Shown: positions 1-64,000 of the stretch, one piece after another
Position numbering within the stretch: position 1 is the stretch's first letter
Layout of the letters: every line of letters begins with the position of its first letter
Source of the DNA: a virus
Strand: one strand, 5' to 3'
Length of the DNA: 64,000 bases
Virus record (IMG/VR): IMGVR_UViG_3300023202_000205
Span: 64,001 to 128,000 of that record
Program-made: the position numbers and the translations under genes
The notes under the pieces: generated by a model
What the model was told of the DNA's origin: nothing
Seen by the model: only the letters and a program-made list of their open reading frames with translations
Database searches by the model: none

Positions 1-2379
1 GTCATACGACTTCACGGTAACCTTGATTCCCTTGGGTGTACGATTTACGTCCGTCACCACCCCAGGGGCGTGGTGGTCCCACCGCTGGGCATGGTCGGTC
101 GTAGTCGATCGAGGGCTGCTCATCAGCGCGCCAACAGCCTTCTTGCCCTTCTTACCAAACCCCAGAATAATCGGATCCCCTGGCTGCAACTCAGCCCCTA
201 CCTTTATGACACCGTCATCCCCGATCTTTTTGTACTGATCGGCATCAAACTTGTCACTGTAGATCGCCTGATACGACTTCTTATCTGTCGAGTCCACATC
301 AGAAAGGTCCAAGTCGCTCTTGTAGAGGGCCTCGCTAGTCAACTTCTTAGCAGCACTTTCGCTGATGACGAAAGCGTCTTCAATGGTATCCCCCTCAGCA
401 GCCATGAAAGCTACCCGCAAGTTGCGGCCAATAGCTGCAGTACCCTTGTCGTCAGTGAAGTTCGACTTGGCAAGCAACTGACCAGGCGTGACAAAGTCGC
501 CCTTCTTCACCAATGGGGTGTTATGGATCATCGTTTTACGCGCTGACGGGTAATTGTTGTACAGGTCGACAACCTTGTTTTTACCATCAGCTGTACGGAT
601 CTTGACCTCATCAGGGGTCACGGCGATTACCGTACCCTGCACAGGCGTATAGGCCGCACCCACATAACGCCCCATGGCCTCATGGGTATTCTCTCCGCCA
701 GGTCCCTTGGTCTGTACTAGAGGTGCCTCCGGCTCTCGCAGTGGCATTGCCTGCTGCGTCATTCGAGCCCCCATCAACAGACGCTGGCCCTTGATGGACT
801 GCGGGAAAGGAATCATCGCCGTAGCCCGAGACATCATATTCCCAGGGTCTGGGATGGCGTAGTCCACCTCCTCTTTGGGGACATACTGGATTTTGTCGTC
901 CTTGATGGCTGGGACCCGTTTGGCGTCCTTTTCCATCTCACCAGGGAATGAGATCACTTTGGTAGAAAGTGTTCGCGCGGACACAACTTCTTCTTCGCCC
1001 GTCTTGATATTCCTTACCGGGGTGTATAGCTGGTTATCGCTCCCCTTCAGGGCTGCATCTGTCGCTCGAAGATCCAAGCCCAACTTGCTGGACTCCGGAC
1101 CTCGGACAGGGTCGATAACGCCAATGTAGCTCGCCTGTACTCCACGAGCACCTCGGCTGACAGCCTGCTCGCTTGAGATGCCACCCTCCCCCATGCGTGT
1201 AATGGCTTGTCGCTGATCATGCACTTCGAACGGGTTGATGTCCTCAACGGAAAGCGCAAGGCCTGAGCCCTCGAAAAGGGATCCAATGTTCTTATCCATA
1301 ACGCCAGTAGGGATCTTCATCTTACCTTGCCTAGCTGACCGCCAGAGCAACTTACGTAGCGTGCCCGCAGGATCTCGCTGCAAACGCTCCCGGATGTAAT
1401 CCTCAGCACCATGGATCGACTGGAAGGCAGGAGAGTCCCGGTTGTCGCTCTTCTCCTCGTTCCTGGCTACGCGGATCACTTTACCCGTGGCGTCCAACAA
1501 CGTGCCGGTTGATAACTGGTCGATCGCCTTGCCAAGTGTCAACTCGGTAGTCTCAGGGTCTACCTGGGCTTTATCTAGAATATCACGGAAAGCTTCGGGA
1601 AGCAGGTCTTCGTCGACGTCGGTCTTCTGCGACCCCAACTTTCCCACCACCTTCTTGAGATCCTTGATGTCGTTGGCCGAAGGCGCTCGGTAGTTCTTGT
1701 TGTAAAGCTCCTCTCCCCAGCGCTTCTTGATGTCCTCATCCGAAACGCCTAGCTGACGAAGAAGTGGATAGAGCCTCGTCGTCGACTGACCGATCTGCAT
1801 CTTGAAAAGACCGGTCTTCGGTTCGAGCAAGATACGGAAGGCTCGCCCGGTACCGGGCTTGATGTTGAAGTGACTCTCAGTGCCCCCATCTGCGCGGGGA
1901 CGAGTGTAGACCCCCGGTCGAAGGCGTGCCTGGTTCCGCAAAGACCAGACCACCCCTTTACGAATGAAGACACCACGGCTATTCAAATGTGGGATGCGAG
2001 CCAACGTAACACGCTGCTCGTCAATTGGGGTCTCGGTAGCCTTGTCTACAAGACGTACCGTACCTCTCAGTGGACGATGCAGGGAAGTTCCCTGCATGAT
2101 CATCTCTTTCTCGTCACGCTTAGCTGGCGTGAAAGGTCCCTCGTAGCCAACATCCGTCACTTCCAGACGGTGTGTCGCATTTTCAACAGGTTTCATTCCC
2201 TGCAAGGCTTCGACGGCAGAGTTATAGATGTCCTCCCGTTGGGTATCCGAGTCATCAAAACGCCGCAACCGAACTGGGCGCGGAGCAGCCACAGGGCTCT
2301 GACTGGCTAGATTACCTGGCTGTACCGGATCCAGTGGAGCTGGAGGGTTTATAGGATCCAGCGGAGAAGCTAGAGCCAT
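1..2379 (-). CDS. rpoB: DNA-directed RNA polymerase beta subunit homolog, phage-encoded (3'-truncated by window edge)
   Basis: Manual translation from ATG at 2379; no stop found in the stretches translated, and the frame is consistent to base 1. RpoB motifs occur in the correct order: VTLARIPHLNSRGVFIRKG..NQARLRPGVY, LYPLLRQLGVSDEDI, EDINPFEVHDQRQAITRMGEGGIS, VQASYIGVIDPVRGPESSKLGL, MIPFPQSIKGQRLLMGARMTQQAMPL, VAFMAAEGDTIEDAFVISES, GDDGVIKVGAELQPGDPII. Missing from the supplied ORF track. Confidence 0.93.
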   Translation of the reverse strand, partial: MALASPLDPINPPAPLDPVQPGNLASQSPVAAPRPVRLRRFDDSDTQREDIYNSAVEALQGMKPVENATHRLEVTDVGYEGPFTPAKRDEKEMIMQGTSLHRPLRGTVRLVDKATETPIDEQRVTLARIPHLNSRGVFIRKGVVWSLRNQARLRPGVYTRPRADGGTESHFNIKPGTGRAFRILLEPKTGLFKMQIGQSTTRLYPLLRQLGVSDEDIKKRWGEELYNKNYRAPSANDIKDLKKVVGKLGSQKTDVDEDLLPEAFRDILDKAQVDPETTELTLGKAIDQLSTGTLLDATGKVIRVARNEEKSDNRDSPAFQSIHGAEDYIRERLQRDPAGTLRKLLWRSARQGKMKIPTGVMDKNIGSLFEGSGLALSVEDINPFEVHDQRQAITRMGEGGISSEQAVSRGARGVQASYIGVIDPVRGPESSKLGLDLRATDAALKGSDNQLYTPVRNIKTGEEEVVSARTLSTKVISFPGEMEKDAKRVPAIKDDKIQYVPKEEVDYAIPDPGNMMSRATAMIPFPQSIKGQRLLMGARMTQQAMPLREPEAPLVQTKGPGGENTHEAMGRYVGAAYTPVQGTVIAVTPDEVKIRTADGKNKVVDLYNNYPSARKTMIHNTPLVKKGDFVTPGQLLAKSNFTDDKGTAAIGRNLRVAFMAAEGDTIEDAFVISESAAKKLTSEALYKSDLDLSDVDSTDKKSYQAIYSDKFDADQYKKIGDDGVIKVGAELQPGDPIILGFGKKGKKAVGALMSSPRSTTTDHAQRWDHHAPGVVTDVNRTPKGIKVTVKSYD

Positions 2380-2384
2380 GGCCG

Positions 2385-3341
2385 TTAAAACCAGTTAGGG
2401 GCTGGTTGACGAGAAGCCGTATTGTCCTTCGCCTGCTGCGCAGGGCTACCTGGTTGGTCGACCACTTGTACAGGCACCGGCATAGCCACCGGAGCAGCTG
2501 GGGCCTCTGGCACCGGAACTGCTTGCCTAGCCTCCTCTTCCTCCTCGTCCTCTTCCCGAAGAGCCTCACGAAGGACAGGTACCATAGACAGTTGAGGAGT
2601 AGTAGCTTTCCTGCTGGAAAGGTACTGCTTGATCCGCTGGGCCTTGGTAGCCGAAGGGCTACTACGACGGGCCTGCTGATACCCCGACAAAGCTCCAAAG
2701 GTCAGACCACCACCTACCAGAGACGCCAGGATCCAAGGGAGATCAGACAACCCGACGGCCGCCTGCTTCTGCTGGCCAGCTGGCTGACTGAAGTAAGCGT
2801 CCTCGGCGGCCTTCATCGTGCCGTAGACTTTTTCGTCTTCATCTCGTGGGCGGTCGTTGAGCAGTCCACTAATGCGCTCACGAACCCTGTTGATGTCACT
2901 ACTTGCAGCCTGCTGCCGCATCTTGTCAACCAACAGGTCGGTGAGATACCACCCAAGAAGGCCTCCCCCAGTAGCCGCTGCGCCAAGACCAAGTCCGCCG
3001 AGCATAGTCGGGGACGTCTGGTGCACCGGTACCGCCGCAGGCGTTTTGGCAGCGGCTGCCTTAGAAAGCAACTTACGGACTTTCATTCCCCGCCTACGCA
3101 GCTGTTCCGCCTCCTCCGGGGTCACCTCTACAGGGATCTCCGTAACAGTCGACTTGGGCCGTTTAATCCTGGCAGCCCCCTCAGTCGGCTCATCCCGCGA
3201 CAAGTCGAACAGGTTACGAATAAGACGAGCACCACCGCCAAGTGCCGCCCCTCCCAGCAAGGCTGTAGGGAGACTCCCCCACATGTAACCGGGGTCTGTC
3301 GTGTCAGCCATGTGAGGCTTTTTAAGGACCAGGTCCGACAT
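2385..3341 (-). CDS. Hypothetical virion-associated protein with Gly/Ala-rich hydrophobic helices
   Basis: 318-aa ORF tightly packed upstream of rpoB. Three GGxxLGG-type segments; KAA and KQAA motifs. Confidence 0.6.
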   Translation of the reverse strand: MSDLVLKKPHMADTTDPGYMWGSLPTALLGGAALGGGARLIRNLFDLSRDEPTEGAARIKRPKSTVTEIPVEVTPEEAEQLRRRGMKVRKLLSKAAAAKTPAAVPVHQTSPTMLGGLGLGAAATGGGLLGWYLTDLLVDKMRQQAASSDINRVRERISGLLNDRPRDEDEKVYGTMKAAEDAYFSQPAGQQKQAAVGLSDLPWILASLVGGGLTFGALSGYQQARRSSPSATKAQRIKQYLSSRKATTPQLSMVPVLREALREEDEEEEEARQAVPVPEAPAAPVAMPVPVQVVDQPGSPAQQAKDNTASRQPAPNWF

Positions 3342-3346
3342 GAGCG

Positions 3347-3706
3347 CTACCTCTTCTCAGAGGGTACTTTATACTTCCTGTCCGCCCAGCGCAACAGAGC
3401 CACAAACTTGCCTGAAGATTCCTGAAACTCCGTACGGTGCTCACAAAGCACTGCGTGACCGTCCGCAATTTGCTGCCAGATACGCTCGTACTTCTCGAGA
3501 TCTCCGCCCTCACCAGAGTCTGAAAGGTCGAAAACCCGCACGCGGGCAACCCAGTGCTCCTGGATCTGCTTTTCCGAAGGGGTTTGCTTGTCAACCAGCG
3601 GTAGCTCGTCGACCCCAGCAGGCACTTCAACCAGTGGAGGTGGTTGGTAGCGGCTAGTGGGTATCCCCTTGGGGAGCTTCAAAGATTGTGCCATGCCGTT
3701 ATGCAT
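3347..3706 (-). CDS. Hypothetical protein
   Basis: 119-aa ORF filling the gap in a tightly packed minus-strand operon. Confidence 0.6.
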   Translation of the reverse strand: MHNGMAQSLKLPKGIPTSRYQPPPLVEVPAGVDELPLVDKQTPSEKQIQEHWVARVRVFDLSDSGEGGDLEKYERIWQQIADGHAVLCEHRTEFQESSGKFVALLRWADRKYKVPSEKR

Positions 3707-3721
3707 GTGGGAAGACTAACT

Positions 3722-4435
3722 CTAGCGCTTACGCTTAGCAAGAACCTTGCGCAGCTGGACATTGCGGTTGTCAGCCCTCAACCGATCAAGCTGCTCCTCC
3801 AGAAGCATCCGCTTGACCTTGAGCCGAGTGAGCTCCTCATCACCTTCATCCGGGGCATCCGCGAAGCCAGCCATCGTACCAGCTGTCTGACCCATCCCTG
3901 TCAAAGCCTTCGCTGCTGAGCGGGGCAGCGAAAGCAGGTCCGCCGGATTGAGAGCCAGTACGGGCACAAAGGCGTCCTTCTCCAGCTTCCCCCGGTCTTC
4001 CAAAAGCCCAAGATCCCTGGCCGCCTTGAGAAAGCCTAGACGGAAAGCGTGCTTTCGCTGTTCGGCCACCTTAGGAAGCAGCCGTTCCCTGCGCTCGAGA
4101 TCTGCTTTCTCCTGGTCTTCCGCCCACTTGATGGCGCCTGTATTCATCGCTGCACCCGCTCCCATAGCTGCTGTCTCCAGCTTATCCGCAAAACTGCTGG
4201 GTAATCCGAAAGCCTTGCTCGCCCCACGAGCTACCCCGGCACCCAGCCCAGCCCCGAAAACACCGTGAATTACGTCCTTGAAAGTCCACCTTCGAGGCTT
4301 TGGTTTTTCTTGTGAAGCCAGGTCGTCCCACCTCATCAGCTCGCGAGACTTGTCGGCAAGGTTGCCTGGTCCAGAAACGATATCGTCTCGGGACTCCATG
4401 GCGTCGTAATAGCGAGCAGCGTCCGCGTAAGTCAT
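3722..4435 (-). CDS. Hypothetical virion-associated protein
   Basis: 237 aa with a Gly-rich helix (GVFGAGLGAGVA), AFRLGFLKAA and a C-terminal coiled coil. Start overlaps the upstream stop. Confidence 0.6.
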   Translation of the reverse strand: MTYADAARYYDAMESRDDIVSGPGNLADKSRELMRWDDLASQEKPKPRRWTFKDVIHGVFGAGLGAGVARGASKAFGLPSSFADKLETAAMGAGAAMNTGAIKWAEDQEKADLERRERLLPKVAEQRKHAFRLGFLKAARDLGLLEDRGKLEKDAFVPVLALNPADLLSLPRSAAKALTGMGQTAGTMAGFADAPDEGDEELTRLKVKRMLLEEQLDRLRADNRNVQLRKVLAKRKR

Positions 4436-5715
4436 CCTCTACCACCTGGAACAAGGAAACGGTCAGTCGCCCCTACGGAACGGCGGGCCATATCCTTTGC
4501 CTGTTGCCAGGCGCTTTCAGCAGCATTCTGCGGCTGAGCGGCCTGTTGTGGCTGTTGTGCCTGTTGACCAGGTCCAAAAAGCGAGGAAGTCAGATTCGCA
4601 GGGGCTTGCGCCATGGACTTTCTGATCTGATCCATGAAACCATGCCCTGCCAGGAATGTGTAATCATGGAGCGTCGAGCGAAGGGCTGGGGCAAGATCCT
4701 CGTCCCCACGGCGCTCAGCGATCTGTTCAGCCGCTGCTTCGAGGTCTGAGAACGGAGCAGGGTTACCCTGCTCATCAGTCTGGTTGGCGGCTGTCTGGAT
4801 AGCTTCCAAGGTAGGGGCGTGGTATTTGTTCTTTGGGTTCGTCAACCGGTTATATCGCTCGTAGAGGTTATAGCCGCCTGCTCCCACCGCCAACGCTCCA
4901 AGTACCTTGCCGATATTACCGCCAAAGGTCATGGCGATAAGTCCAGCTGGGATCAGCGCCGTCTGCCAGTTCTCTTTGATCCAATCCGTAAACCCAGTAG
5001 CGTTCGGATTTTCCACCACACCTTCGACGGTCTTCCGCTCAATATCCTTAGCAACCTCGCTAGTACCCTCTCCAACACCTTTCCTGGCTTCCTCGATTAC
5101 GTCAACGCCAGCCAGATCCAACGCCTTCAGCGTAGCCGGATCGGCGATCGACTGACGTACCTTGGTATTATAGCTTTCCCACTGCTCAGGGGACCACGCG
5201 CTCGTCAGCGGGTCCATCGTCTCCGGTAGCCGCGATAGAGCTTGCTGAGCCTGTTGCTGATAGGGACCTCCCCGTGACATACGGAGCAGCTGCGCCTGCC
5301 GAGCAGCTAGATCGTCGAGCGCGCGAGGGGATTGCTGAAAATACGACTGCATGGCCTCTTGGGCAATCTGTTCATCAGTCGCCCCTTCCCCCAACTGCCG
5401 GGCGTAGTGCTTTTTCAGCTCCTGGTTCTGAAGAAGCCTATCTCGAAGACCACCATAGCCCGTCAAGAAGGTCCCTGGGGCAGTCGTGTACTCAGAGACC
5501 GCTCCGGACACCACTTGTGATGGGTCAAACTCTGGTGTCTCTGAAGCTGCCGAAGGAGTAGCTACAGGAGCAGGGGCTGCCTCAGTACTTGATGACATCG
5601 TGTTCTTAGGCGTCGGGGTAGCCGGCGCCGCTACAGCAAGGGGGTCTGCTATTTGAGCCTGTTTACGCAGCGCTCCGTGAACCTGCTCAAGAATGTGCTG
5701 CAGAGTCTTATCCAC
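4432..5715 (-). CDS. Hypothetical virion-associated protein with hydrophobic hairpin
   Basis: 427 aa. N-terminal LRKQAQ; hydrophobic ALIPAGLIAMTFGGNIGKVLGALAVGAGG segment. Confidence 0.6.
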   Translation of the reverse strand: MDKTLQHILEQVHGALRKQAQIADPLAVAAPATPTPKNTMSSSTEAAPAPVATPSAASETPEFDPSQVVSGAVSEYTTAPGTFLTGYGGLRDRLLQNQELKKHYARQLGEGATDEQIAQEAMQSYFQQSPRALDDLAARQAQLLRMSRGGPYQQQAQQALSRLPETMDPLTSAWSPEQWESYNTKVRQSIADPATLKALDLAGVDVIEEARKGVGEGTSEVAKDIERKTVEGVVENPNATGFTDWIKENWQTALIPAGLIAMTFGGNIGKVLGALAVGAGGYNLYERYNRLTNPKNKYHAPTLEAIQTAANQTDEQGNPAPFSDLEAAAEQIAERRGDEDLAPALRSTLHDYTFLAGHGFMDQIRKSMAQAPANLTSSLFGPGQQAQQPQQAAQPQNAAESAWQQAKDMARRSVGATDRFLVPGGRG

Positions 5716-8700
5716 CGATCACCCCTTGTGACTTCAGGCGGGAAAGGGTCTGAGCCACCTCGTCCGCGCCTACCGTCGTGGGTACATTTTGCGGGGCGGT
5801 AGCAGGCTGGTCAACGGAAGTAGCGGGGGCACCTGAGATACCCTGCTGACCCAAGAACTGTTCATAATCGTCAGTCAGAGCCGCCCCCAAAGAAGCCGGT
5901 TGCTGAGGCACCTTCCGAGAAGGCTGTAAAGGCTCCCTAGCGGGAAGCCCCATGCTCCGCCTCTTCTGGGCTTCCAACGTCGCCAAACGACGGTCCCGTG
6001 CCTCTGGAGAGACAATACGCTCCCAGACCTGCTGGCCTCGGTCCTGGGCGAGCTGACGCTGCTCCCTGATACCTCTCAACTCCTGCTTGGCCGTCTGATA
6101 ACGCTGTTCAGATTCTTGGGAACCCCTCCGAATATCCTCTTGCTGCTGACGAATACGCTTCATCTCCTGGACGTGTTCCGCCTGTCGCTGCTGTACCGCC
6201 TCCTCATGCTCCGCCTTCCACTGCTCCTTCTGGAACTCCTTGCCTGCTTCGGAAATCTCCCGTTTCTCCCGACGGAAAGGATTGCGCCAAGAACCTGGAG
6301 CAGACGGGATGGGAGCCTCAGCCCCCTCCGTCAGAGACTCCATCATGACAGGGTTCAAGCGTGGTTGCCCTTCCGCATCATGCGCGATGAACGTCTGGAC
6401 GAACGTCTCATCGCCTACCAACCGCATCAACTCCTGTGCCCGGGAAGCGGCCTGAGGACCGTGCTGACCCTCTATGTGTTCCACAAGGTCGTGCTGTAAC
6501 TGGCTGACTTCACGATCTTTGGGCGCTTCCCCGTGACGGGTCTGCACGCGACTGTATGCGGCGTTATTGGCAAGCACCGCCAGTGTCTGAGGCCCCACGT
6601 TGGGCAGCGCTTCTGCCAACTGCGTATAGGTATCGGAGTACTCCTGGGTCATCTCACGAGCACGCTTGTACTTGCTCAGAAACTGTTGCTTGGCCAGATC
6701 GCGGGCCTCAGAGGGATCCATGGAATACCCAGAGTTGTCGAGCGCCCTGGTAAGGCCCCCAGAAGCAGAAGACGTGATAGCGTTCGTCAGCCCTGGATTA
6801 TCTGCCAGCATAGCTTGAAAATGTGTAGGGTCCCAGAAGGCAGCCTCAGGGAGACTCGCGATGTCACGAAGGGCATTCTGTCCCAAGCCGACCATGCCAC
6901 CCGAGTGGTACTCGTCCAGCCAACGCTTCTCCAGTGCCTGCTCAATACGGCGCTGGCCAGCAGGGCTCAGCCCTTCGTACACGTCCCAAGCACCGGCCCC
7001 AAGGCCGGCAAGAGGACCTAGTACCTTACTCGTTGCGCGTAACCCCCGGAGAGCCTTGAGCGTACTTGGTGATTGGGCCATACGGGATAGACGGCCAGCC
7101 GCGACTGAAGTAAGTGGACCTAGGCGAGAAGCACGGCCCCCACGAGCAACCAACTGAAGCGCTTTGTTCATCGCTTTTGCAGCCCGACCAGTACGGGCAC
7201 TCTCTACCACCGACTTGGTCAGCTCGCTGGCTCGCCGAGGAAGACGTCCAGCCTGCCCTTTCATCGCCCCACCCAGGGACTTCGCCCCCTGCATAGCCTT
7301 TGGAATGCCCGTCGCACGTGAAACCGCTCCACCTGCTTCCTGAATACCCTTTAACGCCTTCTGAACACCAGGTAGTTGCTTAATACGACTACCAACTTCT
7401 CGCCCAAGGCGGTTGGCCTTTTGAGCCATCACCGACTCGGCAAACGCCGTAACAGCAGTATCACCATAACGAGCGGCAAGCTGCCCCCACGTCGGAGAGT
7501 GCGCCGCCATAACCTTATCGATCCCAGCCGCCTTGAGGTCCTCGGTAATCTCTGGGGTCAACTCGGTACCTGGATCGTAGGTCTTTCCAGACCTGCCAGA
7601 AATGGGTTCCATCAGCGTACGGTCACCGACCTCTCCGATCAAAGATGTCGGCTCGCTATTTATGTTGAGTAGCTGCCAGTCCTTCTGACCACGGATAGCT
7701 ACCTCCTGGCCAGTAGTGGCATCCATTCCCGCCTGCATAAGACCCAAGTCGTTCAATACGCTGACAGCTGGCATTACCCTAGGAGCGAGAGCCCAGTTGG
7801 AGCCTTGTGACAACATGCGCTTGACCAACTCCTCTGACTCTTGCGCCTGTCTCTGGGAGATAGCCTTTTGAACAGCGGTACGGTCAGGGAGCGTTTCGAC
7901 AGCCTGGTTAATAGCCCCTATGCTTTCCTGGATTTGCTGCTCCGTCTCCTGCCGAGCATCATCCATCGCTACAAGGCGCTGGTCCTTGTACAACTGAGCT
8001 GTCCCTTCCGGACCACCATATCCGCCCTCCGCAAGACGAGTCCTGGCACGGGTAACCTCCTCTGGGTCGTACCCCTGTTCCCGCTGTGTTTGGTCCAACT
8101 CATCCAGGAGAGCGTTGGATTTGACATACTTGGCCTGCGCGCGAGCGAGGTCTACGTAGGGGGCTAGCCCAGGCCGTCGATTATGCGGGGTTTTCTGTTC
8201 TTCCTTCACATCCCCCATAAATGCTACAGATCCAGCGGGAACGCCGAAATTGGCGAGGAATGACAGAAAAGGACTTCTGGCCAATCCAACCGCTGCGACA
8301 TTGCCCGCAGCATCCAACTCGCTCAGTGTAGAACTAAACTCACGGCTCTTCTCAGCAAGTACTGAGTCGGGGGTAATGTCGTGAGACTGGGCCAAAGGGT
8401 CGAACATCATCGCACTTCCGAGAGTTTCGAAAGCAGATTGCCCCGTACGCTGTCCAAAAGATCGAATGACATCCCCAGCGTACATGGGTCTCTTGGACGC
8501 AGCCTCTATCCAGGACTCCTTGTCGAGCCCCACACCACCCTCTTCCCTGGGCCCAAAATAGTTGGGGTTCTGAATCTCGTAGATATCAGCAATATCGTTA
8601 AGGACCGACTTGATCGACTCGTCGATGTGCGCCCGAGGACCAAGCCGTTCCTCTACCTGCTCTTCTGAGATATCCTGAGCAAGTTTAGCCAGAGCCTTCT

Positions 8701-8848
8701 TATAGTACTTGTCCCAGCCATTGCCCTCGAGAGTGGCTGTACGGTAACCACTCCCAGTCAGATTAACCGCTGGGTACGTAGAAGGGCGCCCTTTACGACC
8801 CTTCTTGACCTCCATCTTTTTCCGCTTCTCAATTCGGGCCTTCCCCAC
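5708..8848 (-). CDS. Large helical virion protein (tape-measure-like or internal/ejection protein)
   Basis: 1046 aa, Ala/Gly/Gln/Arg-rich, with a basic amphipathic middle region and C-terminal coiled coil. Adjacent to the putative portal. Confidence 0.5.
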   Translation of the reverse strand: MGKARIEKRKKMEVKKGRKGRPSTYPAVNLTGSGYRTATLEGNGWDKYYKKALAKLAQDISEEQVEERLGPRAHIDESIKSVLNDIADIYEIQNPNYFGPREEGGVGLDKESWIEAASKRPMYAGDVIRSFGQRTGQSAFETLGSAMMFDPLAQSHDITPDSVLAEKSREFSSTLSELDAAGNVAAVGLARSPFLSFLANFGVPAGSVAFMGDVKEEQKTPHNRRPGLAPYVDLARAQAKYVKSNALLDELDQTQREQGYDPEEVTRARTRLAEGGYGGPEGTAQLYKDQRLVAMDDARQETEQQIQESIGAINQAVETLPDRTAVQKAISQRQAQESEELVKRMLSQGSNWALAPRVMPAVSVLNDLGLMQAGMDATTGQEVAIRGQKDWQLLNINSEPTSLIGEVGDRTLMEPISGRSGKTYDPGTELTPEITEDLKAAGIDKVMAAHSPTWGQLAARYGDTAVTAFAESVMAQKANRLGREVGSRIKQLPGVQKALKGIQEAGGAVSRATGIPKAMQGAKSLGGAMKGQAGRLPRRASELTKSVVESARTGRAAKAMNKALQLVARGGRASRLGPLTSVAAGRLSRMAQSPSTLKALRGLRATSKVLGPLAGLGAGAWDVYEGLSPAGQRRIEQALEKRWLDEYHSGGMVGLGQNALRDIASLPEAAFWDPTHFQAMLADNPGLTNAITSSASGGLTRALDNSGYSMDPSEARDLAKQQFLSKYKRAREMTQEYSDTYTQLAEALPNVGPQTLAVLANNAAYSRVQTRHGEAPKDREVSQLQHDLVEHIEGQHGPQAASRAQELMRLVGDETFVQTFIAHDAEGQPRLNPVMMESLTEGAEAPIPSAPGSWRNPFRREKREISEAGKEFQKEQWKAEHEEAVQQRQAEHVQEMKRIRQQQEDIRRGSQESEQRYQTAKQELRGIREQRQLAQDRGQQVWERIVSPEARDRRLATLEAQKRRSMGLPAREPLQPSRKVPQQPASLGAALTDDYEQFLGQQGISGAPATSVDQPATAPQNVPTTVGADEVAQTLSRLKSQGVIGG

Positions 8849-8857
8849 GGGCTACCC

Positions 8858-10747
8858 TCACATACCACCTTGGAGTAGCATCTGGCCGCCCTGGCTACGG
8901 GCTGACGATCGGATGTCCTCCATCCGCTGCATAACCAAGTCATGAAGGTCCTTATTACCCTCCCGAAGCGCCTTGAGCTCCTGCTTACGACTGAAATCGT
9001 CCATCGTCACAAGCTGCTGGGCAATCTGGTCAGCCTGGTCGGAGATAGCCGACAAAGACTGCGGAGTCTGGCTCTGCGGACCAGGCATACCCCCCATAGG
9101 AGCCCCACCCATACCTGCAGCCGCCGCTCCACCGGCAGCCATGGGATCCATCGGAGCCCCACCTCCAGCCCCGGCCATCATCTGTTGCTGCTGCATAGCT
9201 GACGGAGTTGGGTGCTGAGTCATCCCCTTGAGGACGCCCATCTCCTGCTGCTTCATAGCACGCTCGTCGTATTCCGATTGAATACGGGCCACATAGTCCT
9301 GATGGGACATGACCTTTTTGACCTCTTCGTGAGCGTCGATGCCGAACGGCTGCAGAGCGGTCTGAGGCGACAACTGGTTGGCCGACATGAGCTGCAAGAG
9401 CACTGCCTTACGTTCCATATCATCGGCAATAGTGGTCTTCTGCATCTGAACCTTGGTCCGGTCCAGGCCATACGCCCGCGACACCACATTGACGATCCAC
9501 TCGAGAACCCTGTTATAGAAGGCAGGAATAGCCTGCCAGTAAGCCTCAAACAGACGGAGCGACATAGGAGCTGCCTGGGTAGATAGGTTCATCTGATGGT
9601 ACTCAAGCGGGACACCCAGCTGGTTCAGGTATTCCTGGTGACGGAACTTCAGTTTTTCAGGTGGCAACAGTTTATCGCCTTCCCCTCCCAGGAACTGATA
9701 TTGCAGCGGGTAAGGACTCACGTGGTAGCTCGCCGGATTGTTCCGATGCTCATTCACGATGTTACGAACACGGCCGGAGAAGTTCTCCATACCAGTTGTC
9801 ACCATCGGGTCCTGTCCACCAGGGGTAGGTGTGGGACTTATGATCCTCATACCCAAGGTATAATCGATCGTAATCGCCTGATCCTGTTTGTTAGTTAGCT
9901 GCTGTAGCCACGCAGTACGGAAATTGGCGATGCTGCGAGGAATACCCCACCCTCGCGTACGCAGGCCTGAAATCTGCACCTCTGATTGATGAAGAATCAT
10001 GTCCTCATCGAACCGCAGACGCCCGTTGACGGCGACCGCTTCGAGCACCTCTAGCGGGGTGTCGTCAATGTGAATGCGGGACCTCCCCAGGATGTCCCGC
10101 CGCTCCTCCTCCGGAATCTTCCAGTAGAACTCTTTACGAAGACTAAAGCGATTCTGACTGATCTCGATGTCAGATGGGTCATACCTGTTTAGTTTGACCT
10201 TCGACAAATCGGGGTCCCGGCGATCGAAGACTTCGTAATTCGAACGGTCTCCACAGCGCGGGCATGCCGACTTACGATGCCACCTCAGATAAGGTGCTGC
10301 CGTGTGGAACTCCAGATTATAGCCGACCTCCGAAAGTGGCTGCTCCAGTTGACACCCTTCGCAACGAACAAAACGCTTGAATGGTAAGTAGATACTGACG
10401 AAGGAGTTACCATAACATAGGTAGTCGTAAGCGGGGCCAAGCAGCTCCCGGCGGTAGTCCATATGGTTACTAAACAGATCTTTGAAAGCCGATTCTTCAT
10501 CAGCCTGAAGATCAGGGAACTCCAACACCGTCATGAAATGACAGGCCACTCGCTCCATCGCAGTACGGTAGTTACCGTCTGAGATCCACATGTACTGGGA
10601 CCACCACATCACCAATTCGTGGTTGTCTGGTACCGCCACCGTAGAGTAATCCAGCCACGGAGTCATAAATGGTCGCTGGTTTGGCGACAAAGAGGTGCTA
10701 TTGGTTAGCGCTCGATTATCGGGAGTGGGGATAATTGAGTTAGGCAT
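8858..10747 (-). CDS. Putative portal protein with Zn-ribbon-like insertion
   Basis: 629 aa, portal-like in size and layout: YRTAMERV, DYLCYGNSFVS, RGWGIP, and a low-complexity Gln/Gly/Met C-terminal tail. CEGC...CPRC insertion. Confidence 0.6.
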   Translation of the reverse strand: MPNSIIPTPDNRALTNSTSLSPNQRPFMTPWLDYSTVAVPDNHELVMWWSQYMWISDGNYRTAMERVACHFMTVLEFPDLQADEESAFKDLFSNHMDYRRELLGPAYDYLCYGNSFVSIYLPFKRFVRCEGCQLEQPLSEVGYNLEFHTAAPYLRWHRKSACPRCGDRSNYEVFDRRDPDLSKVKLNRYDPSDIEISQNRFSLRKEFYWKIPEEERRDILGRSRIHIDDTPLEVLEAVAVNGRLRFDEDMILHQSEVQISGLRTRGWGIPRSIANFRTAWLQQLTNKQDQAITIDYTLGMRIISPTPTPGGQDPMVTTGMENFSGRVRNIVNEHRNNPASYHVSPYPLQYQFLGGEGDKLLPPEKLKFRHQEYLNQLGVPLEYHQMNLSTQAAPMSLRLFEAYWQAIPAFYNRVLEWIVNVVSRAYGLDRTKVQMQKTTIADDMERKAVLLQLMSANQLSPQTALQPFGIDAHEEVKKVMSHQDYVARIQSEYDERAMKQQEMGVLKGMTQHPTPSAMQQQQMMAGAGGGAPMDPMAAGGAAAAGMGGAPMGGMPGPQSQTPQSLSAISDQADQIAQQLVTMDDFSRKQELKALREGNKDLHDLVMQRMEDIRSSARSQGGQMLLQGGM

Positions 10748-10756
10748 AGAGTCTCT

Positions 10757-10772
10757 GTGTTCGCGCGAACAC
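10757..10772. promoter_or_regulatory. 16-bp palindrome GTGTTCGCGCGAACAC
   Basis: Perfect palindrome 10 nt upstream of the portal start. Confidence 0.75.
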
Positions 10773-10802
10773 TTTTTCCACTGGGGGAGCTGTCATAAGC
10801 TA

Positions 10803-11705
10803 TCAGTCGACCCGGACGAGAACAACTAACAACATCTCGTGACCATCGACTCGCATCTCAAAGGTAAACCCGTAGTATACACAGGGATACGTATTACCTT
10901 CGTGACTGACCGTCAAGCAGTCAGAGGGCTCCTGCGATATAGGGGGCTCAACAATCACCGCATCGTCGTCATCGACGTATCCCAGGACAACGAGCTGGTC
11001 CGAGATAGCAAGCTTGTTCACTCGTAGCCGGTGGCGGCCCATCCGCTCCGACTCCATGATAATCTTGATACGCTCAGCAGACGGGGACGTGGAACTTGCC
11101 ACCCGCAGCCCATTGAGTGCTGCCATACCAGATCCACCAGTAGTCGCCGCAACCGTTTGTGCCATCTCCGGCCCCGGCATAGCTGGTGTAACGTCTGTAG
11201 GAGGCGCCTTCTCCGGCTCTGGGGCAACCTCCTCGTGAGCGGTCTTGGCTTCCTGTCCCTGGACGTTGACAGGGGTTTCCGCGTCGAGATGAGCCGATGA
11301 ACGGCGAACAGGCTGCACCCCCACCCCGTGCTCTGCGGCAGTCTTCGGCGCTGGGGGGCGAACTGTAATGCCCATCGCCTCGACCCCCATTTCCAAAGAA
11401 GCGTCCTTGTGAAGCACGCCCTGAGGGGCCTGAGCAGCATTCTCCGGGTTGACTATGGAGCTCATAGCACAATTGCGGACACCCTCTTCGCGAGATACCG
11501 TCCCATCATCGTTGACAGTCACTTGGTCCACCCGGATATCGGACAGATCACCCTCCCGCGAGGCTACGGAGGCCCCAGAAGGGAGCCGCAGCTCCGTCTG
11601 ATCTTCTCCGGGGGATACGTGTTCCGCCCGGGCCAGGCCGCTAAGTCGGTTAGGGTGGTCCTTGCAGTAATGAATCCCTGCAAAACCTAGATTGCCTTCA
11701 TCCAT
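10803..11705 (-). CDS. Hypothetical protein
   Basis: 300 aa with a Pro/Ala/Glu linker and a beta-rich C-terminal domain; KDAS, KTAA and KTAH motifs. Confidence 0.6.
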   Translation of the reverse strand: MDEGNLGFAGIHYCKDHPNRLSGLARAEHVSPGEDQTELRLPSGASVASREGDLSDIRVDQVTVNDDGTVSREEGVRNCAMSSIVNPENAAQAPQGVLHKDASLEMGVEAMGITVRPPAPKTAAEHGVGVQPVRRSSAHLDAETPVNVQGQEAKTAHEEVAPEPEKAPPTDVTPAMPGPEMAQTVAATTGGSGMAALNGLRVASSTSPSAERIKIIMESERMGRHRLRVNKLAISDQLVVLGYVDDDDAVIVEPPISQEPSDCLTVSHEGNTYPCVYYGFTFEMRVDGHEMLLVVLVRVD

Positions 11706-11742
11706 TCCGAATGGTACCCTTCCTTCGGATATTTTGCAAGGG

Positions 11743-12540
11743 CTAGGAGATCGTAGACAACGCAGACGCTAACAGGTTGTCCCAGTTGACTTGGGCGTCG
11801 ACTGCATGGACGTCATCAATATCCAAAAACGGTGTAAAATCGGCAGCTTTCTCCATGTCAGGCACCTCTGACGTTAGAATCCAGTTGGCGCGACTCTGAT
11901 AAGGGATGCCCATGTGAAGCGGCGCTGCTTTGAGAATCTCAGCTACCTGCCTTCCTTTACGCTCGAGTGTATCCGCTACTGACCTCATGGATGGTCCGTG
12001 AAACCGATCGATGACGTTGACGTACATATGCCGGCAGCGCTCACACATCGTACCAAGGTAGCCCTCAAGGATCTCATTCCCCCCGTCATAAGCATCGGCA
12101 CACCCGAAGTCCCACTCATCAAAATGATCCTCGTAGAACCGTGCGGCGTCCTCTATAACGATGTTGAGTCTTCCCTCATCCATGTAGTGGACCAGGAGGG
12201 GGTAGTTATCCAACGCCACTTGGACCATTACCGGGTCAATCTCGATAATCGTCAGATCCACCCGAGGAAAGTTGTAAAGCAGCTGCACAGCGCCGGACCC
12301 GCTCCCGAGACCCACCATGGAGGCTGTAGCGCTTGGGTTCATAACGGCACCCAACATCCACCCGAGTGGGTAGATGGAGCTGGATATCGGCCCAGGAGCT
12401 CCGTATGGAAGTGACTCGTGAACGATGGCTGCTGAAGGCCTTAGGTAAGAAGCCCCCTGCTGTTGTCCATTCAGGAGCAGGATCCGTTGCTGGCCATGGT
12501 CTACGACCTCGATAACACCGAAACGTCCTTTACGCTGCAT
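11743..12540 (-). CDS. Spermidine-synthase-like SAM-dependent methyltransferase-fold protein
   Basis: LLLNGQQQG, MVGLGSGSGA (motif I), LTIIEIDPVMVQVA, IVIEDA and DAYD, matching the class I SAM-binding/spermidine synthase pattern. Confidence 0.8.
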   Translation of the reverse strand: MQRKGRFGVIEVVDHGQQRILLLNGQQQGASYLRPSAAIVHESLPYGAPGPISSSIYPLGWMLGAVMNPSATASMVGLGSGSGAVQLLYNFPRVDLTIIEIDPVMVQVALDNYPLLVHYMDEGRLNIVIEDAARFYEDHFDEWDFGCADAYDGGNEILEGYLGTMCERCRHMYVNVIDRFHGPSMRSVADTLERKGRQVAEILKAAPLHMGIPYQSRANWILTSEVPDMEKAADFTPFLDIDDVHAVDAQVNWDNLLASALSTIS

Positions 12541-15538
12541 CGACCGGAGCCCTCACCGCGTCCTCTTGCTCCTTCTTCTTACGCTTGAGATAACGAACAA
12601 GTGCCCTGGCCCGCGCACGATCCAACTGCCGGTAAGGCTTATTAGTCGCAAGCCCCATACTGGCATAGAAGTCCGTCAAAGCCTCCGTCGGGTCTACTGC
12701 CTCAAACCCCTCAGGTACCTGAGGAGTTTCCCCAACACGAAGACCAACACGGTATCCATGGAAACCCTCATCTGGAATACCCGATTCAGGCACAAAAGGT
12801 ATCTCCGACTCATAAGGAGCAGGCTTACCTGGTCCTTCCGTAGGCAGTGCAAAACGCCGCTGCGGCAACCTCCGAACAACCACCTTCCCCTCTGGCGTCA
12901 GAAGTATGTGCTGCTGCAGCGGTTTGAACTGCGCGACATCAGCAGTCTTATGTTGATCCACGCCCCCCGTACTCGCCCGATCCTTTTGGTCGAGCGTAGC
13001 CTGGACAGGTTGTTGCTGGGCAAACTCGATCTGCTCAGTGGCTTCTGGAGTATCGTCGAAGACTTCCGACTGTACGTCCTGAGAAGAATCCCTGCTCCGC
13101 AGGTGCGTATTCCCACCAAGATCAGGGTCAAGCTGCCCGGGAGACGGAATAAGCGCTGCCCTCTTTAGAATAGCCGAATAGTCGAGCCCCGTCTTCGTAG
13201 CAGCACCGGCGTTTGCCGCCAGTTGTTGCTGCTCATTCTCCGTAGGGCCAATCACGCCAGGGGCTGGCTGATTCATAGCTGTACCGGGGGCCTCCGTCTT
13301 TACCGGGAGTGCTGGGTTTTGCGCCCCATTGTCCAGCTCAGCAAGAATCTCTTCCTCATCCTCCGTATCGGGAATGGTCGCGATCTCGTCGTCATCCGCA
13401 GCTCCCGTACCAATCGTCTGGTCAGGGATCTCAGCGGCGGTCACCTGCATACCTGGTTGGGGTTGCTGCAAAGGCTGGGAAGGCATCTGAGGAGGAGCCG
13501 CATGCTGGGCCATGGGAGGTTGGCCGGTAGCCTGCTGACCCTGCTGTCCCTGCATCAACTGCCTGACAAAATTCTGAGCAACGAATTCAGGATCACCTTC
13601 CTCCAATCGCTGCTGAGAAGGGAGGGGCACCTGCTGACCACCTTGAGCAGGTGGTTGCTGGGCTGGCATACCCGCTTGGTCAGCAGGCGGCTGGTCTGCG
13701 CCCTCCGGAGGAGGAGGCGGAGGGGCAAAAGCCGCACTCTGCGCCTGCTTGGCTGCTGCATATTTGTTGTATGCCAACTCAACCCTCTGAAGCACCTCGA
13801 TAGGGGGCTCCATCGCGTGCTCAGTATAGGTGTCCGCCAGCTTGACTGCTCGGGAAAGCTCAGACAGGAGCTCCTCCGAGGCATGTTTGAACTTGCCTGC
13901 ATCCTCAATATCCCCGACCTGCGTATGCTTCTGCTCTACCTTATGAGCTGAAGTAAGACCATCGGCAGTACGAGCACTACCTGGAGCAGTCTTAGGCTTC
14001 TCGGTAGCAACGGCGTGTATATCGGTGTTAATCTGATCCGTCCAGGTCCCTCTCTGACCGCTACTATAGTCCGTTTCATAATCGTCATGACGCACCTGCT
14101 CCCCATAAGCAGAACCAGCTTGTTTAACCGGTTTGAGAGAAGACTTCACTTTGGCTAGCCGCTTAGCGTTGGCTACGAGCTGGCGGCGCTCCTCGTTATT
14201 GCGCTTTGCCCACCCCTGATCCTCTCGGTCGATCAACTCCTTTAAGCGGGAGAGGACCTTATCGAACGGCATCAACTCGAAGTCTTCCTGGTCGTCGTGA
14301 GTGATGCCTGCCTCACCAGCATCTACCCCGAAAAAGAAGTACGTGCGCTCTCCATCGAAATCTGAGTTATCCCAGAACTCGTTGCCACTATCCTTTGGCC
14401 ACACGGCCTCAACTGTACCAGCGTTGTAAACATTGATAGGGTGGCGGTTCGACTCTTCGATCGTCTCACGAATGGCGGCGTCTCGAGGCTGCTCGCCATC
14501 ATCGACACCCCCACCTGGAAACAGGAGATAGTCGCCTTTATCAATTGCGTAAACCCCACCCGTGTTGAATAGAATCATCTCCGACCGAGGCCGTAGCTTG
14601 TTCTCAGGAGCGGAATCGTGGTGATCAACGAGAGGCTCCCGCTCTTCACCAGCTGTTTTCCCCTGCTCAGAACCTCGCCAAAGACGGCACCAGTGCTCCG
14701 GCTGGATCTCGCCCCGTACCTGTGAGCAGATGTACTTGCCACTCACCACTTTCTGAAAGGCGAACTTGCAACTACCGCACTTCTGCTCCCCTCGGGGCTC
14801 CTTTTTGTAGGTTGCCAGCTCTTTGGACATCTTGTAATTAGGCGTTCCCGACCCGAGCAGGTAGTAGAGCAGTGGAGTCTCCCGCTGCTCCTCTTCCGGC
14901 AATTTGTGGAACCGCTCGATAGCCTGCTGTACCCCTGGAGGGGCATCTTTACCTGCTCCTGGGTAGTGGGTCAGGTTACCGTGCTCATCCTCACCTCTAC
15001 GCTCCAAAAGCCTCTGATACATCCCCTTGATGTCTGCAGACTCCGCCGCCAACTTACCATTCTCGATCAATTGGTCCTGCTCAATCTGGCGAAGCGCCAG
15101 CTTGATCTGCGCCTCTTCAATCCACTCACTAATTTTGTGGAAGCCAACAGGCATACCCGAAGAGTAGCGGTCCACCTTTTCAATGTACTTCATGAGATTA
15201 GCGTTACTCGGACGGGCTGGGTTACCACCAGTAGGGGTCGTATAGAAAGGTTCGTTTCTCTTGGGGGAAAGATCCTGCTCGTCTTTCACACCAGCCTCCT
15301 TGGTCACAGCCTCCAGCGCCTCTATAGCTGCTTCTACATCTCGTCGTGTCCGGGCTTTGGTAGCCTCGACTACTTCAGAGATCGCGCTTACAGGTAGGTC
15401 TGCTACCCGCTGAGCAAGCGTTTTGTTCTTTTTGCGAGTAGGGCGCTTGGCATCAGGTACGCGTTTATACGACTTCCGTGAGCCGATGACGTCACGCAGT
15501 CTCTTACCCAAGCTCGAGGTAAACTGTGGCTGATTCAA
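12530..15538 (-). CDS. Multidomain polyprotein-like protein containing a HiPIP-like [4Fe-4S] domain and a Nudix hydrolase domain
   Basis: 1002 aa. CGSC-x13-C-x11-WC (KCGSCKF...ICSQVRGEIQPEHWCRLW) at about 14675-14840. Nudix box GGGVDDGEQPRDAAIRETIEES at about 14449-14516. Pro/Gln-rich linkers. Confidence 0.8.
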   Translation of the reverse strand: MNQPQFTSSLGKRLRDVIGSRKSYKRVPDAKRPTRKKNKTLAQRVADLPVSAISEVVEATKARTRRDVEAAIEALEAVTKEAGVKDEQDLSPKRNEPFYTTPTGGNPARPSNANLMKYIEKVDRYSSGMPVGFHKISEWIEEAQIKLALRQIEQDQLIENGKLAAESADIKGMYQRLLERRGEDEHGNLTHYPGAGKDAPPGVQQAIERFHKLPEEEQRETPLLYYLLGSGTPNYKMSKELATYKKEPRGEQKCGSCKFAFQKVVSGKYICSQVRGEIQPEHWCRLWRGSEQGKTAGEEREPLVDHHDSAPENKLRPRSEMILFNTGGVYAIDKGDYLLFPGGGVDDGEQPRDAAIRETIEESNRHPINVYNAGTVEAVWPKDSGNEFWDNSDFDGERTYFFFGVDAGEAGITHDDQEDFELMPFDKVLSRLKELIDREDQGWAKRNNEERRQLVANAKRLAKVKSSLKPVKQAGSAYGEQVRHDDYETDYSSGQRGTWTDQINTDIHAVATEKPKTAPGSARTADGLTSAHKVEQKHTQVGDIEDAGKFKHASEELLSELSRAVKLADTYTEHAMEPPIEVLQRVELAYNKYAAAKQAQSAAFAPPPPPPEGADQPPADQAGMPAQQPPAQGGQQVPLPSQQRLEEGDPEFVAQNFVRQLMQGQQGQQATGQPPMAQHAAPPQMPSQPLQQPQPGMQVTAAEIPDQTIGTGAADDDEIATIPDTEDEEEILAELDNGAQNPALPVKTEAPGTAMNQPAPGVIGPTENEQQQLAANAGAATKTGLDYSAILKRAALIPSPGQLDPDLGGNTHLRSRDSSQDVQSEVFDDTPEATEQIEFAQQQPVQATLDQKDRASTGGVDQHKTADVAQFKPLQQHILLTPEGKVVVRRLPQRRFALPTEGPGKPAPYESEIPFVPESGIPDEGFHGYRVGLRVGETPQVPEGFEAVDPTEALTDFYASMGLATNKPYRQLDRARARALVRYLKRKKKEQEDAVRAPVDAA

Positions 15539-16998
15539 ACCACGTACCTTTCTTCCGGTTCATCACTCGTAAGCAGATTTTTGAGTAGTGCAGCACCCAG
15601 GCCCACTCCCCCACCGATGAGGGCTCCCTTACCAAAGCGCGGTTTGAACTCCCGCCACATAGACGGGCTACTCCCAGGGAGATAGGCGTCCTGTGCTTCC
15701 TGCATCCGTCGAGCAGCGGTGGAAGGTTCCATTTCGGTCGCCTGGAAGTTACGCCCCAGCTGTCCCAGAAGAGCACGCCTGTCTGGCTCAACCGCCTGGT
15801 AGGACTGGTTACCCTGATAAGCCCCGTAACCACCATACCCTAAGCCACCCGCCCCAGCACCACCTAGGGTGTACAGCAGGATGTCAGCCATACTGCCACG
15901 CTTCTCTTCTGAGGCCGTCTTCTTCATGTCCTCAGGCAGGAAAAGCTCTGCGGGGTTGAGTGCGGAGGCGAACTTGGGGCGGTAGACCTCTTGGTCGTCT
16001 TGCTCAGGACGGCCCTTTTCACGAGCCCGATTGAGCAGCCGGTAAAGTGCATATAACCCGACTCCGCCCAAAGCAGCACCGCCGCCCCACTTGGCTACGT
16101 CTCCCCACGGAACGGAACTTCCAAAGTCTACGCCACCACGGACGTTAATAGGAAGCCCCTTCTCGGAGATGTTTTTAAGAGCTTGAGCTCCTGCCCCCGT
16201 CCCTTCTCGAACGTTCTTGATGGCTCCCTTCGCCTCCGAAGTAACGTCACCAAGGCCCTTGGTGCCCTCCTCCAAATTGCTGAGAACCTTGTTCAGATTC
16301 TCTGCCGTGCGGTCAGCTTCGCTTACACCAAGCGCAAGACCACCCAACCCGACTTTGGACCCAAGACCACCAGTCATAGCCCAGGTAGCACGGTTCGAGG
16401 CTCTCGGTCCGAGAATCGCCTCGATGCGGGAAAGATCGTCCATACTGGAGATCTCGATGGGAGGGCCGCCCTTTTGCGGAAGAGTATATGTCCCCGGTGC
16501 CTCTCCCATGTTCCACACGGGGTCGTCGAACTTCCCCTTGCGAGCGGTACGTAGAGCCTTGCCAGGATCACCACCCATGTACTGGTGACGAAGCCCACGC
16601 GTGCCCGAGAGCGCACCAAGCAGGCCAAGTGTCGCCGCACTCTCTGGGCTCTCTGGATCAAGTGCATAGCCAGTACCGGCACCCGCAGCTCCACCACCGG
16701 CTACCCAAGGTACGTCACGTACCATGCCTCGGAGAGCTGGGCCGACAGCCGCCCGCTTCTTGAGGCTCTTTTTGACCGCCTGCCCATTCTTCACATCCAT
16801 CAAACCGGCTCCCTCGAGTTTCTCGTAATAGTTGGGGTCTTCCTGGAGGTGCTCTTCAGCGATCTGCTCCGCCTCTGCTGAATCAGATGTGTGCTCAAGT
16901 TCCTCTTCGGAACCGAGCTCGCGCTCCTTCTCGATCGGCCATTTTCCCTCTCGAGCGGCCTTAGAAAGGATGCGTTCCACCGTTTCAGCAGGGGTCAT
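15535..16998 (-). CDS. Virion-associated protein with N-terminal DUF5661-like motif and glycine-zipper helices
   Basis: ELEHTSDSAEAEQIAEEHLQEDPNYYEKL resembles the DUF5661 signature (recalled, not searched). Several GGAALGG helices. Confidence 0.6.
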   Translation of the reverse strand: MTPAETVERILSKAAREGKWPIEKERELGSEEELEHTSDSAEAEQIAEEHLQEDPNYYEKLEGAGLMDVKNGQAVKKSLKKRAAVGPALRGMVRDVPWVAGGGAAGAGTGYALDPESPESAATLGLLGALSGTRGLRHQYMGGDPGKALRTARKGKFDDPVWNMGEAPGTYTLPQKGGPPIEISSMDDLSRIEAILGPRASNRATWAMTGGLGSKVGLGGLALGVSEADRTAENLNKVLSNLEEGTKGLGDVTSEAKGAIKNVREGTGAGAQALKNISEKGLPINVRGGVDFGSSVPWGDVAKWGGGAALGGVGLYALYRLLNRAREKGRPEQDDQEVYRPKFASALNPAELFLPEDMKKTASEEKRGSMADILLYTLGGAGAGGLGYGGYGAYQGNQSYQAVEPDRRALLGQLGRNFQATEMEPSTAARRMQEAQDAYLPGSSPSMWREFKPRFGKGALIGGGVGLGAALLKNLLTSDEPEERYVV

Positions 16999-17006
16999 GG
17001 CACACC

Positions 17007-17195
17007 TCAGGAACGAGACTTGAGAAGTCGGTATAGCTGGTCTACAGGGCTTGCGGACCCTTTCTTCTCCCAGGTTTCAGGGACCCGGTTTTCCTTATTA
17101 GCCGTTGAGTAGAACACTTCTTTAGCCTTCTTGTCAGACTTGTACGTGTCCTTCATCGACTCCATGACTTTTTTGGCCTTGCCCTTGAGCGGCAT
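17007..17195 (-). CDS. Small basic phage protein
   Basis: 62 aa, Lys-rich; MKDTYKSDKKAKEVFYSTANK resembles a motif common in small phage ORFs. Confidence 0.6.
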   Translation of the reverse strand: MPLKGKAKKVMESMKDTYKSDKKAKEVFYSTANKENRVPETWEKKGSASPVDQLYRLLKSRS

Positions 17196-17293
17196 AGATC
17201 ACCCCCAGCAGTAGGTACTGTAGTATCCTACGCGAGGACCTGTATAGGGCCACCCTTCTACCTAGGCGGCACCCGTACAGACCCCAGGAGAAA

Positions 17294-17309
17294 GTGTTCG
17301 CGAGAACAC
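17294..17309. promoter_or_regulatory. Palindrome copy GTGTTCGCGAGAACAC
   Basis: One mismatch; at a gene junction. Confidence 0.65.
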
Positions 17310-17896
17310 TATCCGTCGATCAGCTCTTTCCCCTTATCGACCGCGAAAGTCGTAGCGAAGTCGGTCAGCTTATCGATCACCGCCTTGGGCAGGAAGGCCC
17401 GAACGCTTTCAGGTAGTTTACCAATCAGCTTGACCAGCACCCTATCCAGCAGATCGTCCAGCTCATCCTCCCCCAGACGTTCAATCAGGTCGATGTTCTC
17501 CTTGGCGAACTTACGCAACACCCTGTCCTTAACGTAGTTACGCAACTTGGTCCAGTGATGGCTCCACCGGAACCCGCCCCCGTCTGAGACATCCTTGAGG
17601 ATTGGGGGGATATTGGTAATCAGCCAATGTTCGGCAGTCGAGATGGCAAACGGAGTCACGCGAGTGTCGATCAGGTGATTCCGCTGCTCCCAGAGAGACT
17701 TTTCCTTGTCGATCTCAGCCTTCTCGGAGTCGACTTTGACCTTCTTACGGACCATCGTCGCGATCCACGTCACGAGGGCCACCAGAGCGGCTCCAGCCAC
17801 GGCCACCCAGGTCGTGGTCTCAGGCATGCCTGAGTCAGCCTCCTCAGCGACAAGCAGAGCTGGCAGCAACAAGAGAACGAGGGGATGATAACGCAT
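17309..17896 (-). CDS. Membrane protein (signal-like N-terminus plus one TM helix); possible lysis protein
   Basis: MRYHPLVLLLLPALLVA, then WVAVAGAALVALVTWIATMVRKK. Confidence 0.6.
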   Translation of the reverse strand: MRYHPLVLLLLPALLVAEEADSGMPETTTWVAVAGAALVALVTWIATMVRKKVKVDSEKAEIDKEKSLWEQRNHLIDTRVTPFAISTAEHWLITNIPPILKDVSDGGGFRWSHHWTKLRNYVKDRVLRKFAKENIDLIERLGEDELDDLLDRVLVKLIGKLPESVRAFLPKAVIDKLTDFATTFAVDKGKELIDG

Positions 17897-17957
17897 AGAA
17901 GGGTCTCCTTTGTAGGAGTAGAATACCCTTGATAAACCGTATTAGCAAGAGACTAGG

Positions 17958-18869
17958 TCAGCCCGTGGAGTCACACTCGCGACGGTGTCGTTCTCGTACC
18001 GCCTCCTTTGTCTCCACGGTACTGTAACCGCCAGATCCGCCATCATCAGAACCGTGCTTCTCGTAGTTCTTGAGCTTCTTCCCCATTTTCTTGACGAGTT
18101 GCTCGTACCCTTCGCTGCCAACAGGGTAGCCCTCCTTGATCAGCACGGAAGAATCGGTAGCAGCGTACAGGGTGCCTTCATCAATATCCTCAACAGCCTT
18201 GTAATACCCATCCAGGACGTCCTCGCACAGGAGTCTCGCGCGGCCTCTCAAATCCTCTATGGCTACATCCCGCTCTTGGAAATCGCCGTGGTAAAGAGGT
18301 ATAGCCCACCCCCAGAGGGTCTCCCAAACAAGCTGGATATGGTTATCAAAAAGCGATTTGTAGGGATACCGGATCCCGCTGAATTTATCAACCGACGCCT
18401 TTGCGTTCTGAGATGCTTGCTTCCAAGCCCGGAAAATACGGCGAGTAGTAATAGACTCGTTCCCAATAAAGTGATTGTTGTCGATAGAGTTGACAAGCAA
18501 TCGAACGGTCTCCTCACGACACCAATTCCACTGATAACCAATAATCAGCTTCGCGTTCTCCATGGTAATTACGACACCAGAAGCGGCATTGAGGTTGACT
18601 AGCTCCTGCGCAATCTTCTCGAGCAGAGACCTAGTCTGACCACCGTCTTGTAAAGAGAGCATCTCCCGAGTCTCGTCACAAATAGCCCTGACACCAGCCG
18701 CATCTCTACTCATCTTGTCAAGCTGCTCAATCAATGCCTGTAACTCAGACCGCCCACGCAAACGCTCCCTATGGGAGAGCACTCTGTAAATCACTGCTAT
18801 AACAGTAATAGCGAGGACCACCCAGGGGGACGCGTCTTGAAGAAGATCAGCTAGCCGTGCTAAGTCCAC
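17958..18869 (-). CDS. N-terminally anchored membrane protein; possibly holin-like
   Basis: PWVVLAITVIAVIYRV TM helix followed by a coiled coil. Confidence 0.55.
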   Translation of the reverse strand: MDLARLADLLQDASPWVVLAITVIAVIYRVLSHRERLRGRSELQALIEQLDKMSRDAAGVRAICDETREMLSLQDGGQTRSLLEKIAQELVNLNAASGVVITMENAKLIIGYQWNWCREETVRLLVNSIDNNHFIGNESITTRRIFRAWKQASQNAKASVDKFSGIRYPYKSLFDNHIQLVWETLWGWAIPLYHGDFQERDVAIEDLRGRARLLCEDVLDGYYKAVEDIDEGTLYAATDSSVLIKEGYPVGSEGYEQLVKKMGKKLKNYEKHGSDDGGSGGYSTVETKEAVRERHRRECDSTG

Positions 18870-19085
18870 AGAGTACGCTCCTGCTGCTGAGCGTATTATG
18901 CTTAAAAAGCCGTCAATTTGAAGATAGAAGACATCTCAGCACACCGCCCCGATCCCCGCGCGCTATTTATATACCCTTACGCGCTAGTAGCTTATTGCGA
19001 TTTAGGGTCTTGAGCATTACAGCCGCACCTCTAGTGGGCGATGCCTAGTTGTGCTGATTTACGGATAAAGAGAATTTTTCCCAAT

Positions 19086-20015
19086 CTATGAACCAGTTAA
19101 TGCTAGCCCCCACTTGTCTACCAGATAACTGATGATGTCGTCATGCTCTTGGTCACCGACCGTCCAGTCTAGTCCGGTGTCAGTCGAGTACTCGAACATT
19201 TCACCAAGCGCTACTGACGGCCCCAGAGAATCGATAGTGATTAGTTCGCCCCCATTAGACGGCCATCTGGTAGAGGTGCCGGTAAACGTAGTGGCGAGGA
19301 CATCATCGACATACCAAGTGGAATCTAGTCCATTGTTGCTGATCTCCACCGTTATCACATAAGGGCCTTCTAATTTACCATATATGAAGGTTGTATTATC
19401 GGCCAGTCTAATTCGATTGATGTTACCCTGTTGGAATATCGAGTGTGATGATCCTCTTCTTGGTATGTGAGAACCGCCCGCAGGGGAGGTGTCGTCAAGC
19501 CTTTGGGCCACTACGTACATGATACGCCGCGACGTATCGGACGCCGGCGGCGACGATCCAGGATAGGACAGATTGGTATTGGAGCCCAGTTCGTCGCTGA
19601 TTGTATTCAACCCGTTAATCGTATGGACGCCATAATCCATCTGAGCGTTAGTATCGCTCGCAGGGTCCCCCCACACACCAGACTTATCGGTGACTTCTCT
19701 ATCCGAGCCTACTATATTGACTGAGGACGCGTCACTCAAGTCATACCAGTAATAGAGACCATTGAAGGAATCCGGCCCGCCTCCAGAGGGCTCGGCATCG
19801 TCTGACACCTGCTTGGCCGTTTCAAAGGCTGCCTTGTCGAACTCCACAGGAGGGATTATGTCATCATAAAACTCGGGATCCTCTTGGGCAGACATCCTCA
19901 CTAAAACCTTGCTGGGGTCCCCCGGCTTTTCATGCCACGTTTTGACCTTACGAAGATCGTAAGCAGGACTGTCGCCCCCTGCTGGGTACCAAATGTGGTC
20001 AGATGTAACGGTCAT
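19086..20015 (-). CDS. Tail-associated protein with LamG/concanavalin-like domain
   Basis: YWYDLSDASSV...VTDKSG, and a C-terminal IISYLVDKWG, as in phage lectin-like tail modules. Confidence 0.55.
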   Translation of the reverse strand: MTVTSDHIWYPAGGDSPAYDLRKVKTWHEKPGDPSKVLVRMSAQEDPEFYDDIIPPVEFDKAAFETAKQVSDDAEPSGGGPDSFNGLYYWYDLSDASSVNIVGSDREVTDKSGVWGDPASDTNAQMDYGVHTINGLNTISDELGSNTNLSYPGSSPPASDTSRRIMYVVAQRLDDTSPAGGSHIPRRGSSHSIFQQGNINRIRLADNTTFIYGKLEGPYVITVEISNNGLDSTWYVDDVLATTFTGTSTRWPSNGGELITIDSLGPSVALGEMFEYSTDTGLDWTVGDQEHDDIISYLVDKWGLALTGS

Positions 20016-20027
20016 AAGTGGGTCCTA

Positions 20028-20459
20028 TCAGGAAGCGTCCGCTACAGCCTGGTTGACCACAGCCACCCGCCGCTGCTCAGTTCGGTCGGCGATCATAGCA
20101 TCGAGAAGCTGATCCAAAAGCTGGAGCACCTCCATGGGAGTCACACCCACGTGGAGGCCTTGAGTGAAGGTGTCGGGAAGAGCTGCCACAGCGGCCACCG
20201 TCATATCCACTAGCTGGGGCATTCCACCATCAGAGTCTGGATAGTTGCTAGGGTCGGTGGGATCTCCGACCGCAGCACCGGCCTCGGCCGGGATGTCAGT
20301 ACGGGTGTGACCCCGTAGTTCGCCGTCGACGGTCGACTCCCGTTCGGAATGTACCCTAATGCGGTTAGCCTTACCCGACTCTCGAAGCGCCTCCATACGC
20401 CAAGCGCGTTGAATAACGGTCAAGTTGGTAGGGTCGGTGTTAATGATAGTCGTTGACAT
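20028..20459 (-). CDS. Hypothetical protein, possible tail fibre assembly/chaperone
   Basis: Directly downstream of the tail fibre. Likely start MSTTIINTDP at 20459 (track start 20483). Confidence 0.5.
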   Translation of the reverse strand: MSTTIINTDPTNLTVIQRAWRMEALRESGKANRIRVHSERESTVDGELRGHTRTDIPAEAGAAVGDPTDPSNYPDSDGGMPQLVDMTVAAVAALPDTFTQGLHVGVTPMEVLQLLDQLLDAMIADRTEQRRVAVVNQAVADAS

Positions 20460-20467
20460 TACTGCTC

Positions 20468-23400
20468 CTAAAGGATGCGCCATCCGTGCGTTGTAGTAAA
20501 GTGCAAGGTGGCTGACTCATTGGTGGCCAATGTGATGTCGGAGGCCGCGCCATCGATGTTATTCCCGTTCCGACCTATAGTCACCGTGTTAGTGCTATCC
20601 ACCGATTTGACGTAGTATGTCTGTCCCTCGGTAGGTGCTGCATCGAGGTCGAGTGTGGCCGTGTTGCTCGAACCGTCGAGGTAAAAGACCGTATCGGTGC
20701 CGTCTGCGGTCGCATCGGGCGTGCCACCAGCCCCGGTAACGGTCTGCACACCGGCGTAGATGACCCCCTGGTCCAGCTGCGCATTAGTGGCAACGGTAGC
20801 CAGGGTCTCGGTAAAGGTCATTCGAGTAACAAGCGAGCTCGGCGAGGTCCCACTCCCACCGACCGAGCCGGTTTGAATGCGTACCTCACCCGGTGTGCCA
20901 GCCCCCGTGTTCAGACCACCGGCAATGGTAACATGGGCTCCACGGTCATCGGTACCGCTACCACCTGTACCATGATACGTCACATCGTTGGGGTTGCTCG
21001 TAACAACACCCCCTCCAATATAGACGTCACGCACGTCTCGCCCGTTGTTGTCGTCACCTACAACAAACTGTTGCCCACCCGTGGCATGCGCCGCTCGACC
21101 GATAACGTAAGACTGGTGTTGACAATCGGCTCCCGTGCCGATCGCGATACCATCGTTACCGGAACCATTGGCGTCGGCGCCAATCACCACTGAGTCTGCG
21201 CTCGAGCTAGCGTCACGGCCGATAGCCACACCATTTTTAAATGTGGCACTTGCGTCACTACCAATGGCCACAGCTTCGTTCCCAGTGGCCGTCACACCGT
21301 GCCCAATAGCTACCGCTCCCGTACCTCCAAGCGTAGCGTTCTGGCTGATCACTACCCGTTCGCTGCCATCCTCCAGTCCAAGGATACCGTCGATAAAAGT
21401 ATTAGCCCCGAAGCCGCCGCCACCGCCGACAATCAGCGCACCGTTGGTCGAAGCAGTCGAGGCGGTAGTGCTAGAGAACGTCGTGTCCCCACTATCAGCA
21501 TCGACAGTGATCCGGGTGGTGAGCGAATTAGGAGACGAGCCACTGACACCGGAAGGGGTCGTCTGGATTAGTACATCCCCACCGAGTCCCGCACCCGTAC
21601 TCTTACCACCAGCAATGACGAAATCGGTACCTCCCACATCCGTACCGCTACCCCCTGATGTGTTCAACCTCACCTGGGAAGTTGGGGTGGTTGCAGTCAC
21701 CGGTCCGAAGAAAGTCTCAATAGGGGGGCTGCCAGCTGAACCGATAACAAATTGATTAGAAGCCGTGGAGACGGCATTTCTGCCAAGGCAAATGGAGCTG
21801 CTATCAGCAGCGTTGGCACCCCCACCAACCGCTACCGAATCCGCCACGGCAAAGGCAGAACGCCCAATAGCGATGCTCCAGTTACCTGAAGCATCAGACC
21901 CAACGCCGACTGCTACGGCAGCGAACCCAGTACCGGCTATGGCACCAGAGCCTACAGCCGTCGATACATTGCCTATAGCTTGAGCGTTTTCCCCGATCGC
22001 CGTGCAATCGTCCGTTCCTGCAGCACCGTCAGAACGGTTGCCGACAAAAGTGTGTCGAGTACCCGTGGCTGTACGGCCTGCAGAACGACCAACACCTGTA
22101 TTACCAATTTCAGTAGTGATATTTTCTAGACTCAATTGGCCGATGGCGGTATTGTTAACACCGCTCGTCATGTTACCAAGAGCATCGGTCCCTATTGCGA
22201 TGTTCGAGTCGGCGGCTGCATCATTAGCAGCGTTCAGAGCGTCCCGACCGATGGCGATGTTGTTGGCCATACCGGTCACAACGGCGGACATGGCGCCCAG
22301 ATTGGAGGTAGCCAGGTTATCCGTGCCTGTGCCCAGAAGCCTTAGCTGGCCCAGCCCCTCCCCTATTACCAGGTCCGTGCCCGAATCGTTGGTAAAGACT
22401 AGAACACTCGGAGAATCATTACGGACCCAAATAGTACCAGTACCAGCCGGTGTACCTACTGGGTCAGCTGCCTGTTCAGCCATATTCAGCGCAATAGCGC
22501 TCAAATTACCCGACATCGATATGTCGCCGGCTGTGTCGAGTACCAACTGTCCCGAGTTACCCTCAGTGAACAAACTGATTGGTCTCGTAAGACCGCTCCC
22601 AAGCGTCTGATTACGAATCTCGTACTGCAGGTTGCCAGAATCCCAGCCGACAAAGAGCGCCTCGGTATCAGGCGAACCTGACGTACCTGTGTTATCGATC
22701 AGCAACGCAACATCGTCAGTGTTGTTATTATCCTGAGAGGCTAACTCTACCAGGAAGTCTGTCGTTGTCGTACCACCCTGGACCAGGAGATCGTTGCTCT
22801 GAGCAGTAAAAATAACATCCTGTACGCCCGATGCCACAACGGACAAAGTCCCGAGTACCAGCTCGGCGGGAGTATACCCAGTAGCGCCTGTGTTAACCGT
22901 CGTAGTAGGCTCTGTCTCACTATCTACGAAGAGCTTGAACCGTCCACCGTCATCCGCATCTCGGAAAAGACCCGCATACTTGGCAGTAGTACCTGTGTCA
23001 TATTCTGCATAGAGGCCGACATCTAGCGTGTCAGAAGTATTGCCGTTAGCCAACTTGATCAGCGGGTCCTCAACAACGAGGTTGTCTGTATTGTGAGTCA
23101 CCACTGTGCCATTAACAGTCAGATCTCCATTAACCGTGGCGTCGGTCACTGTCAAATTACGAGAAGCATCGAGAACAACGTTGCTATCGTGTTGGAGAGT
23201 TGTACCACTCGACAAGTTGACGGAAGTCGAAGTAATACCAACAATACTGTTATTGCCTACCTGAAGTAGCAAGCTTTGTCCACTAGCCGCGTTCAGAATC
23301 GTTTGGCCCGAGGCTAGCTGCAGAAGCGCGAATTCGTCACTTGCGGACATATCCACATGACTGATATAGGAACGGTCACTCACCCGGCTATCGATCAGTG

Positions 23401-24568
23401 TACGCCCTAGAATGGTCGTACGGTCGGTATCGTTACCAACTGTCAGATCATCTGTAGTATCCAGCGTTCCTGTGATGTCCGTATTACCAGTCAGGCTAGT
23501 CGTACCCGTGACCGACGTATCACCTTGTATATCAAAGATACCATCACGGCCAGCGCCGCCAGATCCGGCTGCTCCGGGGATGGCAACAATGTCACCACCT
23601 CTTGGGTCATTTGCCGAATGCGCACTACCTCCCTGGGCCCTCAGGTAAGTGTCCACCCCGTCCGTATCGGCCGTCGGATGAACAAAAGCACCTGGGTCTG
23701 ACACTGGTTGAAACTTGAACTGAGCGTCTGCCAGCCCGGCGTCCTGCTCCACAAACCAGAATGAAAGAGAGGACCTGTGGGCGGTAGCGTCAGTACGTGT
23801 GAGTGGAGTACCCCCTGTAGTACCCTGCCAGACAGATATGCCTGCTTGGGCGTGGTGCCCTACGGAATAAGTGGTTGACCCCTGGATGAACTCCACCCAG
23901 CCACCACTGCCATCAACCTGTAGGATCGTATCCTCTGTGGCACTGTCCGCAGCTGAGATGGTGCCTCCCGCTGCCCGAATAACGCCACCCACACCAAGGC
24001 CGCCGCCTGTTACCAATGCGCCCGTAGTAGCGTCGGTCGAAACGGTTGTGTCACCAACAGTCAGTCCAGTACCGGCTACATAAGTCAGATTTGCATCACC
24101 TTCGAGTGTGTCTGAGTCTACCCAGACGGCAACCTGGTCGGTTGCCCCGCTACCGTCGATTGAAATACCGCCACCTGGCGAGGCTGCCACAATATCGTTG
24201 TCATCTTCATCTCGATAGACGAGCGCCTTGTCACTATCACGAACCCACAGGAACCCAAAACCAGATCCAGGACCGGAAGGGAGGTCGGTAAGAGCGGTCA
24301 GATCCGCTCTGCTCGCAATGAGCAACCCACCATCAAGAATGTTCGCCCCAACCGTACTCGCCTTGAACCGATCAGTTCCGAGAATCGTATTAACGATCCC
24401 CTCTTCTCCAGCTGTACGATCAAACCAGTACCCGAGACGCCCAGCGTCAGTGTGAGCAGCAGGATCCGTATCGCCATCCGCTAACGCTGCCGCGATAGCC
24501 AAGTCCCCGTTGGAACCCAGTACCCGGCTACGGAGGCCTTTCTTTGCTTCAAAGCTTTGTTCCGCCAT
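20468..24568 (-). CDS. Long tail fibre / adhesin-like receptor-binding protein
   Basis: 1366 aa, Gly/Thr/Ser/Ala-rich. Two blocks of YadA-head-like repeats (AxAxGxxAxA), a LVVEDPLIKLANGN fibre module, and a duplicated GGSGTD..IAGG.TGAG..G.V.IQT module. Confidence 0.8.
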   Translation of the reverse strand: MAEQSFEAKKGLRSRVLGSNGDLAIAAALADGDTDPAAHTDAGRLGYWFDRTAGEEGIVNTILGTDRFKASTVGANILDGGLLIASRADLTALTDLPSGPGSGFGFLWVRDSDKALVYRDEDDNDIVAASPGGGISIDGSGATDQVAVWVDSDTLEGDANLTYVAGTGLTVGDTTVSTDATTGALVTGGGLGVGGVIRAAGGTISAADSATEDTILQVDGSGGWVEFIQGSTTYSVGHHAQAGISVWQGTTGGTPLTRTDATAHRSSLSFWFVEQDAGLADAQFKFQPVSDPGAFVHPTADTDGVDTYLRAQGGSAHSANDPRGGDIVAIPGAAGSGGAGRDGIFDIQGDTSVTGTTSLTGNTDITGTLDTTDDLTVGNDTDRTTILGRTLIDSRVSDRSYISHVDMSASDEFALLQLASGQTILNAASGQSLLLQVGNNSIVGITSTSVNLSSGTTLQHDSNVVLDASRNLTVTDATVNGDLTVNGTVVTHNTDNLVVEDPLIKLANGNTSDTLDVGLYAEYDTGTTAKYAGLFRDADDGGRFKLFVDSETEPTTTVNTGATGYTPAELVLGTLSVVASGVQDVIFTAQSNDLLVQGGTTTTDFLVELASQDNNNTDDVALLIDNTGTSGSPDTEALFVGWDSGNLQYEIRNQTLGSGLTRPISLFTEGNSGQLVLDTAGDISMSGNLSAIALNMAEQAADPVGTPAGTGTIWVRNDSPSVLVFTNDSGTDLVIGEGLGQLRLLGTGTDNLATSNLGAMSAVVTGMANNIAIGRDALNAANDAAADSNIAIGTDALGNMTSGVNNTAIGQLSLENITTEIGNTGVGRSAGRTATGTRHTFVGNRSDGAAGTDDCTAIGENAQAIGNVSTAVGSGAIAGTGFAAVAVGVGSDASGNWSIAIGRSAFAVADSVAVGGGANAADSSSICLGRNAVSTASNQFVIGSAGSPPIETFFGPVTATTPTSQVRLNTSGGSGTDVGGTDFVIAGGKSTGAGLGGDVLIQTTPSGVSGSSPNSLTTRITVDADSGDTTFSSTTASTASTNGALIVGGGGGFGANTFIDGILGLEDGSERVVISQNATLGGTGAVAIGHGVTATGNEAVAIGSDASATFKNGVAIGRDASSSADSVVIGADANGSGNDGIAIGTGADCQHQSYVIGRAAHATGGQQFVVGDDNNGRDVRDVYIGGGVVTSNPNDVTYHGTGGSGTDDRGAHVTIAGGLNTGAGTPGEVRIQTGSVGGSGTSPSSLVTRMTFTETLATVATNAQLDQGVIYAGVQTVTGAGGTPDATADGTDTVFYLDGSSNTATLDLDAAPTEGQTYYVKSVDSTNTVTIGRNGNNIDGAASDITLATNESATLHFTTTHGWRIL

Positions 24569-24600
24569 GACGATACGTCTCCTGAATTAGCCTGAAGTGG

Positions 24601-25008
24601 CTAGTCGACCTCTAGTTCTTTGATCAGATTAGCCACGTGAGCCGTAAGCACCCAGACTCCCTGTCGGAGATGCTCTCGGACACACTTCCGGCAAGCTTTC
24701 CGCTCACCTTCGGTAAGCTCTAGACTGACAGGCTCGTTAGCCATCTCCGCTACACGACCCTCATAGGCTTCCGCAGTCTCCTTGTCTTCTGGAAGAGGGA
24801 GCTGCTTGAGATCCACCAGCTTGCTCTGTGCCACATTCACCGCGTCGAGAGTCACCTCAATAGGCTGCTCTTTATACCAGCCCCGGCCTGGTAAGTGGTC
24901 TTTGAGTAGAAGCGCCGCACCTCGTGTAAGGTTATGCGTGATCGTCTTTTTATCGGCTGTCGCCGTCGATTCGTCTGCCATCAGAGTTCCCTTTCCGTCT
25001 TCTGGCAT
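24601..25008 (-). CDS. Hypothetical protein
   Basis: 135-aa ORF in the tail operon. Confidence 0.55.
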   Translation of the reverse strand: MPEDGKGTLMADESTATADKKTITHNLTRGAALLLKDHLPGRGWYKEQPIEVTLDAVNVAQSKLVDLKQLPLPEDKETAEAYEGRVAEMANEPVSLELTEGERKACRKCVREHLRQGVWVLTAHVANLIKELEVD

Positions 25009-25027
25009 GTTTTCTATAAATCTACGT

Positions 25028-25672
25028 CTACACAGACATAGAAGAGATCCTATTTACTTTGACATCCCACGTCGATGAGCCCCCTGGCTGTGTTGCCTGC
25101 AGCTCAACGGTCCCCGCATTCCACACGATAGCGAACGAGATTTCACCGGCAGAACCAGGAGTAAGGACTAGTCCGAAACTGGTAGGATAAACGGCTGCTC
25201 CGTCATGCGTAACACGGTGAAGCTCGGTATACCGATCCCCGGCGACATCCGTACGAACCGCAGTCACCTCCCAGGTAACCGAGTCCACGTCGGCAGCGGT
25301 GAAACTGTCCACTACACGGGTCTCATTGGTAATCCCGACAATCGTCGGAAAGTCAGAACCTTCCAAAGCCACCGTCCGCGTGGCCCCAGCAGTATCCACA
25401 TACCGCAAGCGGGTCGTACCGGTGACGTCGGTCAGGAAGATGTCGCCAGAAACAAGAGAGCCAGGGGCTCCCGGGATGATGCGACACCAGAAACGGCCGT
25501 CGCCTTTAGCGCCAAAGCGAGCCACTCCCTGGTTGTCGAACTGATAGATGAAGGCGTCGTCGTCCAGCGACAGAATCGAGCTGAACTCCTCAGAGGGGCC
25601 TGCCGTACTCGTTTCGTCGCCGATACGAAGGCGGCCCGCGCTCTGAATATCACTTACAGGATTCACCGGCAT
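25028..25672 (-). CDS. Tail-associated beta-rich protein
   Basis: 214 aa, Thr/Gly/Val-rich, located next to the fibre genes. Confidence 0.5.
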   Translation of the reverse strand: MPVNPVSDIQSAGRLRIGDETSTAGPSEEFSSILSLDDDAFIYQFDNQGVARFGAKGDGRFWCRIIPGAPGSLVSGDIFLTDVTGTTRLRYVDTAGATRTVALEGSDFPTIVGITNETRVVDSFTAADVDSVTWEVTAVRTDVAGDRYTELHRVTHDGAAVYPTSFGLVLTPGSAGEISFAIVWNAGTVELQATQPGGSSTWDVKVNRISSMSV

Positions 25673-25727
25673 AGACTGCTCCCACCAACCTCAACGACAT
25701 TCTAGGCGAGAGCAGCCTGACGGCAAT

Positions 25728-26375
25728 CTAACTGTTCTTACCAAGCACCTTGGCCAACTCGTCCAGCTGGCCTTGGATCTTGGCTTTCCTCGTCTTCGGG
25801 AGTACCTCTCCAAGTGCCAGCAGAGCCTCGCCCATTTGGTAGACCGCTTCCGGAATCTCCAAAGTCAGCTTCCCCCGCTCCGTGGACGGCTCTGGCTCAG
25901 AGGTACTCTCCTCTGCCACCGACTTCTCAGAGACCGCCTCATCCCCCTTTAGCTGAGCTCCCTCCGCCAGGGCTTTCTGATTCTGACGAACCAGGTCTGC
26001 CGACGTCAGATCATTGCTGGCTTGGCCGAAGGCATCTGGGCCCTTCTCTTTCGGGTCTGTTTCCCGCACCCCAGGGGCATGCTTTGGGGCATCCTCCATC
26101 TGTGCATCATGGTAGCCTTGCGCCTTCTTGTGCGCGTCAGGATCGCCATCATAGTCTGGCGCCCACTGCATCGTATTGGCTCCGTCGAATTCAGCGCCCA
26201 CGTCGATAATGCCCAGATTAGCCTTCTTGCCCTCCCCGGAAGGGATCCAACGCCCTGTGTTGTGGTAAATAGGCGGTGTCGTGAATGCACACTGCATCCC
26301 CGAGCGGTCGATTGCGTAGGCAATGGCGTCCGGAAGTACCTTCCGAATACGAGCCCAGCCGTGAGCGTTAGGCAT
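25728..26375 (-). CDS. Hypothetical protein
   Basis: 215 aa; start overlaps the upstream stop. Confidence 0.6.
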   Translation of the reverse strand: MPNAHGWARIRKVLPDAIAYAIDRSGMQCAFTTPPIYHNTGRWIPSGEGKKANLGIIDVGAEFDGANTMQWAPDYDGDPDAHKKAQGYHDAQMEDAPKHAPGVRETDPKEKGPDAFGQASNDLTSADLVRQNQKALAEGAQLKGDEAVSEKSVAEESTSEPEPSTERGKLTLEIPEAVYQMGEALLALGEVLPKTRKAKIQGQLDELAKVLGKNS

Positions 26376-27210
26376 CGGTCTTCTCCTGGTGTGAGTTAAG
26401 TAGTTGGTCTAGGTGGATTTCAGAATAGCTGGCGCCTGTGTAAGCCGGGTCCCCATAAAAGCGGAACACATCCTCCACCTCCATGGGAATGACGTGGCAG
26501 CCAAACAACTGGGAAGTGTCTGGACTCAGAGCATACCTTGAAAAGGCCGCAAGGAACCTGTCGAGTGTCTTGTGAGCAACATGGACCTCCTTCGGCCCAG
26601 CCTTTCGATTTCCGCTAGCATCGTAAATAGCTTTCATAGCCTTCTTTAGAGAGCCGGCTAGTTGAATCGACCGTACTGGGTACCCCACATAAAGCAGTCC
26701 TCGTGCCCCCATCTGAGCGTCCTGTACCCCGGGAACGTGGGTCTCTCCAGCTGCTGATCGGACGGTGTCTTCGTCGATGTCAGCACGGATATCGAACTCC
26801 CTAGGACGCACCACGCGGGGATTGGGTCTGTTTCGCTCAGCACTCAAACCAATGCGTTCAGGCTCGATGTGTTCGTCAAATGGGGAAGAGGCTCCCTCAT
26901 CTCCCATGACCACATAGGTTTGCCCAGTCGGCTTTCCGTGCTCATCGAACATCGGTTGTACGCCCGCCTGCTCCATCAACTGACGGCGCCTCTCGGGAGT
27001 CAGTTCTTGGCCATCTTCTCCAACAACTACGGGGACGTACTCCTGATGCCGGTCAGCTACGTGTACGTCGGGGAGTGCTATGTTGTGTCTATAAGCAGAG
27101 ATAGCACGCTCCGATGCTTCTCGAGAGGGGCTCACGGTGTGGATGAGTGGTACTTCCTCGCTATTTCCAAAGGAACTCCCACCGGTGTTACTAAACGGAT
27201 CGGACATCAC
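26368..27210 (-). CDS. Hypothetical protein
   Basis: 280 aa, coupled to both neighbours. Confidence 0.6.
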   Translation of the reverse strand: MMSDPFSNTGGSSFGNSEEVPLIHTVSPSREASERAISAYRHNIALPDVHVADRHQEYVPVVVGEDGQELTPERRRQLMEQAGVQPMFDEHGKPTGQTYVVMGDEGASSPFDEHIEPERIGLSAERNRPNPRVVRPREFDIRADIDEDTVRSAAGETHVPGVQDAQMGARGLLYVGYPVRSIQLAGSLKKAMKAIYDASGNRKAGPKEVHVAHKTLDRFLAAFSRYALSPDTSQLFGCHVIPMEVEDVFRFYGDPAYTGASYSEIHLDQLLNSHQEKTDA

Positions 27211-27605
27211 ACTGCCTGTAGTCGGTTTGACGTAACCTTGTAGGACCAGAGAGGAAGCCGGGAGAGGTGGTCGATGACCTCCTTTGAGCTCCCGAACGCC
27301 GTCACATTAACCATACTCCCTTCTACGTCAATTTGCAAGGACGGTGCCTCACGGGACAGGAGTTCCTCGATCAGAAGGGCGTCTGCGTTCTGGTAGATCG
27401 TCAACCGATTCCCAGCTATAGATAGGCTGCCTAAGGATTTTTCGAAACGTCTATAACCCTCCGGGTCATCGCTATCGACCGCCAAGGCATTTGGCCAGAA
27501 CTCGATGATTCGGCTAAAAACGTACATTAGGATCTCTTGAGGCTGAGCCTCCATAGGTACTTCAAACTGCATAGGCTTCCCCGGGAACGGTGACGAGTAG
27601 GACAA
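27207..27605 (-). CDS. Hypothetical protein
   Basis: 132 aa, coupled to the downstream gene. Confidence 0.55.
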   Translation of the reverse strand: MSYSSPFPGKPMQFEVPMEAQPQEILMYVFSRIIEFWPNALAVDSDDPEGYRRFEKSLGSLSIAGNRLTIYQNADALLIEELLSREAPSLQIDVEGSMVNVTAFGSSKEVIDHLSRLPLWSYKVTSNRLQAV

Positions 27606-27606
27606 A

Positions 27607-27622
27607 GTGTTCGCGTGAACAC
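27607..27622. promoter_or_regulatory. Palindrome copy GTGTTCGCGTGAACAC
   Basis: Intergenic. Confidence 0.75.
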
Positions 27623-27632
27623 TCTTGAAGAC

Positions 27633-28127
27633 TCAGAAAAAGTACAGTCGTACCATCTGTGATTCAAGTGCCCTTACCGCAAGACCCATGTACCTCGCCC
27701 CCTGCCTACGCTGGGTCTCCATGAACTGCTCATAGGCCTCTGGGGTGTCTGGTATATCGAAACTCTTACCAACCAAGGAGTTGGGCTTAGCCGGCACTGG
27801 CATGGGTGGGCGAGCCGTACTAACCGCCCTATTGGCTGTCGGATCAACTGACCAGTCCTCGTCTGGGTTGATCTGCCTCAGTAGCTTGCCGACCTTGGCC
27901 GGCTCCTCTGAAAGGACGTCCAGCATTGAGTGCCGACAGCTACCACAGCCCGGCTTATCCCGGAACTTGTTCAACGTCTCCCCATGCTGAGGCCAGAGCT
28001 TCACGAACTCACGACCAATCCTGCGCTCCTCATCCGACTGATTGTTTACGTCGGGGGTGCGAAGAAAGTCGAGTACCGTATTGAGATTAACCCGTTTACC
28101 CACGTTACTCCTTACACGGATTTCCAA
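27633..28127 (-). CDS. Hypothetical protein with CxxC motif
   Basis: 164 aa; contains PGCGSCRH. Confidence 0.55.
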   Translation of the reverse strand: MEIRVRSNVGKRVNLNTVLDFLRTPDVNNQSDEERRIGREFVKLWPQHGETLNKFRDKPGCGSCRHSMLDVLSEEPAKVGKLLRQINPDEDWSVDPTANRAVSTARPPMPVPAKPNSLVGKSFDIPDTPEAYEQFMETQRRQGARYMGLAVRALESQMVRLYFF

Positions 28128-30522
28128 TACACCAGCGCCTATTCAACCGACGTACGTTGATTGTACAGGGCTCCGGCCCCTGATTGAGCCCAGGCTGCTC
28201 GAACGGACCACCCCCTCCGTTTTCACAATCTTCTGACGTGCAATCATAGCACGGACACGTGTCTCTGGTTGGGGGAGCTGGGGCATCTACATAGTTGGCT
28301 CTGAGGAGCAGGAACTGCTCACAGTTGGCCTCGTCCGGATGGTCAACAATCATCGTCGTACACTCCGCTGCGCTAATACAGCAGTCAGCTGTCTTGGTTG
28401 ACCGTTGAGTATACGGGATTGGTCCATCATGGTTGAGAAACTTGAAGGGTACCGCACACCCAGGTGAGTCGGTAGTCGTGAGGAGCATGATACCATCCTC
28501 TTCCGTCTCAGAGAGGATGGTCTCCTCAATACACTCCTCGATGAACCACCTTTCTCTTACTTCACTCTCACACTCGGTGACTACTTCAATCGACGTAGTT
28601 GGGAATGCGGTGGGTATAACGACGTCCGACACACCCGCCGTCACCGTTTCCAAATTGGTAATCAGACCGATAGCAGATGTCTCAAGTGATGCCACCAGAT
28701 CGATCGTTGAAATATCGATAGCAGTAGCCACCTCCGCGCTGTCGGCTACCACATTTATCGTATTGATATTTGAGATAACGTCGACCCCACCGGGCACTAT
28801 GCCAAGAGACGTGATCAAATCGATAACCGTCGTACCAGCGGCTACCGTGGTGACATCCGTTACTACAGTAAGCGTGGAGGTAACGGTACCATCACAGACC
28901 ACCAGTTCCGCCGTCCCTAGCGCACTCACCAACCCGCCATTTCCAACTGGCAAAGTGACTCCCACGTCTTGCCCAATTGCTGTAACCGCCTCGATGTTCT
29001 GGACGTCGACGCTATCAACTAAACCACCTGGCTGTACGGAAGAGGCAAACGTGACAAGCCCGGTCTCGACGTTGGTCGCAACATCGACCGGAATAGTCGA
29101 GAACCCCGTTACGAGGTCGACAAGCCCACTCTCCAAAACCGAAACGAGTGCACCGTCTCCAACGGGTACCTGTATTGTCGCCGTCTCCAGATCAGTGACG
29201 AACTCCACCAAGTCCGTCTTGCAACTGGTCATCAGAGTCAGGTCAGTCGTAAAGCAGCTCGAAGGGATCGTAATCTCAGTCGTCGTAACAAACCAGCTAT
29301 CGAAGAAACTGACAGGTACCGACCGCTGAACCGGTTTGATAATATCCTCGGGAACAAAGCAGTCAGCCTGATCAGGCGTGACCGTTGCCTTACAATCCTC
29401 TGTGCAGAACTCCTCACACTCCGGTTTATAGATAACCGCCTGGCCTTCATAACCAGGGTTGGGGTGGTTCCAGTTGCCTGTCTTAGGAACGGTACGCCCA
29501 AACCTGCCGATAATCTCCACCTGAGCCATCGGGCAGTCAGGAATACCAGCACAGCTGACGTCACTAAGTAGTGACGCCCCGTACCCATTGGAGAAGTTGA
29601 CCACCCCTACATTGCAGGGATCAAGCTGGCGTAGCTGGTCGAGTGGGTAGACCTGGCCAGGCTCTGTTGCTCCGTAGAGCTCCATGGCCGCTTCCCACAA
29701 CTCTGAGTTCCGTGTACACTTCACACAACCACAGGTCTTGAGAAGTGCTAAGTAGAATGGGTGGGTGCATCTGACGGGAACGTTGAGGCCATTATTGACA
29801 ATGAATTGGCTTTTGTTCCCTTCAAAGTCTCCGCACTGGGCCGTGGGGTTACAGAGTGTTGAGAACAGTAACGCGTCTACGTTGGCCCCAGCCGCGCCTC
29901 CCGCACCTCCACCGCCGTCACCAGCAATAGCGCTTGTACACGCGCACGGGTCTGGGGGTGCTGGCGGGTCTGCAATACCCCCGCCAGCAGGGCCTTGCGT
30001 TTGAGGGACCGGGTTGTCCGGGCAGTCGTCAGGAGCTCCGTCGGACTTATAGAAGCCAACTGCCCCCGGCTCAAAAGTCATGAGCCGTTGCTCCAGCCCG
30101 TTGATGGCGATGGGCGACCCCATGTTGATCACCATCAGCCGTCCCGTCACGCTAACGACATCGCCGCCCCCGATCTTGGACTTGTTGAGCAAGACGATGT
30201 TCGTGTTCCACACGACCAGCGCCTCGGAGAGCGACATAGGGTTAACGCCAGCCCAGACGATATACGGACGCGCCGCCTGTGCAGCAGGGGCGCCTGACAA
30301 CAAACCGCCAGGCTCGGTGAACTTGATCTTGGGGCCTTCGGAAACGTTCCCTTCACCATCTACCCGGGTACCGGCTATCGGGGCACTAGGGTGCTCCAAG
30401 CGGGCGTAAACGGGGGATGTCAGGGGGAAGCTGACGGTGCCCGTACCTGTACCGGTGTTGGACCGTAACCACGGACCACTCGGTGAAGGATCGTCAGTTA
30501 AGTAGCCATCGGCCTGAGCCAT
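28105..30522 (-). CDS. Large Cys-rich structural protein with Thr/Val/Asp-rich central repeat
   Basis: Likely start MAQADG at 30522 (track start 30555). Cys-rich N- and C-terminal parts flank about 300 aa of T/V/D/S-rich beta-type repeats. Confidence 0.65.
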   Translation of the reverse strand: MAQADGYLTDDPSPSGPWLRSNTGTGTGTVSFPLTSPVYARLEHPSAPIAGTRVDGEGNVSEGPKIKFTEPGGLLSGAPAAQAARPYIVWAGVNPMSLSEALVVWNTNIVLLNKSKIGGGDVVSVTGRLMVINMGSPIAINGLEQRLMTFEPGAVGFYKSDGAPDDCPDNPVPQTQGPAGGGIADPPAPPDPCACTSAIAGDGGGGAGGAAGANVDALLFSTLCNPTAQCGDFEGNKSQFIVNNGLNVPVRCTHPFYLALLKTCGCVKCTRNSELWEAAMELYGATEPGQVYPLDQLRQLDPCNVGVVNFSNGYGASLLSDVSCAGIPDCPMAQVEIIGRFGRTVPKTGNWNHPNPGYEGQAVIYKPECEEFCTEDCKATVTPDQADCFVPEDIIKPVQRSVPVSFFDSWFVTTTEITIPSSCFTTDLTLMTSCKTDLVEFVTDLETATIQVPVGDGALVSVLESGLVDLVTGFSTIPVDVATNVETGLVTFASSVQPGGLVDSVDVQNIEAVTAIGQDVGVTLPVGNGGLVSALGTAELVVCDGTVTSTLTVVTDVTTVAAGTTVIDLITSLGIVPGGVDVISNINTINVVADSAEVATAIDISTIDLVASLETSAIGLITNLETVTAGVSDVVIPTAFPTTSIEVVTECESEVRERWFIEECIEETILSETEEDGIMLLTTTDSPGCAVPFKFLNHDGPIPYTQRSTKTADCCISAAECTTMIVDHPDEANCEQFLLLRANYVDAPAPPTRDTCPCYDCTSEDCENGGGGPFEQPGLNQGPEPCTINVRRLNRRWCIGNPCKE

Positions 30523-30539
30523 GAGTCCCCACACACATA

Positions 30540-30555
30540 GTGTTCGCGCGAACAC
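30540..30555. promoter_or_regulatory. Palindrome copy GTGTTCGCGCGAACAC
   Basis: Intergenic, 18 nt upstream of ATG 30522. Confidence 0.75.
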
Positions 30556-30570
30556 TATAATCAGTTGGAT

Positions 30571-30771
30571 TCAGCCACCTGCATCGAGTGATGTCTGCTT
30601 GGCCGTCTCGAAAGCTGAAAGGCTTGCGAAGCGTACGGAGGCTGGCATCCCCTGAAACCGGACATCCACAGCAGTTCCGTCTGGCGACGACCACATCACC
30701 GCTTTGCGCAAATCGTAAGCAGGGCTATCACCTCCTGCTGGGTACCAGATATGGTCGCTCGTAACTGCCAT
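30571..30771 (-). CDS. Small protein paralogous to the N-terminus of 19086..20015
   Basis: Shares VTSDHIWYPAGGDSPAYDLRK and AFETAKQ with the 309-aa ORF. Confidence 0.75.
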   Translation of the reverse strand: MAVTSDHIWYPAGGDSPAYDLRKAVMWSSPDGTAVDVRFQGMPASVRFASLSAFETAKQTSLDAGG

Positions 30772-30783
30772 CGTCTAAACTCC

Positions 30784-31173
30784 TTAAGTGGTAGCGGCCG
30801 GCTTGGCGTAAGCACCTATCTCGAGCTGCCTACAAACCTCATGCCGCTTTCGCCACTGATCTTGGGCTTCGGGGGTATTCTCAATACCGCAGTAGGAGAT
30901 ACCATACATTTCCAGCGCCAGTTCTGGTATAGGTAAATCCACAGATGGCTGGGACCTCTTCGCAGGAACGGTTTCTTCCCTCCTCTTGAAAATGCGGGGA
31001 AGGAACACCCTGAGGAACAAACCCGACGTGCAGCGACGCTCTTCCCGCTTGAGAGCCCTGTGCAGCCTCTTTCGCCAGAGCGTGTGGCGCTTACTGATGC
31101 CGATGAATGTATCCCTGCAAAGAATACGGCGATACCACCACAGAAGAACAAGACGGGAAAGCTTTCTAAGCAT
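30784..31173 (-). CDS. Hypothetical basic protein
   Basis: 129-aa ORF overlapping the upstream stop. Confidence 0.4.
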   Translation of the reverse strand: MLRKLSRLVLLWWYRRILCRDTFIGISKRHTLWRKRLHRALKREERRCTSGLFLRVFLPRIFKRREETVPAKRSQPSVDLPIPELALEMYGISYCGIENTPEAQDQWRKRHEVCRQLEIGAYAKPAATT

Positions 31174-31759
31174 GTCTACTATTCCTTTTGGGGAACCAAG
31201 TAGGATGCTTCTTGCGGAGATTGACGACCCTCACTGATACCGAGCCAGGATTCAGCCCCAGCTTCTTGGCCATTTGCGGCACCGTATAGCCTTTCCGCCA
31301 CAACTCACGCCACTTCTTGTAACGCTCCTCTTTCTCGAGTTCACGGATTCTCTGCCGTTCCGCCTTCTCGGCTTCCTTCTTCCTGATCCGCTCCGCTCTC
31401 CTCAGGAGCTGGAGCTCCCTCCCGCTCGGAGCCCCGATCGCTTCCGCTATCTGACGAACCCGCTCCCGAGAGAGATTGTAAGCCTTCGCCAGCGGACCAT
31501 GTGAACGGCCCGCCAGAAGCTCGTTTTCCAGATCCTGCCTCCCTGTATGGGATAGCTTGGAAGATGGGTGATCGGCTCCCCGCAGAGTGTAAGTCCCACG
31601 ACCCAATATCTTTACGTCGTTCTTTTTGAGGATCTTCGTGACCTGGGCGTAGCTCTCCCCCGTCACCTGGCATACCTGGTTGATCGGCTGGCCCTGTTTG
31701 ACGTACAGATCCACGATCTGCTGTTCTAACCCATGCGTGTTTGGCTGCCCGTTGTCCAT
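31166..31759 (-). CDS. Multi-HTH DNA-binding protein (sigma-70 region-4-like HTH)
   Basis: LAKAYNLSRERVRQIAE, plus further HTH-like segments (PINQVCQVTGESYAQVTKIL; YTVPQMAKKLGLNPGSVSVRV). Confidence 0.7.
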   Translation of the reverse strand: MDNGQPNTHGLEQQIVDLYVKQGQPINQVCQVTGESYAQVTKILKKNDVKILGRGTYTLRGADHPSSKLSHTGRQDLENELLAGRSHGPLAKAYNLSRERVRQIAEAIGAPSGRELQLLRRAERIRKKEAEKAERQRIRELEKEERYKKWRELWRKGYTVPQMAKKLGLNPGSVSVRVVNLRKKHPTWFPKRNSRHA

Positions 31760-32177
31760 CTACCTCATCCCATGGCATCGTTGGTAGTACTGGCTGCGGC
31801 CACCCCGCCTCCCTCAGCTTGGTCAACCTATCTACCAGTACCTTGCGGGCTTCCTTGATCAGAGAACGGCGGTCGTTCTTGGCCGCCGTTCTGAGCCGCT
31901 TGAGCCAACCTTTCCTGAATCCACGCTTAGGGTACTCGCTTTTCGGCAATTCCGCAAGTTGGTTGTCCAACTCGGACAACTTCTTGCCTAGAAAGCCAAT
32001 GTAGGCGTTATACAAGATGCCTACAGCATGCTCAGGGTCGTCTGTCTCGTATAATTTGTGTTTCTGACCGGGGTAACGGAACGATACCCGATAGTTCTCA
32101 CCAGACTGACGAAGGTACCAGTAACCAAGCAGCTTCTTGCGACCTGTGTAAAGCGGTATACGTATCGGCTCACCCAT
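31341..32177 (-). CDS. Hypothetical protein (3' half overlaps the HTH gene)
   Basis: The N-terminal ~140 aa look like a real protein; the remainder overlaps 31166..31759 by 419 nt. Confidence 0.5.
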   Translation of the reverse strand: MGEPIRIPLYTGRKKLLGYWYLRQSGENYRVSFRYPGQKHKLYETDDPEHAVGILYNAYIGFLGKKLSELDNQLAELPKSEYPKRGFRKGWLKRLRTAAKNDRRSLIKEARKVLVDRLTKLREAGWPQPVLPTMPWDEVDGQRAAKHAWVRTADRGSVRQTGPADQPGMPGDGGELRPGHEDPQKERRKDIGSWDLHSAGSRSPIFQAIPYREAGSGKRASGGPFTWSAGEGLQSLSGAGSSDSGSDRGSEREGAPAPEESGADQEEGSREGGTAENP

Positions 32178-32188
32178 GATAGCGTTGT

Positions 32189-32830
32189 CTAAGGCGTTTC
32201 CGTGGGGTCCTGGTCAATAAGCAGGCGAGGAACACCTCCACCAGGGAGGTCCACATAGGTCAGCTCGTAGGCTGCATCAGGCCACCTCCAACTATAGACA
32301 TAGTGATGTTCATCCTCATCAGCCGTCTGAAAGACTGTTACGAACCCCATCTCCGTGAGAATGTGGTGAAGATCGTCCCGATCGACAAAACAGACCAAAC
32401 CTCCCCCATCGCTCGTCGCTACCTGCTCAACTCCTGGAATTAGAAGCAAAAAGTGGGATAGCTTCTCAGGAGAATGAAAATCATAGGAAGGAAGCGCATC
32501 ACTGGCTTCTACTACCTCAGGCTCTTCGGCCTCGATGACCTTCGCGTCCCCATCAATAAGTGTGATAGGGGGTATCGCCACCTTGCCGTCCGCCCGGCCC
32601 CGCACATGAAATTTCTGAAGGAGTACCTCTAAAAGGCATTTGACCAGATTAGCCGACTGAGCCCCAATACTGACAAACCCGTTGCTGTCAGAGGGCATCC
32701 CCTCAGTAGGCCTGCCGTAAACCAGAATCATCCCGTGCTGTGGGCTCGCCTGCGCCCGGGACCGTAACTCCTCGATCAATTGCTCATCCGTGGCGAGGCT
32801 CAAGTCATTGAAGTCGAAGCTGTCGCTCAT
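32189..32830 (-). CDS. Hypothetical protein
   Basis: 213-aa acidic ORF. Confidence 0.6.
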   Translation of the reverse strand: MSDSFDFNDLSLATDEQLIEELRSRAQASPQHGMILVYGRPTEGMPSDSNGFVSIGAQSANLVKCLLEVLLQKFHVRGRADGKVAIPPITLIDGDAKVIEAEEPEVVEASDALPSYDFHSPEKLSHFLLLIPGVEQVATSDGGGLVCFVDRDDLHHILTEMGFVTVFQTADEDEHHYVYSWRWPDAAYELTYVDLPGGGVPRLLIDQDPTETP

Positions 32831-32966
32831 AGCTAAACACTACCTGCAATAGCTCAACCCGCAAGAACGGCTGCCGCAGGTACCGTATCTCTGCTCAGAC
32901 AATAAATAGGAGGTAAAGTGTTATAGGGTAGGTTCCTCGTAAGGTTCCATCCATCCAACAGTTACG

Positions 32967-33266
32967 TTAGTCCTTGCTCGGCGCTACGTACGGGTTCGGC
33001 TCCTCATCGAGCCTCCGCCAGTAGAAACCGTGGGCCGTCTGACTCGAGCCATGAACGATGCTGGTTTCGACAATGGTCTGCCGGCCAGCTCCGTCTTCAC
33101 GCTTCGGATCGCTACTCACGTAGACGAGATTGATGCACGGGTTCTCAATCTGGCCGTCCTGATCCCAGGATACCTTCACGAGAGCGTTGTACGTCTTCCC
33201 GTACTTGTCGTGGTAGACGACGACGTCCCCAACACAAGGGCTCTGACGTTTCATGGTATCTGCCAT
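32967..33266 (-). CDS. Small beta-barrel-like phage protein
   Basis: PCVGDVVVYH...ALVKVSW...CINLVYVS; AGGAGG-type Shine-Dalgarno sequence upstream. Confidence 0.65.
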   Translation of the reverse strand: MADTMKRQSPCVGDVVVYHDKYGKTYNALVKVSWDQDGQIENPCINLVYVSSDPKREDGAGRQTIVETSIVHGSSQTAHGFYWRRLDEEPNPYVAPSKD

Positions 33267-33549
33267 GATTCCTCCTCCTATTCAGTTGTCAAAGATAGCC
33301 AACGTGGCTATGTCGTCATTCTAGATCAGTTTTCTCGCGTGCATAGCGCGTAACTACCTTCGTAGCCTCACGGCTAGCTTCGCTGTATATCGGGAACTCC
33401 TTACTCCAGAATATAAGGAACCCGCCATCACTCATATACTCCCCTACCAGGGCAACCCAGCCAGGGTAGAGCCAACAAAGCCGTACTTCCAGCACACGGG
33501 CCAGTCTCGTAAAACGGCCGCCAGAGACAATACCCCTCAGCGGAAGAAG

Positions 33550-33621
33550 TAGCCCCACCCGGACTCGAACCGAGACCCCCAGGGCCAGAACCTGGTGCTC
33601 TACCAATTGAGCTATAGGGCG
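33550..33621 (-). tRNA. tRNA-Gln(CUG)
   Basis: Reverse complement folds as a cloverleaf: D arm GCTC-AATTGGTA-GAGC, anticodon arm CCAGG-TT CTG GC-CCTGG, T loop GGTTCGAGTCC. Confidence 0.85.
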
Positions 33622-33634
33622 CTAAGATGCTTCC

Positions 33635-33931
33635 ATGAACCCACTCTTCTCCGCTCTCGCTGATGCCTTTGGAAAAGTCACTGGTGCGTGGCTCTACTTT
33701 ATCGGTAGTGAGGTTGTCCTCGTCACGTCGGCTGTGTCGCTACTCCTGGCAAATAGCGACGCTACCTTCGACTCATTCAACGAGCCACCTGCACCACCCC
33801 CAGAGCCACCTAGCTACGCTTTCATCGCCTACGTCATGCTGGGGTTTGTCCTGCTACGAGCTGCATGGTTGATGGGTGGACTCCTTTTTGCCAAGAAAGC
33901 TATTGAGAAGGCCGTCGAGAAAGACGGGTAA
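33635..33931 (+). CDS. Small two-TM membrane protein
   Basis: 98 aa; two hydrophobic helices separated by a Pro-rich loop. A rare plus-strand gene, inside the tRNA cluster. Confidence 0.55.
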   Translation: MNPLFSALADAFGKVTGAWLYFIGSEVVLVTSAVSLLLANSDATFDSFNEPPAPPPEPPSYAFIAYVMLGFVLLRAAWLMGGLLFAKKAIEKAVEKDG

Positions 33932-34001
33932 AGCCCGGCCAGGAATCGAACCTGAGCACCCAGGGCCAAAACCTGGTGCACTACCACTATGCTACCGAGC
34001 T
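33932..34001 (-). tRNA. tRNA-Gln(UUG)
   Basis: Anticodon arm CCAGG-TT TTG GC-CCTGG; T loop GGTTCGATTCC. Confidence 0.85.
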
Positions 34002-34005
34002 ATAT

Positions 34006-34090
34006 CGGAGAGGGTGGGATTCGAACCCACGGAGGCTCACGCCTCGACGGTTTTCAAAACCGCTGCATTCAACCGCTCTGCCACCTCTCC
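34006..34090 (-). tRNA. tRNA-Ser(UGA)
   Basis: GGAGAGGTGGCAGAGCGG...GCGGT-TT TGA AA-ACCGT, long variable arm, GGGTTCGAATCCCACCCTCTCCG. Confidence 0.93.
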
Positions 34091-34095
34091 CCATA

Positions 34096-34169
34096 TCGGA
34101 ACAGCAGGATTCGAACCTGCGACCTTCTGGTCCCAAACCAGACGCTCTGCCAAACTGAGCTATGCTCCG
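34096..34169 (-). tRNA. tRNA-Pro(UGG)
   Basis: CGGAGCATAGCTCAGTTTGGCAGAGCG TCTGG-TT TGG GA-CCAGA...GGTTCGAATCC. Confidence 0.93.
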
Positions 34170-34173
34170 GTAA

Positions 34174-34246
34174 CTGCCCAAGCAGGACTCGAACCTGCAA
34201 CCTCGGCGTTAACGGCGCCTTGCTCTACCAATTGAGCTACTGGGCA
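34174..34246 (-). tRNA. tRNA-Asn(GUU)
   Basis: TGCCCAGTAGCTCAATTGGTAGAGC...GGCG-CC GTT AA-CGCC...GGTTCGAGTCC; atypical C33. Confidence 0.8.
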
Positions 34247-34252
34247 ATAAAC

Positions 34253-34326
34253 TGCGGAAGATGGGACTCGAACCCATAACAAGCGGTTTAGAAGACCACT
34301 ACTCTATCCAATTGAGTTACTTCCGC
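34253..34326 (-). tRNA. tRNA-Arg(UCU)
   Basis: GCGGAAG-TA-ACTC...GAGT, GTGGT-CT TCT AA-ACCGC, GGGTTCGAGTCCC. Confidence 0.9.
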
Positions 34327-34333
34327 ACGACAA

Positions 34334-34404
34334 TGCTGCACCGAGGAATCGAACCCCGCTCCCTGGGTTACAAAGCCAGAGCATCGCCACAATGCTTGTG
34401 CAGC
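34334..34404 (-). tRNA. tRNA-Thr(UGU), probable
   Basis: Acceptor stem GCTGCAC/GTGCAGC; anticodon loop TT TGT AA with a C31:C39 mismatch; T loop GGTTCGATTCC. Confidence 0.7.
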
Positions 34405-34426
34405 GTGTTCGCTATCGATTTTCAAA

Positions 34427-34462
34427 GAAAAACCCCAGCCTTTTTAGGGGCTGGGGTTTCTT
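34427..34462. terminator. Rho-independent terminator, possibly bidirectional
   Basis: AAACCCCAGCC-loop-GGCTGGGGTTT stem flanked by A/T tracts. Confidence 0.7.
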
Positions 34463-34653
34463 GTGTGGGAGAAGACCTTGATCTTGTTACACAAACACCC
34501 CAGCAGGCGCTCTATTCGAGGAGCCTGGGTTCTGTTGTGTCTGTGAGTTGGGGGTTCCAAACATCTTGCTGAGCATCCTCCCTATAATAGTGAGTGAGGC
34601 AAGTTCAATATGAGCGCGCTACGCCCGGCTGTCTTGTAGAGGAGCACCCCCTA

Positions 34654-34872
34654 CTACCTGATAAGCGTATATCCCTTACTCGGCTCGAAAATAACGATCT
34701 CACCTGTCTGATAAGACACCCCCTCGAACTCGCCTACCTTTGTAAACAAATCCTCTCTCTGGTTGTGGGGATCTATGGCTTCAGTCACCGGGTTTACCAG
34801 AAAGTCACGGCCAAAAGGGATATCAGCCCATTCGACGTTCTCCGCCTCAATGGTAGAGGAGGTACGGTCCAT
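34654..34872 (-). CDS. Hypothetical protein
   Basis: 72-aa ORF with an upstream GGAG. Confidence 0.55.
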   Translation of the reverse strand: MDRTSSTIEAENVEWADIPFGRDFLVNPVTEAIDPHNQREDLFTKVGEFEGVSYQTGEIVIFEPSKGYTLIR

Positions 34873-34970
34873 GTTGCTTGCTCCTTGGAGTAGTGAGTAG
34901 ACTCTCTACCATAAGCAGGGCACTTGCAAGTCAAGCTACCACAGGGTAGTCTTCGTTCCGAGGAGAGGGA

Positions 34971-35166
34971 TATGGCAAAAGGGGCTGAACACGTTGACGG
35001 CGATACCGACGACGCGTCTGACAGGATCTATGACGCTGTCTGGTCTTGTCGAAAAGACGGCATCTCTGAGGCAAAGATACTCATGGCGCTTACGGGAGAG
35101 ATAAGTGGCGTATTCAAACGCATACAGGAACAGGGCGGACTAGAGGCGGCCCAAGACACGCCATAA
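34971..35166 (+). CDS. Hypothetical protein
   Basis: GAGGAGAGGG Shine-Dalgarno sequence before ATG at 34971 (MAKGAEH...); track ORF 34924..35166. Confidence 0.5.
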
Positions 35167-35775
35167 AGCATCCTGATAAGCGGGCATTACGTGAAACCGT
35201 GTTACCCTCGCCCGCAGAGACCAGTTGAGTGAAAAGAACGTAGAGAGTAGGCACATAAACCAACTCGGTCCCAGCTTTAAGCGGAAAGTCTCCCTATGAT
35301 AGAAACCAGGAGGTAGATGTGGCACAGGATCACCTCGATGAACAACCCGGCAGTGATAGTCGAGTAAACCACCCTCCTGCTTACTGTCATAGATCGCAAA
35401 AGACCCAAAGGTGACACAGGGTATTTCATACTTGGCTGAGAGCACCTGTGCTGTGGCACCCCCAAGGCTGTGGCCTACCAGCAACCTGACATTGCGGAAA
35501 TCAACCCCTTGCTCGATTAACTCAGCATGTTTACGGGCACCGCGATGTAAGGCCTTCTCACTACCAATGCCTACATCCAAGCTCTGAGCTACATCATCGA
35601 GGTCATCCGTCCCTAGAATGTACAGTGTGTCCCCTCGCTGCGCGTATCGGGCGTTCCCCGCCTTTATGACCTTACTCGAACCATCGTAAAGGTCCGTCAA
35701 CCCCTCCGCGTAACGCAAAAGATTATGGAACTGAGAGCACTGCTCAAACTCTATGATTTTCAATCGATTAGGCAT
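35140..35775 (-). CDS. Lipase family 3 (alpha/beta hydrolase)
   Basis: ILGTD oxyanion region, LVGHSLGGATA nucleophile elbow, VHRGDPVPHLP (Asp) and a C-terminal His (RFHVM). Confidence 0.85.
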   Translation of the reverse strand: MPNRLKIIEFEQCSQFHNLLRYAEGLTDLYDGSSKVIKAGNARYAQRGDTLYILGTDDLDDVAQSLDVGIGSEKALHRGARKHAELIEQGVDFRNVRLLVGHSLGGATAQVLSAKYEIPCVTFGSFAIYDSKQEGGLLDYHCRVVHRGDPVPHLPPGFYHRETFRLKLGPSWFMCLLSTFFSLNWSLRARVTRFHVMPAYQDALWRVLGRL

Positions 35776-35790
35776 AAAAAGCCAGGTCGG

Positions 35791-36363
35791 TCAAGTCACC
35801 GTCACACTACCACAGATAGCGTCTGCTGGGGGTGTCCACGACTGCGCCCCCGTAGAATCACCACAGTCACATACCCACTCCAGGCAGAACTTGATCTTCA
35901 CCACGTTATCATCCTCACAACCTGACGCGCTTGACACATGGATCATCCAGGCGTCTATATCCGTAAACGAGCCATCTAGCCCACCCCCATCACCTAAGCA
36001 AAGATTACGCTTAACAGATCCAGAGGTAAAGCCATCTGTAGAGTTGATCGACACAGTATCCCACGAACGCCATCCATTATAGACAGGTACACCAAAAAGA
36101 GATGAAGGAGTTTGGATAGCAAAACCCAGCCAAAAACGCACTGTTACAGCACAACATGCGTGTACACAATACCGTATTCGTACCCATGAGGCATGTTTGA
36201 TAATAGGACTTATGCTCTGCGAAAGACACGAATTGACCGTACCCCCACGGCAGGTAGAAGGCCCCCCTGTTATTTGGCAGGCTGGTTCGCGAGCCAAAGA
36301 CGGGTCTGTCTGATCCGCGTTTGTCGTGTCGAGTGTCGTAACTGCCGTACAGAGTTGTACCAT
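35791..36363 (-). CDS. Cys-rich protein
   Basis: ATG overlaps the upstream TAA (TAATG at 36361-36365); KIKFC...SWT motif shared with the upstream gene. Confidence 0.65.
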   Translation of the reverse strand: MVQLCTAVTTLDTTNADQTDPSLAREPACQITGGPSTCRGGTVNSCLSQSISPIIKHASWVRIRYCVHACCAVTVRFWLGFAIQTPSSLFGVPVYNGWRSWDTVSINSTDGFTSGSVKRNLCLGDGGGLDGSFTDIDAWMIHVSSASGCEDDNVVKIKFCLEWVCDCGDSTGAQSWTPPADAICGSVTVT

Positions 36364-36896
36364 TAGGGCACCACCGTCGTCCAACTAGCTGGGGCGGATG
36401 TGTCCTCAGTAGCGTCCACACAGAACTTGATTTTGGTTTCTTGATCGGTTCCGCAAGAAGGGTTCGCTGGGGATATCCCAAGTACTCGTAGTCGAATATT
36501 AAGAATCTCCTCACCCCACGTCTCAAACCCAGTGCCACTGGAAACCCGGAAGGCTGTGCCACACCCTGACCGAAAAACAAACGTAGGGCTATTAGAGCCT
36601 ATATTGAAGGAGGCTGTTAAGCATGGGTCGTCAGGAGGACTCGTGCAACTAACCCCAGCTAATGCCTTCTCAAAACGGTCCGTGTAAATGCACACTCGAT
36701 AAGTAACAAAACAACATGCTAACCCGGCCCATCGCACTCGAAAACCACTTATCATTGAGGACCCAAATGGTCTCGGAACGGCTATCGGCACCTCTGTAAA
36801 AGGGGTCTTATCAAATACGCATGCTGCGCTATTATTCGGCACCGTCAGAGTAGGCATGTTTGGTGCGGTACTCGTGTATGTGTGCTCAAAAGGCAT
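36363..36896 (-). CDS. Cys-rich protein, paralog of the downstream gene
   Basis: Start MPFEHTY 2 nt after the upstream TAG; CCFVTYRV and KIKFCVD..SWT. Confidence 0.65.
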   Translation of the reverse strand: MPFEHTYTSTAPNMPTLTVPNNSAACVFDKTPFTEVPIAVPRPFGSSMISGFRVRWAGLACCFVTYRVCIYTDRFEKALAGVSCTSPPDDPCLTASFNIGSNSPTFVFRSGCGTAFRVSSGTGFETWGEEILNIRLRVLGISPANPSCGTDQETKIKFCVDATEDTSAPASWTTVVP

Positions 36897-36898
36897 GG

Positions 36899-37108
36899 CT
36901 AGCCACAACTCTCGTCAGAACACGCCCACGTCGAGTATTCCGACTCTGTGGAGGCTGGAATACAGCCCCCGTTACCTTCCGCAACAGATATACAGGAGTC
37001 GAGTTCTGTGCAGACATCGTAATCATCCTTGCCTTCGACAAAGTTCGTAACCGTCTCACAAGGGGAGGAGTTGCAACAGTCAGGTGCTGGTCGAACGATC
37101 AGTGCCAT
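36899..37108 (-). CDS. Small Cys-rich protein
   Basis: 69 aa with 8 Cys. Confidence 0.6.
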   Translation of the reverse strand: MALIVRPAPDCCNSSPCETVTNFVEGKDDYDVCTELDSCISVAEGNGGCIPASTESEYSTWACSDESCG

Positions 37109-37748
37109 CTTCGTGCTCCTTGTAAGGCCCCCATTTCTGAAGAGGGCAGCTCGCCTCTGCTAATGTGTTCTTAGCCTTGGAATAGCATCCACACTCTCGG
37201 CAGCGCCCTTTTTCTTCGTCCCAGGAGTCACAGGCATAGCACAGCTCCCACCGCTCACGTACAACCTCCTCTGGGGCTAATACCCTACCGGTCTTCGCCG
37301 CTTGCATCGTAGCCCGTGCGGCAGTACCGACAAGGGACGCTGCTTGTGTCAGTAATGGCGGGTACGCTTTCTTGGGTAGGGAACTTTTGCGCAGCTGCGT
37401 TACCATAATTGGGGTATCTTCGATCCCCATGATTTCAGCCTGGTAGTAGTCCCCCTTGAGCACCAGCGTCACCTCCGGCTCTACAGCGCCTGCTGCTTCA
37501 CGAAGCACCTGGGAAAAGGGCCTCCCGTCCTGCGAGTGTACCGGGTTGGTGCGCAGAACCTCGGCAAGGATGTCCTCACTCTCTGAGGCATCCTCATACT
37601 CGTAAATCTTGACCAGCTCATCGAATAGCTCGAAAGCCATCCACTGGAACGACTGCTCGATAGCTGTAGTCTCACCCATGCCAGACATTACCGGCTCTTT
37701 TCCACCCCCGCAAGTAGCAACCCCTTGTAAAACGCTTGAAGCAGTCAT
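37080..37748 (-). CDS. Protein with C-terminal Cys cluster (DUF6171-like)
   Basis: RWELCYACD...CRECGCY..AKNTLAEASCPLQKW. Confidence 0.7.
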   Translation of the reverse strand: MTASSVLQGVATCGGGKEPVMSGMGETTAIEQSFQWMAFELFDELVKIYEYEDASESEDILAEVLRTNPVHSQDGRPFSQVLREAAGAVEPEVTLVLKGDYYQAEIMGIEDTPIMVTQLRKSSLPKKAYPPLLTQAASLVGTAARATMQAAKTGRVLAPEEVVRERWELCYACDSWDEEKGRCRECGCYSKAKNTLAEASCPLQKWGPYKEHEDGTDRSTST

Positions 37749-37764
37749 AGCTAAGAAAAAGAAG

Positions 37765-37792
37765 ACGCCCCCGGCCAGCTGGCCGGGGGCGT
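37765..37792 (-). terminator. Rho-independent terminator
   Basis: Perfect 28-nt palindrome ACGCCCCCGGCCAGCTGGCCGGGGGCGT, followed on the minus strand by CTTCTTTTTCTT. Confidence 0.8.
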
Positions 37793-37814
37793 TAAGACTC
37801 TGAGCAATCTCAGG

Positions 37815-38021
37815 TCACTCTGGTAAGGCATCGCCCTCCTCGGCCTGAATGAAGTAGTCGCACTGGTCCATGCCCTCTCTCAGGAAAGTGGACGTGGCTA
37901 CCACCCGCAGAGGGTCGTGAGAAATCGCCCGTTGAAGAAAACGAAGGCACTGAGCGCTCTGAGGACAGTGGTTGTCGTGGCACCGACAGCGATCGGTGGG
38001 AAGTATGTACTTACTCGTCAC
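37815..38021 (-). CDS. Small Cys-rich phage protein
   Basis: DRCRCHDNHCPQSAQCLRF...CDYF. Confidence 0.65.
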   Translation of the reverse strand: MTSKYILPTDRCRCHDNHCPQSAQCLRFLQRAISHDPLRVVATSTFLREGMDQCDYFIQAEEGDALPE

Positions 38022-38715
38022 ACTTAAACTCCTGCGGGCGCCTTACCTGCTCGCGTGGCCTGTTTATAAGACCACTTATGGGGCGCAAATTCTTTGCCCG
38101 TACACGCCTAATACTCGTGAGCTTACTCTCTAACAAGCATATCTCGTCAAAGATATAAGCCATCGCCACCTTTTTAGCAGCTTTCAAAGTACGGAAAAAG
38201 ATGATGTCATTGACGTCACAGCCAACATGGTCGGATAGCCAATTCTCAACCCTCACATCAAATATACCCGAACTCAGCGTACTCCCCGTGTATATGGGTA
38301 GCTTACGACTACTACACGCGTTAATAAACGACTGAAAGTCAGTGTCGATACCGTACCCATCCTGGAAATCAGAGGGCAGAGCCTTCAACGATATTTCCGA
38401 AACAACCCAGTGAAGTTCTTGCTGCAAATAAATCGTCTCAGGTGCTTCGAGAGTTCGTATAGCTGGGACTCCCTCATCGAGCGATTCAAACTCTGACGCA
38501 ACTAATATAAAGGACACTTTCCCCGCAGGGATGCTATGCTTGATTCGCTTCGCTTGCAGTTTAGCCAACGCATCCCTGGAAGCCTGCTCGTGCTCTTGCT
38601 TCTTGAGCTCCTCCTCTCTTTTTTCCTTTTTCTGCCTACGCTTTAACTCCTGCTCCAGGTATGAGGTTTCATACTCCTTAATACTCTTAGCCATAGGGTG
38701 TCTCCAATTCGCCAT
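38011..38715 (-). CDS. Hypothetical protein with N-terminal coiled coil
   Basis: 234-aa ORF. Confidence 0.55.
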   Translation of the reverse strand: MANWRHPMAKSIKEYETSYLEQELKRRQKKEKREEELKKQEHEQASRDALAKLQAKRIKHSIPAGKVSFILVASEFESLDEGVPAIRTLEAPETIYLQQELHWVVSEISLKALPSDFQDGYGIDTDFQSFINACSSRKLPIYTGSTLSSGIFDVRVENWLSDHVGCDVNDIIFFRTLKAAKKVAMAYIFDEICLLESKLTSIRRVRAKNLRPISGLINRPREQVRRPQEFKCDE

Positions 38716-38729
38716 GAACTCGTTCTTCG

Positions 38730-38930
38730 TTATCCGTGATCCAAATTCTTGTCTTTTGTGTCACGCCACCGAGCCTCTACCGCCCTAGTAAAACAGCCTT
38801 CATGTGCCTGGGCTGGAAGCTTGGTGGCTAAGCGGACTCGCCACAAAGTAGGTTGGATCTCCTCGCCACAGATAAAACATGTGGCCCTTAATGGAGAACA
38901 CTCCATTTTGATAGGTACCTCGATCCCCAT
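38730..38930 (-). CDS. Small Zn-binding protein
   Basis: CFICG...HEGC. Confidence 0.55.
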   Translation of the reverse strand: MGIEVPIKMECSPLRATCFICGEEIQPTLWRVRLATKLPAQAHEGCFTRAVEARWRDTKDKNLDHG

Positions 38931-38960
38931 GGTAAACCCCCTTTTTACAGGCTAGGAAAA

Positions 38961-38976
38961 GTGTTCGCGTGAACAC
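38961..38976. promoter_or_regulatory. Palindrome copy GTGTTCGCGTGAACAC
   Basis: Intergenic. Confidence 0.75.
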
Positions 38977-38984
38977 TCACTCAA

Positions 38985-39629
38985 CTACTCCGCGTGTACA
39001 TACCCAGACCACGTCTCCGGCCACGCCGTGCCCAACTCAGCAACCCTGTCATAGTGGTGGCGTAAACTCAGAGCCACACAGCTACTTGCGAATACGTAAC
39101 TACCAATACCCCAACGCCTATCTTCAAGATAAACGTGATTTGATTCTATTCTGGCGATTGTCTGCGTACATTTCAGCGCGGCATCCATTGGTGGCGCCCA
39201 ATTGCTCCTACTGATTCCCGGCACTCTCCATTTGCGAGGATCGATAGCCATAACACTCTCATAAGAAAGAAAGTCTAAACCGCTATCGCCACTTGCGATT
39301 ACAGAATTATATCCAATAGGGACGTGACCCCATATAAACACCTTATCGCCCACCTTAAAGTAACCCGGTATTTCCCGCCGAGGGTCGAGCACCCTGCCGA
39401 AAAAAGCTGCATGTCCTTCCACATTGAAATAGACATTGGGGAAATGGGAACTCTTTACCGTTACAGGAGCAGGAGACTGCTCGGTCTCTCCTCGTGAGAA
39501 TCGAGCCCAGTCCCGAATGAACTTCGTTGAATCCTGAGTGTGCTGCTCCTCCATGCGTGAGCTATCACGAAAGCTTGAGATATAGTGAAAATCGGAGAAC
39601 TCCAAATGGGATGAAGCCGTATCTACCAT
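38985..39629 (-). CDS. Hypothetical protein, FIxxWxxxSRG paralog family
   Basis: KFIRDWARFSRG...FGRVLDPRREIPGYFKVGDKVFIWGH. Confidence 0.65.
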   Translation of the reverse strand: MVDTASSHLEFSDFHYISSFRDSSRMEEQHTQDSTKFIRDWARFSRGETEQSPAPVTVKSSHFPNVYFNVEGHAAFFGRVLDPRREIPGYFKVGDKVFIWGHVPIGYNSVIASGDSGLDFLSYESVMAIDPRKWRVPGISRSNWAPPMDAALKCTQTIARIESNHVYLEDRRWGIGSYVFASSCVALSLRHHYDRVAELGTAWPETWSGYVHAE

Positions 39630-39685
39630 TTTCCTTCCTTTCTACCGCCAGGTTCTGAGTCCTGCGCAGCCTGATGAATATGTTC

Positions 39686-40254
39686 TCAACCCCCTTTTAC
39701 CACCTCTTTGGGGTCCAGCGTGATCGGCCATTTATCGCCCAACTCTTCGACTCGTTTCAAATGAACATTGAGAGGTAGCGCTAAACAAGTCCCCACGAAG
39801 GACCACGACTCATAGTGGTTAAGTATGGCATAACCAGCCGCGTTTAACCCATCTGCTGACCCAATAACACAAAACATACCACAACACAGTCATTCATTTG
39901 TGGGTCCCAATTGTACCGTATGCACCGGCCCAGCCAGGTAGTAGGGGTAAAACTCCAGATATCACGTAACAAACAACTTTTTCCAGCAAGTACAGGTGAA
40001 GGAGGTGCAAAACTGTGGCCCCATACGAAGACCTCGTCGCCCGGTCTAAGATAACCTTTAATCAGCCTACGTGGGTCCAGCGGCCTACCAAAGACCTTTA
40101 CCCCAGCACCCGTAGTGTAAGTGACGTTTTCTCGGCCCAGCCCAGACGGTGGCGCCTCCTCCATTCCTCTCGAATAACGAGCCCACTTGTGAATGAACTC
40201 GATAGGTTTGGCCAGCTCTTCAAACTGCTTGACACTACTCACTACCACACCCAT
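39686..40254 (-). pseudogene. Frameshifted paralog of 38985..39629 (two frames: 39844..40254 and 39686..39877)
   Basis: The N-part (EFIHKWARYSRG..FGRPLDPRRLIKGYLRPGDEVFVWGH) and C-part (FVGTCLALPLNVHLKRVEELGDKWP) align to the two halves of the adjacent intact paralog. Confidence 0.65.
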
Positions 40255-40492
40255 GTACTCTTTCGGCCATAGAACCCATGACCAGGCTGAAATGGTGGCA
40301 GCACAGATAAGCTGTCAGATTGTGTATTCCAGTAGGTGCTGTCTGTTCCTCTCCTACTTTGTGCATCGCCGGTGCACCACAGCGCGGCTCTCCTTCGTCA
40401 GAGCGAAAATTGCACAATTCGCCCCGGCAGGTTGGATGTTGTTCATGCATCGCGTTCCCCCTTGTTGTGTAGTAAAAATGACGGGCTGCCAC
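40235..40492 (-). CDS. Small Cys/His-rich protein
   Basis: TC..ELC...RCGAPAMHKVGEE...YLCCHHF. Confidence 0.55.
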   Translation of the reverse strand: MAARHFYYTTRGNAMHEQHPTCRGELCNFRSDEGEPRCGAPAMHKVGEEQTAPTGIHNLTAYLCCHHFSLVMGSMAERVHGCGSE

Positions 40493-40660
40493 ACTTTATA
40501 CTGCGGCCCGCCGCGCAGCTCACTTAACACTGTTAGCAGGAGTGCATCCCGGCTCGCGCCGGTGTCATTGAACCAACAGTGCCCGCTCTACCATCACAAG
40601 TGTGGCTGGTGGATAGAGCGATTCAGCTCAAATTATATCCCTTTTATCGTAGATGCGCCA

Positions 40661-40981
40661 GTCACAGATACCAAACCTCTAAGCGGGCATAGCGAGGAGT
40701 ACCAGGGCCAGACGATCCACCTCGGCACCATAGTCAGTCACAGATACCAAGCCTCTGAGCGGGCATAGCGAGTGAGCGCGGGGTAGCTAACAGTCATTTA
40801 GGGGGCGTCACAGATACCAAGCCTCTGAGCGGGCATAGCGAGCACCCAACGGATCCCTCGTTCTCAGGCACAGTCACAGATACCAAGCCTCTGAGCGGGC
40901 ATAGCGAGCTCAGCACAGCGCTGGTCGGTGGGCGCCCGCTGGTCAGTCACAGATACCAAGCCTCTGAGCGGGCATAGCGAG
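40661..40981 (-). CRISPR. CRISPR mini-array, 5 repeats / 4 spacers, no cas genes in window
   Basis: 36-nt repeat GTCACAGATACCAAGCCTCTGAGCGGGCATAGCGAG at 40661 (2 mismatches), 40737, 40807, 40873 and 40946. Unique spacers of 40, 34, 30 and 37 nt. The degenerate repeat is on the left and a leader-like flank on the right, implying minus-strand transcription. Confidence 0.92.
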
Positions 40982-41052
40982 AGGGCCTTTATAACTAGGT
41001 TCATGGAACCGTGTTATATCGATATCCGCGAGAGCCCTCATCTCAGCTGATC
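40982..41052 (-). promoter_or_regulatory. Conserved CRISPR leader-like flank, copy 1
   Basis: About 70 nt, near-identical to 41757..41827; contains nested inverted repeats. Confidence 0.7.
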
Positions 41053-41173
41053 CTAGCACCCTTTAGATCACTGCAATATCTCCACCTAAACCACTATCAG
41101 CAAAGAACATCGAGCGCCTCCCAGGTTTTCCCGACCAGAAAGGCGCTCGAAACTTGCTGACAACCCTCACTCA

Positions 41174-41189
41174 GTGTTCACGCGAACAC
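41174..41189. promoter_or_regulatory. Palindrome copy GTGTTCACGCGAACAC
   Basis: Between the HTH gene and the CRISPR leader. Confidence 0.75.
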
Positions 41190-41258
41190 TTTCTGTTCGA
41201 GGAGGCTATGGACGATGGTGTGCGTGATGGCAGCGATCCGAGGATGGTTCGGGTTCTG

Positions 41259-41651
41259 CTAGAATAGTACAGATAATTTACCTATGAGGCGTCCGATCTC
41301 CTCCGCTGGCACACGCCAGAGGTGAGGTCCAAGCTTACGAGCTTCGATACGGCCGTCTCGAGCCATGCGACGAACAGTCTCCTCACAAAGGCCTAGAATC
41401 GTCGCCGTTTCTCTGATGGTATAGGCTGAGTCTGAAACGATACAGACATCCAGCTTCTGATGGGAAGGGAGCCACCGCCGATCACCAATGCGGACGATCA
41501 ACCCAAGCTTCTCCGGATTACCCCAGGCGGGTTCTGTGCCGCGCTCCCAGAGCGAATCCGTCATCGATTTGGCTGGATTTTGATAGACCGCCCTGACGAA
41601 CTCGGCTTCCAAGTCGCTCAGTAGGTCGTTTAGCAGAACTGCTCTGCTCAT
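41259..41651 (-). CDS. Excisionase-like HTH (HTH_17/MerR-type) DNA-binding protein
   Basis: C-terminal YTIRETATILGLCEETVRRMARDGRIEARKLGPHLWRVPAEEI; AAAGGAG Shine-Dalgarno sequence. Confidence 0.85.
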   Translation of the reverse strand: MSRAVLLNDLLSDLEAEFVRAVYQNPAKSMTDSLWERGTEPAWGNPEKLGLIVRIGDRRWLPSHQKLDVCIVSDSAYTIRETATILGLCEETVRRMARDGRIEARKLGPHLWRVPAEEIGRLIGKLSVLF

Positions 41652-41720
41652 AATGCACTCCTTTATTGGTTTGAGTTAATGGTTTACGTATGTCAGATAC
41701 GTCAGTGTCAGTCAGTGTCA

Positions 41721-41827
41721 ATCACAGATACCAAGCCTCTGAGCGGGCATAGCGAGAGGGCTCTTATAACTCGGCTCAGGGAACCGTGTTATATCGCTAT
41801 CCGCGAGAGCCCCCATTTCAGTCGACC
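41721..41827 (-). repeat. Solitary CRISPR repeat plus second leader copy
   Basis: Repeat at 41721..41756 (35/36 identical), followed by a flank homologous to 40982..41052. Confidence 0.9.
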
Positions 41828-42530
41828 CTAGCTTTATCCCCCTCGCCATGGGTTTCCCGCTCTCCTGCCAGATACAGCAGGTCTCGAACGGTGATGTGAA
41901 CAAACTCGCCGGGCCTGCCTTGTTCACGAGCCCAGTCGATAATCGACTGGATATGGTCAGGCCATTCCTGCTCTCCTTCAGTCTCCTCCGTCATAGTCTC
42001 GCTCTCTTTCGTGATAGGGCTCTGGATAAATGGCCAGGGTACATTTGACAATGGTGAACGGGGCTGACTTACCCGTTATACGCTCTTTGGCCAGCTCAAG
42101 CGCTTCTCCCTGTGTACGAGCGAACGTACCCCATCGGAACGCACCATGACTGGTAACAGCACAGTAACCGGGTACTGCCTGCTGCTTCACATATCCTTTC
42201 TTATACCGTGGTGGAATACTCATGCCTACACCTCCCGTACTTCTACTGGGAGAAACTAACCGGAAACTATCTGGTAGATTCCTCAACAATGTTTGGCCCC
42301 CAATGCGTCAAACCGCCTACCTTGGTAGATGCCTTCCACTTACCTCTGCTACGCTGCACCAACTTGTAGGCGCAGTCATCACAGATCAGTGCTTGAAGGT
42401 GGTCAGTATCGTTCCCACTTCCATACCCGAAGTGCATGGCGATTACACCTGCTTTAAAGAAACAACCGTCCTGGTGACAGGCGATGTGGTCTAGGCAGAG
42501 GACGCATTGTTCTTCTGTGGGTTGTCCCAT
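41818..42530 (-). other. Three small hypothetical ORFs (41818..42051, 41978..42289, 42267..42530)
   Basis: Tightly packed minus-strand ORFs; the last has two CxxC motifs. Confidence 0.5.
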
Positions 42531-42551
42531 GTGTGTATGTCCTATCGTGTG

Positions 42552-42950
42552 TTAGAATTGTTTCCCACCGTTCATGCGGGATCGGCTCTTGTTCATTCGA
42601 ATTTTAGCGAGAATGGCGTCGATCACGTTATGCCCACACCCCTCTGCGTGGTCGAGAATACGTATGATCGTATCAGCCAGCTCACTCTCAACAGACCGAA
42701 ACTCAGGTATCTTGTCATCGGGCGGATTCCCATGCCGAAGCCCTTCGAGAGCCTCCGACAGCTCGCTGTGATGGAGGGCAATCATCTCGCCCTCGTTTCG
42801 TTCTGCGTCCCAAAACCCCTTTTCCTTGGCAGTCTCGTGAATCTCCTCTTGAAGAGATCTTAGACCGAGCCGTATATGCTCATATCTGTAGGTATTCAGC
42901 ATGTCCTCCGTGAACCCCACTTCCTGTAGGTCGTCATCGAGTGGTCCCAT
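42552..42950 (-). CDS. MazG-like nucleotide pyrophosphohydrolase
   Basis: IALHHSELSEALEGLR...VESELADTIIRILD, the all-alpha NTP-PPase motif. Confidence 0.85.
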   Translation of the reverse strand: MGPLDDDLQEVGFTEDMLNTYRYEHIRLGLRSLQEEIHETAKEKGFWDAERNEGEMIALHHSELSEALEGLRHGNPPDDKIPEFRSVESELADTIIRILDHAEGCGHNVIDAILAKIRMNKSRSRMNGGKQF

Positions 42951-42959
42951 ACGTGTCTC

Positions 42960-43937
42960 CTAGTCCTCGTGATCAGCCTCCGCTGCCTTGGCAACGGTAA
43001 GCAGTTCGGTGATGAGTTCGAGCTTCTGCTTGTGGGCCTTCTTCAGGTAGGCGGGGGTACGGCGATCAGAGCGCTTGCGCAGGTCGGCGAGCATGTCAAA
43101 GGTGCCACTACCCATCGTTTGGGCCAACACACCTCCGATACCGTCTGCCTTACTGAGCAGATCAGCCGCGTAGGGCAACAATGTGAGAATCAGTGAGGTC
43201 ACGTCGTCTCGGAACATCTGCAGACGTCCTTCGATAGCATCTGCCAGCTCAGCATCTCCTTCTCCAGCTAAGGCTCGCGCAAGTAGCTCCTTGAGCTCAT
43301 CAGAGGTCTCCCACGCGAAAGCTTGGTACCTGCGCTGGCCTGTAACGACCCCTATCGAAGTAAGCCACCCCTGAAGGGTACGCGCCGTCTCAAGGGCGTG
43401 CACGACGGCAGGCTGCTTGCGTGCCTCGACCTGCGCACGATAGACAGCCATAGCCCGCTCCTTGTCCATCGCGCGTGCTACGGCGGCAAAGAAGTCACCA
43501 CTGATTGTATTATCAACTCCCCGCTTGGTTGCCTGCTTCTTAACAACCAACCGCCCCTTCTGGGCAAGCATCCAACCACAGCCCTCGGGAACCTCATCAG
43601 CTGCATTGACGACACCGGGCGCTGTGACGTACCAGAACATGTGACTATTGTCCATGAACCACGCGTTCTTATGGGGATTGTTGATTTCGCTCAAGAAATC
43701 ACTACGGCTGACCTTGACCTCAAAGGCCTCACGATGGATACCGTCACTTGGCCACATGCTGAATACCATAGCGTCGATCCACGTCGACTTGTGTGCAAAC
43801 CCTGTCGCCGGCGCTACCTGTTCGACGAAGACGTAGCGCTTCGAGTTGCCGTTGCCGGTCTTGTCGTAGCGCTCGCGCAGGAGGTCGATGACCTCCTCGG
43901 CCGTCCACTTATGCTTCTTGGCTTTGGCCATTTGCAC
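42960..43937 (-). CDS. MmcB-like PD-(D/E)xK nuclease-fold protein
   Basis: WIDAMVFSMWPS...AFEVKVSRSDFLSE...FWYVTAPGVV..DEVPEGCGWM. Confidence 0.8.
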   Translation of the reverse strand: MQMAKAKKHKWTAEEVIDLLRERYDKTGNGNSKRYVFVEQVAPATGFAHKSTWIDAMVFSMWPSDGIHREAFEVKVSRSDFLSEINNPHKNAWFMDNSHMFWYVTAPGVVNAADEVPEGCGWMLAQKGRLVVKKQATKRGVDNTISGDFFAAVARAMDKERAMAVYRAQVEARKQPAVVHALETARTLQGWLTSIGVVTGQRRYQAFAWETSDELKELLARALAGEGDAELADAIEGRLQMFRDDVTSLILTLLPYAADLLSKADGIGGVLAQTMGSGTFDMLADLRKRSDRRTPAYLKKAHKQKLELITELLTVAKAAEADHED

Positions 43938-44253
43938 CCTCTCTCTTGAGCTCGCCCAGGATCCGCTTGGCGATCGATGTTGGGTTGGCGTTCACGCCAT
44001 GCGTCCCAATCGCTGATTTCACGCCATTGGCAATAGCTGCCAAGCTGAATGGCCCTGTCAGACACCTGACGGCCGCCTTAGCTGCTTCTTTGGTCAACTG
44101 TCTCGGGCCCGAGAATCTACAGTTCGGGCACTCCAACTGCCAGGTAGCAGGGTTCACCGGGTGGTTCAGTATCAGGTCAAAGGTCAGCGGGAACCCGTGC
44201 GCGTTGAAGGCATGCGTGACCATATCAGCGTTGCAGTGCGGGCATTTCATCAC
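43909..44253 (-). CDS. Zn-ribbon protein
   Basis: MKCPHC...LECPNC. Confidence 0.6.
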   Translation of the reverse strand: MMKCPHCNADMVTHAFNAHGFPLTFDLILNHPVNPATWQLECPNCRFSGPRQLTKEAAKAAVRCLTGPFSLAAIANGVKSAIGTHGVNANPTSIAKRILGELKREGANGQSQEA

Positions 44254-47089
44254 CTATGATGCTCCATATTCGTGATCATCTCTGCTTCCTTATCTCTGAA
44301 TGAGATGCCCATCACGAACCACCACTGAGGCCCTCCCCGTTCGATCTGCTCAGGCAGGAGTCCGAGATCCCACAGCGCGCTGATCAAGTGTGGCGTGTCG
44401 TTGATGTGATTCAGCATTTCTTGTTGGGTTTGCTCATCCATCCTAGTCTTCCTCTTCCAAAGGAGGGTGACATATAATCTGTCGAGAGAAAGCGTCAGCC
44501 TTTTTGATGACCGCCTTGGCCCGGTCGGCTAGCCGACCATCCTTGTTCATCGCAAAAGCGACGGTGCTCTCCTTCGAGCCGCTGGACTCCAGCTTACTCA
44601 ACTGGCTCCGGGCGTTGCTTTCGATCCGCTTATGCAGGAATCCCTGCTCAATCCGGTCGCGAATCTTCTGCACCTCTTCCTGCCGTCTTTTGGTGTCAGA
44701 CATGTGCATTTCCTTGTGTTAGGGCGTAATAAACCCCGTCTCGCCGGTGGTGAGTGCGATGCTGTCCTGTCGGAAGTCGGCAGCCGCCCGACGAAGACCT
44801 TCACGCAGCTGATGCAACTCGGCTGCATGGATCTCGACGACGAAGCAAGCATTCTGCCAAACTGCGTCGGGTATCGAATACCCTGAGAAGTGGATCTGCC
44901 CCAGCTCTCTCAGCACGGTATGCACGCGCCGGCAGAACAGCGCCCAATCGTGCTGGCCGAGCTTGTCGTCGGTGTTCCCAACCTGGATGACGGCGGTCAG
45001 CATCACGGAACCTCCATCACTTGGTCCGGCCGCACCAGATAGGTCCACAGCCGCGGAGGCTGCACCCAATCCTCACCTTCTTCGCCCGGCTCGCCACAAT
45101 ACCCCTGCCCGCTATCGAGCAGGAAGCGGACTTGTCCATCGTCGCAGGTCACGTATTGGCCGAAGTGCGCCTCGTAGAACAGCGCCGGCGAGCCATCGGC
45201 CTTCCGGTGGTTGAGTTTGGTGACAATGCTCAATCCGAGCACGGCACTATCGCCCCAACGGCCGTTATCTGGAAAGGTGTCGGGATTGTCTTCGTCGAAG
45301 ACTACCCACTGCGGAATGGCGCTGGCGGCAAGCAGATCGTCAAGCACAGGGCCAGGATCCTCGCCAGCGTCGAGAAACGCATTAAGAGTATCAACGGGTT
45401 TGGCAAGCTCTGGACTGGTCATGGATTAACTCCTGTTTCGTCAATGTTCTGTAAGGCACCTTCGGCGATGTTGGCCAGCTGATACGCCAGGTCACCCTGT
45501 TCTAATGTGAGGTTGTCGTGACACACACTGTGGATCTTACCCAACGTATCGAGCGCGCCCTTGAGACCGGCCAATGCTCGTGACAACGGATGCTCCGGGC
45601 ATGTCTTGATGTGTTCGGCCAGCGCCTCGGCAGGCACCTGCTCATCACCAGGCCCGTAGCGGTGGCCACAGTAGACGCAGTTGATGTAGAGCTTGGTCTG
45701 CAGGTCGTTGACCCACTTGCGCAGGTCACGCACGCGCTTCACGAGGTCGGACAAGCGCTGCAAGCCGAAGTGCGGGTCGTCCTCGTCGTACTTGCCGTCG
45801 AGCGCCTCCTCGAAGCGCATACAGGCGCCTTCGACGCCGGTGTCATTACCACGCCACCACCTTGGGTCGGTCTCGTCGTAGATCTCGTCGTCGGCCCACT
45901 GCTTGTAGCGTTCGAGCTCGGCCTCGGCTTCATAAGCACGAGACGCTGGGACCATCGGTATCTCCTGCATGATCTTACCGATCTTCAGAGGTGGCTCATC
46001 TGGCGGCCGCGGCAGGTCCGGATCAAGTGCATGCGCCGCCCACTTCTGCATCCACTGCGCTGTCGGGTCCTCGTTGCGGCCAGCGCCACGGATCTTCTCC
46101 AACGCCTCGGTGACATGGATGTGCGGCTTGTGCGGCGTAATCGAACTCGGCACCGCGGGCAAATGTCTGAGTGGGTTGTCCGCCGGTGGTAGTTGAGCAT
46201 TCCGCTCCAGCGCCTGCTCTCCAAGCTCAGAAAGATATGCCATATCACGTTGCAGGCCGGGGTTTCTGCTCATGGCCTCCCGCACGTCCTCTAAGGCCTT
46301 CTGCAGCTCAGGCCCGGAGGCCCTGGCGGCGAGCGCAGCGTCTTCGATCGACTGCGGCCAAACCTGGAAGCCGTGATCGATGAACCACTTTATGACCTGC
46401 AGGTTGGCGACATTGTCGCCCATGTAGTCGATGACTTCGCCAACGCGGATCTCGTAGTGGTAATAGTCCACTTCGCGGTCCATGGACTCGACGGCCACCT
46501 TGAAATGCAGGTGCTCCTTCCGCATGGCGCCGGGGTCGGCCGCGTAGAGGTACATGCCATACTCGGGGTGGTAGCTGACCTTATCGCCATGGTCGTCATC
46601 ATCGTCGTCTTCGTCGGCGAGCACGATGCCGCTGAAGTCGAAGGCGCCGGCGGCCTGGCAGATCTCGAGCAACTCGTCGATCTCGTTTGGAGTGAGTTGG
46701 GTGACGCTAGTTCGCATAAGGATGTTCCCTCTGGGAGATCGGACTGGGTAAGTCACCTCCATTTGGTGTTGCGCGTTCCTTGGGAGTCGCCTCCCTTATT
46801 GTCCCACCCATGGTTGCGGCCTCGGTAAGATCATCTACACGGATCTCTCGACTACCGACCTTGACAACATAGCTCATAGTTCTTGCTCCTTTGGATTCTC
46901 ATGGTCCGTCACCGCTGACCCAGGCGGTAGCTCACCAAAAAGACGCTCAGCAAGATAGCGGATATTTGTTCGGATCCTCCGCTTCAACCTGCGACCATTC
47001 TCCGTAAGCTCCTCCTCCGGTTGGATACCGTAGGTCGTTACCAAGAATGTAATCTCACCCCACATCTCTTGCTCTTCGCTTTCAGTCAT
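44250..47089 (-). other. Run of small/medium hypothetical early-type genes (44250..44441, 44443..44709, 44719..45069, 45003..45422, 45419..46762, 46874..47089)
   Basis: Coupled minus-strand ORFs. The 447-aa ORF ends with a YINCVYCGH...HIKTCPEHP Zn finger. Confidence 0.6.
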
Positions 47090-47219
47090 GGCGCTCCTTC
47101 AACAACGACTGACGTCGTCTCCGACGCTCCCTCGCTAACTTGGTGTATAAATACCAAGTAGTGGGTGCTCGCTTTGTTACCTTGATCCTGTGAGCTTTCA
47201 TAGCCCCCTCGTAGTAAAA

Positions 47220-47253
47220 GTGTTCACGCGAACACAGTTGTCCGCGTGAACAG
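47220..47253. promoter_or_regulatory. Palindrome copy GTGTTCACGCGAACAC plus adjacent degenerate copy TTGTCCGCGTGAACAG
   Basis: Intergenic tandem site. Confidence 0.75.
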
Positions 47254-47418
47254 GTGTTGAGTTAAGAATGCCCTATGCCCGCCTGGTGAGACAGGAGATT
47301 GTGTCCACCTTGTCGTCACACAGGTAAGCCGCCTGATCGAAGAAAACCCAGAAACTCTTGCCATCTTTCGCCTCGACTATCAAACTTTGCACCCACTCCC
47401 CCTCGTCGGGTCGCGTCT

Positions 47419-47449
47419 GTCACAGATACCAAGCCTCTGAGCGGGCATA
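47419..47449 (-). repeat. Solitary truncated CRISPR repeat
   Basis: 31 nt identical to the first 31 nt of the array repeat. Confidence 0.85.
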
Positions 47450-48659
47450 TCAAGCGCACCACGCCGCTGATCTTGGTGGTTAGCTGGCCCCCGGCACCCC
47501 ATAGTTCTCATGGATCCACTGCAGCGCAGGCAGGCTCGTGTTACGGATCGCTTCGTGCAGCTCCTTCACGTAGTGAGTCTCGCCGTCGTGCATGTGGACG
47601 AACTTCGGGCAAGCCCACAGCTCGACGGTAAGGCCTTCGGCGTGATACGTTATCGCAGTGTAATGGTCGGCCTCACCTTGCTCACGGCGGTCTTCCGTCA
47701 AACGAATGAGCAGAACCGCCATATCGCCCAGTGAGAGGTCCTTGAGGATCTTGGCGGCCGTCTCTTTGGTCTTCATCACGTCTCCTGGTGTTCCGTGGCG
47801 CCGGGAGAAGACTGGCTACCACTGATGTCGGTGTGACCGCAGTCGTCCTCATCATCAGTTACCTGCATAATGATCGGCTCGCCGGTCGCCGGGCACGGGA
47901 CCCAGTGGGTCCATTCATCGGACCCGCCAGCTGGGCGGCTGAACTTCCGGAAGGTCAGGTCGGAATGCGTGCCGCCGCATCGCGCGCAGTCACGCACGGT
48001 AACAGGCCGCGGGAAGCGCTCAGCGTTATCGGAGCCGTGAGCTGCGGCCTCCAAGCGAGCAACAACGCAGTCGTCATCGTGCCCTTTGCCCGTGTGGTAA
48101 GCGGGTCCGCCGCATAGTGAGCAGTTGGCGTCCACCTGGTTAGTCAGCTTGACGATGGCATCACGTGCTTCACGTAGGAGTTCGGCAGTTGGTTGTGTCA
48201 TTGATCGATCCTTTGGTAGTTGCATAGGTTGATCACAGAACCCGATCACGCCGTGTTCTTCGGCGGCTTGCGTCTCACGCTTCACCTACTCCCCTTCCAA
48301 TATGGTCATCTCCCCGTCTCTCACCTGCTGCTGCAGCGCATCTCGCTCGAAGGTGAGGGCGCGGACGGTTTCGACCAGTTCCGGTGCAGCGGCAAGTAGG
48401 TCTGCGTCCGCACGGGATATCAGACCTCCTAGATACCCGTGACCGACAGGGCCGTAAACGTCCCAGGATTGCTCCTGTTCGTTCCACACGGCATGATACG
48501 GCCCCGGCGTGTACCCAGTGGGTAGATCTTCAGATGTCGGCATCGTTGGCCTCCTTTTGACGATGGGTTTGAGCGTCCTCTCTCCCGAGTTCGTAGTACC
48601 TGAGGTAACGCTTACCCCAGGTTCGGGCAACATGGCCCCGCCCGTCATAGCGGCCAAGA

Positions 48660-50362
48660 GCCTCGTCGATGTAACCGTGGCTGGCACAAAAGCTACCTAT
48701 TACTGGGTCGAGAGGTCGTTTACTCATAGAATACGAACCTTCTCACGGATTTTGCGTCGTGCATAGCTGCTTGGATCGTTTTTCTCCCACCCAAAGAGCC
48801 AGCACTCATCGTCAACGATCTTCCCGTCCTCGAAGATCAGATCCCCACTCATTTTGCGTGCCATTGCTGCCGCGCCCAAATTAGGGTAGTTCCCGAAATC
48901 ATAGTACTCGATAATCTCCCCGGTCCGACCCTCGCGTAGACCTAGAATGTGGTATCCAGTCAGTTTCATGGTACCTTTCCTTTCTTTACATAACCTAAAT
49001 CCAGTTGGTGGCTGCGTCACTATCTGAAATGTCTTCCCCAGTCGCCATTAAATGCGTGCTGCGATTGCATGCTTCACGCCACTCGCGCAGGACTCGCATG
49101 AAGGCATCAGCCAGATCAATGCTCTTGCCGTCATCGTCCTCGTCGTAGTTGTCATCGACAAGACCACGCTTCACAGCTTCCTTGAGTGCAGAAAAGATGT
49201 CCTGCTCGTTCTCGTTCACGAACTGAACAATGGCGTATTGCTTATTGTCCTGCTCTCGCACAAGATCCATCAGGCGCTTCTGCTTGGCTTCTGTATTCAC
49301 GTTGGGCATAAAATTAGTCATAGTTCATTCTCCTTCAGTGTTCGAATGGTTAAAACGAGGGTCTCTTATAGTTTTAGCGTTAGCGGGTTGGTGATTCTAA
49401 ATATTCCTGGAATGCCTGCTCCGGTGTTCTATCAACCAGGCACTTCTCTTTGAGCCAGAATGTGTATTCCATATTTTTTGAGCACCCGACGAACTTTTCA
49501 TAGGTGGCCTGGAGTCCAGGGCAGCCGCATATTGGACACACCGGAATGATTCCTGATCTCGATGTCTTGGTCCAGTCGTCCGTCCAGTACGCGCAACGCG
49601 CGGAATACCAGACCATCCGATTATTATCGCGGTCTGTAGTGGGTCGGCCTTCGGCGGTCTGGAATCGCGGCTCTTGCATCTTGTTATTCCTATTACGAGT
49701 GTCAGTCATTGCTTCTCCACTCCTCTCGAGCTTTAGCGCGAACTTCTTTACATTGGCACTCGTCGGTGCACCACCCGTCGATGTCAAACGAATGCTTACA
49801 GAAGTCGGGGTCGATCTCATCTCCGCTGGGTTCGTACCCCTCGCATCTCTTCATCTCTGCTTCAGGGTAGCACCGATTTTTCGGAGAACACGCTAGGTAC
49901 TTTCCGTTGAATTTACATAGATGCATTATTTCTCCTCAAAGGTTCAAAGGTTATGTTTCCTGATCGATAGTAAATCCGCGAATCGTCAACCCGCCGGTAA
50001 AGCAGATGTAAGACTCCCTGGAATTGCCGTGGCCACAGCAGGCATTGGTCACGCCGGGAAGGTGACCTAGGCACGGATCTGGCAAGCCGTCTGCGCTACT
50101 ACCGTGCTTACCGCACTGACCGCAGGGGCGATCGGCCCACGTCTCTACCGTGAGCTCGTCGTCGTCACAAAAACGCCATTCGCCATCGGCGTCCTGATAT
50201 ATGGGCCATCCTCGCAGAGTGTCAGTCATAGATCATTCCTCCATGAAGCCTTCCGGCGGTATTCTCGACTCATTATAGGTTCTTAGTTCTTCTGAAATTC
50301 CAAGTGCCTCGTCGATGTAACCGTGGCTGGCACAAAAGCTACCTATTACTGGGTCGAGAGGT
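48660..50362. repeat. 57-bp exact direct repeat (48660..48716 and 50306..50362)
   Basis: GCCTCGTCGATGTAACCGTGGCTGGCACAAAAGCTACCTATTACTGGGTCGAGAGGT occurs twice; encodes PLDPVIGSFCASHGYIDEA on the minus strand. Confidence 0.9.
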
Positions 50363-51919
50363 TTCTTACCCATTGTCGGGTAGTTCCCTAACGCTAACAC
50401 GGATGTGGTGTGTCTTACCACTTTTAAAGAGCACGTTGGGGTAAACCAGATACAGATCGTCTGGTTGGTCGCCAGGAAACCCCTTATCGTCATCTTCTGG
50501 CTCACGGCCAGTAAGCCGGTGGAACGTCTCTGCGTCGACGCCGAAGCAGAAGCACTGCATATCACCGCCTGCGTAGGCTATGAACTCGATGTAGGCTATG
50601 GACTCGATGACGGTCTCCCCAGGCACTTGATCACAGTAACCTATAGCATCTCCATCCAGTGTTACTATGTAGATCCTCCCCCAGTTGATGCGGGCATCTA
50701 CCACCTCCTTTTCCACATCAAGAACACCATCCCGCACTCGCCTAGCGAGAGCTGGAGCGTGCCGATAGATTACGTCGGCGATATGGCGACGTATTGCCTC
50801 ATATGTCGGGTCGATCTCTACTTCAGTAGCTAGACTCTCGACAAGCCCGCCGCGTATTTCTCTGAACTTCATGACTTCTCCTTGATCACAGGCATCACGA
50901 TGCGGTCGAAGACGATCTTGGTACGCAACGGACGAACGTTGCGGAAGGGTGGCAACCGAATCAGCAACCACTGCACCCACCTGGCTCGGCGCCAGAAGAA
51001 TCGCTCACGACGATTCATCTGATCCATCGGCACACCACGGACGTAACGGCTAGGGGCATCCGGGTCGCTGATCGGAATCACCACCGGCTTCCTGTTCGGA
51101 TCGAATAAACCCGCCGGTTTTCCATTCGGGAATCTGTTCGGGAAAACGCTCATGCGTCTATTTCATCACGACGACCTGATAATGGCCTCGGTCGCAATAC
51201 CCCGGTCGCTGCTTGATGAAGGCCAGCATCTCGTTCTCGTCATAGAGCTCGAGACAGACGGTATGCTCGCCGTCGTTGAGCTTCCATTTCCAGTTGTTTC
51301 CCATGTTATACTCCCTTTGGTTTACTCGTAACTGCAACAGCCTATAAGGCCATCTAGAAACTTGAGAATCTCAGTGACCTCTGGCTCCCTACTGTGTGTC
51401 GGTGCCCACTCCTCGAGCTTACGCTGCACCGCCCGACCACGCTCCTTTCCATGCATAGTAATGACGGCTGCCAACTGCACCAGTTGATGTGCCTCCGCGA
51501 TTATCTCGTCTTCATCTCTCATAAAACCCCCGCTCAGTAAGACTTACGTTGGCGACCCTAAATGATCGGATCGCTGAACTTGTTGAGCTGGTCCTTGTGC
51601 TCACGCACATACGTGAGGCACCGATTGAGGCGTGACACCCCGCGGTCATATCCGGCCGCGATTGCCTCGGCAAATCCCTCGCGGTGGTCGCCGCTCAAGA
51701 TGAGAAAGTACTCCATCTGCCCGAGCACGAGCGCGGTGGTCACGTCGCCGTAGATATACGTGTCGTGACTATTATAGGAGATATACCAGTGCTTGCTCCC
51801 GGTATCGACCTCGTCGGTCCGGTTGGGAACAGTGCACGGCATCCCTTCGATAACAGCCATATAAGCTGAGCTACGTTTCATGCTACCTTATCTTTCTTTT
51901 ATCCGTCTATTAGTGAATA

Positions 51920-51935
51920 GTGTTCACGCGAACAC
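51920..51935. promoter_or_regulatory. Palindrome copy GTGTTCACGCGAACAC
   Basis: Intergenic. Confidence 0.75.
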
Positions 51936-53977
51936 TATTACTCGTGGTGACTCTCGATCACTCGACGAGACGCTTCGACCCAGTTATCTATGGCCTCTCG
52001 CATCTCCTGGCGGACCTCACTCAGCACCTCAGCGTGTTGGTCGTCATCCCCCTCAGAAACCACGTCCGCAATCCGACGTGTTAGTAATACGTCGAACAAC
52101 CCTACGTGGTCCCGCAAGAACCGAGCACACCCGAGGGCGGCCTGGTCCAGCTGCTCGGCACTCTGCTGGGTTGCACCGTGGTACGCCTCCGCGTCGAGCT
52201 CAGCAGCTCGATGAGGATCTCCTTCTGATGGCATTTGTAGCTCCAAGTAAGGTAAGTGGTTAGGTGTTTCCGTCATCAAATAAATCAAGGACCAGGCTCT
52301 GGATCTTTTCACGGACATCCCGCGCCTCCGGAAGTGGTTCCGGTTCCCCCAACTGGTTGTGTGGTGCTGTCGCAAACTCCCATAGAATTAACAACCTCTC
52401 ACGGAGGTCCTCTGAGTACTGCTCCTGATTCTCCAAACAATCCTGTAACCGCTCTATCTCCTGAGCAGCTTGCACCATCTGCTGACAGCAGATGTCTCGT
52501 TCCCAGGGCTCTCCGTCAGTCGCTCCGAGACCTACTGACGCCCGTAGTTTCTGTACTAGACTCACCGCTCAGCCTCCTTTTGCCATTTCCGGGCGTACTG
52601 CAGCGCCCTCCGCAGGGCACTCTCGATGCCCTCAGAGGTCCCGTCGTGCTCCACCTGCACATCCGCGAGGGCCCGGGATATGCTGACACGGTCTGACTTT
52701 CTCCAGAAAATAACGGACACTTCTGATGCATCTATTTCGATCTCGGCCTCTCCTGACCGACTGCCTAACTGGATAGCTTCTGAAACCAGGTCTGAGAGAG
52801 TCCTTTGTTCATCCCCCAGCACATTGTGGTCGCACATTAAACGCCCCTTTCTTCACTCAACTGCTCGGTGACCTGCTCTGCGAATGCGAATATATGCTCG
52901 ACGACACCATCGCCGAAGTCTACGTGCGCTCGTTTCGACCGTAACGCCCAAGGACATCCTCCAGTCATGGCAGGTTCCGCCGCCACACTCCTTGAATCGC
53001 TTTCGCGACCGCGCGATTTAAATCTATCGTAACAGGCATTCTTATCTCCCCCGGCGTTTATGCTTCTTCATTTTCTTGCGGCGGGCTCTGGCCGCCCGAC
53101 GCTTCTGCTTCCCCAGCAAGCTATGATTATGACCCCAGGGCTTTGACGGTAGAGGTGCCACATAACCCGGCTGTGCCTTCAGCACGAACGGCCTATCCCC
53201 CTGTTCACGCCGCCTCCTCATCTCCAGGCCAAGAACACGCTCGAGGATAAGGACACGCTCGCGCTTAGTTAGATGTCCCGCCATCAGCTTTGCTCCGTCT
53301 CCGGCTCATGTCCGGTAGATAGTGGGCGATCTGCTCAGCCCAGGTTCGCCCCGTCAGGTTCCCCGTCGCCTGCATGTAGCCACAGGCAAAGAAAATCTGG
53401 TCCGGTTCGACGCCGGTCAGTTCGTCGACGAGCTCTCGTGTCCCGTCTTTGAAGAAATGTCCGAAGTCGCACTCGACCACCCATTCCACAGGATCGATGC
53501 CTAAGATCTCAAGGGCATCGAGCAGCGGATAGACATTCTCCCACCATTCGTAGGCCACTCCCGCACCCCCTGACAGGTCGCACTCACCGAGCTTGATGTG
53601 ACGGATTGCTAGCAGCATGTGAGCAATCTCGTCATACGACCGGTCGGACAACCCCTCCTTGATAGATTGGGCGACGAACCGCTCGTCTGGATCGAGTTTT
53701 ATACGCAAAAGCGTATCGACAAATTCATGCGTGCTCTCTATATGCATTGTCAGATCTCCTGTATAGTCTATCTGTTCTGTCACCAAAGCGCCCACTAGGC
53801 TATCAAGGCTTAGACAGAGCTACTCGTCAACAGCTCCCACCCCTATCTGCCCGAGACGATAGGGACCTTCTTAAGACGGGCTCACCTAGTGAGCGCTTTG
53901 GTGACAGAAATATGGTGTTTGTAGAAATCAAGAGAAAGGGCCGGCAAGTACCGGCCCTTTCTGCTTTTCTTTATCTA

Positions 53978-54424
53978 TCAGTCGATTACCCGCCTTTTGG
54001 TACGGAGGTCGACCTGATAGGTGATCAAGTAGATCCCTTCCTGGAACACGTGATCGTCATGCTCGGGATGTGCCAGCGTCCACTCACCTGTCGCCTCGAT
54101 CACCGGCCCCAGGCATTCCTGGCGCATAGCGGGATCATCACGAAAAAGATCGACTGGACACGCCTCCGCCGCCCGGGCAGCATCGTCGGGCCAGAAAATG
54201 CGAACGGGACCTTGCGCGTGATGCCGGGACCCGACGGTCTGGCCGAGAGCCACCTGCCTGGACTGCTCAGTATTTTCGACGTTCCACGCCGCCGGGCGTT
54301 TGGAGATGGGGTGACAGTAAACATCCCCCTGATGGCCCGCAGCATCCTTGTCATGCTTACGAACCTCCTGCTGGACCTTCGCGGCCTTGTCGTTCAGTTC
54401 CTTGATGTGTTCTTGGACGTTCAT
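53978..54424 (-). CDS. Small partner protein of the kind found next to DUF6745-type genes
   Basis: HQGDVY...LGQTVGSRH...HPEHDDHVFQEGIYLITYQ. Confidence 0.65.
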   Translation of the reverse strand: MNVQEHIKELNDKAAKVQQEVRKHDKDAAGHQGDVYCHPISKRPAAWNVENTEQSRQVALGQTVGSRHHAQGPVRIFWPDDAARAAEACPVDLFRDDPAMRQECLGPVIEATGEWTLAHPEHDDHVFQEGIYLITYQVDLRTKRRVID

Positions 54425-54440
54425 GTCTCTCCTCTAATTC

Positions 54441-57089
54441 CTAGCTCTGGTGAGCTATGGTGGTCTCGTCGAAACCACAGATGGATTCGTGAGCTTCGCG
54501 ACACGTTGTCGCGTTAGCGTCGACAGGCATGGCGTACACCCGGCCAGTCGAGTTATCTGAGCCATACAGATATTGGTCTGCGTGCATGTCCTGAACCAGG
54601 ATACGGGGAAGACCGTGGTACATGTCCGAGTCAACTAATTTAGTATCGGTATCCCCTAGATATCGCTCAATCCCGTATCGTTCGATCAATACACGACGCA
54701 CCTCTGCGTTTACTTCTCCCCCAATCTCTTCGAGGGTTATCAAGTGAGGTTCCATGATCACGTGTTCTTTCACCCGCACACCATGCCAGTGATATAACGA
54801 CCACCCGTCCCGCCACCTATGCGAAGGACCTTCCTCACAATGTGCGCGGTTTTGCCTGTCTGTAAAGACTACCTCGGGGTTTTCACTTACTACACAGAAC
54901 TTTTCATGAAAACACTGAAAACCACCCTCAGCCGCATCCTCGTAATGTCTCCACTTCTCATACTCCGGGAGATCCAACCAACCCATCTCCCGGAAAGCTG
55001 TGATGAAAGTAATCCAACCGCCCCACGTGCGGCCTCCCTGGTAAACACGGCCCCACTTAGTGGCACAGCCAACAGCATTCTTTATAGAAATGCCAGTCCT
55101 ACAACAGAACAAAGCAACGCCGCATAACACCTGCGAAAGAGTATCCTTTGACCACTTAACCTCTTTCGCCTTACTCATTTCAGCATACACAGCTTCGCGG
55201 GTGGCGTCGCCCACAGCTTCGTGGGTGGCGTCGGACACAGCTCTGAGGGTGGCTTCGTCCACAGCTCTGTGGGTGGCGTCGGACACAGCTCTGAGGGTGG
55301 CGTCGGACACAGCTCTGAGGGTGGCAGCATACACAGCTTCGCGGGTGGCGTCGTCCACAGCTTCGCGGGTGGCGTCGTGCACAGCTCTGTGGGTGGCGTT
55401 GTGCACAGCTCTGAGGGTAGCGTCGGACACAGCTCTGTGGGTGGCTTCGATCACAACATCGCCGGTGACGGCATACACAGCTTCGCGGGTGGCTTCGTCC
55501 ACAGCTCTGTGGGTGGCGGCATACACAGCTTCGCGGGTGGCTTCGTGCACAGCTCCGAGGGTGGCGTCACCCACAGCTTCGCGGGTGACGTCGTCCACAG
55601 CTCTGTAGGTGGCTAAGTCCACAGCTTCGCGGGTGGCAGCGAACACAGCTTCGCGGGTGGCGTCGTCCACAGCTTCGTAGGTGGCGGTGTCCACAGCTTC
55701 GTGGGTGGCGTCGTCCACAGCTTCGTGGGTGGCGTCGTCCACAGCTCTGAGGGTGGCGTCGTGCACAGCTTTGCGGGTGGCGTCGCTCACAGCTCTGAGG
55801 GTGGCGTCGTGCACAGCTTCGAGGGTGGCGTCGTCCACAGCTCTGTAGGTGGCTAAGTCCACAGCTCTGAGGGTGGCGTTGTGCACAGCTTCATGGGTGG
55901 CGTTGTGCACAGCTTCGCCGGTGGCGTCGTTCACAGCTCTGAGGGTGGCGATGTCCACAGCTTCGAGGGTGGCGTCGTGCACAGCTCTGTAGGTGGCGTT
56001 GTGCACAGCTATGCGGGTGGCGTCGTCCACAGCTTCTTGGGTGGCGTCGCCCACAGCTTCGTGGGTGGCTTCGTGCACAGCTTCGCGGGTGGCGTCGTGC
56101 ACAGCTCTGTGGGTGGCGTTGTGCACAGCTCTGAGGGTAGCGTCGGACACAGCTCTGTGGGTGGCGTCGTCCACAGCTCTGCGGGTAGCGTCGGACACAG
56201 CTCTGTGGGTGGCGAAGTGCACAGCTCTGAGGGTGGCGTCGTCCACAGCTCTGCGGATGGCGATGTGCACAGCTTCGCGGGTGGCGTCGCCCACAGCGTC
56301 GGACACAGCTTCGCGGGTGGCGTCGTCCACAGCTCTGTGGGTGGCAGCGAACACAGCTCTGAGGGTGGCAGCGAACACAGCTTCGCGGGTGGCGGTGTCC
56401 ACAGCTCCGAGGGTGGCGTCGTCCACAGCTTCGTAGGTGGCGTCGCCCACAGCTTCGTGGGTGGCGGCATACACAGCTTCGCGGGTGGCTTCGTCCACAG
56501 CTCTGTGGGTGGCGGCATACACAGCTTCGCGGGTGGCGTCGGACACAGCTCTGAGGGTGGCGTCGGACACAGCTCTGAGGGTGGCAGCGAACACAGCTTC
56601 GCGGGTGGTGGCGTCCACAGCTTCGTGGATGGCTTCGTGCACAGCTTCGTGGGTGGCGTCGTCCACAGCTCTGTAGGTGGCTAAGTCCACAGCTCTGAGG
56701 GTGGCGTTGTGCACAGCTTCATGGGTGGCGTTGTGCACAGCTTCGCCGGTGGCGTCGTTCACAGCTCTGAGGGTGGCGTCGTGCACAGCTTCGAGGGTGG
56801 TGTCGTGCACAGCATCGCGGGTGGAAGGCCTCGGCATAGACTTAGAGGACTCCTGCCCCTGACGATACCACCACAAGGCAGCCGTACCATAAACCAATGC
56901 CATCTGCAGGGGGCTATCAACAATCACTACTTTCGGTTCCGATAGTCCTGCAGATTCGTATAACCCTCGAATACCGCTGATAACGCGGTCCCGATCACAA
57001 CGCTCGGTAGAGCGCGTATGTTCGATCCACTTTTCTGTATGTTTCTTCAGGTTCTCGTAGTCCTGTTCCGTTAAGTCAAGGTGCAGCAT
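54441..57089 (-). CDS. DUF6745-like domain protein with large octapeptide repeat expansion
   Basis: Start at 57089 after an AAAGGAG Shine-Dalgarno sequence. C-terminal CVVSENP..DRQNRAHCEEGPSHRWRDGWSLYHWHGVRV..NAEVRRVLIERYG, recognised from memory as DUF6745-like. Confidence 0.8.
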   Translation of the reverse strand: MLHLDLTEQDYENLKKHTEKWIEHTRSTERCDRDRVISGIRGLYESAGLSEPKVVIVDSPLQMALVYGTAALWWYRQGQESSKSMPRPSTRDAVHDTTLEAVHDATLRAVNDATGEAVHNATHEAVHNATLRAVDLATYRAVDDATHEAVHEAIHEAVDATTREAVFAATLRAVSDATLRAVSDATREAVYAATHRAVDEATREAVYAATHEAVGDATYEAVDDATLGAVDTATREAVFAATLRAVFAATHRAVDDATREAVSDAVGDATREAVHIAIRRAVDDATLRAVHFATHRAVSDATRRAVDDATHRAVSDATLRAVHNATHRAVHDATREAVHEATHEAVGDATQEAVDDATRIAVHNATYRAVHDATLEAVDIATLRAVNDATGEAVHNATHEAVHNATLRAVDLATYRAVDDATLEAVHDATLRAVSDATRKAVHDATLRAVDDATHEAVDDATHEAVDTATYEAVDDATREAVFAATREAVDLATYRAVDDVTREAVGDATLGAVHEATREAVYAATHRAVDEATREAVYAVTGDVVIEATHRAVSDATLRAVHNATHRAVHDATREAVDDATREAVYAATLRAVSDATLRAVSDATHRAVDEATLRAVSDATHEAVGDATREAVYAEMSKAKEVKWSKDTLSQVLCGVALFCCRTGISIKNAVGCATKWGRVYQGGRTWGGWITFITAFREMGWLDLPEYEKWRHYEDAAEGGFQCFHEKFCVVSENPEVVFTDRQNRAHCEEGPSHRWRDGWSLYHWHGVRVKEHVIMEPHLITLEEIGGEVNAEVRRVLIERYGIERYLGDTDTKLVDSDMYHGLPRILVQDMHADQYLYGSDNSTGRVYAMPVDANATTCREAHESICGFDETTIAHQS
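55185..56822 (-). repeat. In-frame 24-nt tandem repeat, about 68 units, encoding AVxxATxx
   Basis: Plus-strand unit is approximately CACAGC(TCT/TTC)NNGGGTGGCNNNNNN; includes higher-order duplicated blocks. Confidence 0.95.
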
Positions 57090-57381
57090 TGTGCACTCCT
57101 TTCCTGTAGAGCAGGGAACGGCTCTTACCGTCCCTTGCAGTTTTCTAGAATAGCTGATAGTTTTCAAACAACCAGCATAGAAGGGTCACTAGAGAGTATC
57201 GTCATAAGTCGTGTGTCTGTAGGGGTTTACGTACCCCGCGATACCAGACCTTATCAGCCCTCCCAAAACAACCCCACTTTACCCATCTTTCTGACACATG
57301 TCGCCACAGACGACAAAACCCCATTATCCAAATAACACCCCTTTGATCACTTTTTGAGCGATAACAAAACGACTCTTTGAG

Positions 57382-57786
57382 TCAGGCTCTCTTACTCACT
57401 AGATCGATCAGGTGATCCACGCGAGCATCCTTTCCCCGCAAGCCCTGTAGGTACTCGCTGATCCTCTGAGCGTTCTTCAACTGGTGATTATGGGGTTCCG
57501 GCCTCCCCTCCTGGCCACAATTGAGAAACTCAGCACGAAAGAATGCCCACGACCGTTCCGTCAGCAGCCAGTGAAGCAATCCCGTGAAAGCCTGCTCTGT
57601 AGGCGACAGCGTCTCCTCAGTGGGGGCGGGCTCTGGTGCTTGGTAGTCCTGTGAGGCCTCCCTCCTAGCCTGTGAGGCCTCCCTACTAGCTTGCTCCTCG
57701 ACCCAGGACAGCTTGTTGGACAGCTCCCTTAGTGCCTCTCTGACCTCTCTGACTGAGTGAAGGTTCTTTTCCGGATCCTGAGACAT
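57382..57786 (-). CDS. Hypothetical protein
   Basis: Likely start MSQDPEK at 57786. Confidence 0.55.
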   Translation of the reverse strand: MSQDPEKNLHSVREVREALRELSNKLSWVEEQASREASQARREASQDYQAPEPAPTEETLSPTEQAFTGLLHWLLTERSWAFFRAEFLNCGQEGRPEPHNHQLKNAQRISEYLQGLRGKDARVDHLIDLVSKRA

Positions 57787-57797
57787 GAAGAGCCTCC

Positions 57798-58226
57798 TTA
57801 GTTGGGCAGCTTGGCGTAAGGGAACTGCTGCTTGATCTCCTCCACGGTGGAGACCGTTACCGGGCGTTGCCAGGGGATCTGGAACACTTTGGCGACACGA
57901 TGCAGTCCTGCTCCCCACGTCTCAGGGTCCATGCAGTCGTGCAAGCAGGTGAGTTGGTACAGCATCTTCAGGGTTCTGGGGTCGTGCATATTCACTCCCG
58001 ACTCCCTCAGGGCGCTCTGCAGGGCAGGACTGGCGAGATTACACGAATGCTGCACGTGACCCTCGAGGTACTGTTCGTCGAGGGCGAAGCCGATAGCATG
58101 CTTGTATCCCTCCTCGGAGACGAGAACTGAAGACGGCCCATAACTGGGTGAGTAGTAGATCGCTTTGGCATTCTGCCGCAGCAGGCCCTCAGCAATGCGG
58201 TAGAAGAGTTGTTTGAGTGTAAGCAT
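57798..58226 (-). CDS. Hypothetical protein, paralog of 58290..58691
   Basis: QLFYRIAEGLLRQ...AIGFALDEQY...LHD...W...VAK. Confidence 0.65.
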   Translation of the reverse strand: MLTLKQLFYRIAEGLLRQNAKAIYYSPSYGPSSVLVSEEGYKHAIGFALDEQYLEGHVQHSCNLASPALQSALRESGVNMHDPRTLKMLYQLTCLHDCMDPETWGAGLHRVAKVFQIPWQRPVTVSTVEEIKQQFPYAKLPN

Positions 58227-58289
58227 GATAATGCCTCCTTTGTGACTAATGGGTGAATAGACAATGACCTGGAACAACAACGTCGTTGC

Positions 58290-58691
58290 TCAGGCTGAGA
58301 CTGATTCTGGTGACCAGTCGATCTGGTAGGAGCGGGCGAGCAGCAGGAGCCGATCGGGCCACTCCCTGGGAGAAAAACGGTCGTGGATGATCTGCAGGGA
58401 GATCACCAACTCACGGGTCCGGCGATCTTCGAAATCAACGCCAGAAGCCACCAGAGCAGCCTTCAGAGGCTCTGACTCTGGGTTGGTGGGGTTGACTCGG
58501 GTAAGTGGGACCTCCTCGAAAGAGCTGTGGTAATGCTGGTCGTCGATCAGAAGACCGACGCTGACCGGCTTGCCACGCCTCGTACGGTACCGTCGGACCT
58601 GGCGGTGCGCGGTTCCCACTGGCACCACGCGACCCTCCTTGAGGAGATGATCGGCGACTTTCGTGAATATCTGAGTAGCAGATTTTGCCAT
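58290..58691 (-). CDS. Hypothetical phage protein, paralog of 57798..58226
   Basis: QIFTKVADHLLKEG...VGLLIDDQHY...LQIIHD...WPDRL. Confidence 0.7.
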   Translation of the reverse strand: MAKSATQIFTKVADHLLKEGRVVPVGTAHRQVRRYRTRRGKPVSVGLLIDDQHYHSSFEEVPLTRVNPTNPESEPLKAALVASGVDFEDRRTRELVISLQIIHDRFSPREWPDRLLLLARSYQIDWSPESVSA

Positions 58692-58726
58692 GTCTCGAAT
58701 TCCTTGAAGACAGAGTGATAGACGAA

Positions 58727-58750
58727 CACCCCACGCAAAAACGTGGGGTG
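58727..58750. terminator. Intergenic stem-loop, possible terminator
   Basis: CACCCCACG-CAAAAA-CGTGGGGTG. Confidence 0.5.
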
Positions 58751-58807
58751 CTGTTCCGAGGTGTTTGTGAAAACTCGGGTTAGGACTTTTTTGAGCTGTG
58801 AACTAGC

Positions 58808-59207
58808 TCAGCGCGATGGGCTTATCGTCCAGTAATAGACGACGGTGTGGGAGAAATGATAATCAGAGCCACACACCTCACACATGGGAAGGCAGTTCCA
58901 GCCATCCGCGAGAGTGTCTGAGGGGGTCATCTTTATGACGGGCTCCTCATTTGTACAAAGACAGCTGCTCTCAAAAACAAGTAGCACGTCCGTGTCATCG
59001 ACACGGGCTGGAAGACGTTCCATGGTCAGATCCTTTCCAGGCTCGTAAGTGGTCTCGGATGTACTCCCTAACAGCCCATTCACCACACTCCAAGGTGTCC
59101 GATGGAACCGTCAATGAGAGTACCCCATAACGTTTCCGCCATTTCTTGTTGATGCGCTTCTTCGGGTGGGATCGGACCTGAACGTCCACGCGATGGTCAG
59201 TTTCCAT
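58808..59207 (-). other. Two small ORFs (58808..59086 with CEVC; 58995..59207)
   Basis: Packed minus-strand ORFs. Confidence 0.45.
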
Positions 59208-59286
59208 AGTACCTCCTCGCAGTTGGTTAGTAACTTCGCGGAAAAAGGAGAAAAACCAAAAGAATAGCAGTGACGATCGTCATGAA

Positions 59287-59472
59287 TATGTCAAATCCAG
59301 TGACGCCCGCGTAGCCCGCAGATTGGCTCTGTATGATCACAATCAAAAACCAAACCGCTAAAAGCAGCCCAGCTAGGATTATGTCAAATCCAGTGACGCC
59401 CGCGTAGCCCGCAGATTGGCTCTGTATGATCACAATCAAAAACCAAACCGCTAAAAGCAGCCCAGCTAGGAT
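59287..59472. repeat. Exact 93-bp tandem duplication (2 copies)
   Basis: 59287..59379 equals 59380..59472; encodes a 31-aa TM-containing unit on the minus strand (ORF 59227..59439). Confidence 0.9.
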
Positions 59473-60143
59473 GGGGTGCCGAGATTTGATGGCTCACCCT
59501 CCTGTTCAGCCTGGCCTTCCTCGTTTTTACGAACGAGTGCCTTGTGGATCGTCGACGTCTCCTCCCGCCACTGCTGGATCTTGCCCAGGACATAACTCAA
59601 TTGAGTAGTACCGCTCCGAGAGTAATGCTCCGCACCCGCCTCATTCCAAGGCATGGGCCAGAGACAAGCCCCACCACCACGGGCCCGGAACTGCTGGACG
59701 TGACGCATACTATCGTCGATCAGAAACGTCAGAGGGCCCGCCGCAGCTGCCTTCCTCGGCGTGATCATGAAATCTCGGAAAAACCGATTACAGAAAAAAT
59801 CCTGCAACCACTGGACCTTTCCACCCGCAGCCGAAGGGTCCACGCTGGGAGACGTGCAAATCACTACCCGACAAGAGGTTGTGTCATGTAAGGTGTTGAA
59901 CAGCATTCTCGCCCACGGGAGAGGCTCCAGGTTGCTCCAAAAAGCGGCTCCCTGGGCATGAAGCGTATCCCACATATCGCTTTGCGTTTCCCAACCGAAA
60001 TGCTTTTCGACACCCCAGTCAGGTGGTGGGTTGTGAAAGTGGTCCGAATCCCGGTTCTGGGATGCGTAGCCCGCGACGGCTTTGACGAAATTGGTCAAAA
60101 CACCATCCATGTCCAAAAGGATCACTCGCTCACCCTTGTTCAT
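59466..60143 (-). CDS. HAD-family 5'(3')-deoxyribonucleotidase (NT5C-like)
   Basis: ILLDMDGVLTNF, LEPLPWA, ICTSP, GKVQWL, FLIDD. Confidence 0.88.
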   Translation of the reverse strand: MNKGERVILLDMDGVLTNFVKAVAGYASQNRDSDHFHNPPPDWGVEKHFGWETQSDMWDTLHAQGAAFWSNLEPLPWARMLFNTLHDTTSCRVVICTSPSVDPSAAGGKVQWLQDFFCNRFFRDFMITPRKAAAAGPLTFLIDDSMRHVQQFRARGGGACLWPMPWNEAGAEHYSRSGTTQLSYVLGKIQQWREETSTIHKALVRKNEEGQAEQEGEPSNLGTPS

Positions 60144-60949
60144 TCGTCACCCTTCCCAAAAGTGGCTTTGCTCAGATACTCGGCCAGAAACGGGTTTTCC
60201 ATCCGAGACACCTGGCCCCTCGCGTGAACTCGCAGATCCCGCTCCCGCATCGGCGTAATACGACCCCTGAGGACCTCGCAGCGCAAAAACAGCAAATACG
60301 TATCCAGAGCGTCGCACATGGCGTAATTGAAGATCTGCTGTTGTTTTCCATCCTGCCACATCTGAAAAACCTGAGACCCGTCAATACCCATGCTCTTACC
60401 TGCTCCTCCGGCAAAGTAAGCAAACATGTCCAACCCACCCGGAATTCGTTGACCGCCAAAATTCGAGATGAATTCCTGACAGTCGAAATGGGCGTCGGTA
60501 TTGAACCGATATCGGGGATGCTTGTAATTAGGCCCCTCCTGGGAAAACCAGTGCCGGGCTTCCTCAATACCGTAACGAAACGCATAGGTCTCCAAAACCG
60601 GCATATCGAAACCCCGACCGTTGTAGGTCACCAACGTTGGGCCACCATATTTCTCCCAGCCCCGCCAGAATTTGCGGGCAACCCCCTCAGGGCCACCCTC
60701 CAAATCGTGAACCGCCAAAACCTGCCTTAAACTCAGGTCAGGCCCAGCCTTGCAGAGGCCAATCGCAACAGGGCTGTGCCACGGAATCGGCAGAAACGTC
60801 GATTCCCCCAATTCCCGCTGCTCCTCCTGCCACGTAGTATAGAGATCCTCACCCCGCATAGTGCTACCGGGGTATTTGAAATCCCGCAGCAACTGGATAT
60901 CCGGAATGGTCTCAATGTCGAAAACGAAAATGTCAACGCCGTCCTTCAT
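60140..60949 (-). CDS. Stand-alone PolB-related 3'-5' exonuclease (DnaQ-like)
   Basis: ExoI FDIETIPD, ExoII LVTYNGRGFDMPVL, ExoIII IFNYAMCDALDTY; start at 60949 after GGAG. Confidence 0.88.
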   Translation of the reverse strand: MKDGVDIFVFDIETIPDIQLLRDFKYPGSTMRGEDLYTTWQEEQRELGESTFLPIPWHSPVAIGLCKAGPDLSLRQVLAVHDLEGGPEGVARKFWRGWEKYGGPTLVTYNGRGFDMPVLETYAFRYGIEEARHWFSQEGPNYKHPRYRFNTDAHFDCQEFISNFGGQRIPGGLDMFAYFAGGAGKSMGIDGSQVFQMWQDGKQQQIFNYAMCDALDTYLLFLRCEVLRGRITPMRERDLRVHARGQVSRMENPFLAEYLSKATFGKGDE

Positions 60950-60967
60950 AGGGACTCCTCTCAAATT

Positions 60968-60983
60968 GTGTTCGCGCGAACAC
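60968..60983. promoter_or_regulatory. Palindrome copy GTGTTCGCGCGAACAC
   Basis: Intergenic, about 19 nt upstream of the exonuclease start. Confidence 0.75.
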
Positions 60984-61113
60984 AGATCAGACTGTGCCCA
61001 AACCACCTCTGAAAAACTGATTCAGTCGAACCACAAGCAGATTGGCCTGGTTGATGAGTTTCATCGGAAGACTCCTACCGGTTTCCGGTTCAGATATCGA
61101 ATGTGCCTCGGGT

Positions 61114-61488
61114 TCAGTTCAACTCAGCCTGCTCCTTCCGAGCCTCACTGGTCAACTGCCTCAGGCGATTTTCGAACCGCCTCTTGGCTTCCTGGTCGAT
61201 CATCTCAACCAACTCCGTCTCCTGCATCTCCTCCTGACTGCAAACGAAAGCAGGCCCCACCAGCAAGCTGCCTACATGGCCAGAGAGAATAGCGGCGTAA
61301 GAGTTCAGGTCGAGATTCAGCAGTAGCCCCTCGTCGTCTACGTAGATGTCCCACCCACAGGCGGTGCCTTCAAGAATCGGAACTGCGCAGAAAAGCCCTG
61401 AAGGGAAAATCTGGTGTGTGTTGTTGAGTAGACGGTGGTGTTCCACGTGGAACATCACCTCTCCATTCGGCTCTATGATGAGTGCCAT
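61114..61488 (-). CDS. DUF3846-like protein
   Basis: DIYVDDEGLLLNLDLNSYAAILSG...LVGPAFV. Confidence 0.7.
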   Translation of the reverse strand: MALIIEPNGEVMFHVEHHRLLNNTHQIFPSGLFCAVPILEGTACGWDIYVDDEGLLLNLDLNSYAAILSGHVGSLLVGPAFVCSQEEMQETELVEMIDQEAKRRFENRLRQLTSEARKEQAELN

Positions 61489-61528
61489 GATGCTCTCTTT
61501 CTCAGCGAATAGGAGGCGCAGTCACGCT

Positions 61529-61666
61529 TTACGCGTCCTGCTCTCCTTCTTTTTCCTCTTGCTCTACAATCAGACGGTCCAACGCCTCGTTGAAACTCAT
61601 CCCCTCGGTCCGCAACTGGTCGAGCCGCTTGGCCAACTCCCTATCGGCCCCTACCCTGCGCCACAT
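61529..61666 (-). CDS. Small ribbon-helix-helix / antitoxin-like DNA-binding protein
   Basis: MWRRVGADRELAKRLDQLRTEGMSFNEALDRLIVEQ; this is the C-terminal part of track ORF 61529..62002. Confidence 0.5.
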   Translation of the reverse strand: MWRRVGADRELAKRLDQLRTEGMSFNEALDRLIVEQEEKEGEQDA

Positions 61667-61736
61667 ACCAATCCGCTCCGACCCGCTCCTGGCCCTCGGA
61701 GGTGGATCACCAAGGTCGTAACATATCTGGTAACCT

Positions 61737-61772
61737 GTCACAGATACCAAGCCGCTGAACGGGCATAGCGAG
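61737..61772 (-). repeat. Solitary CRISPR repeat
   Basis: GTCACAGATACCAAGCCGCTGAACGGGCATAGCGAG, 34/36 identical to the array repeat. Confidence 0.9.
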
Positions 61773-61880
61773 CCGGCGAGATGGGTAGCGACGGAATCAG
61801 CCGTATCAGAGCTCCTCACACCAACTAGGTTGTCCGTAGTCCCGCAGTTTTGGAGCCCCGAGCCCAAAAACGTAGTCCAG

Positions 61881-62411
61881 CTAACCCCAGTAGCGCTCGA
61901 AGCTAGCAAGCTTCCCGAACTTTGGCACTCCTGGCCCTCTCTGCTCTCCGTCTCCTCCTCCATTGTCTGCTCCTTCTGTGCGCGATTGGATCCACCGAGC
62001 ATCTATATCCCAGTAGCGGTAAAACGCTGTGCCTCTCGTATGGCCTCGTAGGGGTTTCTCGAATTCAGTCTGCCACAGGCAGAGCGACGAGACAATCCAT
62101 CGAATGGCCTGCCGGACCTGCTTGTTGTCCACCCCTACGTAGTCTATAAGAGAAGGTATGGTATGCGGTCCCTGCTGAAGGGCATGGTAGACCACTGGAA
62201 AGATCGCCTTGGTGACCAGATACACCCTATGGGTCGCTGGTCGCAGCCCATGTTCACGGATTCTCGTGAAAAGAGGATCCACGTAGGTCTCAATACGGTC
62301 GAGCACCTCCTGTAGCGCATCCTCTGCAAGTTGCTGGTCTGGGTCTGAGTCCATGACTTGCGCCTCCCGAGCCCAATACTCGTTACTGCCACTACCAATC
62401 AAGCTGTTCAA
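61881..62411 (-). CDS. Hypothetical protein
   Basis: 176-aa ORF, possibly winged-helix-like. Confidence 0.5.
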   Translation of the reverse strand: MNSLIGSGSNEYWAREAQVMDSDPDQQLAEDALQEVLDRIETYVDPLFTRIREHGLRPATHRVYLVTKAIFPVVYHALQQGPHTIPSLIDYVGVDNKQVRQAIRWIVSSLCLWQTEFEKPLRGHTRGTAFYRYWDIDARWIQSRTEGADNGGGDGEQRGPGVPKFGKLASFERYWG

Positions 62412-63030
62412 GCTGTTTAACGTAGCAATACTCCATACAGCTAGGCTCCCTATACTCCAGCGGAGCAGCTTGCTTCACCCGCGTTACAACGTTTATGAGC
62501 GACTTTCTCAGGGCAACACCTACGTGTTGCGATGCTATTGATTTTACAATACCCAACGGAAATAGGTCCATGCTGTGGTTGTCATAGCGGGGACGACAAT
62601 TATCAACGAAGGGAACGAGGTTCTCAGGCATAGTCCGAAAAAGATCGATCCCGACATCAACGGCGAGCTGAGTACCAATCCAGCCCCACCCGGGCTCTAA
62701 CTCCGAATCACTGGGCTGCTCCTCGTAGCCGTACTCCTTGACGATCTCGACCACTTTCTCGGCAACCGCCTGAGCTGTGTGGGCTGACGCTTCAGAAGAA
62801 GGGATCCGCCGCCGATCGGTGACCAACCAACCGTTTATGGGGACGTCAGACAGCTGGATCTTATATCCTCGGAGAAAGCTGCCACAGCAATCGTCCGAGA
62901 AAAGCAGGTTACCCAACCTGCCGGGCTGGTCGGAAAAGAAGTCCTCCACAAAGACTGTGAAATCGAGATAGGGTAGGCTGATCGATAGATTTCGGACGAT
63001 GATTCTGTCTTCTTGCGTGTTGGTCTCCAT
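62392..63030 (-). CDS. Hypothetical protein
   Basis: 212-aa ORF with a GGAG Shine-Dalgarno sequence. Confidence 0.55.
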   Translation of the reverse strand: METNTQEDRIIVRNLSISLPYLDFTVFVEDFFSDQPGRLGNLLFSDDCCGSFLRGYKIQLSDVPINGWLVTDRRRIPSSEASAHTAQAVAEKVVEIVKEYGYEEQPSDSELEPGWGWIGTQLAVDVGIDLFRTMPENLVPFVDNCRPRYDNHSMDLFPLGIVKSIASQHVGVALRKSLINVVTRVKQAAPLEYREPSCMEYCYVKQLEQLDW

Positions 63031-63044
63031 CCGGATCTCCTCTG

Positions 63045-63737
63045 CTAGCTTTTGAGTGATTCGAGTATTTCCTGTGGTTCTGGGATCGACGAATACTCCT
63101 TGGGATACATTTTCGTGTCATAGGCCATAAGTAGCTGTCTGATCTCGTTCGACAAGGCTGCTGGAGTGTACCCGTGGGTGCCCCCTATGCCTACCTTGCC
63201 GAGGTGCCCGCGAGAACCTCTGAAACAGTGCACCGCCAAATACCCCGTCAGTCCTCCTGGGAAAATAGACGCCTTTTTAAACAAGACGTGAATCGGGTCA
63301 CGCATACAAACGTTCACAGAAGCAGCAATGCTACAATACGGATCAGCCAGTAATGCCCACCTGAGGTTGTTAAAGGGAATGTAGACCACCTCATTTAACC
63401 AAGGAACCCAAATGGGAAAGTCTTTCACTTTATCAAAATATACCTTACGTACACTGACTCCCCCAAGAAACGACAAGTTATTCCGGTCCGGGTGTAGGTA
63501 CTTTCGGGAATAATCTCTTATAGCCTTCGCTGTAACACCCCTAAAAGGTATGGGTTGTGAGTTTCCCACGACCAAATCGAATAAGCGATCCCTTGAGGGA
63601 GTACCAACTAGCTCTCTGATATAGTCAACAAGGACGTCATTCAGGCCACACACGAGATCGTAATAGGTGCTCTGGCTGGTAGATTCCGGAACCACCTCCC
63701 CTCGGGACCACGCTCTCCAAGCGTTAATGAACTCCAT
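63045..63737 (-). CDS. Hypothetical protein with N-terminus like the FIxxWxxxSRG family
   Basis: Likely start MEFINAWRAWSRGE at 63737. Confidence 0.55.
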   Translation of the reverse strand: MEFINAWRAWSRGEVVPESTSQSTYYDLVCGLNDVLVDYIRELVGTPSRDRLFDLVVGNSQPIPFRGVTAKAIRDYSRKYLHPDRNNLSFLGGVSVRKVYFDKVKDFPIWVPWLNEVVYIPFNNLRWALLADPYCSIAASVNVCMRDPIHVLFKKASIFPGGLTGYLAVHCFRGSRGHLGKVGIGGTHGYTPAALSNEIRQLLMAYDTKMYPKEYSSIPEPQEILESLKS

Positions 63738-63774
63738 ACCAGTACAGTAGTTGCGCGGTAGTGGCTGTTTACTG

Positions 63775-64000
63775 TCACTGCTCAGCATGGGGAATGAACT
63801 CCTTGGTAGAGGGAGTGGGGACTGGAGCGAAGTGCCTTCCCACACGGCTCCCCATTTCGTTCGGCCATGTCCTCCCAAAAACCGTGTCAAGCAACTCGAT
63901 GGCAACACAGCGAGCTACTGGGTTGATCAGACTGTCCTCGAAACCAGGTGTTCTGACAAACGTGCGCCAGCGCTTGAGATGCTGGAACAAATGGATCGAC
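63775..64000 (-). CDS. Hypothetical protein, 5'-truncated by the window edge
   Basis: Frame of track ORF 63775..63990, apparently open to the window edge. Confidence 0.4.
   Translation of the reverse strand, partial: SIHLFQHLKRWRTFVRTPGFEDSLINPVARCVAIELLDTVFGRTWPNEMGSRVGRHFAPVPTPSTKEFIPHAEQ

Follow-up and report, generated by a model that had tools for sequence, protein, structure and literature searches.

Among the natural Cas12 families, Cas12m alone is limited to DNA binding; it is in development for CRISPRi, base editing and genetic circuits. Cas12m proteins with a D-E-D, H-D-D or N-D-D triad bind DNA without cutting it, the known Cas12m PAMs are T- or C-rich, and processing of pre-crRNA needs Cas12m and Mg and is independent of RuvC (PMC11013384). 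The Cas12m of myxophage MV-1 has been presented as the first from a phage (bioRxiv 10.64898/2026.09.14.751636). In another type V subtype, V-A, solitary repeats adjoin cas12a in about 34% of the loci (PMC10120712), and autorepression of V-A by CreR has been described (bioRxiv 10.1101/2023.03.10.532045).

One repeat, three arrays and a cas12m gene

The DNA analysed here, called the window, is a 64-kb stretch of a 179-kb phage record; genome coordinates are window coordinates plus 64000. A 36-nt repeat (plus strand GTCACAG...AGCGAG) is present in the window in eight copies at <=3 mismatches, all on the plus strand and starting at 40661, 40737, 40807, 40873, 40946, 41721, 47419 and 61737, where the number expected by chance is 0.00 (100 shuffles). 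A previous sequence-only reading of the window had described one 36-nt repeat that forms a five-unit array (40661-40981) and recurs alone at 41721, 47419 and 61737 in a single orientation. This description is borne out, except that the 47419 copy, given there as 31 nt, is a full 36-mer with two mismatches near one end. The genome scan that it had suggested added two larger arrays and three further solitary repeats outside the window, giving 33 copies genome-wide, all co-oriented, in three arrays (24 spacers) and as six solitary repeats. No reverse-strand copy exists genome-wide at <=8 mismatches, and hence no anti-repeat at this level, though weaker ones may exist. An exact match to the repeat core was found neither among 185,579 species-representative genomes nor in the metagenome and viral collections, and no second lineage with this repeat was found in viral, metagenome or genome collections; thus, no host system with this repeat is known. 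The arrays and the effector region are as follows.

Window 40661..40981, minus strand: CRISPR array W, five repeats and four spacers (40, 34, 30 and 37 nt), with a degenerate terminal repeat at 40661
Window 40982..41111, minus strand: array W leader, ~130 nt, conserved at all three arrays and ending in GTTATAAAGGCCCT directly before the first repeat
Window 41100..41150, minus strand: terminator-like hairpin and T-rich tail, read from the sequence as closing the HTH gene transcript just before the array leader
Genome 165054-165637, outside the window: array A
Genome 165813-166454: 213-aa partner ORF, which follows cas12m
Genome 166465-168345, minus strand: cas12m, 626 aa, ~38.5 kb past the window end
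Genome 171934-172828, outside the window: array B

The sequence-only reading was right that the 64 kb hold no recognisable cas gene, since the nine largest ORFs of the window carry no cas domain and the Cas12m profile finds nothing inside it. The repeats are nevertheless not Cas-less as it had called them: the phage has its own cas12m, in one intact copy and flanked by two arrays of the identical repeat. Because cas12m, the two larger arrays and three solitary copies all lie outside the window, the apparent Cas-lessness is a window-edge effect. Of the complete cas operon elsewhere on the genome that had been considered as a counter-observation, a single effector gene is present and the full operon is not. 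Nothing points to the proposed hijacking of host Cas proteins, as the same genome encodes its own Cas12m, and the enzyme named for cleavage of the repeats, Cas6, is the wrong one, as the type V-M effector processes pre-crRNA itself (PMC11013384).

The family profile of the phage protein (P0001, alignment A1) matches Cas12m in PDB 23vw_A with E 1.2e-147 over profile positions 7-550 and Cas12m2 (8hio) with E 3.6e-73; a full-library search yielded 2,745 relatives, and relatives carry PF07282. Homology of the effector to Cas12m is full-length, an array with ~36-nt repeats adjoins the effector gene on the same strand, and no tracrRNA is detected at <=8 mismatches. The system lacks Cas1 and Cas2 and has no Cas6-type route. 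The array and the three solitary repeats of the window therefore almost certainly belong to a phage-encoded type V-M system. In the alignment, the RuvC-I Asp of the phage protein is replaced by Met and the RuvC-II Glu by Pro, so that its triad is M302-P453-D529 in place of D-E-D. Among 162 family members, D-E-D is found in 110, and M-P-D is restricted to P0001, P0002 and P0016. By analogy with characterized members, the phage Cas12m is expected to bind DNA without cutting it and to process its own pre-crRNA.

In each array the degenerate repeat marks the low-coordinate end and the 130-nt leader the high-coordinate end; with the genes on the minus strand, this indicates minus-strand transcription of the arrays from a common leader. 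A terminator-like hairpin with a T-rich tail also precedes the array A leader, and array A starts 176 nt (leader and terminator) after the 213-aa ORF that follows cas12m; five other loci (L012, L013, L015, L017 and L018) have the same layout. Sites of the leader motif are confined to the three arrays and two of the solitary copies. One array spacer is identical to the phage's own genome (36/36; self-protospacer at genome 19251-19286), in nt 64-99 of the ORF that follows the phage sigma-factor gene. The 5' flank of this protospacer, GAGTTGGC, shows no clear enrichment in T or C beside the target and in this is unlike the known Cas12m PAMs, so the self-matching spacer may be inert. Four leader-proximal spacers, as 26-nt exact patterns, had no match in the collections scanned (IMG/VR for three of them, species-representative genomes additionally for one of these three, and the metagenome collection for the fourth); 20 spacers were searched in the phage's own genome only. 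No spacer matches were found in five related loci.

Solitary repeats upstream of phage genes

The solitary repeats and the genes downstream of those in the window are listed below.

Window 41259..41651, minus strand: HTH_17 (excisionase/MerR-like) gene, 130 aa, downstream of solitary repeat 41721; ribosome-binding site AAGGAG
Window 41721..41756, minus strand: solitary repeat, one mismatch, 69 nt before the HTH_17 ATG
Window 41757..41836, minus strand: copy of the array leader, 80 nt, ~90% identical, directly upstream of solitary repeat 41721
Window 47273..47392, minus strand: putative 39-aa ORF, downstream of solitary repeat 47419; ribosome-binding site GGGGGAG
Window 47419..47454, minus strand: solitary repeat, two mismatches, 26 nt before the GTG of the 39-aa ORF
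Window 61529..61666, minus strand: 45-aa ORF, weakly RHH/VapB-like, whose codon usage looks coding; a DUF3846 gene follows
Window 61737..61772, minus strand: solitary repeat, 70 nt before the ATG of the 45-aa ORF; its two mismatches fall in the loop region of the repeat RNA
Genome 36523, 129413 and 168435: solitary repeats outside the window

All six are sense-oriented and end 14-89 nt upstream of start codons (14, 69, 26, 70, 37 and 89 nt), and the distances that had been reported for 41721 and 61737 hold (69 nt between repeat and ATG for the 130-aa ORF, 70 nt for the 45-aa ORF). The genes behind them are the HTH_17 gene, the RHH-like ORF, the 39-aa ORF, two ORFans and cas12m; they share no clear theme, comprising two small DNA-binding proteins, cas12m and three ORFans. 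The HTH_17 identity assigned earlier to the 41259-41651 product is confirmed by a domain match (E 2.8e-10), and the 45-aa ORF matches DUF7557 and VapB_antitox (RHH-type) only below the cut-offs. Between the repeat at genome 168435 and the ATG of cas12m lie 89 nt; this repeat and its 5'UTR are 100% identical in three other assemblies, so they are not an assembly artefact.

Four of the solitary copies are clearly outside ORFs of >=80 aa in a genome that is 90% coding, and the ORFs overlapping the other two score as non-coding or ambiguous; only 8% of the 36-nt windows in this genome avoid ORFs. The 47419 copy starts 25 nt after the stop of a 99-aa ORF (47480-47779). Leader sequence is retained by two copies (80 nt and about 25 nt). 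The remaining four have no flanking homology to the arrays, yet they keep 34/36 positions or a perfect 30-nt core. Terminator-like hairpins precede two solitary copies, to which no promoter could be assigned. Partial repeat fragments are present after the end of array B and after the cas12m solitary repeat. None of five other phage-type Cas12m loci has dispersed solitary repeats; for one of these, the comparison covered the 197-kb Rctr197k record in full.

The minus-strand repeat RNA is predicted to form a stem with an additional pairing of the loop to the 3' end. This fold is supported by compensatory changes in five other phage-type V-M repeats (87% of cells paired; 0/500 shuffles as good). 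The six solitary copies do not vary at positions 6-13 and 20-32, and none of the 15 substitutions falls at the 21 core positions, a count chosen post hoc. Two substitutions occur twice each (position 3 C>T and position 33 T>C), and in each of two copies one outer pair of the predicted loop-to-3'-end helix is lost.

Possible roles of the solitary repeats

Given the position, orientation and invariant core of the solitary repeats, the most likely reading, though at slightly less than even odds, is that they are functional cis elements recognized by Cas12m, that is, bound or processed tags on phage mRNAs, one of which would be autoregulatory. Each repeat would be transcribed as the 5' part of a phage mRNA, fold like a crRNA handle and be recognized by the phage's own Cas12m; recognition is proposed because the family binds and processes repeat RNA without RuvC. 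Binding or cleavage at the repeat would set the 5' end, the stability or the ribosome-binding-site access of the downstream message, and the downstream genes would thereby be tied to the level of free Cas12m. The repeat before cas12m would provide negative feedback, and where a copy lies as close as 14 or 26 nt to the start codon, the part held by Cas12m as a 'guide' would cover the ribosome-binding site. A link of regulator expression to host CRISPR status through repeats in the 5'UTR had already been suggested by the sequence-only reading. The arrangement of six sense copies 14-89 nt before starts, one of them at cas12m, is consistent with such coupling, but the protein sensed would be the phage's own Cas12m and not that of a host.

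In parallel, array crRNAs could direct the cleavage-dead Cas12m as a roadblock on DNA, with one spacer directed against the phage's own operon, immediately behind the sigma-factor gene. A two-level self-regulator, combining DNA roadblocks by array crRNAs (e.g., at the self-match) with repeat tags on six 5' leaders, including cas12m feedback and two small DNA-binding regulators, is conceivable and, taken as a whole, somewhat unlikely.

The solitary repeats might instead be trans-acting guides of the crlRNA/CreR/Cracr type, in which a repeat and the ~20 nt after it form a one-guide crRNA with which Cas12m represses a host or phage promoter. A type V crRNA is a repeat followed by a spacer, so one repeat suffices; Cas12m is a natural non-cutting repressor (PMC11013384), and regulatory crRNA-like RNAs from solitary repeats are documented for I-C and V-A, phage-borne ones included (bioRxiv 2024.12.27.630466; bioRxiv 2024.10.29.618823). 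The perfect self-targeting spacer fits this explanation, as do the 69-89 nt that three copies leave before the start codon, giving room for a guide, and the copy at genome 168435 adjoins the cas gene that would be regulated, cas12m. It is rendered improbable by the adjacent sequences themselves: the 36 nt after each solitary repeat match only their own loci in the phage genome (E <= 1e-3), 16-nt seed searches of the phage genome (<=3 mismatches) gave scattered matches with no common flank, no PAM-flanked promoter match was found within the phage genome, and the would-be guide of three copies runs into the ribosome-binding site or start codon of the next gene, so that one sequence would serve two purposes. 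It is likewise unlikely, if slightly less so, that the copies are functionless scars of leader-repeat duplication, array erosion or inter-array recombination. The leader remnants on two copies, the partial fragments after array B and the cas12m solitary repeat, the absence of solitary repeats from every other Cas12m locus examined, and the V-A precedent of a solitary repeat as the remnant of a lost locus (Shmakov et al.) all suggest such an origin, and the twice-seen substitutions fit copying between solitary repeats. Against a neutral origin stand the preservation of the four copies without array-flank homology, the placement of six out of six in sense just upstream of starts where so few windows avoid ORFs, and the substitution-free core (a post hoc count); moreover, one copy is exactly 5' of cas12m, a position known for V-A solitary repeats.

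The sequence-only reading had also considered repeat decoys, i.e., Racr-type RNA anti-CRISPRs that soak up a host type V effector. Solitary repeats of phages do function as Racrs; they are found clustered with acr genes, and in one case Racr and acr gene are transcribed together (PMC10651486). The gene two upstream of cas12m is labelled AcrVA2-like in precomputed Pfam matches, and its best solved-structure match is AcrVA2, at only E 0.13. The decoy reading is nonetheless weakened to the point of being very improbable, in that Racrs are described as having no association with cas genes (PMC10651486), whereas this element carries cas12m, three arrays and 27 arrayed repeats; decoys with this repeat would tie up the Cas12m of the phage itself, and the collections that were scanned hold no exact match to the repeat core.

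A phage lineage in which two RuvC carboxylates have been removed, the arrays have multiplied, one spacer matches the phage's own operon and a repeat stands before six phage genes would open two questions to testing. The first is whether CRISPR effectors serve viruses as transcription factors of their own, and the second whether control through effectors bound to repeat-tagged mRNAs occurs in nature. The phage Cas12m would offer a compact effector that is already cleavage-dead, together with a conserved partner gene. To our knowledge, no natural phage counterpart of repeat-in-UTR control has been described; the two-level arrangement, if true, would be a natural version of synthetic repeat-in-UTR designs or dCas circuits.

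Comparison with known systems

The phage system resembles type V-M (MmCas12m, GoCas12m and Cas12m2; PDB 8hio, 8hhl and 23vw) in the full-length homology of an effector of ~600 aa, in a downstream same-strand array with a single crRNA, no anti-repeat and no adaptation genes, and in a 36-nt repeat with a stem and pseudoknot-like pairing. It differs from known type V-M systems in residing on a 179-kb phage, in having three arrays and six dispersed solitary repeats, in a Lys-rich C-terminal tail of its Cas12m, and in an M-P-D triad that has lost the RuvC-I Asp and RuvC-II Glu, unlike the characterized D-E-D, H-D-D and N-D-D triads. MV-1 similarly carries a phage-borne Cas12m beside an array, without cas1, cas2 and cas4, and no protospacers were found for its array (bioRxiv 10.64898/2026.09.14.751636). 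Unlike the protein studied here, MV-1 Cas12m has 610 aa and keeps D305-E463-D555; MV-1 has one array, with no solitary repeats or self-targeting spacer reported. Since Cas12m homologues also occur on several metagenome contigs of phage-like character and in GenBank phage Rctr197k (KX853510, annotated 'similar to transposase'), the claim that MV-1 has the first phage Cas12m is already doubtful. Even if the solitary repeats are only scars, the finding of a phage-borne V-M variant keeps its value, as the literature records only one phage Cas12m against the several found here.

As in V-A, a lone repeat-like unit lies immediately 5' of a tracrRNA-less effector gene; for V-A, such a unit is proposed to bind or regulate the cognate effector (PMC10120712; bioRxiv 10.1101/2023.03.10.532045). 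The V-A units are near the detection threshold; the phage solitary repeats, by contrast, hardly differ from the array repeat and are sense-oriented in a presumed 5'UTR. Also unlike V-A CreR, the repeat-adjacent sequence has no partial promoter match in the phage, and five more copies precede genes unrelated to CRISPR. The solitary repeats share with Racrs (PMC10651486) a location in phage intergenic regions, some behind promoter-like sequence and one near an Acr-like gene, but Racrs mimic host repeats on elements without cas genes, and this phage owns the effector and the arrays. In synthetic designs that combine Cas RNases with direct repeats in UTRs, such as DREDGE (bioRxiv 10.1101/2025.03.17.643761), which are engineered in contrast to the phage arrangement, a repeat in an mRNA UTR makes expression dependent on the cognate Cas protein, which is the mode of control that the repeats before cas12m and the five other genes would resemble.

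The effector gene and the three arrays

In the window, the 36-nt CRISPR repeat forms an array of five units with spacers of 40, 34, 30, and 37 nt and recurs as lone copies at window 41721, 47419, and 61737. All copies lie on the plus strand with no more than two mismatches each, and shuffled sequence gives 0.00 expected matches, so that the pattern of one array and three lone copies in one orientation, as described in the sequence-only reading, is real and non-random. The copy at 47419, taken there as 31 nt, is a complete 36-mer with two mismatches near one end. The virus record comprises 179,364 bp, of which the window spans bases 64001-128000, and is estimated to be 96% complete. The genome-wide scan suggested in that reading brought the count to 33 copies, in a single orientation throughout, and added two arrays (A and B) and three solitary copies (36523, 129413, and 168435) outside the window. 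The arrays and the genes discussed with them are as follows (L009 and L014 are pieces of this phage genome).

Arrays and associated genes
Genome 165054-165637: array A, 9 repeats
Genome 171934-172828: array B, 13 repeats
Window 40661-40981: window array, 5 repeats
Genome 166465-168345, minus: cas12m, 626-aa ORF (product P0001), just upstream of array A
Genome 165813-166454 (L009:5813-6454), minus: 213-aa ORF between cas12m and array A
Genome 168914-170137 (L009:8914-10137), minus: 407-aa gene two upstream of cas12m
Genome 44369-44782 (L014:1369-1782), minus: 137-aa ORF

The phage thus holds a complete effector-plus-array type V-M system, with near-intact repeats in sense orientation before six genes, including the effector gene itself. 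P0001 has no match in local Pfam and NCBIfam. A Cas12f1-like TNB domain is present in its relatives, and a profile built from these matches solved Cas12m structures over the full length (23vw, E 1.2e-147; Cas12m2 8hio, 3.6e-73). A full-library search returned 2,745 relatives. Models of Cas1 and Cas2 have no match in the phage. The earlier description of the repeats as Cas-less holds for the window, where the nine largest ORFs carry no cas domain and no intact cas12m copy is found, but it fails for the phage, which has one such copy. Host-Cas hijacking and cleavage by Cas6, the frame put on the repeats on that basis, are not borne out; they were an artefact of the window edge, as the phage carries its own V-M effector.

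Across the aligned family the RuvC motifs are VAVDxGWR, VxEDxDW, and WDQDxNA, and the counterparts in P0001 are VAVMPGW, VVIPDI, and SGDYS. The D-E-D triad is present in 110 of the 162 aligned members, among which M-P-D is limited to P0001 and its closest relatives P0002 and P0016; P0003 has T-P-x. Published Cas12m proteins with D-E-D, H-D-D, or N-D-D triads bind DNA in a PAM-dependent manner without cutting it, and processing of pre-crRNA requires Cas12m and Mg, the RuvC site being dispensable (PMC11013384). From the alignment, the M-P-D clade therefore appears to have gone one step further within a family whose members already act by binding.

The 213-aa ORF is kept in all three loci of the M-P-D clade (counterparts at L012:2818-3411 and L013:11818-12390, in two other phage-type Cas12m loci), where the product is about 200 aa long and 21 positions are invariant. 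Its AlphaFold model is helical (pLDDT 75). Pfam, NCBIfam, and Foldseek gave nothing significant, with ParB-like rows only at E of about 0.7; it may be an accessory protein. The 137-aa ORF, which is adjoined by a capsid-like gene, ends in a TnpB-type zinc ribbon and a RuvC-III motif (CDCGHTEDRDVNAAQNL), and is either a C-terminal TnpB remnant or a small domain fusion.

Array transcription, repeat fold, and spacer targets

Every array has a degenerate repeat at its low-coordinate end and a conserved leader of about 130 nt, ending in GTTATAAAGGCCCT, at its high-coordinate end, so the arrays are read on the minus strand, which also carries almost all genes. The leaders are preceded by a terminator-like hairpin and a T-rich tail. 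Judging from this layout, the crRNA would have the form 5'-repeat-spacer-3', as in type V; known Cas12m proteins use a single crRNA of 50-60 nt and no tracrRNA (PMC11013384). The idea that the repeat harbors a promoter, as in type II-C, was considered and rejected, because type V crRNA needs the 5' repeat and the -10-like hexamer is poor. Three "spacers" are short, at 19-20 nt (genome 165237-165256, 165365-165384, and 171970-171988), and the other 21 measure 30-40 nt. Beyond the end of array B and beyond the solitary repeat of cas12m lie incomplete pieces of the repeat (GGTATCTGCGA, GTATCTGTTGAC); the end of array A and the solitary copy at window 41721 are succeeded by (TGAC)n runs.

The repeats of this phage and of five other phage-type Cas12m loci (L012, L013, L017, L018, and Rctr197k) were aligned. 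Positions 9-11 and 20-22 form a 3-bp stem that is paired in every cell (100%), with compensatory changes at each stem pair (GCC/GGC, AGA/TCT, GCG/CGC, TCC/GGA), and in 81% of cells its loop is paired to the repeat's 3' end. None of 500 shuffles matched the observed pairing, and slid controls were only 22-51% paired. Covariation thus backs the predicted fold, which is supportive rather than conclusive evidence because the lineages number only six. No Rfam family matches the repeat region at E <= 1, and the repeat core has no match in viral, species-genome, or metagenome collections.

One spacer is self-directed. Counting from the leader, spacer 2 of array B (genome 172683-172718) matches the phage genome at 36 of 36 positions (genome 19251-19286, L016:4251-4286 in another piece of this phage, minus). 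This candidate target site occupies nt 64-99 of a 218-aa ORF whose start overlaps the end of a phage sigma-factor gene (283 aa, Sigma70_r3/r4, phrog_351), and the template strand is the one with which the crRNA would pair. On its 5' side the site is flanked by GAGTTGGC; the PAMs known for Cas12m are rich in T or C (PMC11013384). Within the phage genome, the other 23 spacers have only chance-level matches. No spacer matches were found in related loci, and four spacers sought as exact 26-mers had no match in the large collections scanned.

Other sequence repeats were noted in the window. A 24-nt unit encoding 8-aa repeats is present in more than 60 tandem copies (window 55091-56800) inside an ORF on the minus strand (54441-57167), whose 908-aa product matches DUF6745 at its C-terminus (E 1e-20). 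A 93-nt unit is duplicated in tandem with 99% identity, apparently between genes (59284-59469), and a 74-nt stretch occurs twice with 93% identity across two gene starts (48654-48727 and 50300-50373), which points to paralogous genes. The palindrome GTGTTC(A/G)CG(C/T)GAACAC lies at gene junctions, sometimes with a T-run, and may serve the phage's own transcription machinery as a terminator or an operator.

Palindrome sites
Window 38953-38976
Window 41173-41190
Window 47212-47235
Window 51912-51935
Window 60960-60983
L009:8863-8880

Solitary repeats and their downstream genes

In transcribed orientation, a start codon lies a short way downstream of each of the six solitary repeats.

Solitary repeats (genome coordinate), distance to the start codon, and downstream gene
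36523 (outside the window): 14 nt; 274-aa ORFan, with the RBS GGGAG within the first 10 nt
111419 (window 47419): 26 nt; 39-aa ORF
129413 (outside the window): 37 nt; 289-aa ORFan
105721 (window 41721): 69-70 nt; HTH_17 gene
125737 (window 61737): 70-71 nt; 45-aa RHH-like ORF
168435 (outside the window): 89 nt; cas12m

The distances of about 70 and 71 nt to the ATG had been reported correctly for the window 41721 and 61737 copies. The gene behind the former is an HTH_17 gene, as had been read (130-aa ORF, window 41259-41651, minus, E 2.8e-10; excisionase/regulator PHROGs). For the 45-aa ORF behind the latter (61529-61666), codon usage resembles that of coding sequence; on the proposed RHH-like nature there are only matches below cut-offs (DUF7557, RHH-type VapB antitoxin). 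An alternative 157-aa frame runs through this repeat, and its upstream part is ambiguous on codon usage. For the ORFans of 274 aa and 289 aa, a protein-atlas search returned no result.

Coding sequence makes up 90% of the genome, and only 8% of its 36-nt windows are ORF-free; four of the six copies lie outside every ORF of at least 80 aa, and the plus-strand ORFs over the other two look non-coding by codon usage. Apart from the three arrays, the only sites in the genome with the leader motif are the solitary copies at 105721 (80 nt) and 129413 (about 25 nt). It therefore seems that a CRISPR leader drives the genes behind these two, the repeat being the first element transcribed. Terminator-like hairpins stand 0-9 nt before the copies at 36523 and 168435, and the 111419 copy begins 25 nt past the stop codon of the preceding gene. 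Scans for sigma-70 promoters around the solitary repeats found none, a weakly informative result as the phage has its own sigma factor. The six copies carry 15 substitutions, at positions 1-6, 14, 16, 19, 33, and 36; positions 6-13 and 20-32 are unchanged, a pattern spotted post hoc, and in two of the copies the second helix is short of an outer pair. Three further public assemblies of this phage agree exactly over the solitary repeat and 5'UTR of cas12m, which rules out an assembly artefact and carries no evolutionary signal. The phage is present in the samples from which SRR23862437, JGI 3300023214, and ERR1363500 derive.

Our leading interpretation, to which we give somewhat less than an even chance, is that the solitary repeats are tags on mRNAs that resemble crRNA handles, are bound and probably cut by Cas12m, and set downstream expression. 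They would be transcribed together with the downstream genes and fold as crRNA handles, the phage Cas12m would bind and probably cut them, and free Cas12m would set the 5' ends, stability, or ribosome access of the mRNAs; the copy ahead of cas12m would provide feedback. It is unlikely that they are instead trans-acting guide units of the crlRNA, CreR, or Cracr type, since no target was found (the sequences after solitary or terminal repeats, nine in all, have only chance-level matches within the phage genome) and there is overlap with ribosome-binding sites. Targeting of their own loci by such RNAs was rejected: the flank there is identical to the repeat 3' end on which protection of the arrays depends.

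That the repeats are neutral scars of leader-repeat duplication we regard as rather unlikely, and the lack of comparative support for solitary repeats speaks in its favor: dispersed copies are absent from all the other Cas12m elements found, including the whole 197-kb Rctr197k record. Racr decoys are very improbable, as the cognate effector is the phage's own and no such repeat is known from a host; the collection's precomputed hits label the 407-aa gene PF26125 AcrVA2-like, which would suit decoys, and the best solved-structure match of its C-terminus is AcrVA2 (PDB 7ci1) at E 0.13 only.

Relatives and precedents

Megablast of 10 kb against GenBank phages gave no near relative, nor did a Cas12m-based locus search in IMG/VR give a relative. 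Several phage or phage-like elements have a Cas12m homolog with an array behind it, and a -10-like motif immediately precedes the first repeat.

Cas12m-bearing elements
Rctr197k (L015, GenBank KX853510): Cas12m homolog annotated "similar to transposase"
Contig of about 90 kb: T4-type portal
Contig of 95 kb
Contigs of P0002 and P0016

Elements with both Cas12m and an array include L013, L015, L017, and L018/L019. In L013, a repeat-spacer-truncated-repeat unit continues directly into the ribosome-binding site of the next gene. A second array in Rctr197k adjoins another transposase-like gene.

Solitary repeats beside cas12a are common in V-A loci (PMC10120712), and autorepression by CreR is documented (bioRxiv 2023.03.10.532045), so the copy at cas12m has precedent; for the five copies before other phage genes, none was found in the literature searched. 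By sequence, the phage has a RuvC-dead V-M system; three arrays belong to it, one spacer is directed at the phage itself, and six gene leaders are tagged with the repeat. The known kinds involved are type V-M, regulatory solitary repeats, and virus-encoded CRISPR. A 2026 preprint describes a myxophage Cas12m, claimed as the first in a phage (bioRxiv 10.64898/2026.09.14.751636). Given the several elements with Cas12m and arrays, phage Cas12m is commoner than this single report suggests, and whereas the myxophage protein retains an intact D-E-D triad, that of the present phage has M-P-D.

Follow-up and report, generated by a model that had tools for sequence, protein, structure and literature searches.

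Positions 40661-40981 of the window, by which we mean the whole 64,000-nt stretch analysed here (bases 64001-128000 of a 179,364-bp IMG/VR virus record, G000, estimated to be 96% complete), carry a short CRISPR array of five 36-nt repeats and four unique spacers, called array 1 below (Table 1). On the plus strand the repeat consensus reads GTCACAGATACCAAGCCTCTGAGCGGGCATAGCGAG; the direct repeats are nearly identical, four of them being exact and the left-most one having two mismatches, and their start-to-start distances of 76, 70, 66 and 73 nt leave spacers of 30-40 nt. With up to three mismatches allowed, the repeat was matched eight times in the window, compared with 0.00 times in 100 shuffles. 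The five-repeat phage array with spacers of 40/34/30/37 nt, which the initial annotation had described, is confirmed by these data, and the spacers read exactly as they were first quoted. One pair of spacers shares a 10-mer, which is the chance level, and otherwise no such sharing occurs; an 11-nt word common to spacer 1 and a spacer of array 3 was considered and judged to be due to chance. Tandem Repeats Finder did not report an array at 40661-40981, as expected, since the spacers are unique.

An additional GTCA, a copy of the first four bases of the repeat, directly precedes repeats 2 and 5 (40733-40740 and 40942-40949), as well as the lone repeat at 41721 (41701-41724) and the first repeat of array 2, where it forms a run (genome 165042-165053). 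It may be a trace of imprecise insertion or of slippage at the repeat junction. If GTCA is counted as a part of the repeat, the spacers of array 1 measure 36/34/30/33 nt and are still uneven.

Table 1. Repeat arrays of the phage, parts of array 1 and associated genes (window positions unless marked as genome positions; L009 is a locus handle)
Feature	Position	Strand	Description
Array 1	40661-40981		5 repeats; spacers 40, 34, 30, 37 nt
Repeat 1	40661..40696	-	trailer-end, oldest copy; 2 mismatches to consensus
Spacer 1	40697..40736	-	40 nt, 60% GC; GC by codon phase 0.57/0.31/0.92, coding-like
Repeat 2	40737..40772	-	exact; extra GTCA before it on + strand
Spacer 2	40773..40806	-	34 nt
Repeat 3	40807..40842	-	exact
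Spacer 3	40843..40872	-	30 nt
Repeat 4	40873..40908	-	exact
Spacer 4	40909..40945	-	37 nt, 73% GC; leader-proximal, presumably the newest of the array
Repeat 5	40946..40981	-	exact, leader-proximal; extra GTCA before it on + strand
Leader	40982..41153	-	172 nt; shares 88-94% identity with the matching flanks of arrays 2 and 3
HTH_17 / excisionase-type DNA-binding gene	41259..41651	-	130 aa; directly upstream of the array cassette
Lone repeat with ~76 nt of leader end	41721..41832	-	repeat 41721-41756 (genome 105721); 1 mismatch
Lone repeat	47419..47454 (genome 111419)	-	2 mismatches
Lone repeat	61737..61772 (genome 125737)	-	2 mismatches
All lone repeats	genome 36523, 105721, 111419, 125737, 129413, 168435		+ strand letters
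Array 2	genome 165054-165637		9 repeats; spacers 37, 38, 20, 36, 20, 39, 35, 35 nt
Array 3	genome 171934-172828		13 repeats; spacers 19, 37, 37, 37, 37, 35, 40, 38, 36, 37, 36, 38 nt
Cas12m-like (type V-M) gene	genome 166465-168345 (L009:6465-8345)	-	626 aa, between arrays 2 and 3

Repeat copies, leader and direction of reading

Array 1 is a part of a larger set, as the whole genome contains 33 copies of the repeat, all in the same plus-strand letters and 21 of them exact, which make up three arrays and six lone copies. One of the lone units, at 41721..41832, duplicates the segment 40942-41057 at 90% identity and lies 69 nt ahead of the start codon of the HTH_17 gene. Lone repeats stand before genes, including cas12m (genome 168435), and the same is seen in G004 (IMGVR_UViG_3300023202_000336), a complete phage genome of 180,134 bp that was reached through terminase alone, and whose terminase and Cas12m-like protein are 62% and 33% identical to those of G000. 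The repeat was found nowhere else in IMG/VR (searched with a 29-mer), nor in JGI metagenome contigs and GTDB representative genomes (22-mer); as these searches located it in this genome alone, and as the effector discussed below has just 14 detectable homologues, comparative support is thin.

The right flanks of the three arrays share the conserved 172-nt leader and their left flanks are unrelated to each other. At the left end, the outermost repeat is degenerate in 3/3 arrays, and fragments of further decayed repeats are left outside arrays 2 and 3. With the leader conserved on one side and the repeats decaying on the opposite side, the arrays have the polarity expected of CRISPR. The cas12m gene and nearly all other genes of the phage are on the minus strand. 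In loci L012, L013, L044 and L046, as well as in G004, the array lies downstream of a cas12m-like gene on the same strand and its repeats end in GAC. The minus-strand form of our repeat differs from the G004 repeat at 6/36 positions; a core YGCUCAGAGG is common to the repeats of G000, L013 and G004, and the repeat end UCUGNGAC is common to G000 and L013. In an alignment of 16 repeats a 3-bp stem is supported by covariation, two of its pairs having compensatory changes, and the repeat thus belongs to a family found beside homologous effectors and running in the same direction. From the sequence, the array is read on the minus strand, and therefore the repeat in RNA would be CUCGCUAUGCCCGCUCAGAGGCUUGGUAUCUGUGAC and the guides would be reverse complements of the spacers as first quoted.

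The occurrence of single repeats in front of genes might also bring to mind an iteron, an operator array or some other regulatory tandem repeat that has nothing to do with CRISPR. We give almost no credence to such a reading: each stretch between the repeats is unique and has the length of a spacer, a cognate Cas12m-like gene is present, related arrays are placed downstream of homologous effectors, and the repeats have the covariation-supported stem in common.

A terminator-like hairpin (arms 41110-41126 and 41134-41150) forms the upstream end of the leader, and a T-rich run comes after it on the minus strand. In the direction of transcription the order is the lone repeat with its leader end (41832-41721), the HTH_17 gene (41651-41259), the hairpin and leader (41153-40982) and the array (40981-40661). 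A search of the leader for a sigma-70-type promoter recognised none; the phage encodes at least one sigma-factor-like protein. Genes round array 1 have no counterpart in G004, and this surrounding is therefore a variable region.

Several other elements of the window and the genome can be mentioned here. A 14-bp palindrome, TGTTCACGCGAACA, which may be an operator or a hairpin element, has 8 copies in the genome at one mismatch or less, of which six are in the window (41175-41188, 47221-47234, 10758, 30541, 51921 and 60969) and the others are at genome positions 58786 and 139632; one copy is located between the HTH_17 gene and the leader of array 1. The sole Rfam finding in the window is a cluster of seven tRNAs (33550-34404, minus strand). 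Two long phage ORFs of the minus strand contain recognisable domains, NUDIX in the 1002-aa one (12530-15538) and DUF6745 in the 908-aa one (54441-57167).

The Cas12m-like effector and its companion gene

Array 1 is not Cas-less, because the same genome encodes a matching Cas12m-like effector, about 61 kb away and outside the 64-kb window. Against PADLOC the protein matches Cas12u1 at 9e-71, over 527/533 profile positions, and Cas12f at 2.6e-69, V-U1 being the former name of subtype V-M (PMC11013384); among solved structures the top match is 23vw_A, a 'CRISPR-associated DNA-binding protein Cas12m' (2.3e-40), and Cas12m2 (8hhl/8hio) is matched at 3.4e-7. An effector of the Cas12m family is thus encoded in the genome that carries the array, and neither cas1 nor cas2 was found there. 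Homologues of the effector are rare: 14 were detected among 5.8 billion proteins, and a search of IMG/VR by peptide patterns yielded no close relatives.

The catalytic site of the effector is altered. At RuvC-I its AVMPGW aligns with AIDLGW, the form A-I/V-D-x-G-W being present in 23vw_A and the distant homologues, and at RuvC-II its VVIPD aligns with IVLEE, the same proteins having V-I/L-E-D/E. The site therefore reads M/P/D, with Met for the RuvC-I Asp, Pro for the RuvC-II Glu and an Asp near the third position. The Met/Thr and Pro substitutions recur in the two nearest homologues, P0001 (43% identity) and P0002, and the distant ones keep D/E/D. In the literature, every Cas12m with a DED, HDD or NDD site binds DNA and leaves it uncut (PMC11013384, PMC10442227). 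An M/P/D site should accordingly not cleave either, and by extrapolation from these other Cas12m clades the effector probably binds DNA without cutting. The same proteins use a single 50-60-nt crRNA without a tracrRNA and read an 18-bp heteroduplex (PMC11013384, PMC10442227).

The bacterial type V-M systems of MmCas12m/Cas12m2 and GoCas12m (PMC10442227, PMC11013384) resemble the phage system in the compact effector of about 600 aa, with significant sequence matches, in the 36-nt repeats and in the lack of an adaptation module; by homology, the phage system is also expected to work with a single crRNA, to need no tracrRNA and to interfere through binding along an 18-bp heteroduplex. The differences are also considerable. 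The system of G000 is carried by a phage, its RuvC site is M/P/D instead of DED, HDD or NDD, and the identity of its effector to the solved proteins is low. These bacterial systems have one array beside the gene, whereas G000 has three dispersed arrays and lone repeats, with spacers falling into two length groups (about 19-20 and 30-40 nt). The G000 effector has, in addition, a Lys-rich C-terminal tail and is followed by a conserved gene of about 200 aa.

This gene stands directly after the cas12m-like gene in 3/3 loci of the subclade with altered RuvC (L009:5813-6454:-, i.e. genome 165813-166454; L012:2818-3411:+; L045:1826-2443:+), its products being 24-30% identical with 26 invariant columns, and no Pfam, NCBIfam or PADLOC profile matches it. 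A ParB/Noc-like DNA-binding domain was considered for it from an AlphaFold model (pLDDT 72), whose matches were weak (E above 1), and we do not rely on it. The C-terminal tail of the effector itself, Lys/Ser-rich (KKSKKS...) and of about 60 aa, is shared by P0001 and absent in the distant homologues. The Cas12f1-like_TNB zinc ribbon (PF07282) is matched a second time elsewhere in the genome (44210-44284, minus strand, L020; 9.1e-8), in a 137-aa open frame that may be a remnant of TnpB or of a Cas12.

The presence of the effector also bears on the possibility that the repeat RNAs are decoys, soaking up a Cas12m-type effector of the host in the manner of Racr anti-CRISPRs. Viral solitary repeat units and mini-arrays can indeed act as RNA anti-CRISPRs (PMC10651486), and our phage carries six lone repeats. 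Such a decoy, however, would have no need of four unique, foreign-looking spacers; the phage encodes a matching effector of its own, homologous effectors adjoin arrays of the same repeat family, and the 22-mer of the repeat occurs in 0 GTDB representative genomes and 0 JGI metagenome contigs, so that a cognate effector is found on the side of the phage and the repeat is absent from the genome and metagenome contigs where a mimicked one would be sought. We consider the decoy function very improbable.

Length, origin and targets of the spacers

Spacers of uneven length, which the initial annotation had pointed to as unusual for this array, are real, but they are not special to array 1 and characterise the system as a whole, relatives included. 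The 24 spacers of G000 range from 19 to 40 nt, three of them having 19-20 nt and the remainder 30-40 nt. In G004 the cas12m/array region (107707-110199, or L040:7707-10199), where, like in G000, a lone repeat stands about 90 nt before the cas12m-like gene, includes an array of nine repeats with spacers of 35/20/33/19/18/35/35/35 nt. G003, which was assembled independently, has the same array without a difference, and the short spacers of G004 are therefore not assembly errors. There is also an internal duplication in it, one 35-nt spacer being present twice with a difference at the first base. At the locus of the closest effector homologue, L012, spacers measure 26-36 nt, and in the more distant loci L013, L044 and L046 their lengths are regular. 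The shortest spacers, of 18-20 nt, are about as long as the 18-bp heteroduplex of Cas12m, with the exception of a 15-nt gap between two degenerate lone repeats of G004. It is a reasonable inference, by analogy with the characterised proteins, that only the first 18-20 nt act as a guide and that longer spacers are tolerated.

The composition of the spacers differs from that of the phage. All 24 together have a mean of 63.2% GC, and the four of array 1 have 63.1%, compared with 54.4% in the genome; length-matched genome fragments give 54.4 ± 1.6%, and 0/5000 sets reach the value of the spacers (P<2e-4). The same holds for G004, with 63.5% in the spacers and 53% in the genome. The GC content of the spacers also has a 3-nt period, which is stronger than in shuffled spacers (P=0.0013). 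By virtue of both features most spacers look like protein-coding DNA from a GC-richer source, which suggests, from composition, that they are captured pieces of foreign coding DNA and would fit the host or other elements of that host. Spacer 1 had earlier been described as protein-like in its reverse complement; it does look coding, though the frame on the plus strand, EYQGQTIHLGTIV (GC3 0.92), is better than the one first quoted, DYGAEVDRLALVL (GC3 0.62).

Searches for targets of array 1 were made at several scales. In a blastn-short run of all 24 spacers against the own genome, the four of array 1 gave matches of no more than 11-12 nt, which is the chance level and bears out the earlier impression, gained by eye, that nothing in the window matches them. 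No hit below E=2 was obtained when each array was compared with GenBank phages by blastn, and none below E=1 when array 1 was compared with PLSDB plasmids. No protospacer was found in IMG/VR with exact 20-mers from the repeat-proximal end of all four spacers, in JGI metagenome contigs and GTDB genomes with an exact 22-mer of the leader-proximal spacer, or, for array-1 spacers, in four related viral records and the whole of G004. The exact 20-22-mer scans of the collections and the blastn searches thus gave no protospacer for the spacers of array 1 from which a 5' PAM could be read; the large scans take exact 20-22-mers, and diverged targets would therefore be missed by them. For the suggestion made at the outset, that the spacers silence competing phages or host genes, this means mixed support: the array is genuine, its spacers look foreign and coding-like and the effector belongs to a family of DNA-binding silencers, but no protospacer came out of the searches.

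The lack of protospacers would agree with an inert relic, i.e. an array cassette that arose by duplication, has ceased to be expressed or used and contains spacers that have outlived their targets. Adaptation genes are absent, the sigma-70 search recognised no promoter, array 1 sits in the variable region with surroundings that have no G004 counterpart, and the array of G004, being identical in two samples, gives no sign of turnover. Nevertheless, 4/5 repeats of array 1 are exact and follow the same consensus as 17 other exact copies, while the leaders have drifted to 88-94% identity, which suggests that the repeats are being kept; the cassette of hairpin and leader is intact as well. Missing protospacers are usual for environmental spacers, and the searches needed exact 20-22-mers. 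A relic seems to us unlikely on these grounds, and a silencing system with usable guides remains our preferred reading.

One spacer of the phage does have a perfect match, and it is in the phage itself. The second spacer from the leader in array 3 (genome 172683-172718; L009:12683-12718) matches the own genome at 36/36 positions, at 19251-19286 (L016:9251-9286), which are codons 22-33 of a 218-aa acidic ORF (genome 18695-19351) located directly downstream of a sigma-factor-like gene. The guide would have the sense of the mRNA, and therefore would pair with the template strand. The flank of the site, …GAGTTGGC, is a single case and too little to define a PAM; the guide may regulate the ORF, or its match may be inactive because of an unsuitable PAM. 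Peptide patterns disclosed no relatives of the targeted gene in IMG/VR, and a 14-nt match of the same spacer in G004 was set aside as chance, since it is not at a homologous gene.

From this match it could be supposed that the phage directs its DNA-binding effector, through the guides, to sites in its own DNA and so times the expression of its genes. The position of the match within the 5' end of an ORF, the ability of a non-cleaving effector to tolerate self-targets, and the lone repeats that precede genes, cas12m included, in both G000 and G004 would be in agreement with self-regulation. Array 1 gives it no support, however, since matches of its spacers to the own genome do not exceed 11-12 nt, the chance level; moreover, the GC content of the spacers is more than 5 sd from that of the phage, and the flank of the self-match, …TTGGC on the non-target strand, is not an adjacent TTN PAM of Cas12m2 (PMC10442227). 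We regard self-regulation as the role of this array as quite improbable.

Proposed function and relation to known systems

We propose, and hold to be likely, that the phage encodes a type V-M-like (Cas12m-like) silencing system with three arrays, of which the one at 40661-40981 provides guides for DNA-binding silencing. Each array is a self-contained minus-strand cassette made of the hairpin, the 172-nt leader and the repeats with spacers. Its transcript, as can be supposed from the characterised Cas12m proteins, would be processed to single crRNAs by cleavage inside the repeats, a tracrRNA not being needed, the handle being the 3' part of the repeat (ending ...GUGAC) and the guide being the first 18-20 nt of the next spacer. 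The effector, having neither the RuvC-I Asp nor the RuvC-II Glu, would then bind PAM-flanked DNA that matches the guide, so that transcription or replication of this DNA is blocked and the DNA itself stays uncut. Because about 18 bp of the guide are read and spacers of about 18-40 nt would be tolerated, uneven lengths would persist. For the four spacers of array 1 the most likely source is coding DNA, rich in GC, that belonged to the host or to another element. Several points weigh against this reading: the searches described above gave no protospacer for array 1, no sigma-70-type promoter was recognised in its leader, cas1 and cas2 are absent, the effector gene is about 61 kb from the array, and comparative material is scarce.

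We may go one step further, into a scheme that is worth entertaining though we find it doubtful: that this lineage of phages of about 180 kb has a distinct Cas12m subtype, in which two RuvC residues are lost, the gene of about 200 aa is a partner, hairpin-leader-repeat cassettes are seeded over the genome, and spacers are added without Cas1-Cas2 and without a length ruler, the whole being used against GC-rich foreign or host DNA and at least one own gene. Addition without a ruler would explain the classes of about 18-20 and about 33-40 nt, the GTCA duplications and the lack of spacers under the 18-bp heteroduplex. How arrays gain spacers when Cas1-Cas2 are absent is a testable question, raised by the wide range of the spacer lengths and by its lower limit near the 18 bp that Cas12m reads.

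Short arrays without adaptation genes reportedly accompany CasΦ in huge phages, and exclusion of competitors is said to have been proposed for them. Virus-borne mini-CRISPR arrays in interviral conflicts (PMC6858448) are similar to ours in being short, in lacking adaptation genes and in their proposed part in competitor exclusion. The archaeal mini-arrays, however, borrow the Cas machinery of the host and target close relatives (PMC6858448), whereas G000 brings an effector of its own and does not target the related phage G004. The viral solitary repeat units of RNA anti-CRISPRs (PMC10651486) are likewise scattered over a viral genome as lone repeats; unlike them, G000 has a true array with spacers together with its own effector, and there is no known host repeat for it to mimic.

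The nearest case is MvCas12m of the myxophage MV-1, reported in September 2026 as the first phage Cas12m (bioRxiv 10.64898/2026.09.14.751636). Compared by description, both loci combine a phage Cas12m with an array, lack cas1/2/4 and a tracrRNA, and have yielded no protospacer. MV-1, a temperate phage from a MAG, keeps the D-E-D triad and has one array beside the gene, in contrast to G000, where two of the three RuvC residues are missing, the arrays are multiple and dispersed, and one spacer is self-targeting. A phage Cas12m has thus been reported once before, with an intact RuvC, and G000 adds a second, independent phage lineage. If its arrays are active, this phage carries a programmable repressor and not a nuclease, a natural CRISPRi directed against competitors, the host or its own genes, and the compact 626-aa effector, predicted to bind and not to cut, would also be a candidate tool.

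Follow-up and report, generated by a model that had tools for sequence, protein, structure and literature searches.

A duplicated leader segment of phage-borne Cas12m-type CRISPR arrays has a phased motif layout in common with type I-G leaders

The DNA analysed here (the window) is a 64,000-nucleotide part of a 179,364-bp virus (phage) record that is 96% complete. It contains a five-repeat CRISPR array of the Cas12m type, a solitary copy of the same 36-nt repeat and, between them, the gene of an excisionase-family DNA-binding protein (Table 1). In the genome the repeat family makes up three arrays, of 5, 9 and 13 repeats, and also occurs in six solitary copies. The spacers of the array in Table 1 measure, from the leader end onward, 37, 30, 34 and 40 nt. 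In all three arrays a degenerate repeat lies opposite the flanking sequence under study, and in homologous loci cas12m, leader and array are on the same strand, and the repeats have GAC as their end. Taken together, the degenerate ends, the cas12m homolog of this genome and the homologous loci place the crRNA on the minus strand and identify the flank as a 5' leader; the first-pass annotation, which had placed the flank after the repeats, had the direction wrong. The degenerate ends, the cas12m homolog and the homologous arrays likewise ruled out a plus-strand reading of the repeat as type III-like, with a hairpin and an 8-nt handle.

Table 1. Features of the leader region and of the solitary repeats, in window coordinates; negative positions are counted from the leader-repeat junction
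Feature	Position	Strand	Remarks
Five-repeat Cas12m-type CRISPR array	40661-40981	-	36-nt repeats; orientation from degenerate end and homologous arrays
Degenerate trailer repeat of the array	40661-40696	-	
Full leader, ~170 bp, common to the three arrays of the genome	40982-41152	-	
Imperfect nested inverted repeat	40982-41038	strand-neutral	the -51 motif and the 8 junction bp form its outer arms
Partial anti-repeat	41019-41029	-	one mismatch in this copy
Proximal phased motif, CTCGC at -51	41026-41036	-	2.6 bits on type I-G profile, 7.9 bits on type V-M profile (eroded relative to I-G consensus)
Weak IHF-like candidate site 3' of distal motif	41087-41099	-	putative; partial consensus match
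Distal phased motif, CTCGA at -133	41108-41118	-	
Inverted counterpart of distal motif, CGAG at -169	41142-41152	-	same place in several I-G and Cas12m leaders
HTH_17 (excisionase-family) DNA-binding protein gene	41259-41651	-	130 aa; RBS 41658-41663
Stutter of repeat 3'-end fragments after solitary repeat	41691-41720	-	replaces a real spacer
Solitary repeat	41721-41756	-	one mismatch at its 3' end
Second leader copy, repeat-proximal ~76 bp	41757-41832	-	intact 11-nt anti-repeat 41794-41804; -51 motif 41801-41811
Motif-like 11-mer at -136 of solitary repeat	41882-41892	-	beyond the end of the array-leader alignment
Solitary repeat	47419-47454	-	no leader sequence
Solitary repeat	61737-61772	-	no leader sequence

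The flanks at 40982 and 41757 had been called near-identical, and the alignment agrees (50/57 and 65/76 nt). The duplication is nevertheless larger than the two copies of ~70 nt first described. Four full copies exist in the genome, adjoining the last plus-strand repeat of each of the three arrays and the solitary repeat at 41721, and a partial copy of ~25 nt adjoins another solitary repeat. The sequence common to the three arrays extends over ~160-170 nt, with an inter-array identity of 17-20/20 per block out to -140 and an end at about -160, whereas identity between the 41757 copy and the array leaders ends near -76. Neither the exact repeat nor the leader matched anything in public collections, and Rfam gave no match except tRNAs. 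A cluster of seven tRNA genes lies at window positions 33550-34404 (minus strand). A palindrome of 16 bp whose central 4 nt vary, resembling an operator or a terminator hairpin, occurs in sixteen genome copies, many of them intergenic (window 969, 10757, 17294, 27607, 30540, 38961, 41174, 47220, 51920 and 60968, and six elsewhere in the genome); one copy lies just upstream of the array leader. The window also holds a 908-aa ORF (54441-57167, minus strand) made up largely of a 24-bp (8-aa) tandem repeat in ~60 copies.

The six solitary repeats (window 41721, 47419 and 61737; genome 36523, 129413 and 168435) all lie on the coding strand, and four of them sit 14-89 nt 5' of a long ORF with a plausible RBS, cas12m included; a similar arrangement is seen in another Cas12m phage (G004, loci L106 and L109). 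Stutters of the last 4-11 nt of the repeat trail terminal or solitary repeats in both phages (window 41691-41720; genome 165038-165053 and 168424-168434; G004 loci L110 and L111), a possible trace of slipped integration or of array collapse. Other phages (G005 loci L012, L014 and L019; L035; L037) carry long, strongly degenerate arrays of the Cas12m type with short, irregular spacers.

The effector is encoded elsewhere in the genome as a 626-aa Cas12m homolog (genome 166465-168345, minus strand), matching a solved Cas12m (PDB 23vw) with an E value of 2e-40 and, more weakly, 8pm4 and 8hio. Its RuvC D and E positions are occupied by M302 and P453, so that the triad reads M-P-D, an alteration consistent with a protein that binds DNA without cleaving it. 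In solved Cas12m complexes the crRNA scaffold is a stem plus pseudoknot whose first seven nt are disordered, and the PAM is TTN (PMC10442227). The phage repeat folds in the same way: 13-14 of the 14 homologous repeats are paired at each position, with several (covarying) pair types, and the pseudoknot of this phage has a single U-U mismatch. Between cas12m and its leader lies a 213-aa gene of no known family (genome 165813-166454, equal to L001:5814-6455, minus strand), homologs of which trail cas12m in the closest clade (loci L004 and L005, 26-27% identity). Neither Cas1 nor Cas2 was found in this 96% complete record, and seven further virus records with Cas12m, several incomplete ones among them, yielded no Cas1 either. 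A Cas12m profile search of 401 Planctomycetota genomes returned no match, not even in one that carries a similar repeat, and this search was uninformative.

No credible protospacer was found in the phage's own genome, in the other loci examined or, for the longest array, in plasmids, nor was a PAM. One spacer match of 26/28 nt in the 401 Planctomycetota genomes was discarded, being within chance and lacking a TTN PAM. The spacers have a GC content of 63%, compared with ~55% for the window, which suggests targets in hosts or in other elements. Three of them, in L001:5000-5640 and 11900-12830, are 19-20 nt long, about the length that Cas12m reads. The trailer of the longest array is entered by a 600-aa ORF (L001:10174-11976, plus strand) with a weak match to the terminase gpA ATPase, which opposes the general direction of the genome.

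The 41757 copy had also been reported to carry a gapped complement to the repeat end, and it does: 11 nt match, an extent that shuffles reach in ~1% of cases, judged post hoc. This anti-repeat is intact in two copies only, with one mismatch in the 40982 copy and two in that of the third array, and it pairs with repeat nt 2-14 instead of the retained 3' part. The proposal built on it, that the flank is a tracr- or scout-like scaffold fused to the repeat to give a natural single-guide RNA, draws on the adjacency of a stable hairpin and an 11-nt repeat complement, and on the effector, whose divergence from other Cas12m and additional conserved neighbour gene might set it apart from the tested orthologs. 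However, none of the eight Cas12m orthologs tested uses a tracrRNA (PMC11013384), and the repeat is self-sufficient, since its stem and pseudoknot pairs hold across the 14 homologous repeats. Moreover, in the solved complex the first seven of nt 2-14 are disordered and the others are part of the stem and pseudoknot (PMC10442227), so that pairing there would break the Cas12m scaffold. Across the four copies neither the hairpin nor the anti-repeat helix has a double change (a comparison of low power alone, the four copies being close), all three variable cells of the anti-repeat break its pairing, and the nearest homologous loci (L004 and L024) lack the structure. No leader-repeat duplex was significant among 19 Cas12m leaders, and the longer G-U-rich duplex between leader and repeat that appears in some minimum-energy folds of the phage was not significant against shuffles (p 0.04-0.41). 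A single-guide RNA of natural origin would have been the more consequential finding, but with this evidence against it we regard it as highly improbable.

Conservation was instead found in the DNA of the leader. Among 19 non-redundant homologous Cas12m leaders, 17 carry CTCG[C/A] at -50 to -53 from the leader-repeat junction, compared with a mean of 0.18 and a maximum of 2 in shuffles. In this phage the core lies at -51 in all four copies and recurs at -133 in the three arrays, and motifs at fixed distances, with variable sequence in between, are the hallmark of DNA on which integrases dock (10.1101/2023.05.26.542337). The same motif is present at -52 in a Planctomycetaceae array next to cas4/1, csb2, csb1 and cas8g2, that is, a type I-G locus. 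In the leaders of 12 Planctomycetota I-G loci beside cas4/1-cas2, the core stands at -51/-52 in 10, and most have a second at -132 to -141; the corresponding arrays have 36-nt repeats and mostly 34-41-nt spacers. A profile built from these I-G leaders reached 6 bits or more in 16 of the 19 Cas12m leaders, in contrast to 1/8 I-C, 0/5 I-E and 0/2 other leaders, which make up the 15 controls; the Fisher P of 1.3e-5 is optimistic because leaders are not phylogenetically independent. The reverse profile, derived from Cas12m leaders, recovered 11 of the 12 I-G leaders. Furthermore, a subclass of I-G leaders and this phage have in common a CGAG near -169, a motif near -133 and a TTR at -13/-14. With the full 11-mer, the I-G profile gave 9.1 bits in the copy of the longest (third) array and 2.6 bits in the other three copies, which reach 7.9 bits on the V-M profile. 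The candidate IHF-like sites that follow the motifs have the TTR in phase and match the full consensus poorly. A promoter scan of the leader yielded no sigma-70 match; other leaders also have the TTA at -13, with no complete -10 box. No description of a link between Cas12m and I-G leaders was found in literature whose coverage did not extend to a 2021 survey of leader motifs and the first Cas12m paper, so that a prior description is possible.

The nested inverted repeats noted at the outset exist in both flanks and were confirmed by folding, the 62-nt flanks giving z values of -4.3 and -2.4 on the plus strand and the -60 to -1 segments of the four genomic copies -1.5, -4.1, -3.4 and -3.8 on the minus strand. 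A covariation check gave no support for a conserved RNA element, with no compensatory change in the four copies and no enrichment of hairpin or anti-repeat in the 19 homologous leaders, whose -60 to -1 segments are mostly unstructured (z below -2.5 in 2/19). A weak dyad between motif and junction does recur, in I-G leaders (mean 5.0 vs 4.2 matches, P 0.005), Cas12m leaders (P 0.015) and I-C leaders (P 0.04), with several leaders using the register of this phage, and half of the I-G leaders fold at z -2.3 or below. The hairpin is thus in part a consequence of the DNA motif layout, and its outer stem is a strengthened form of the weak motif-to-junction dyad of other leaders. Conservation of the inner dyad in I-G leaders was not significant (P 0.07); like the anti-repeat, the inner stem is specific to this lineage, and neither shows a sign of selection as RNA pairs.

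Of the two functions first offered for the flank, the spacer-acquisition leader is supported, and can be narrowed to a type I-G layout; the tracr/scout single guide is not supported. We consider it likely that the duplicated segment is the repeat-proximal leader of the phage's Cas12m (type V-M-like) arrays, that it acts mainly as DNA, and that a host type I-G Cas4/1-Cas2 adapts the arrays in trans. The leader position, the identity of the effector, the absence of cas1 and cas2 and the phased motifs in common with I-G leaders are observations; from a phage without cas1 and cas2 whose leader has the I-G layout we infer the host I-G integrase as the route of spacer gain. The integrase, probably together with IHF, would dock on the leader and insert 34-40-nt spacers at the first repeat, and the array would then be transcribed and processed into single crRNAs for the non-cutting Cas12m of the phage. 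The 41757 copy would be the same leader end on a single repeat, collapsed or never expanded, that has come to form part of the HTH gene's 5' untranslated region. The 36-nt repeats and mostly 34-40-nt spacers of this phage match I-G arrays. The I-G Cas4 selects a PAM with the GAA strand, i.e. TTC (PMC10274657), which is compatible with the TTN of Cas12m (PMC10442227) and counts in favour of I-G adaptation, and a precedent exists in type IV-A3 arrays, which use I-E Cas1-2 in trans (10.1101/2023.06.23.546257). Against the I-G assignment count the erosion of the -51 motif relative to the I-G profile in three of the four copies (2.6 bits), the unusual stability of the hairpin in three copies, and the single Cas12m-bearing genome examined (Schlesneria, G001), whose sole Cas1 match is type I-C.

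An alternative is an ordinary acquisition or promoter leader served by an I-C, I-D, I-B or type III integrase or by recombination, in which the inner TATAAC/GTTATA dyad would be a candidate operator for a dimeric phage regulator such as the adjacent HTH protein. I-C leaders carry a related TCGC motif near -52, which the eroded motif of the phage resembles, the HTH gene adjoins the leader, and the spacers of 19-20 nt imply recombination or deletion. Nevertheless, the I-G profile gives I-C leaders a median score of -1.3 bits, I-C arrays consist of 31-33-nt repeats and mostly 32-37-nt spacers, and the -169/-133/-51 spacing fits the I-G leader subclass; we therefore find this alternative unlikely.

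At the solitary copy, the start codon of the HTH_17 gene lies 69 nt past the end of the repeat at 41721-41756. The motif-like site at -136 suggests that this copy may be a collapsed older array and not a simple truncation, the 11-mer possibly being a remnant of an older, diverged full leader. The leader segment might also serve as an RNA switch or insulator: as long as the leader hairpin hid the anti-repeat, the first repeat would fold, whereas a 5' end or cut near -48 would release the anti-repeat to pair with the repeat and block Cas12m, and at the solitary copy this would control how the HTH mRNA is processed. In copy 2 the two folds exclude each other and are near in energy (-21.4 vs -22.7 kcal/mol), and for a transcript beginning at -48 the anti-repeat helix reaches a probability of 0.95 in the solitary copy, although only 0.00-0.13 in the three arrays and at most 0.01 in all four copies with 5' ends at -60 or farther upstream. 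The nominally non-random anti-repeat match (~1%) and the three of six varying hairpin pairs that remain paired on the minus strand speak for such a switch, as do the leader-repeat hairpins known in types II-A and VI (PMC13187072); the 3/3 variable anti-repeat cells that disrupt pairing, and the absence of the arrangement from homologs, speak against it. In addition, the first repeat of repeat-guide systems gives rise to no extraneous crRNA, and such a hairpin is missing from VI-A leaders (PMC13187072). A switch of this kind seems quite improbable to us. Combining it with the acquisition leader, the DNA would recruit the host I-G Cas4/1-Cas2 while the RNA, as a two-state switch hiding or exposing the solitary repeat in the HTH 5' UTR, would let the non-cutting Cas12m control phage genes at the mRNA level; we put this double duty forward as a long shot.

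If the acquisition leader is what it appears to be, borrowed adaptation would reach beyond type IV-A3 with I-E, to phages that carry a class 2 effector. The Cas12m phages checked have no cas1 and yet hold diverse spacers, and the leader layout would name the donor, a host type I-G Cas4/1-Cas2. In addition, the leader motif gives the direction of Cas12m arrays and is a hint as to the hosts that such phages infect.

Among known systems, Cas12b, c, d, e, f and k use a tracrRNA or scoutRNA consisting of a short repeat complement and a hairpin. The phage flank is alike in having both elements; unlike these RNAs, it would pair with the repeat in its 5' and not its retained 3' part, exists in multiple copies fixed at the leader position, lacks covariation and belongs to a Cas12m family that needs none. 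In effector and repeat the phage system resembles type V-M Cas12m (MmCas12m2 and GoCas12m; PMC10442227, PMC11013384), with a homologous effector of altered RuvC, a 36-nt stem-plus-pseudoknot repeat, the repeat-guide order, no tracrRNA expected and, in this genome, no adaptation genes. The phage system differs in being phage-borne, in its M-P-D triad, in its three arrays with six dispersed solitary repeats, in the 213-aa gene between cas12m and leader, and in the strong, lineage-specific inverted repeat of its leader. With type I-G (I-U) leaders it has in common the core at -51/-52 and -132 to -141, the TTR near -13/-14 and, for a subclass, the CGAG near -169, along with 36-nt repeats and, in I-G arrays, spacers of 34-41 nt; in contrast to them, the phage leader precedes repeats of a class 2 family, has no adjoining cas4/1-cas2 and bears an eroded proximal motif in 3/4 copies. 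Leader-repeat hairpins of types II-A and VI-B (PMC13187072) likewise involve a leader segment complementary to the first repeat. Those systems have the guide-repeat order and must block extraneous crRNA at the first repeat, whereas in the phage the newest guide belongs to the first repeat, and the pairing is not preferred and shows no conservation. Finally, type IV-A3 (10.1101/2023.06.23.546257) is similarly mobile, adaptation-less and of the silencing type, with a leader resembling that of the host subtype. Adaptation in trans is experimental in IV-A3 and inferred here, where the effector is of class 2, the putative donor is type I-G and the repeats are not I-G-like in sequence.
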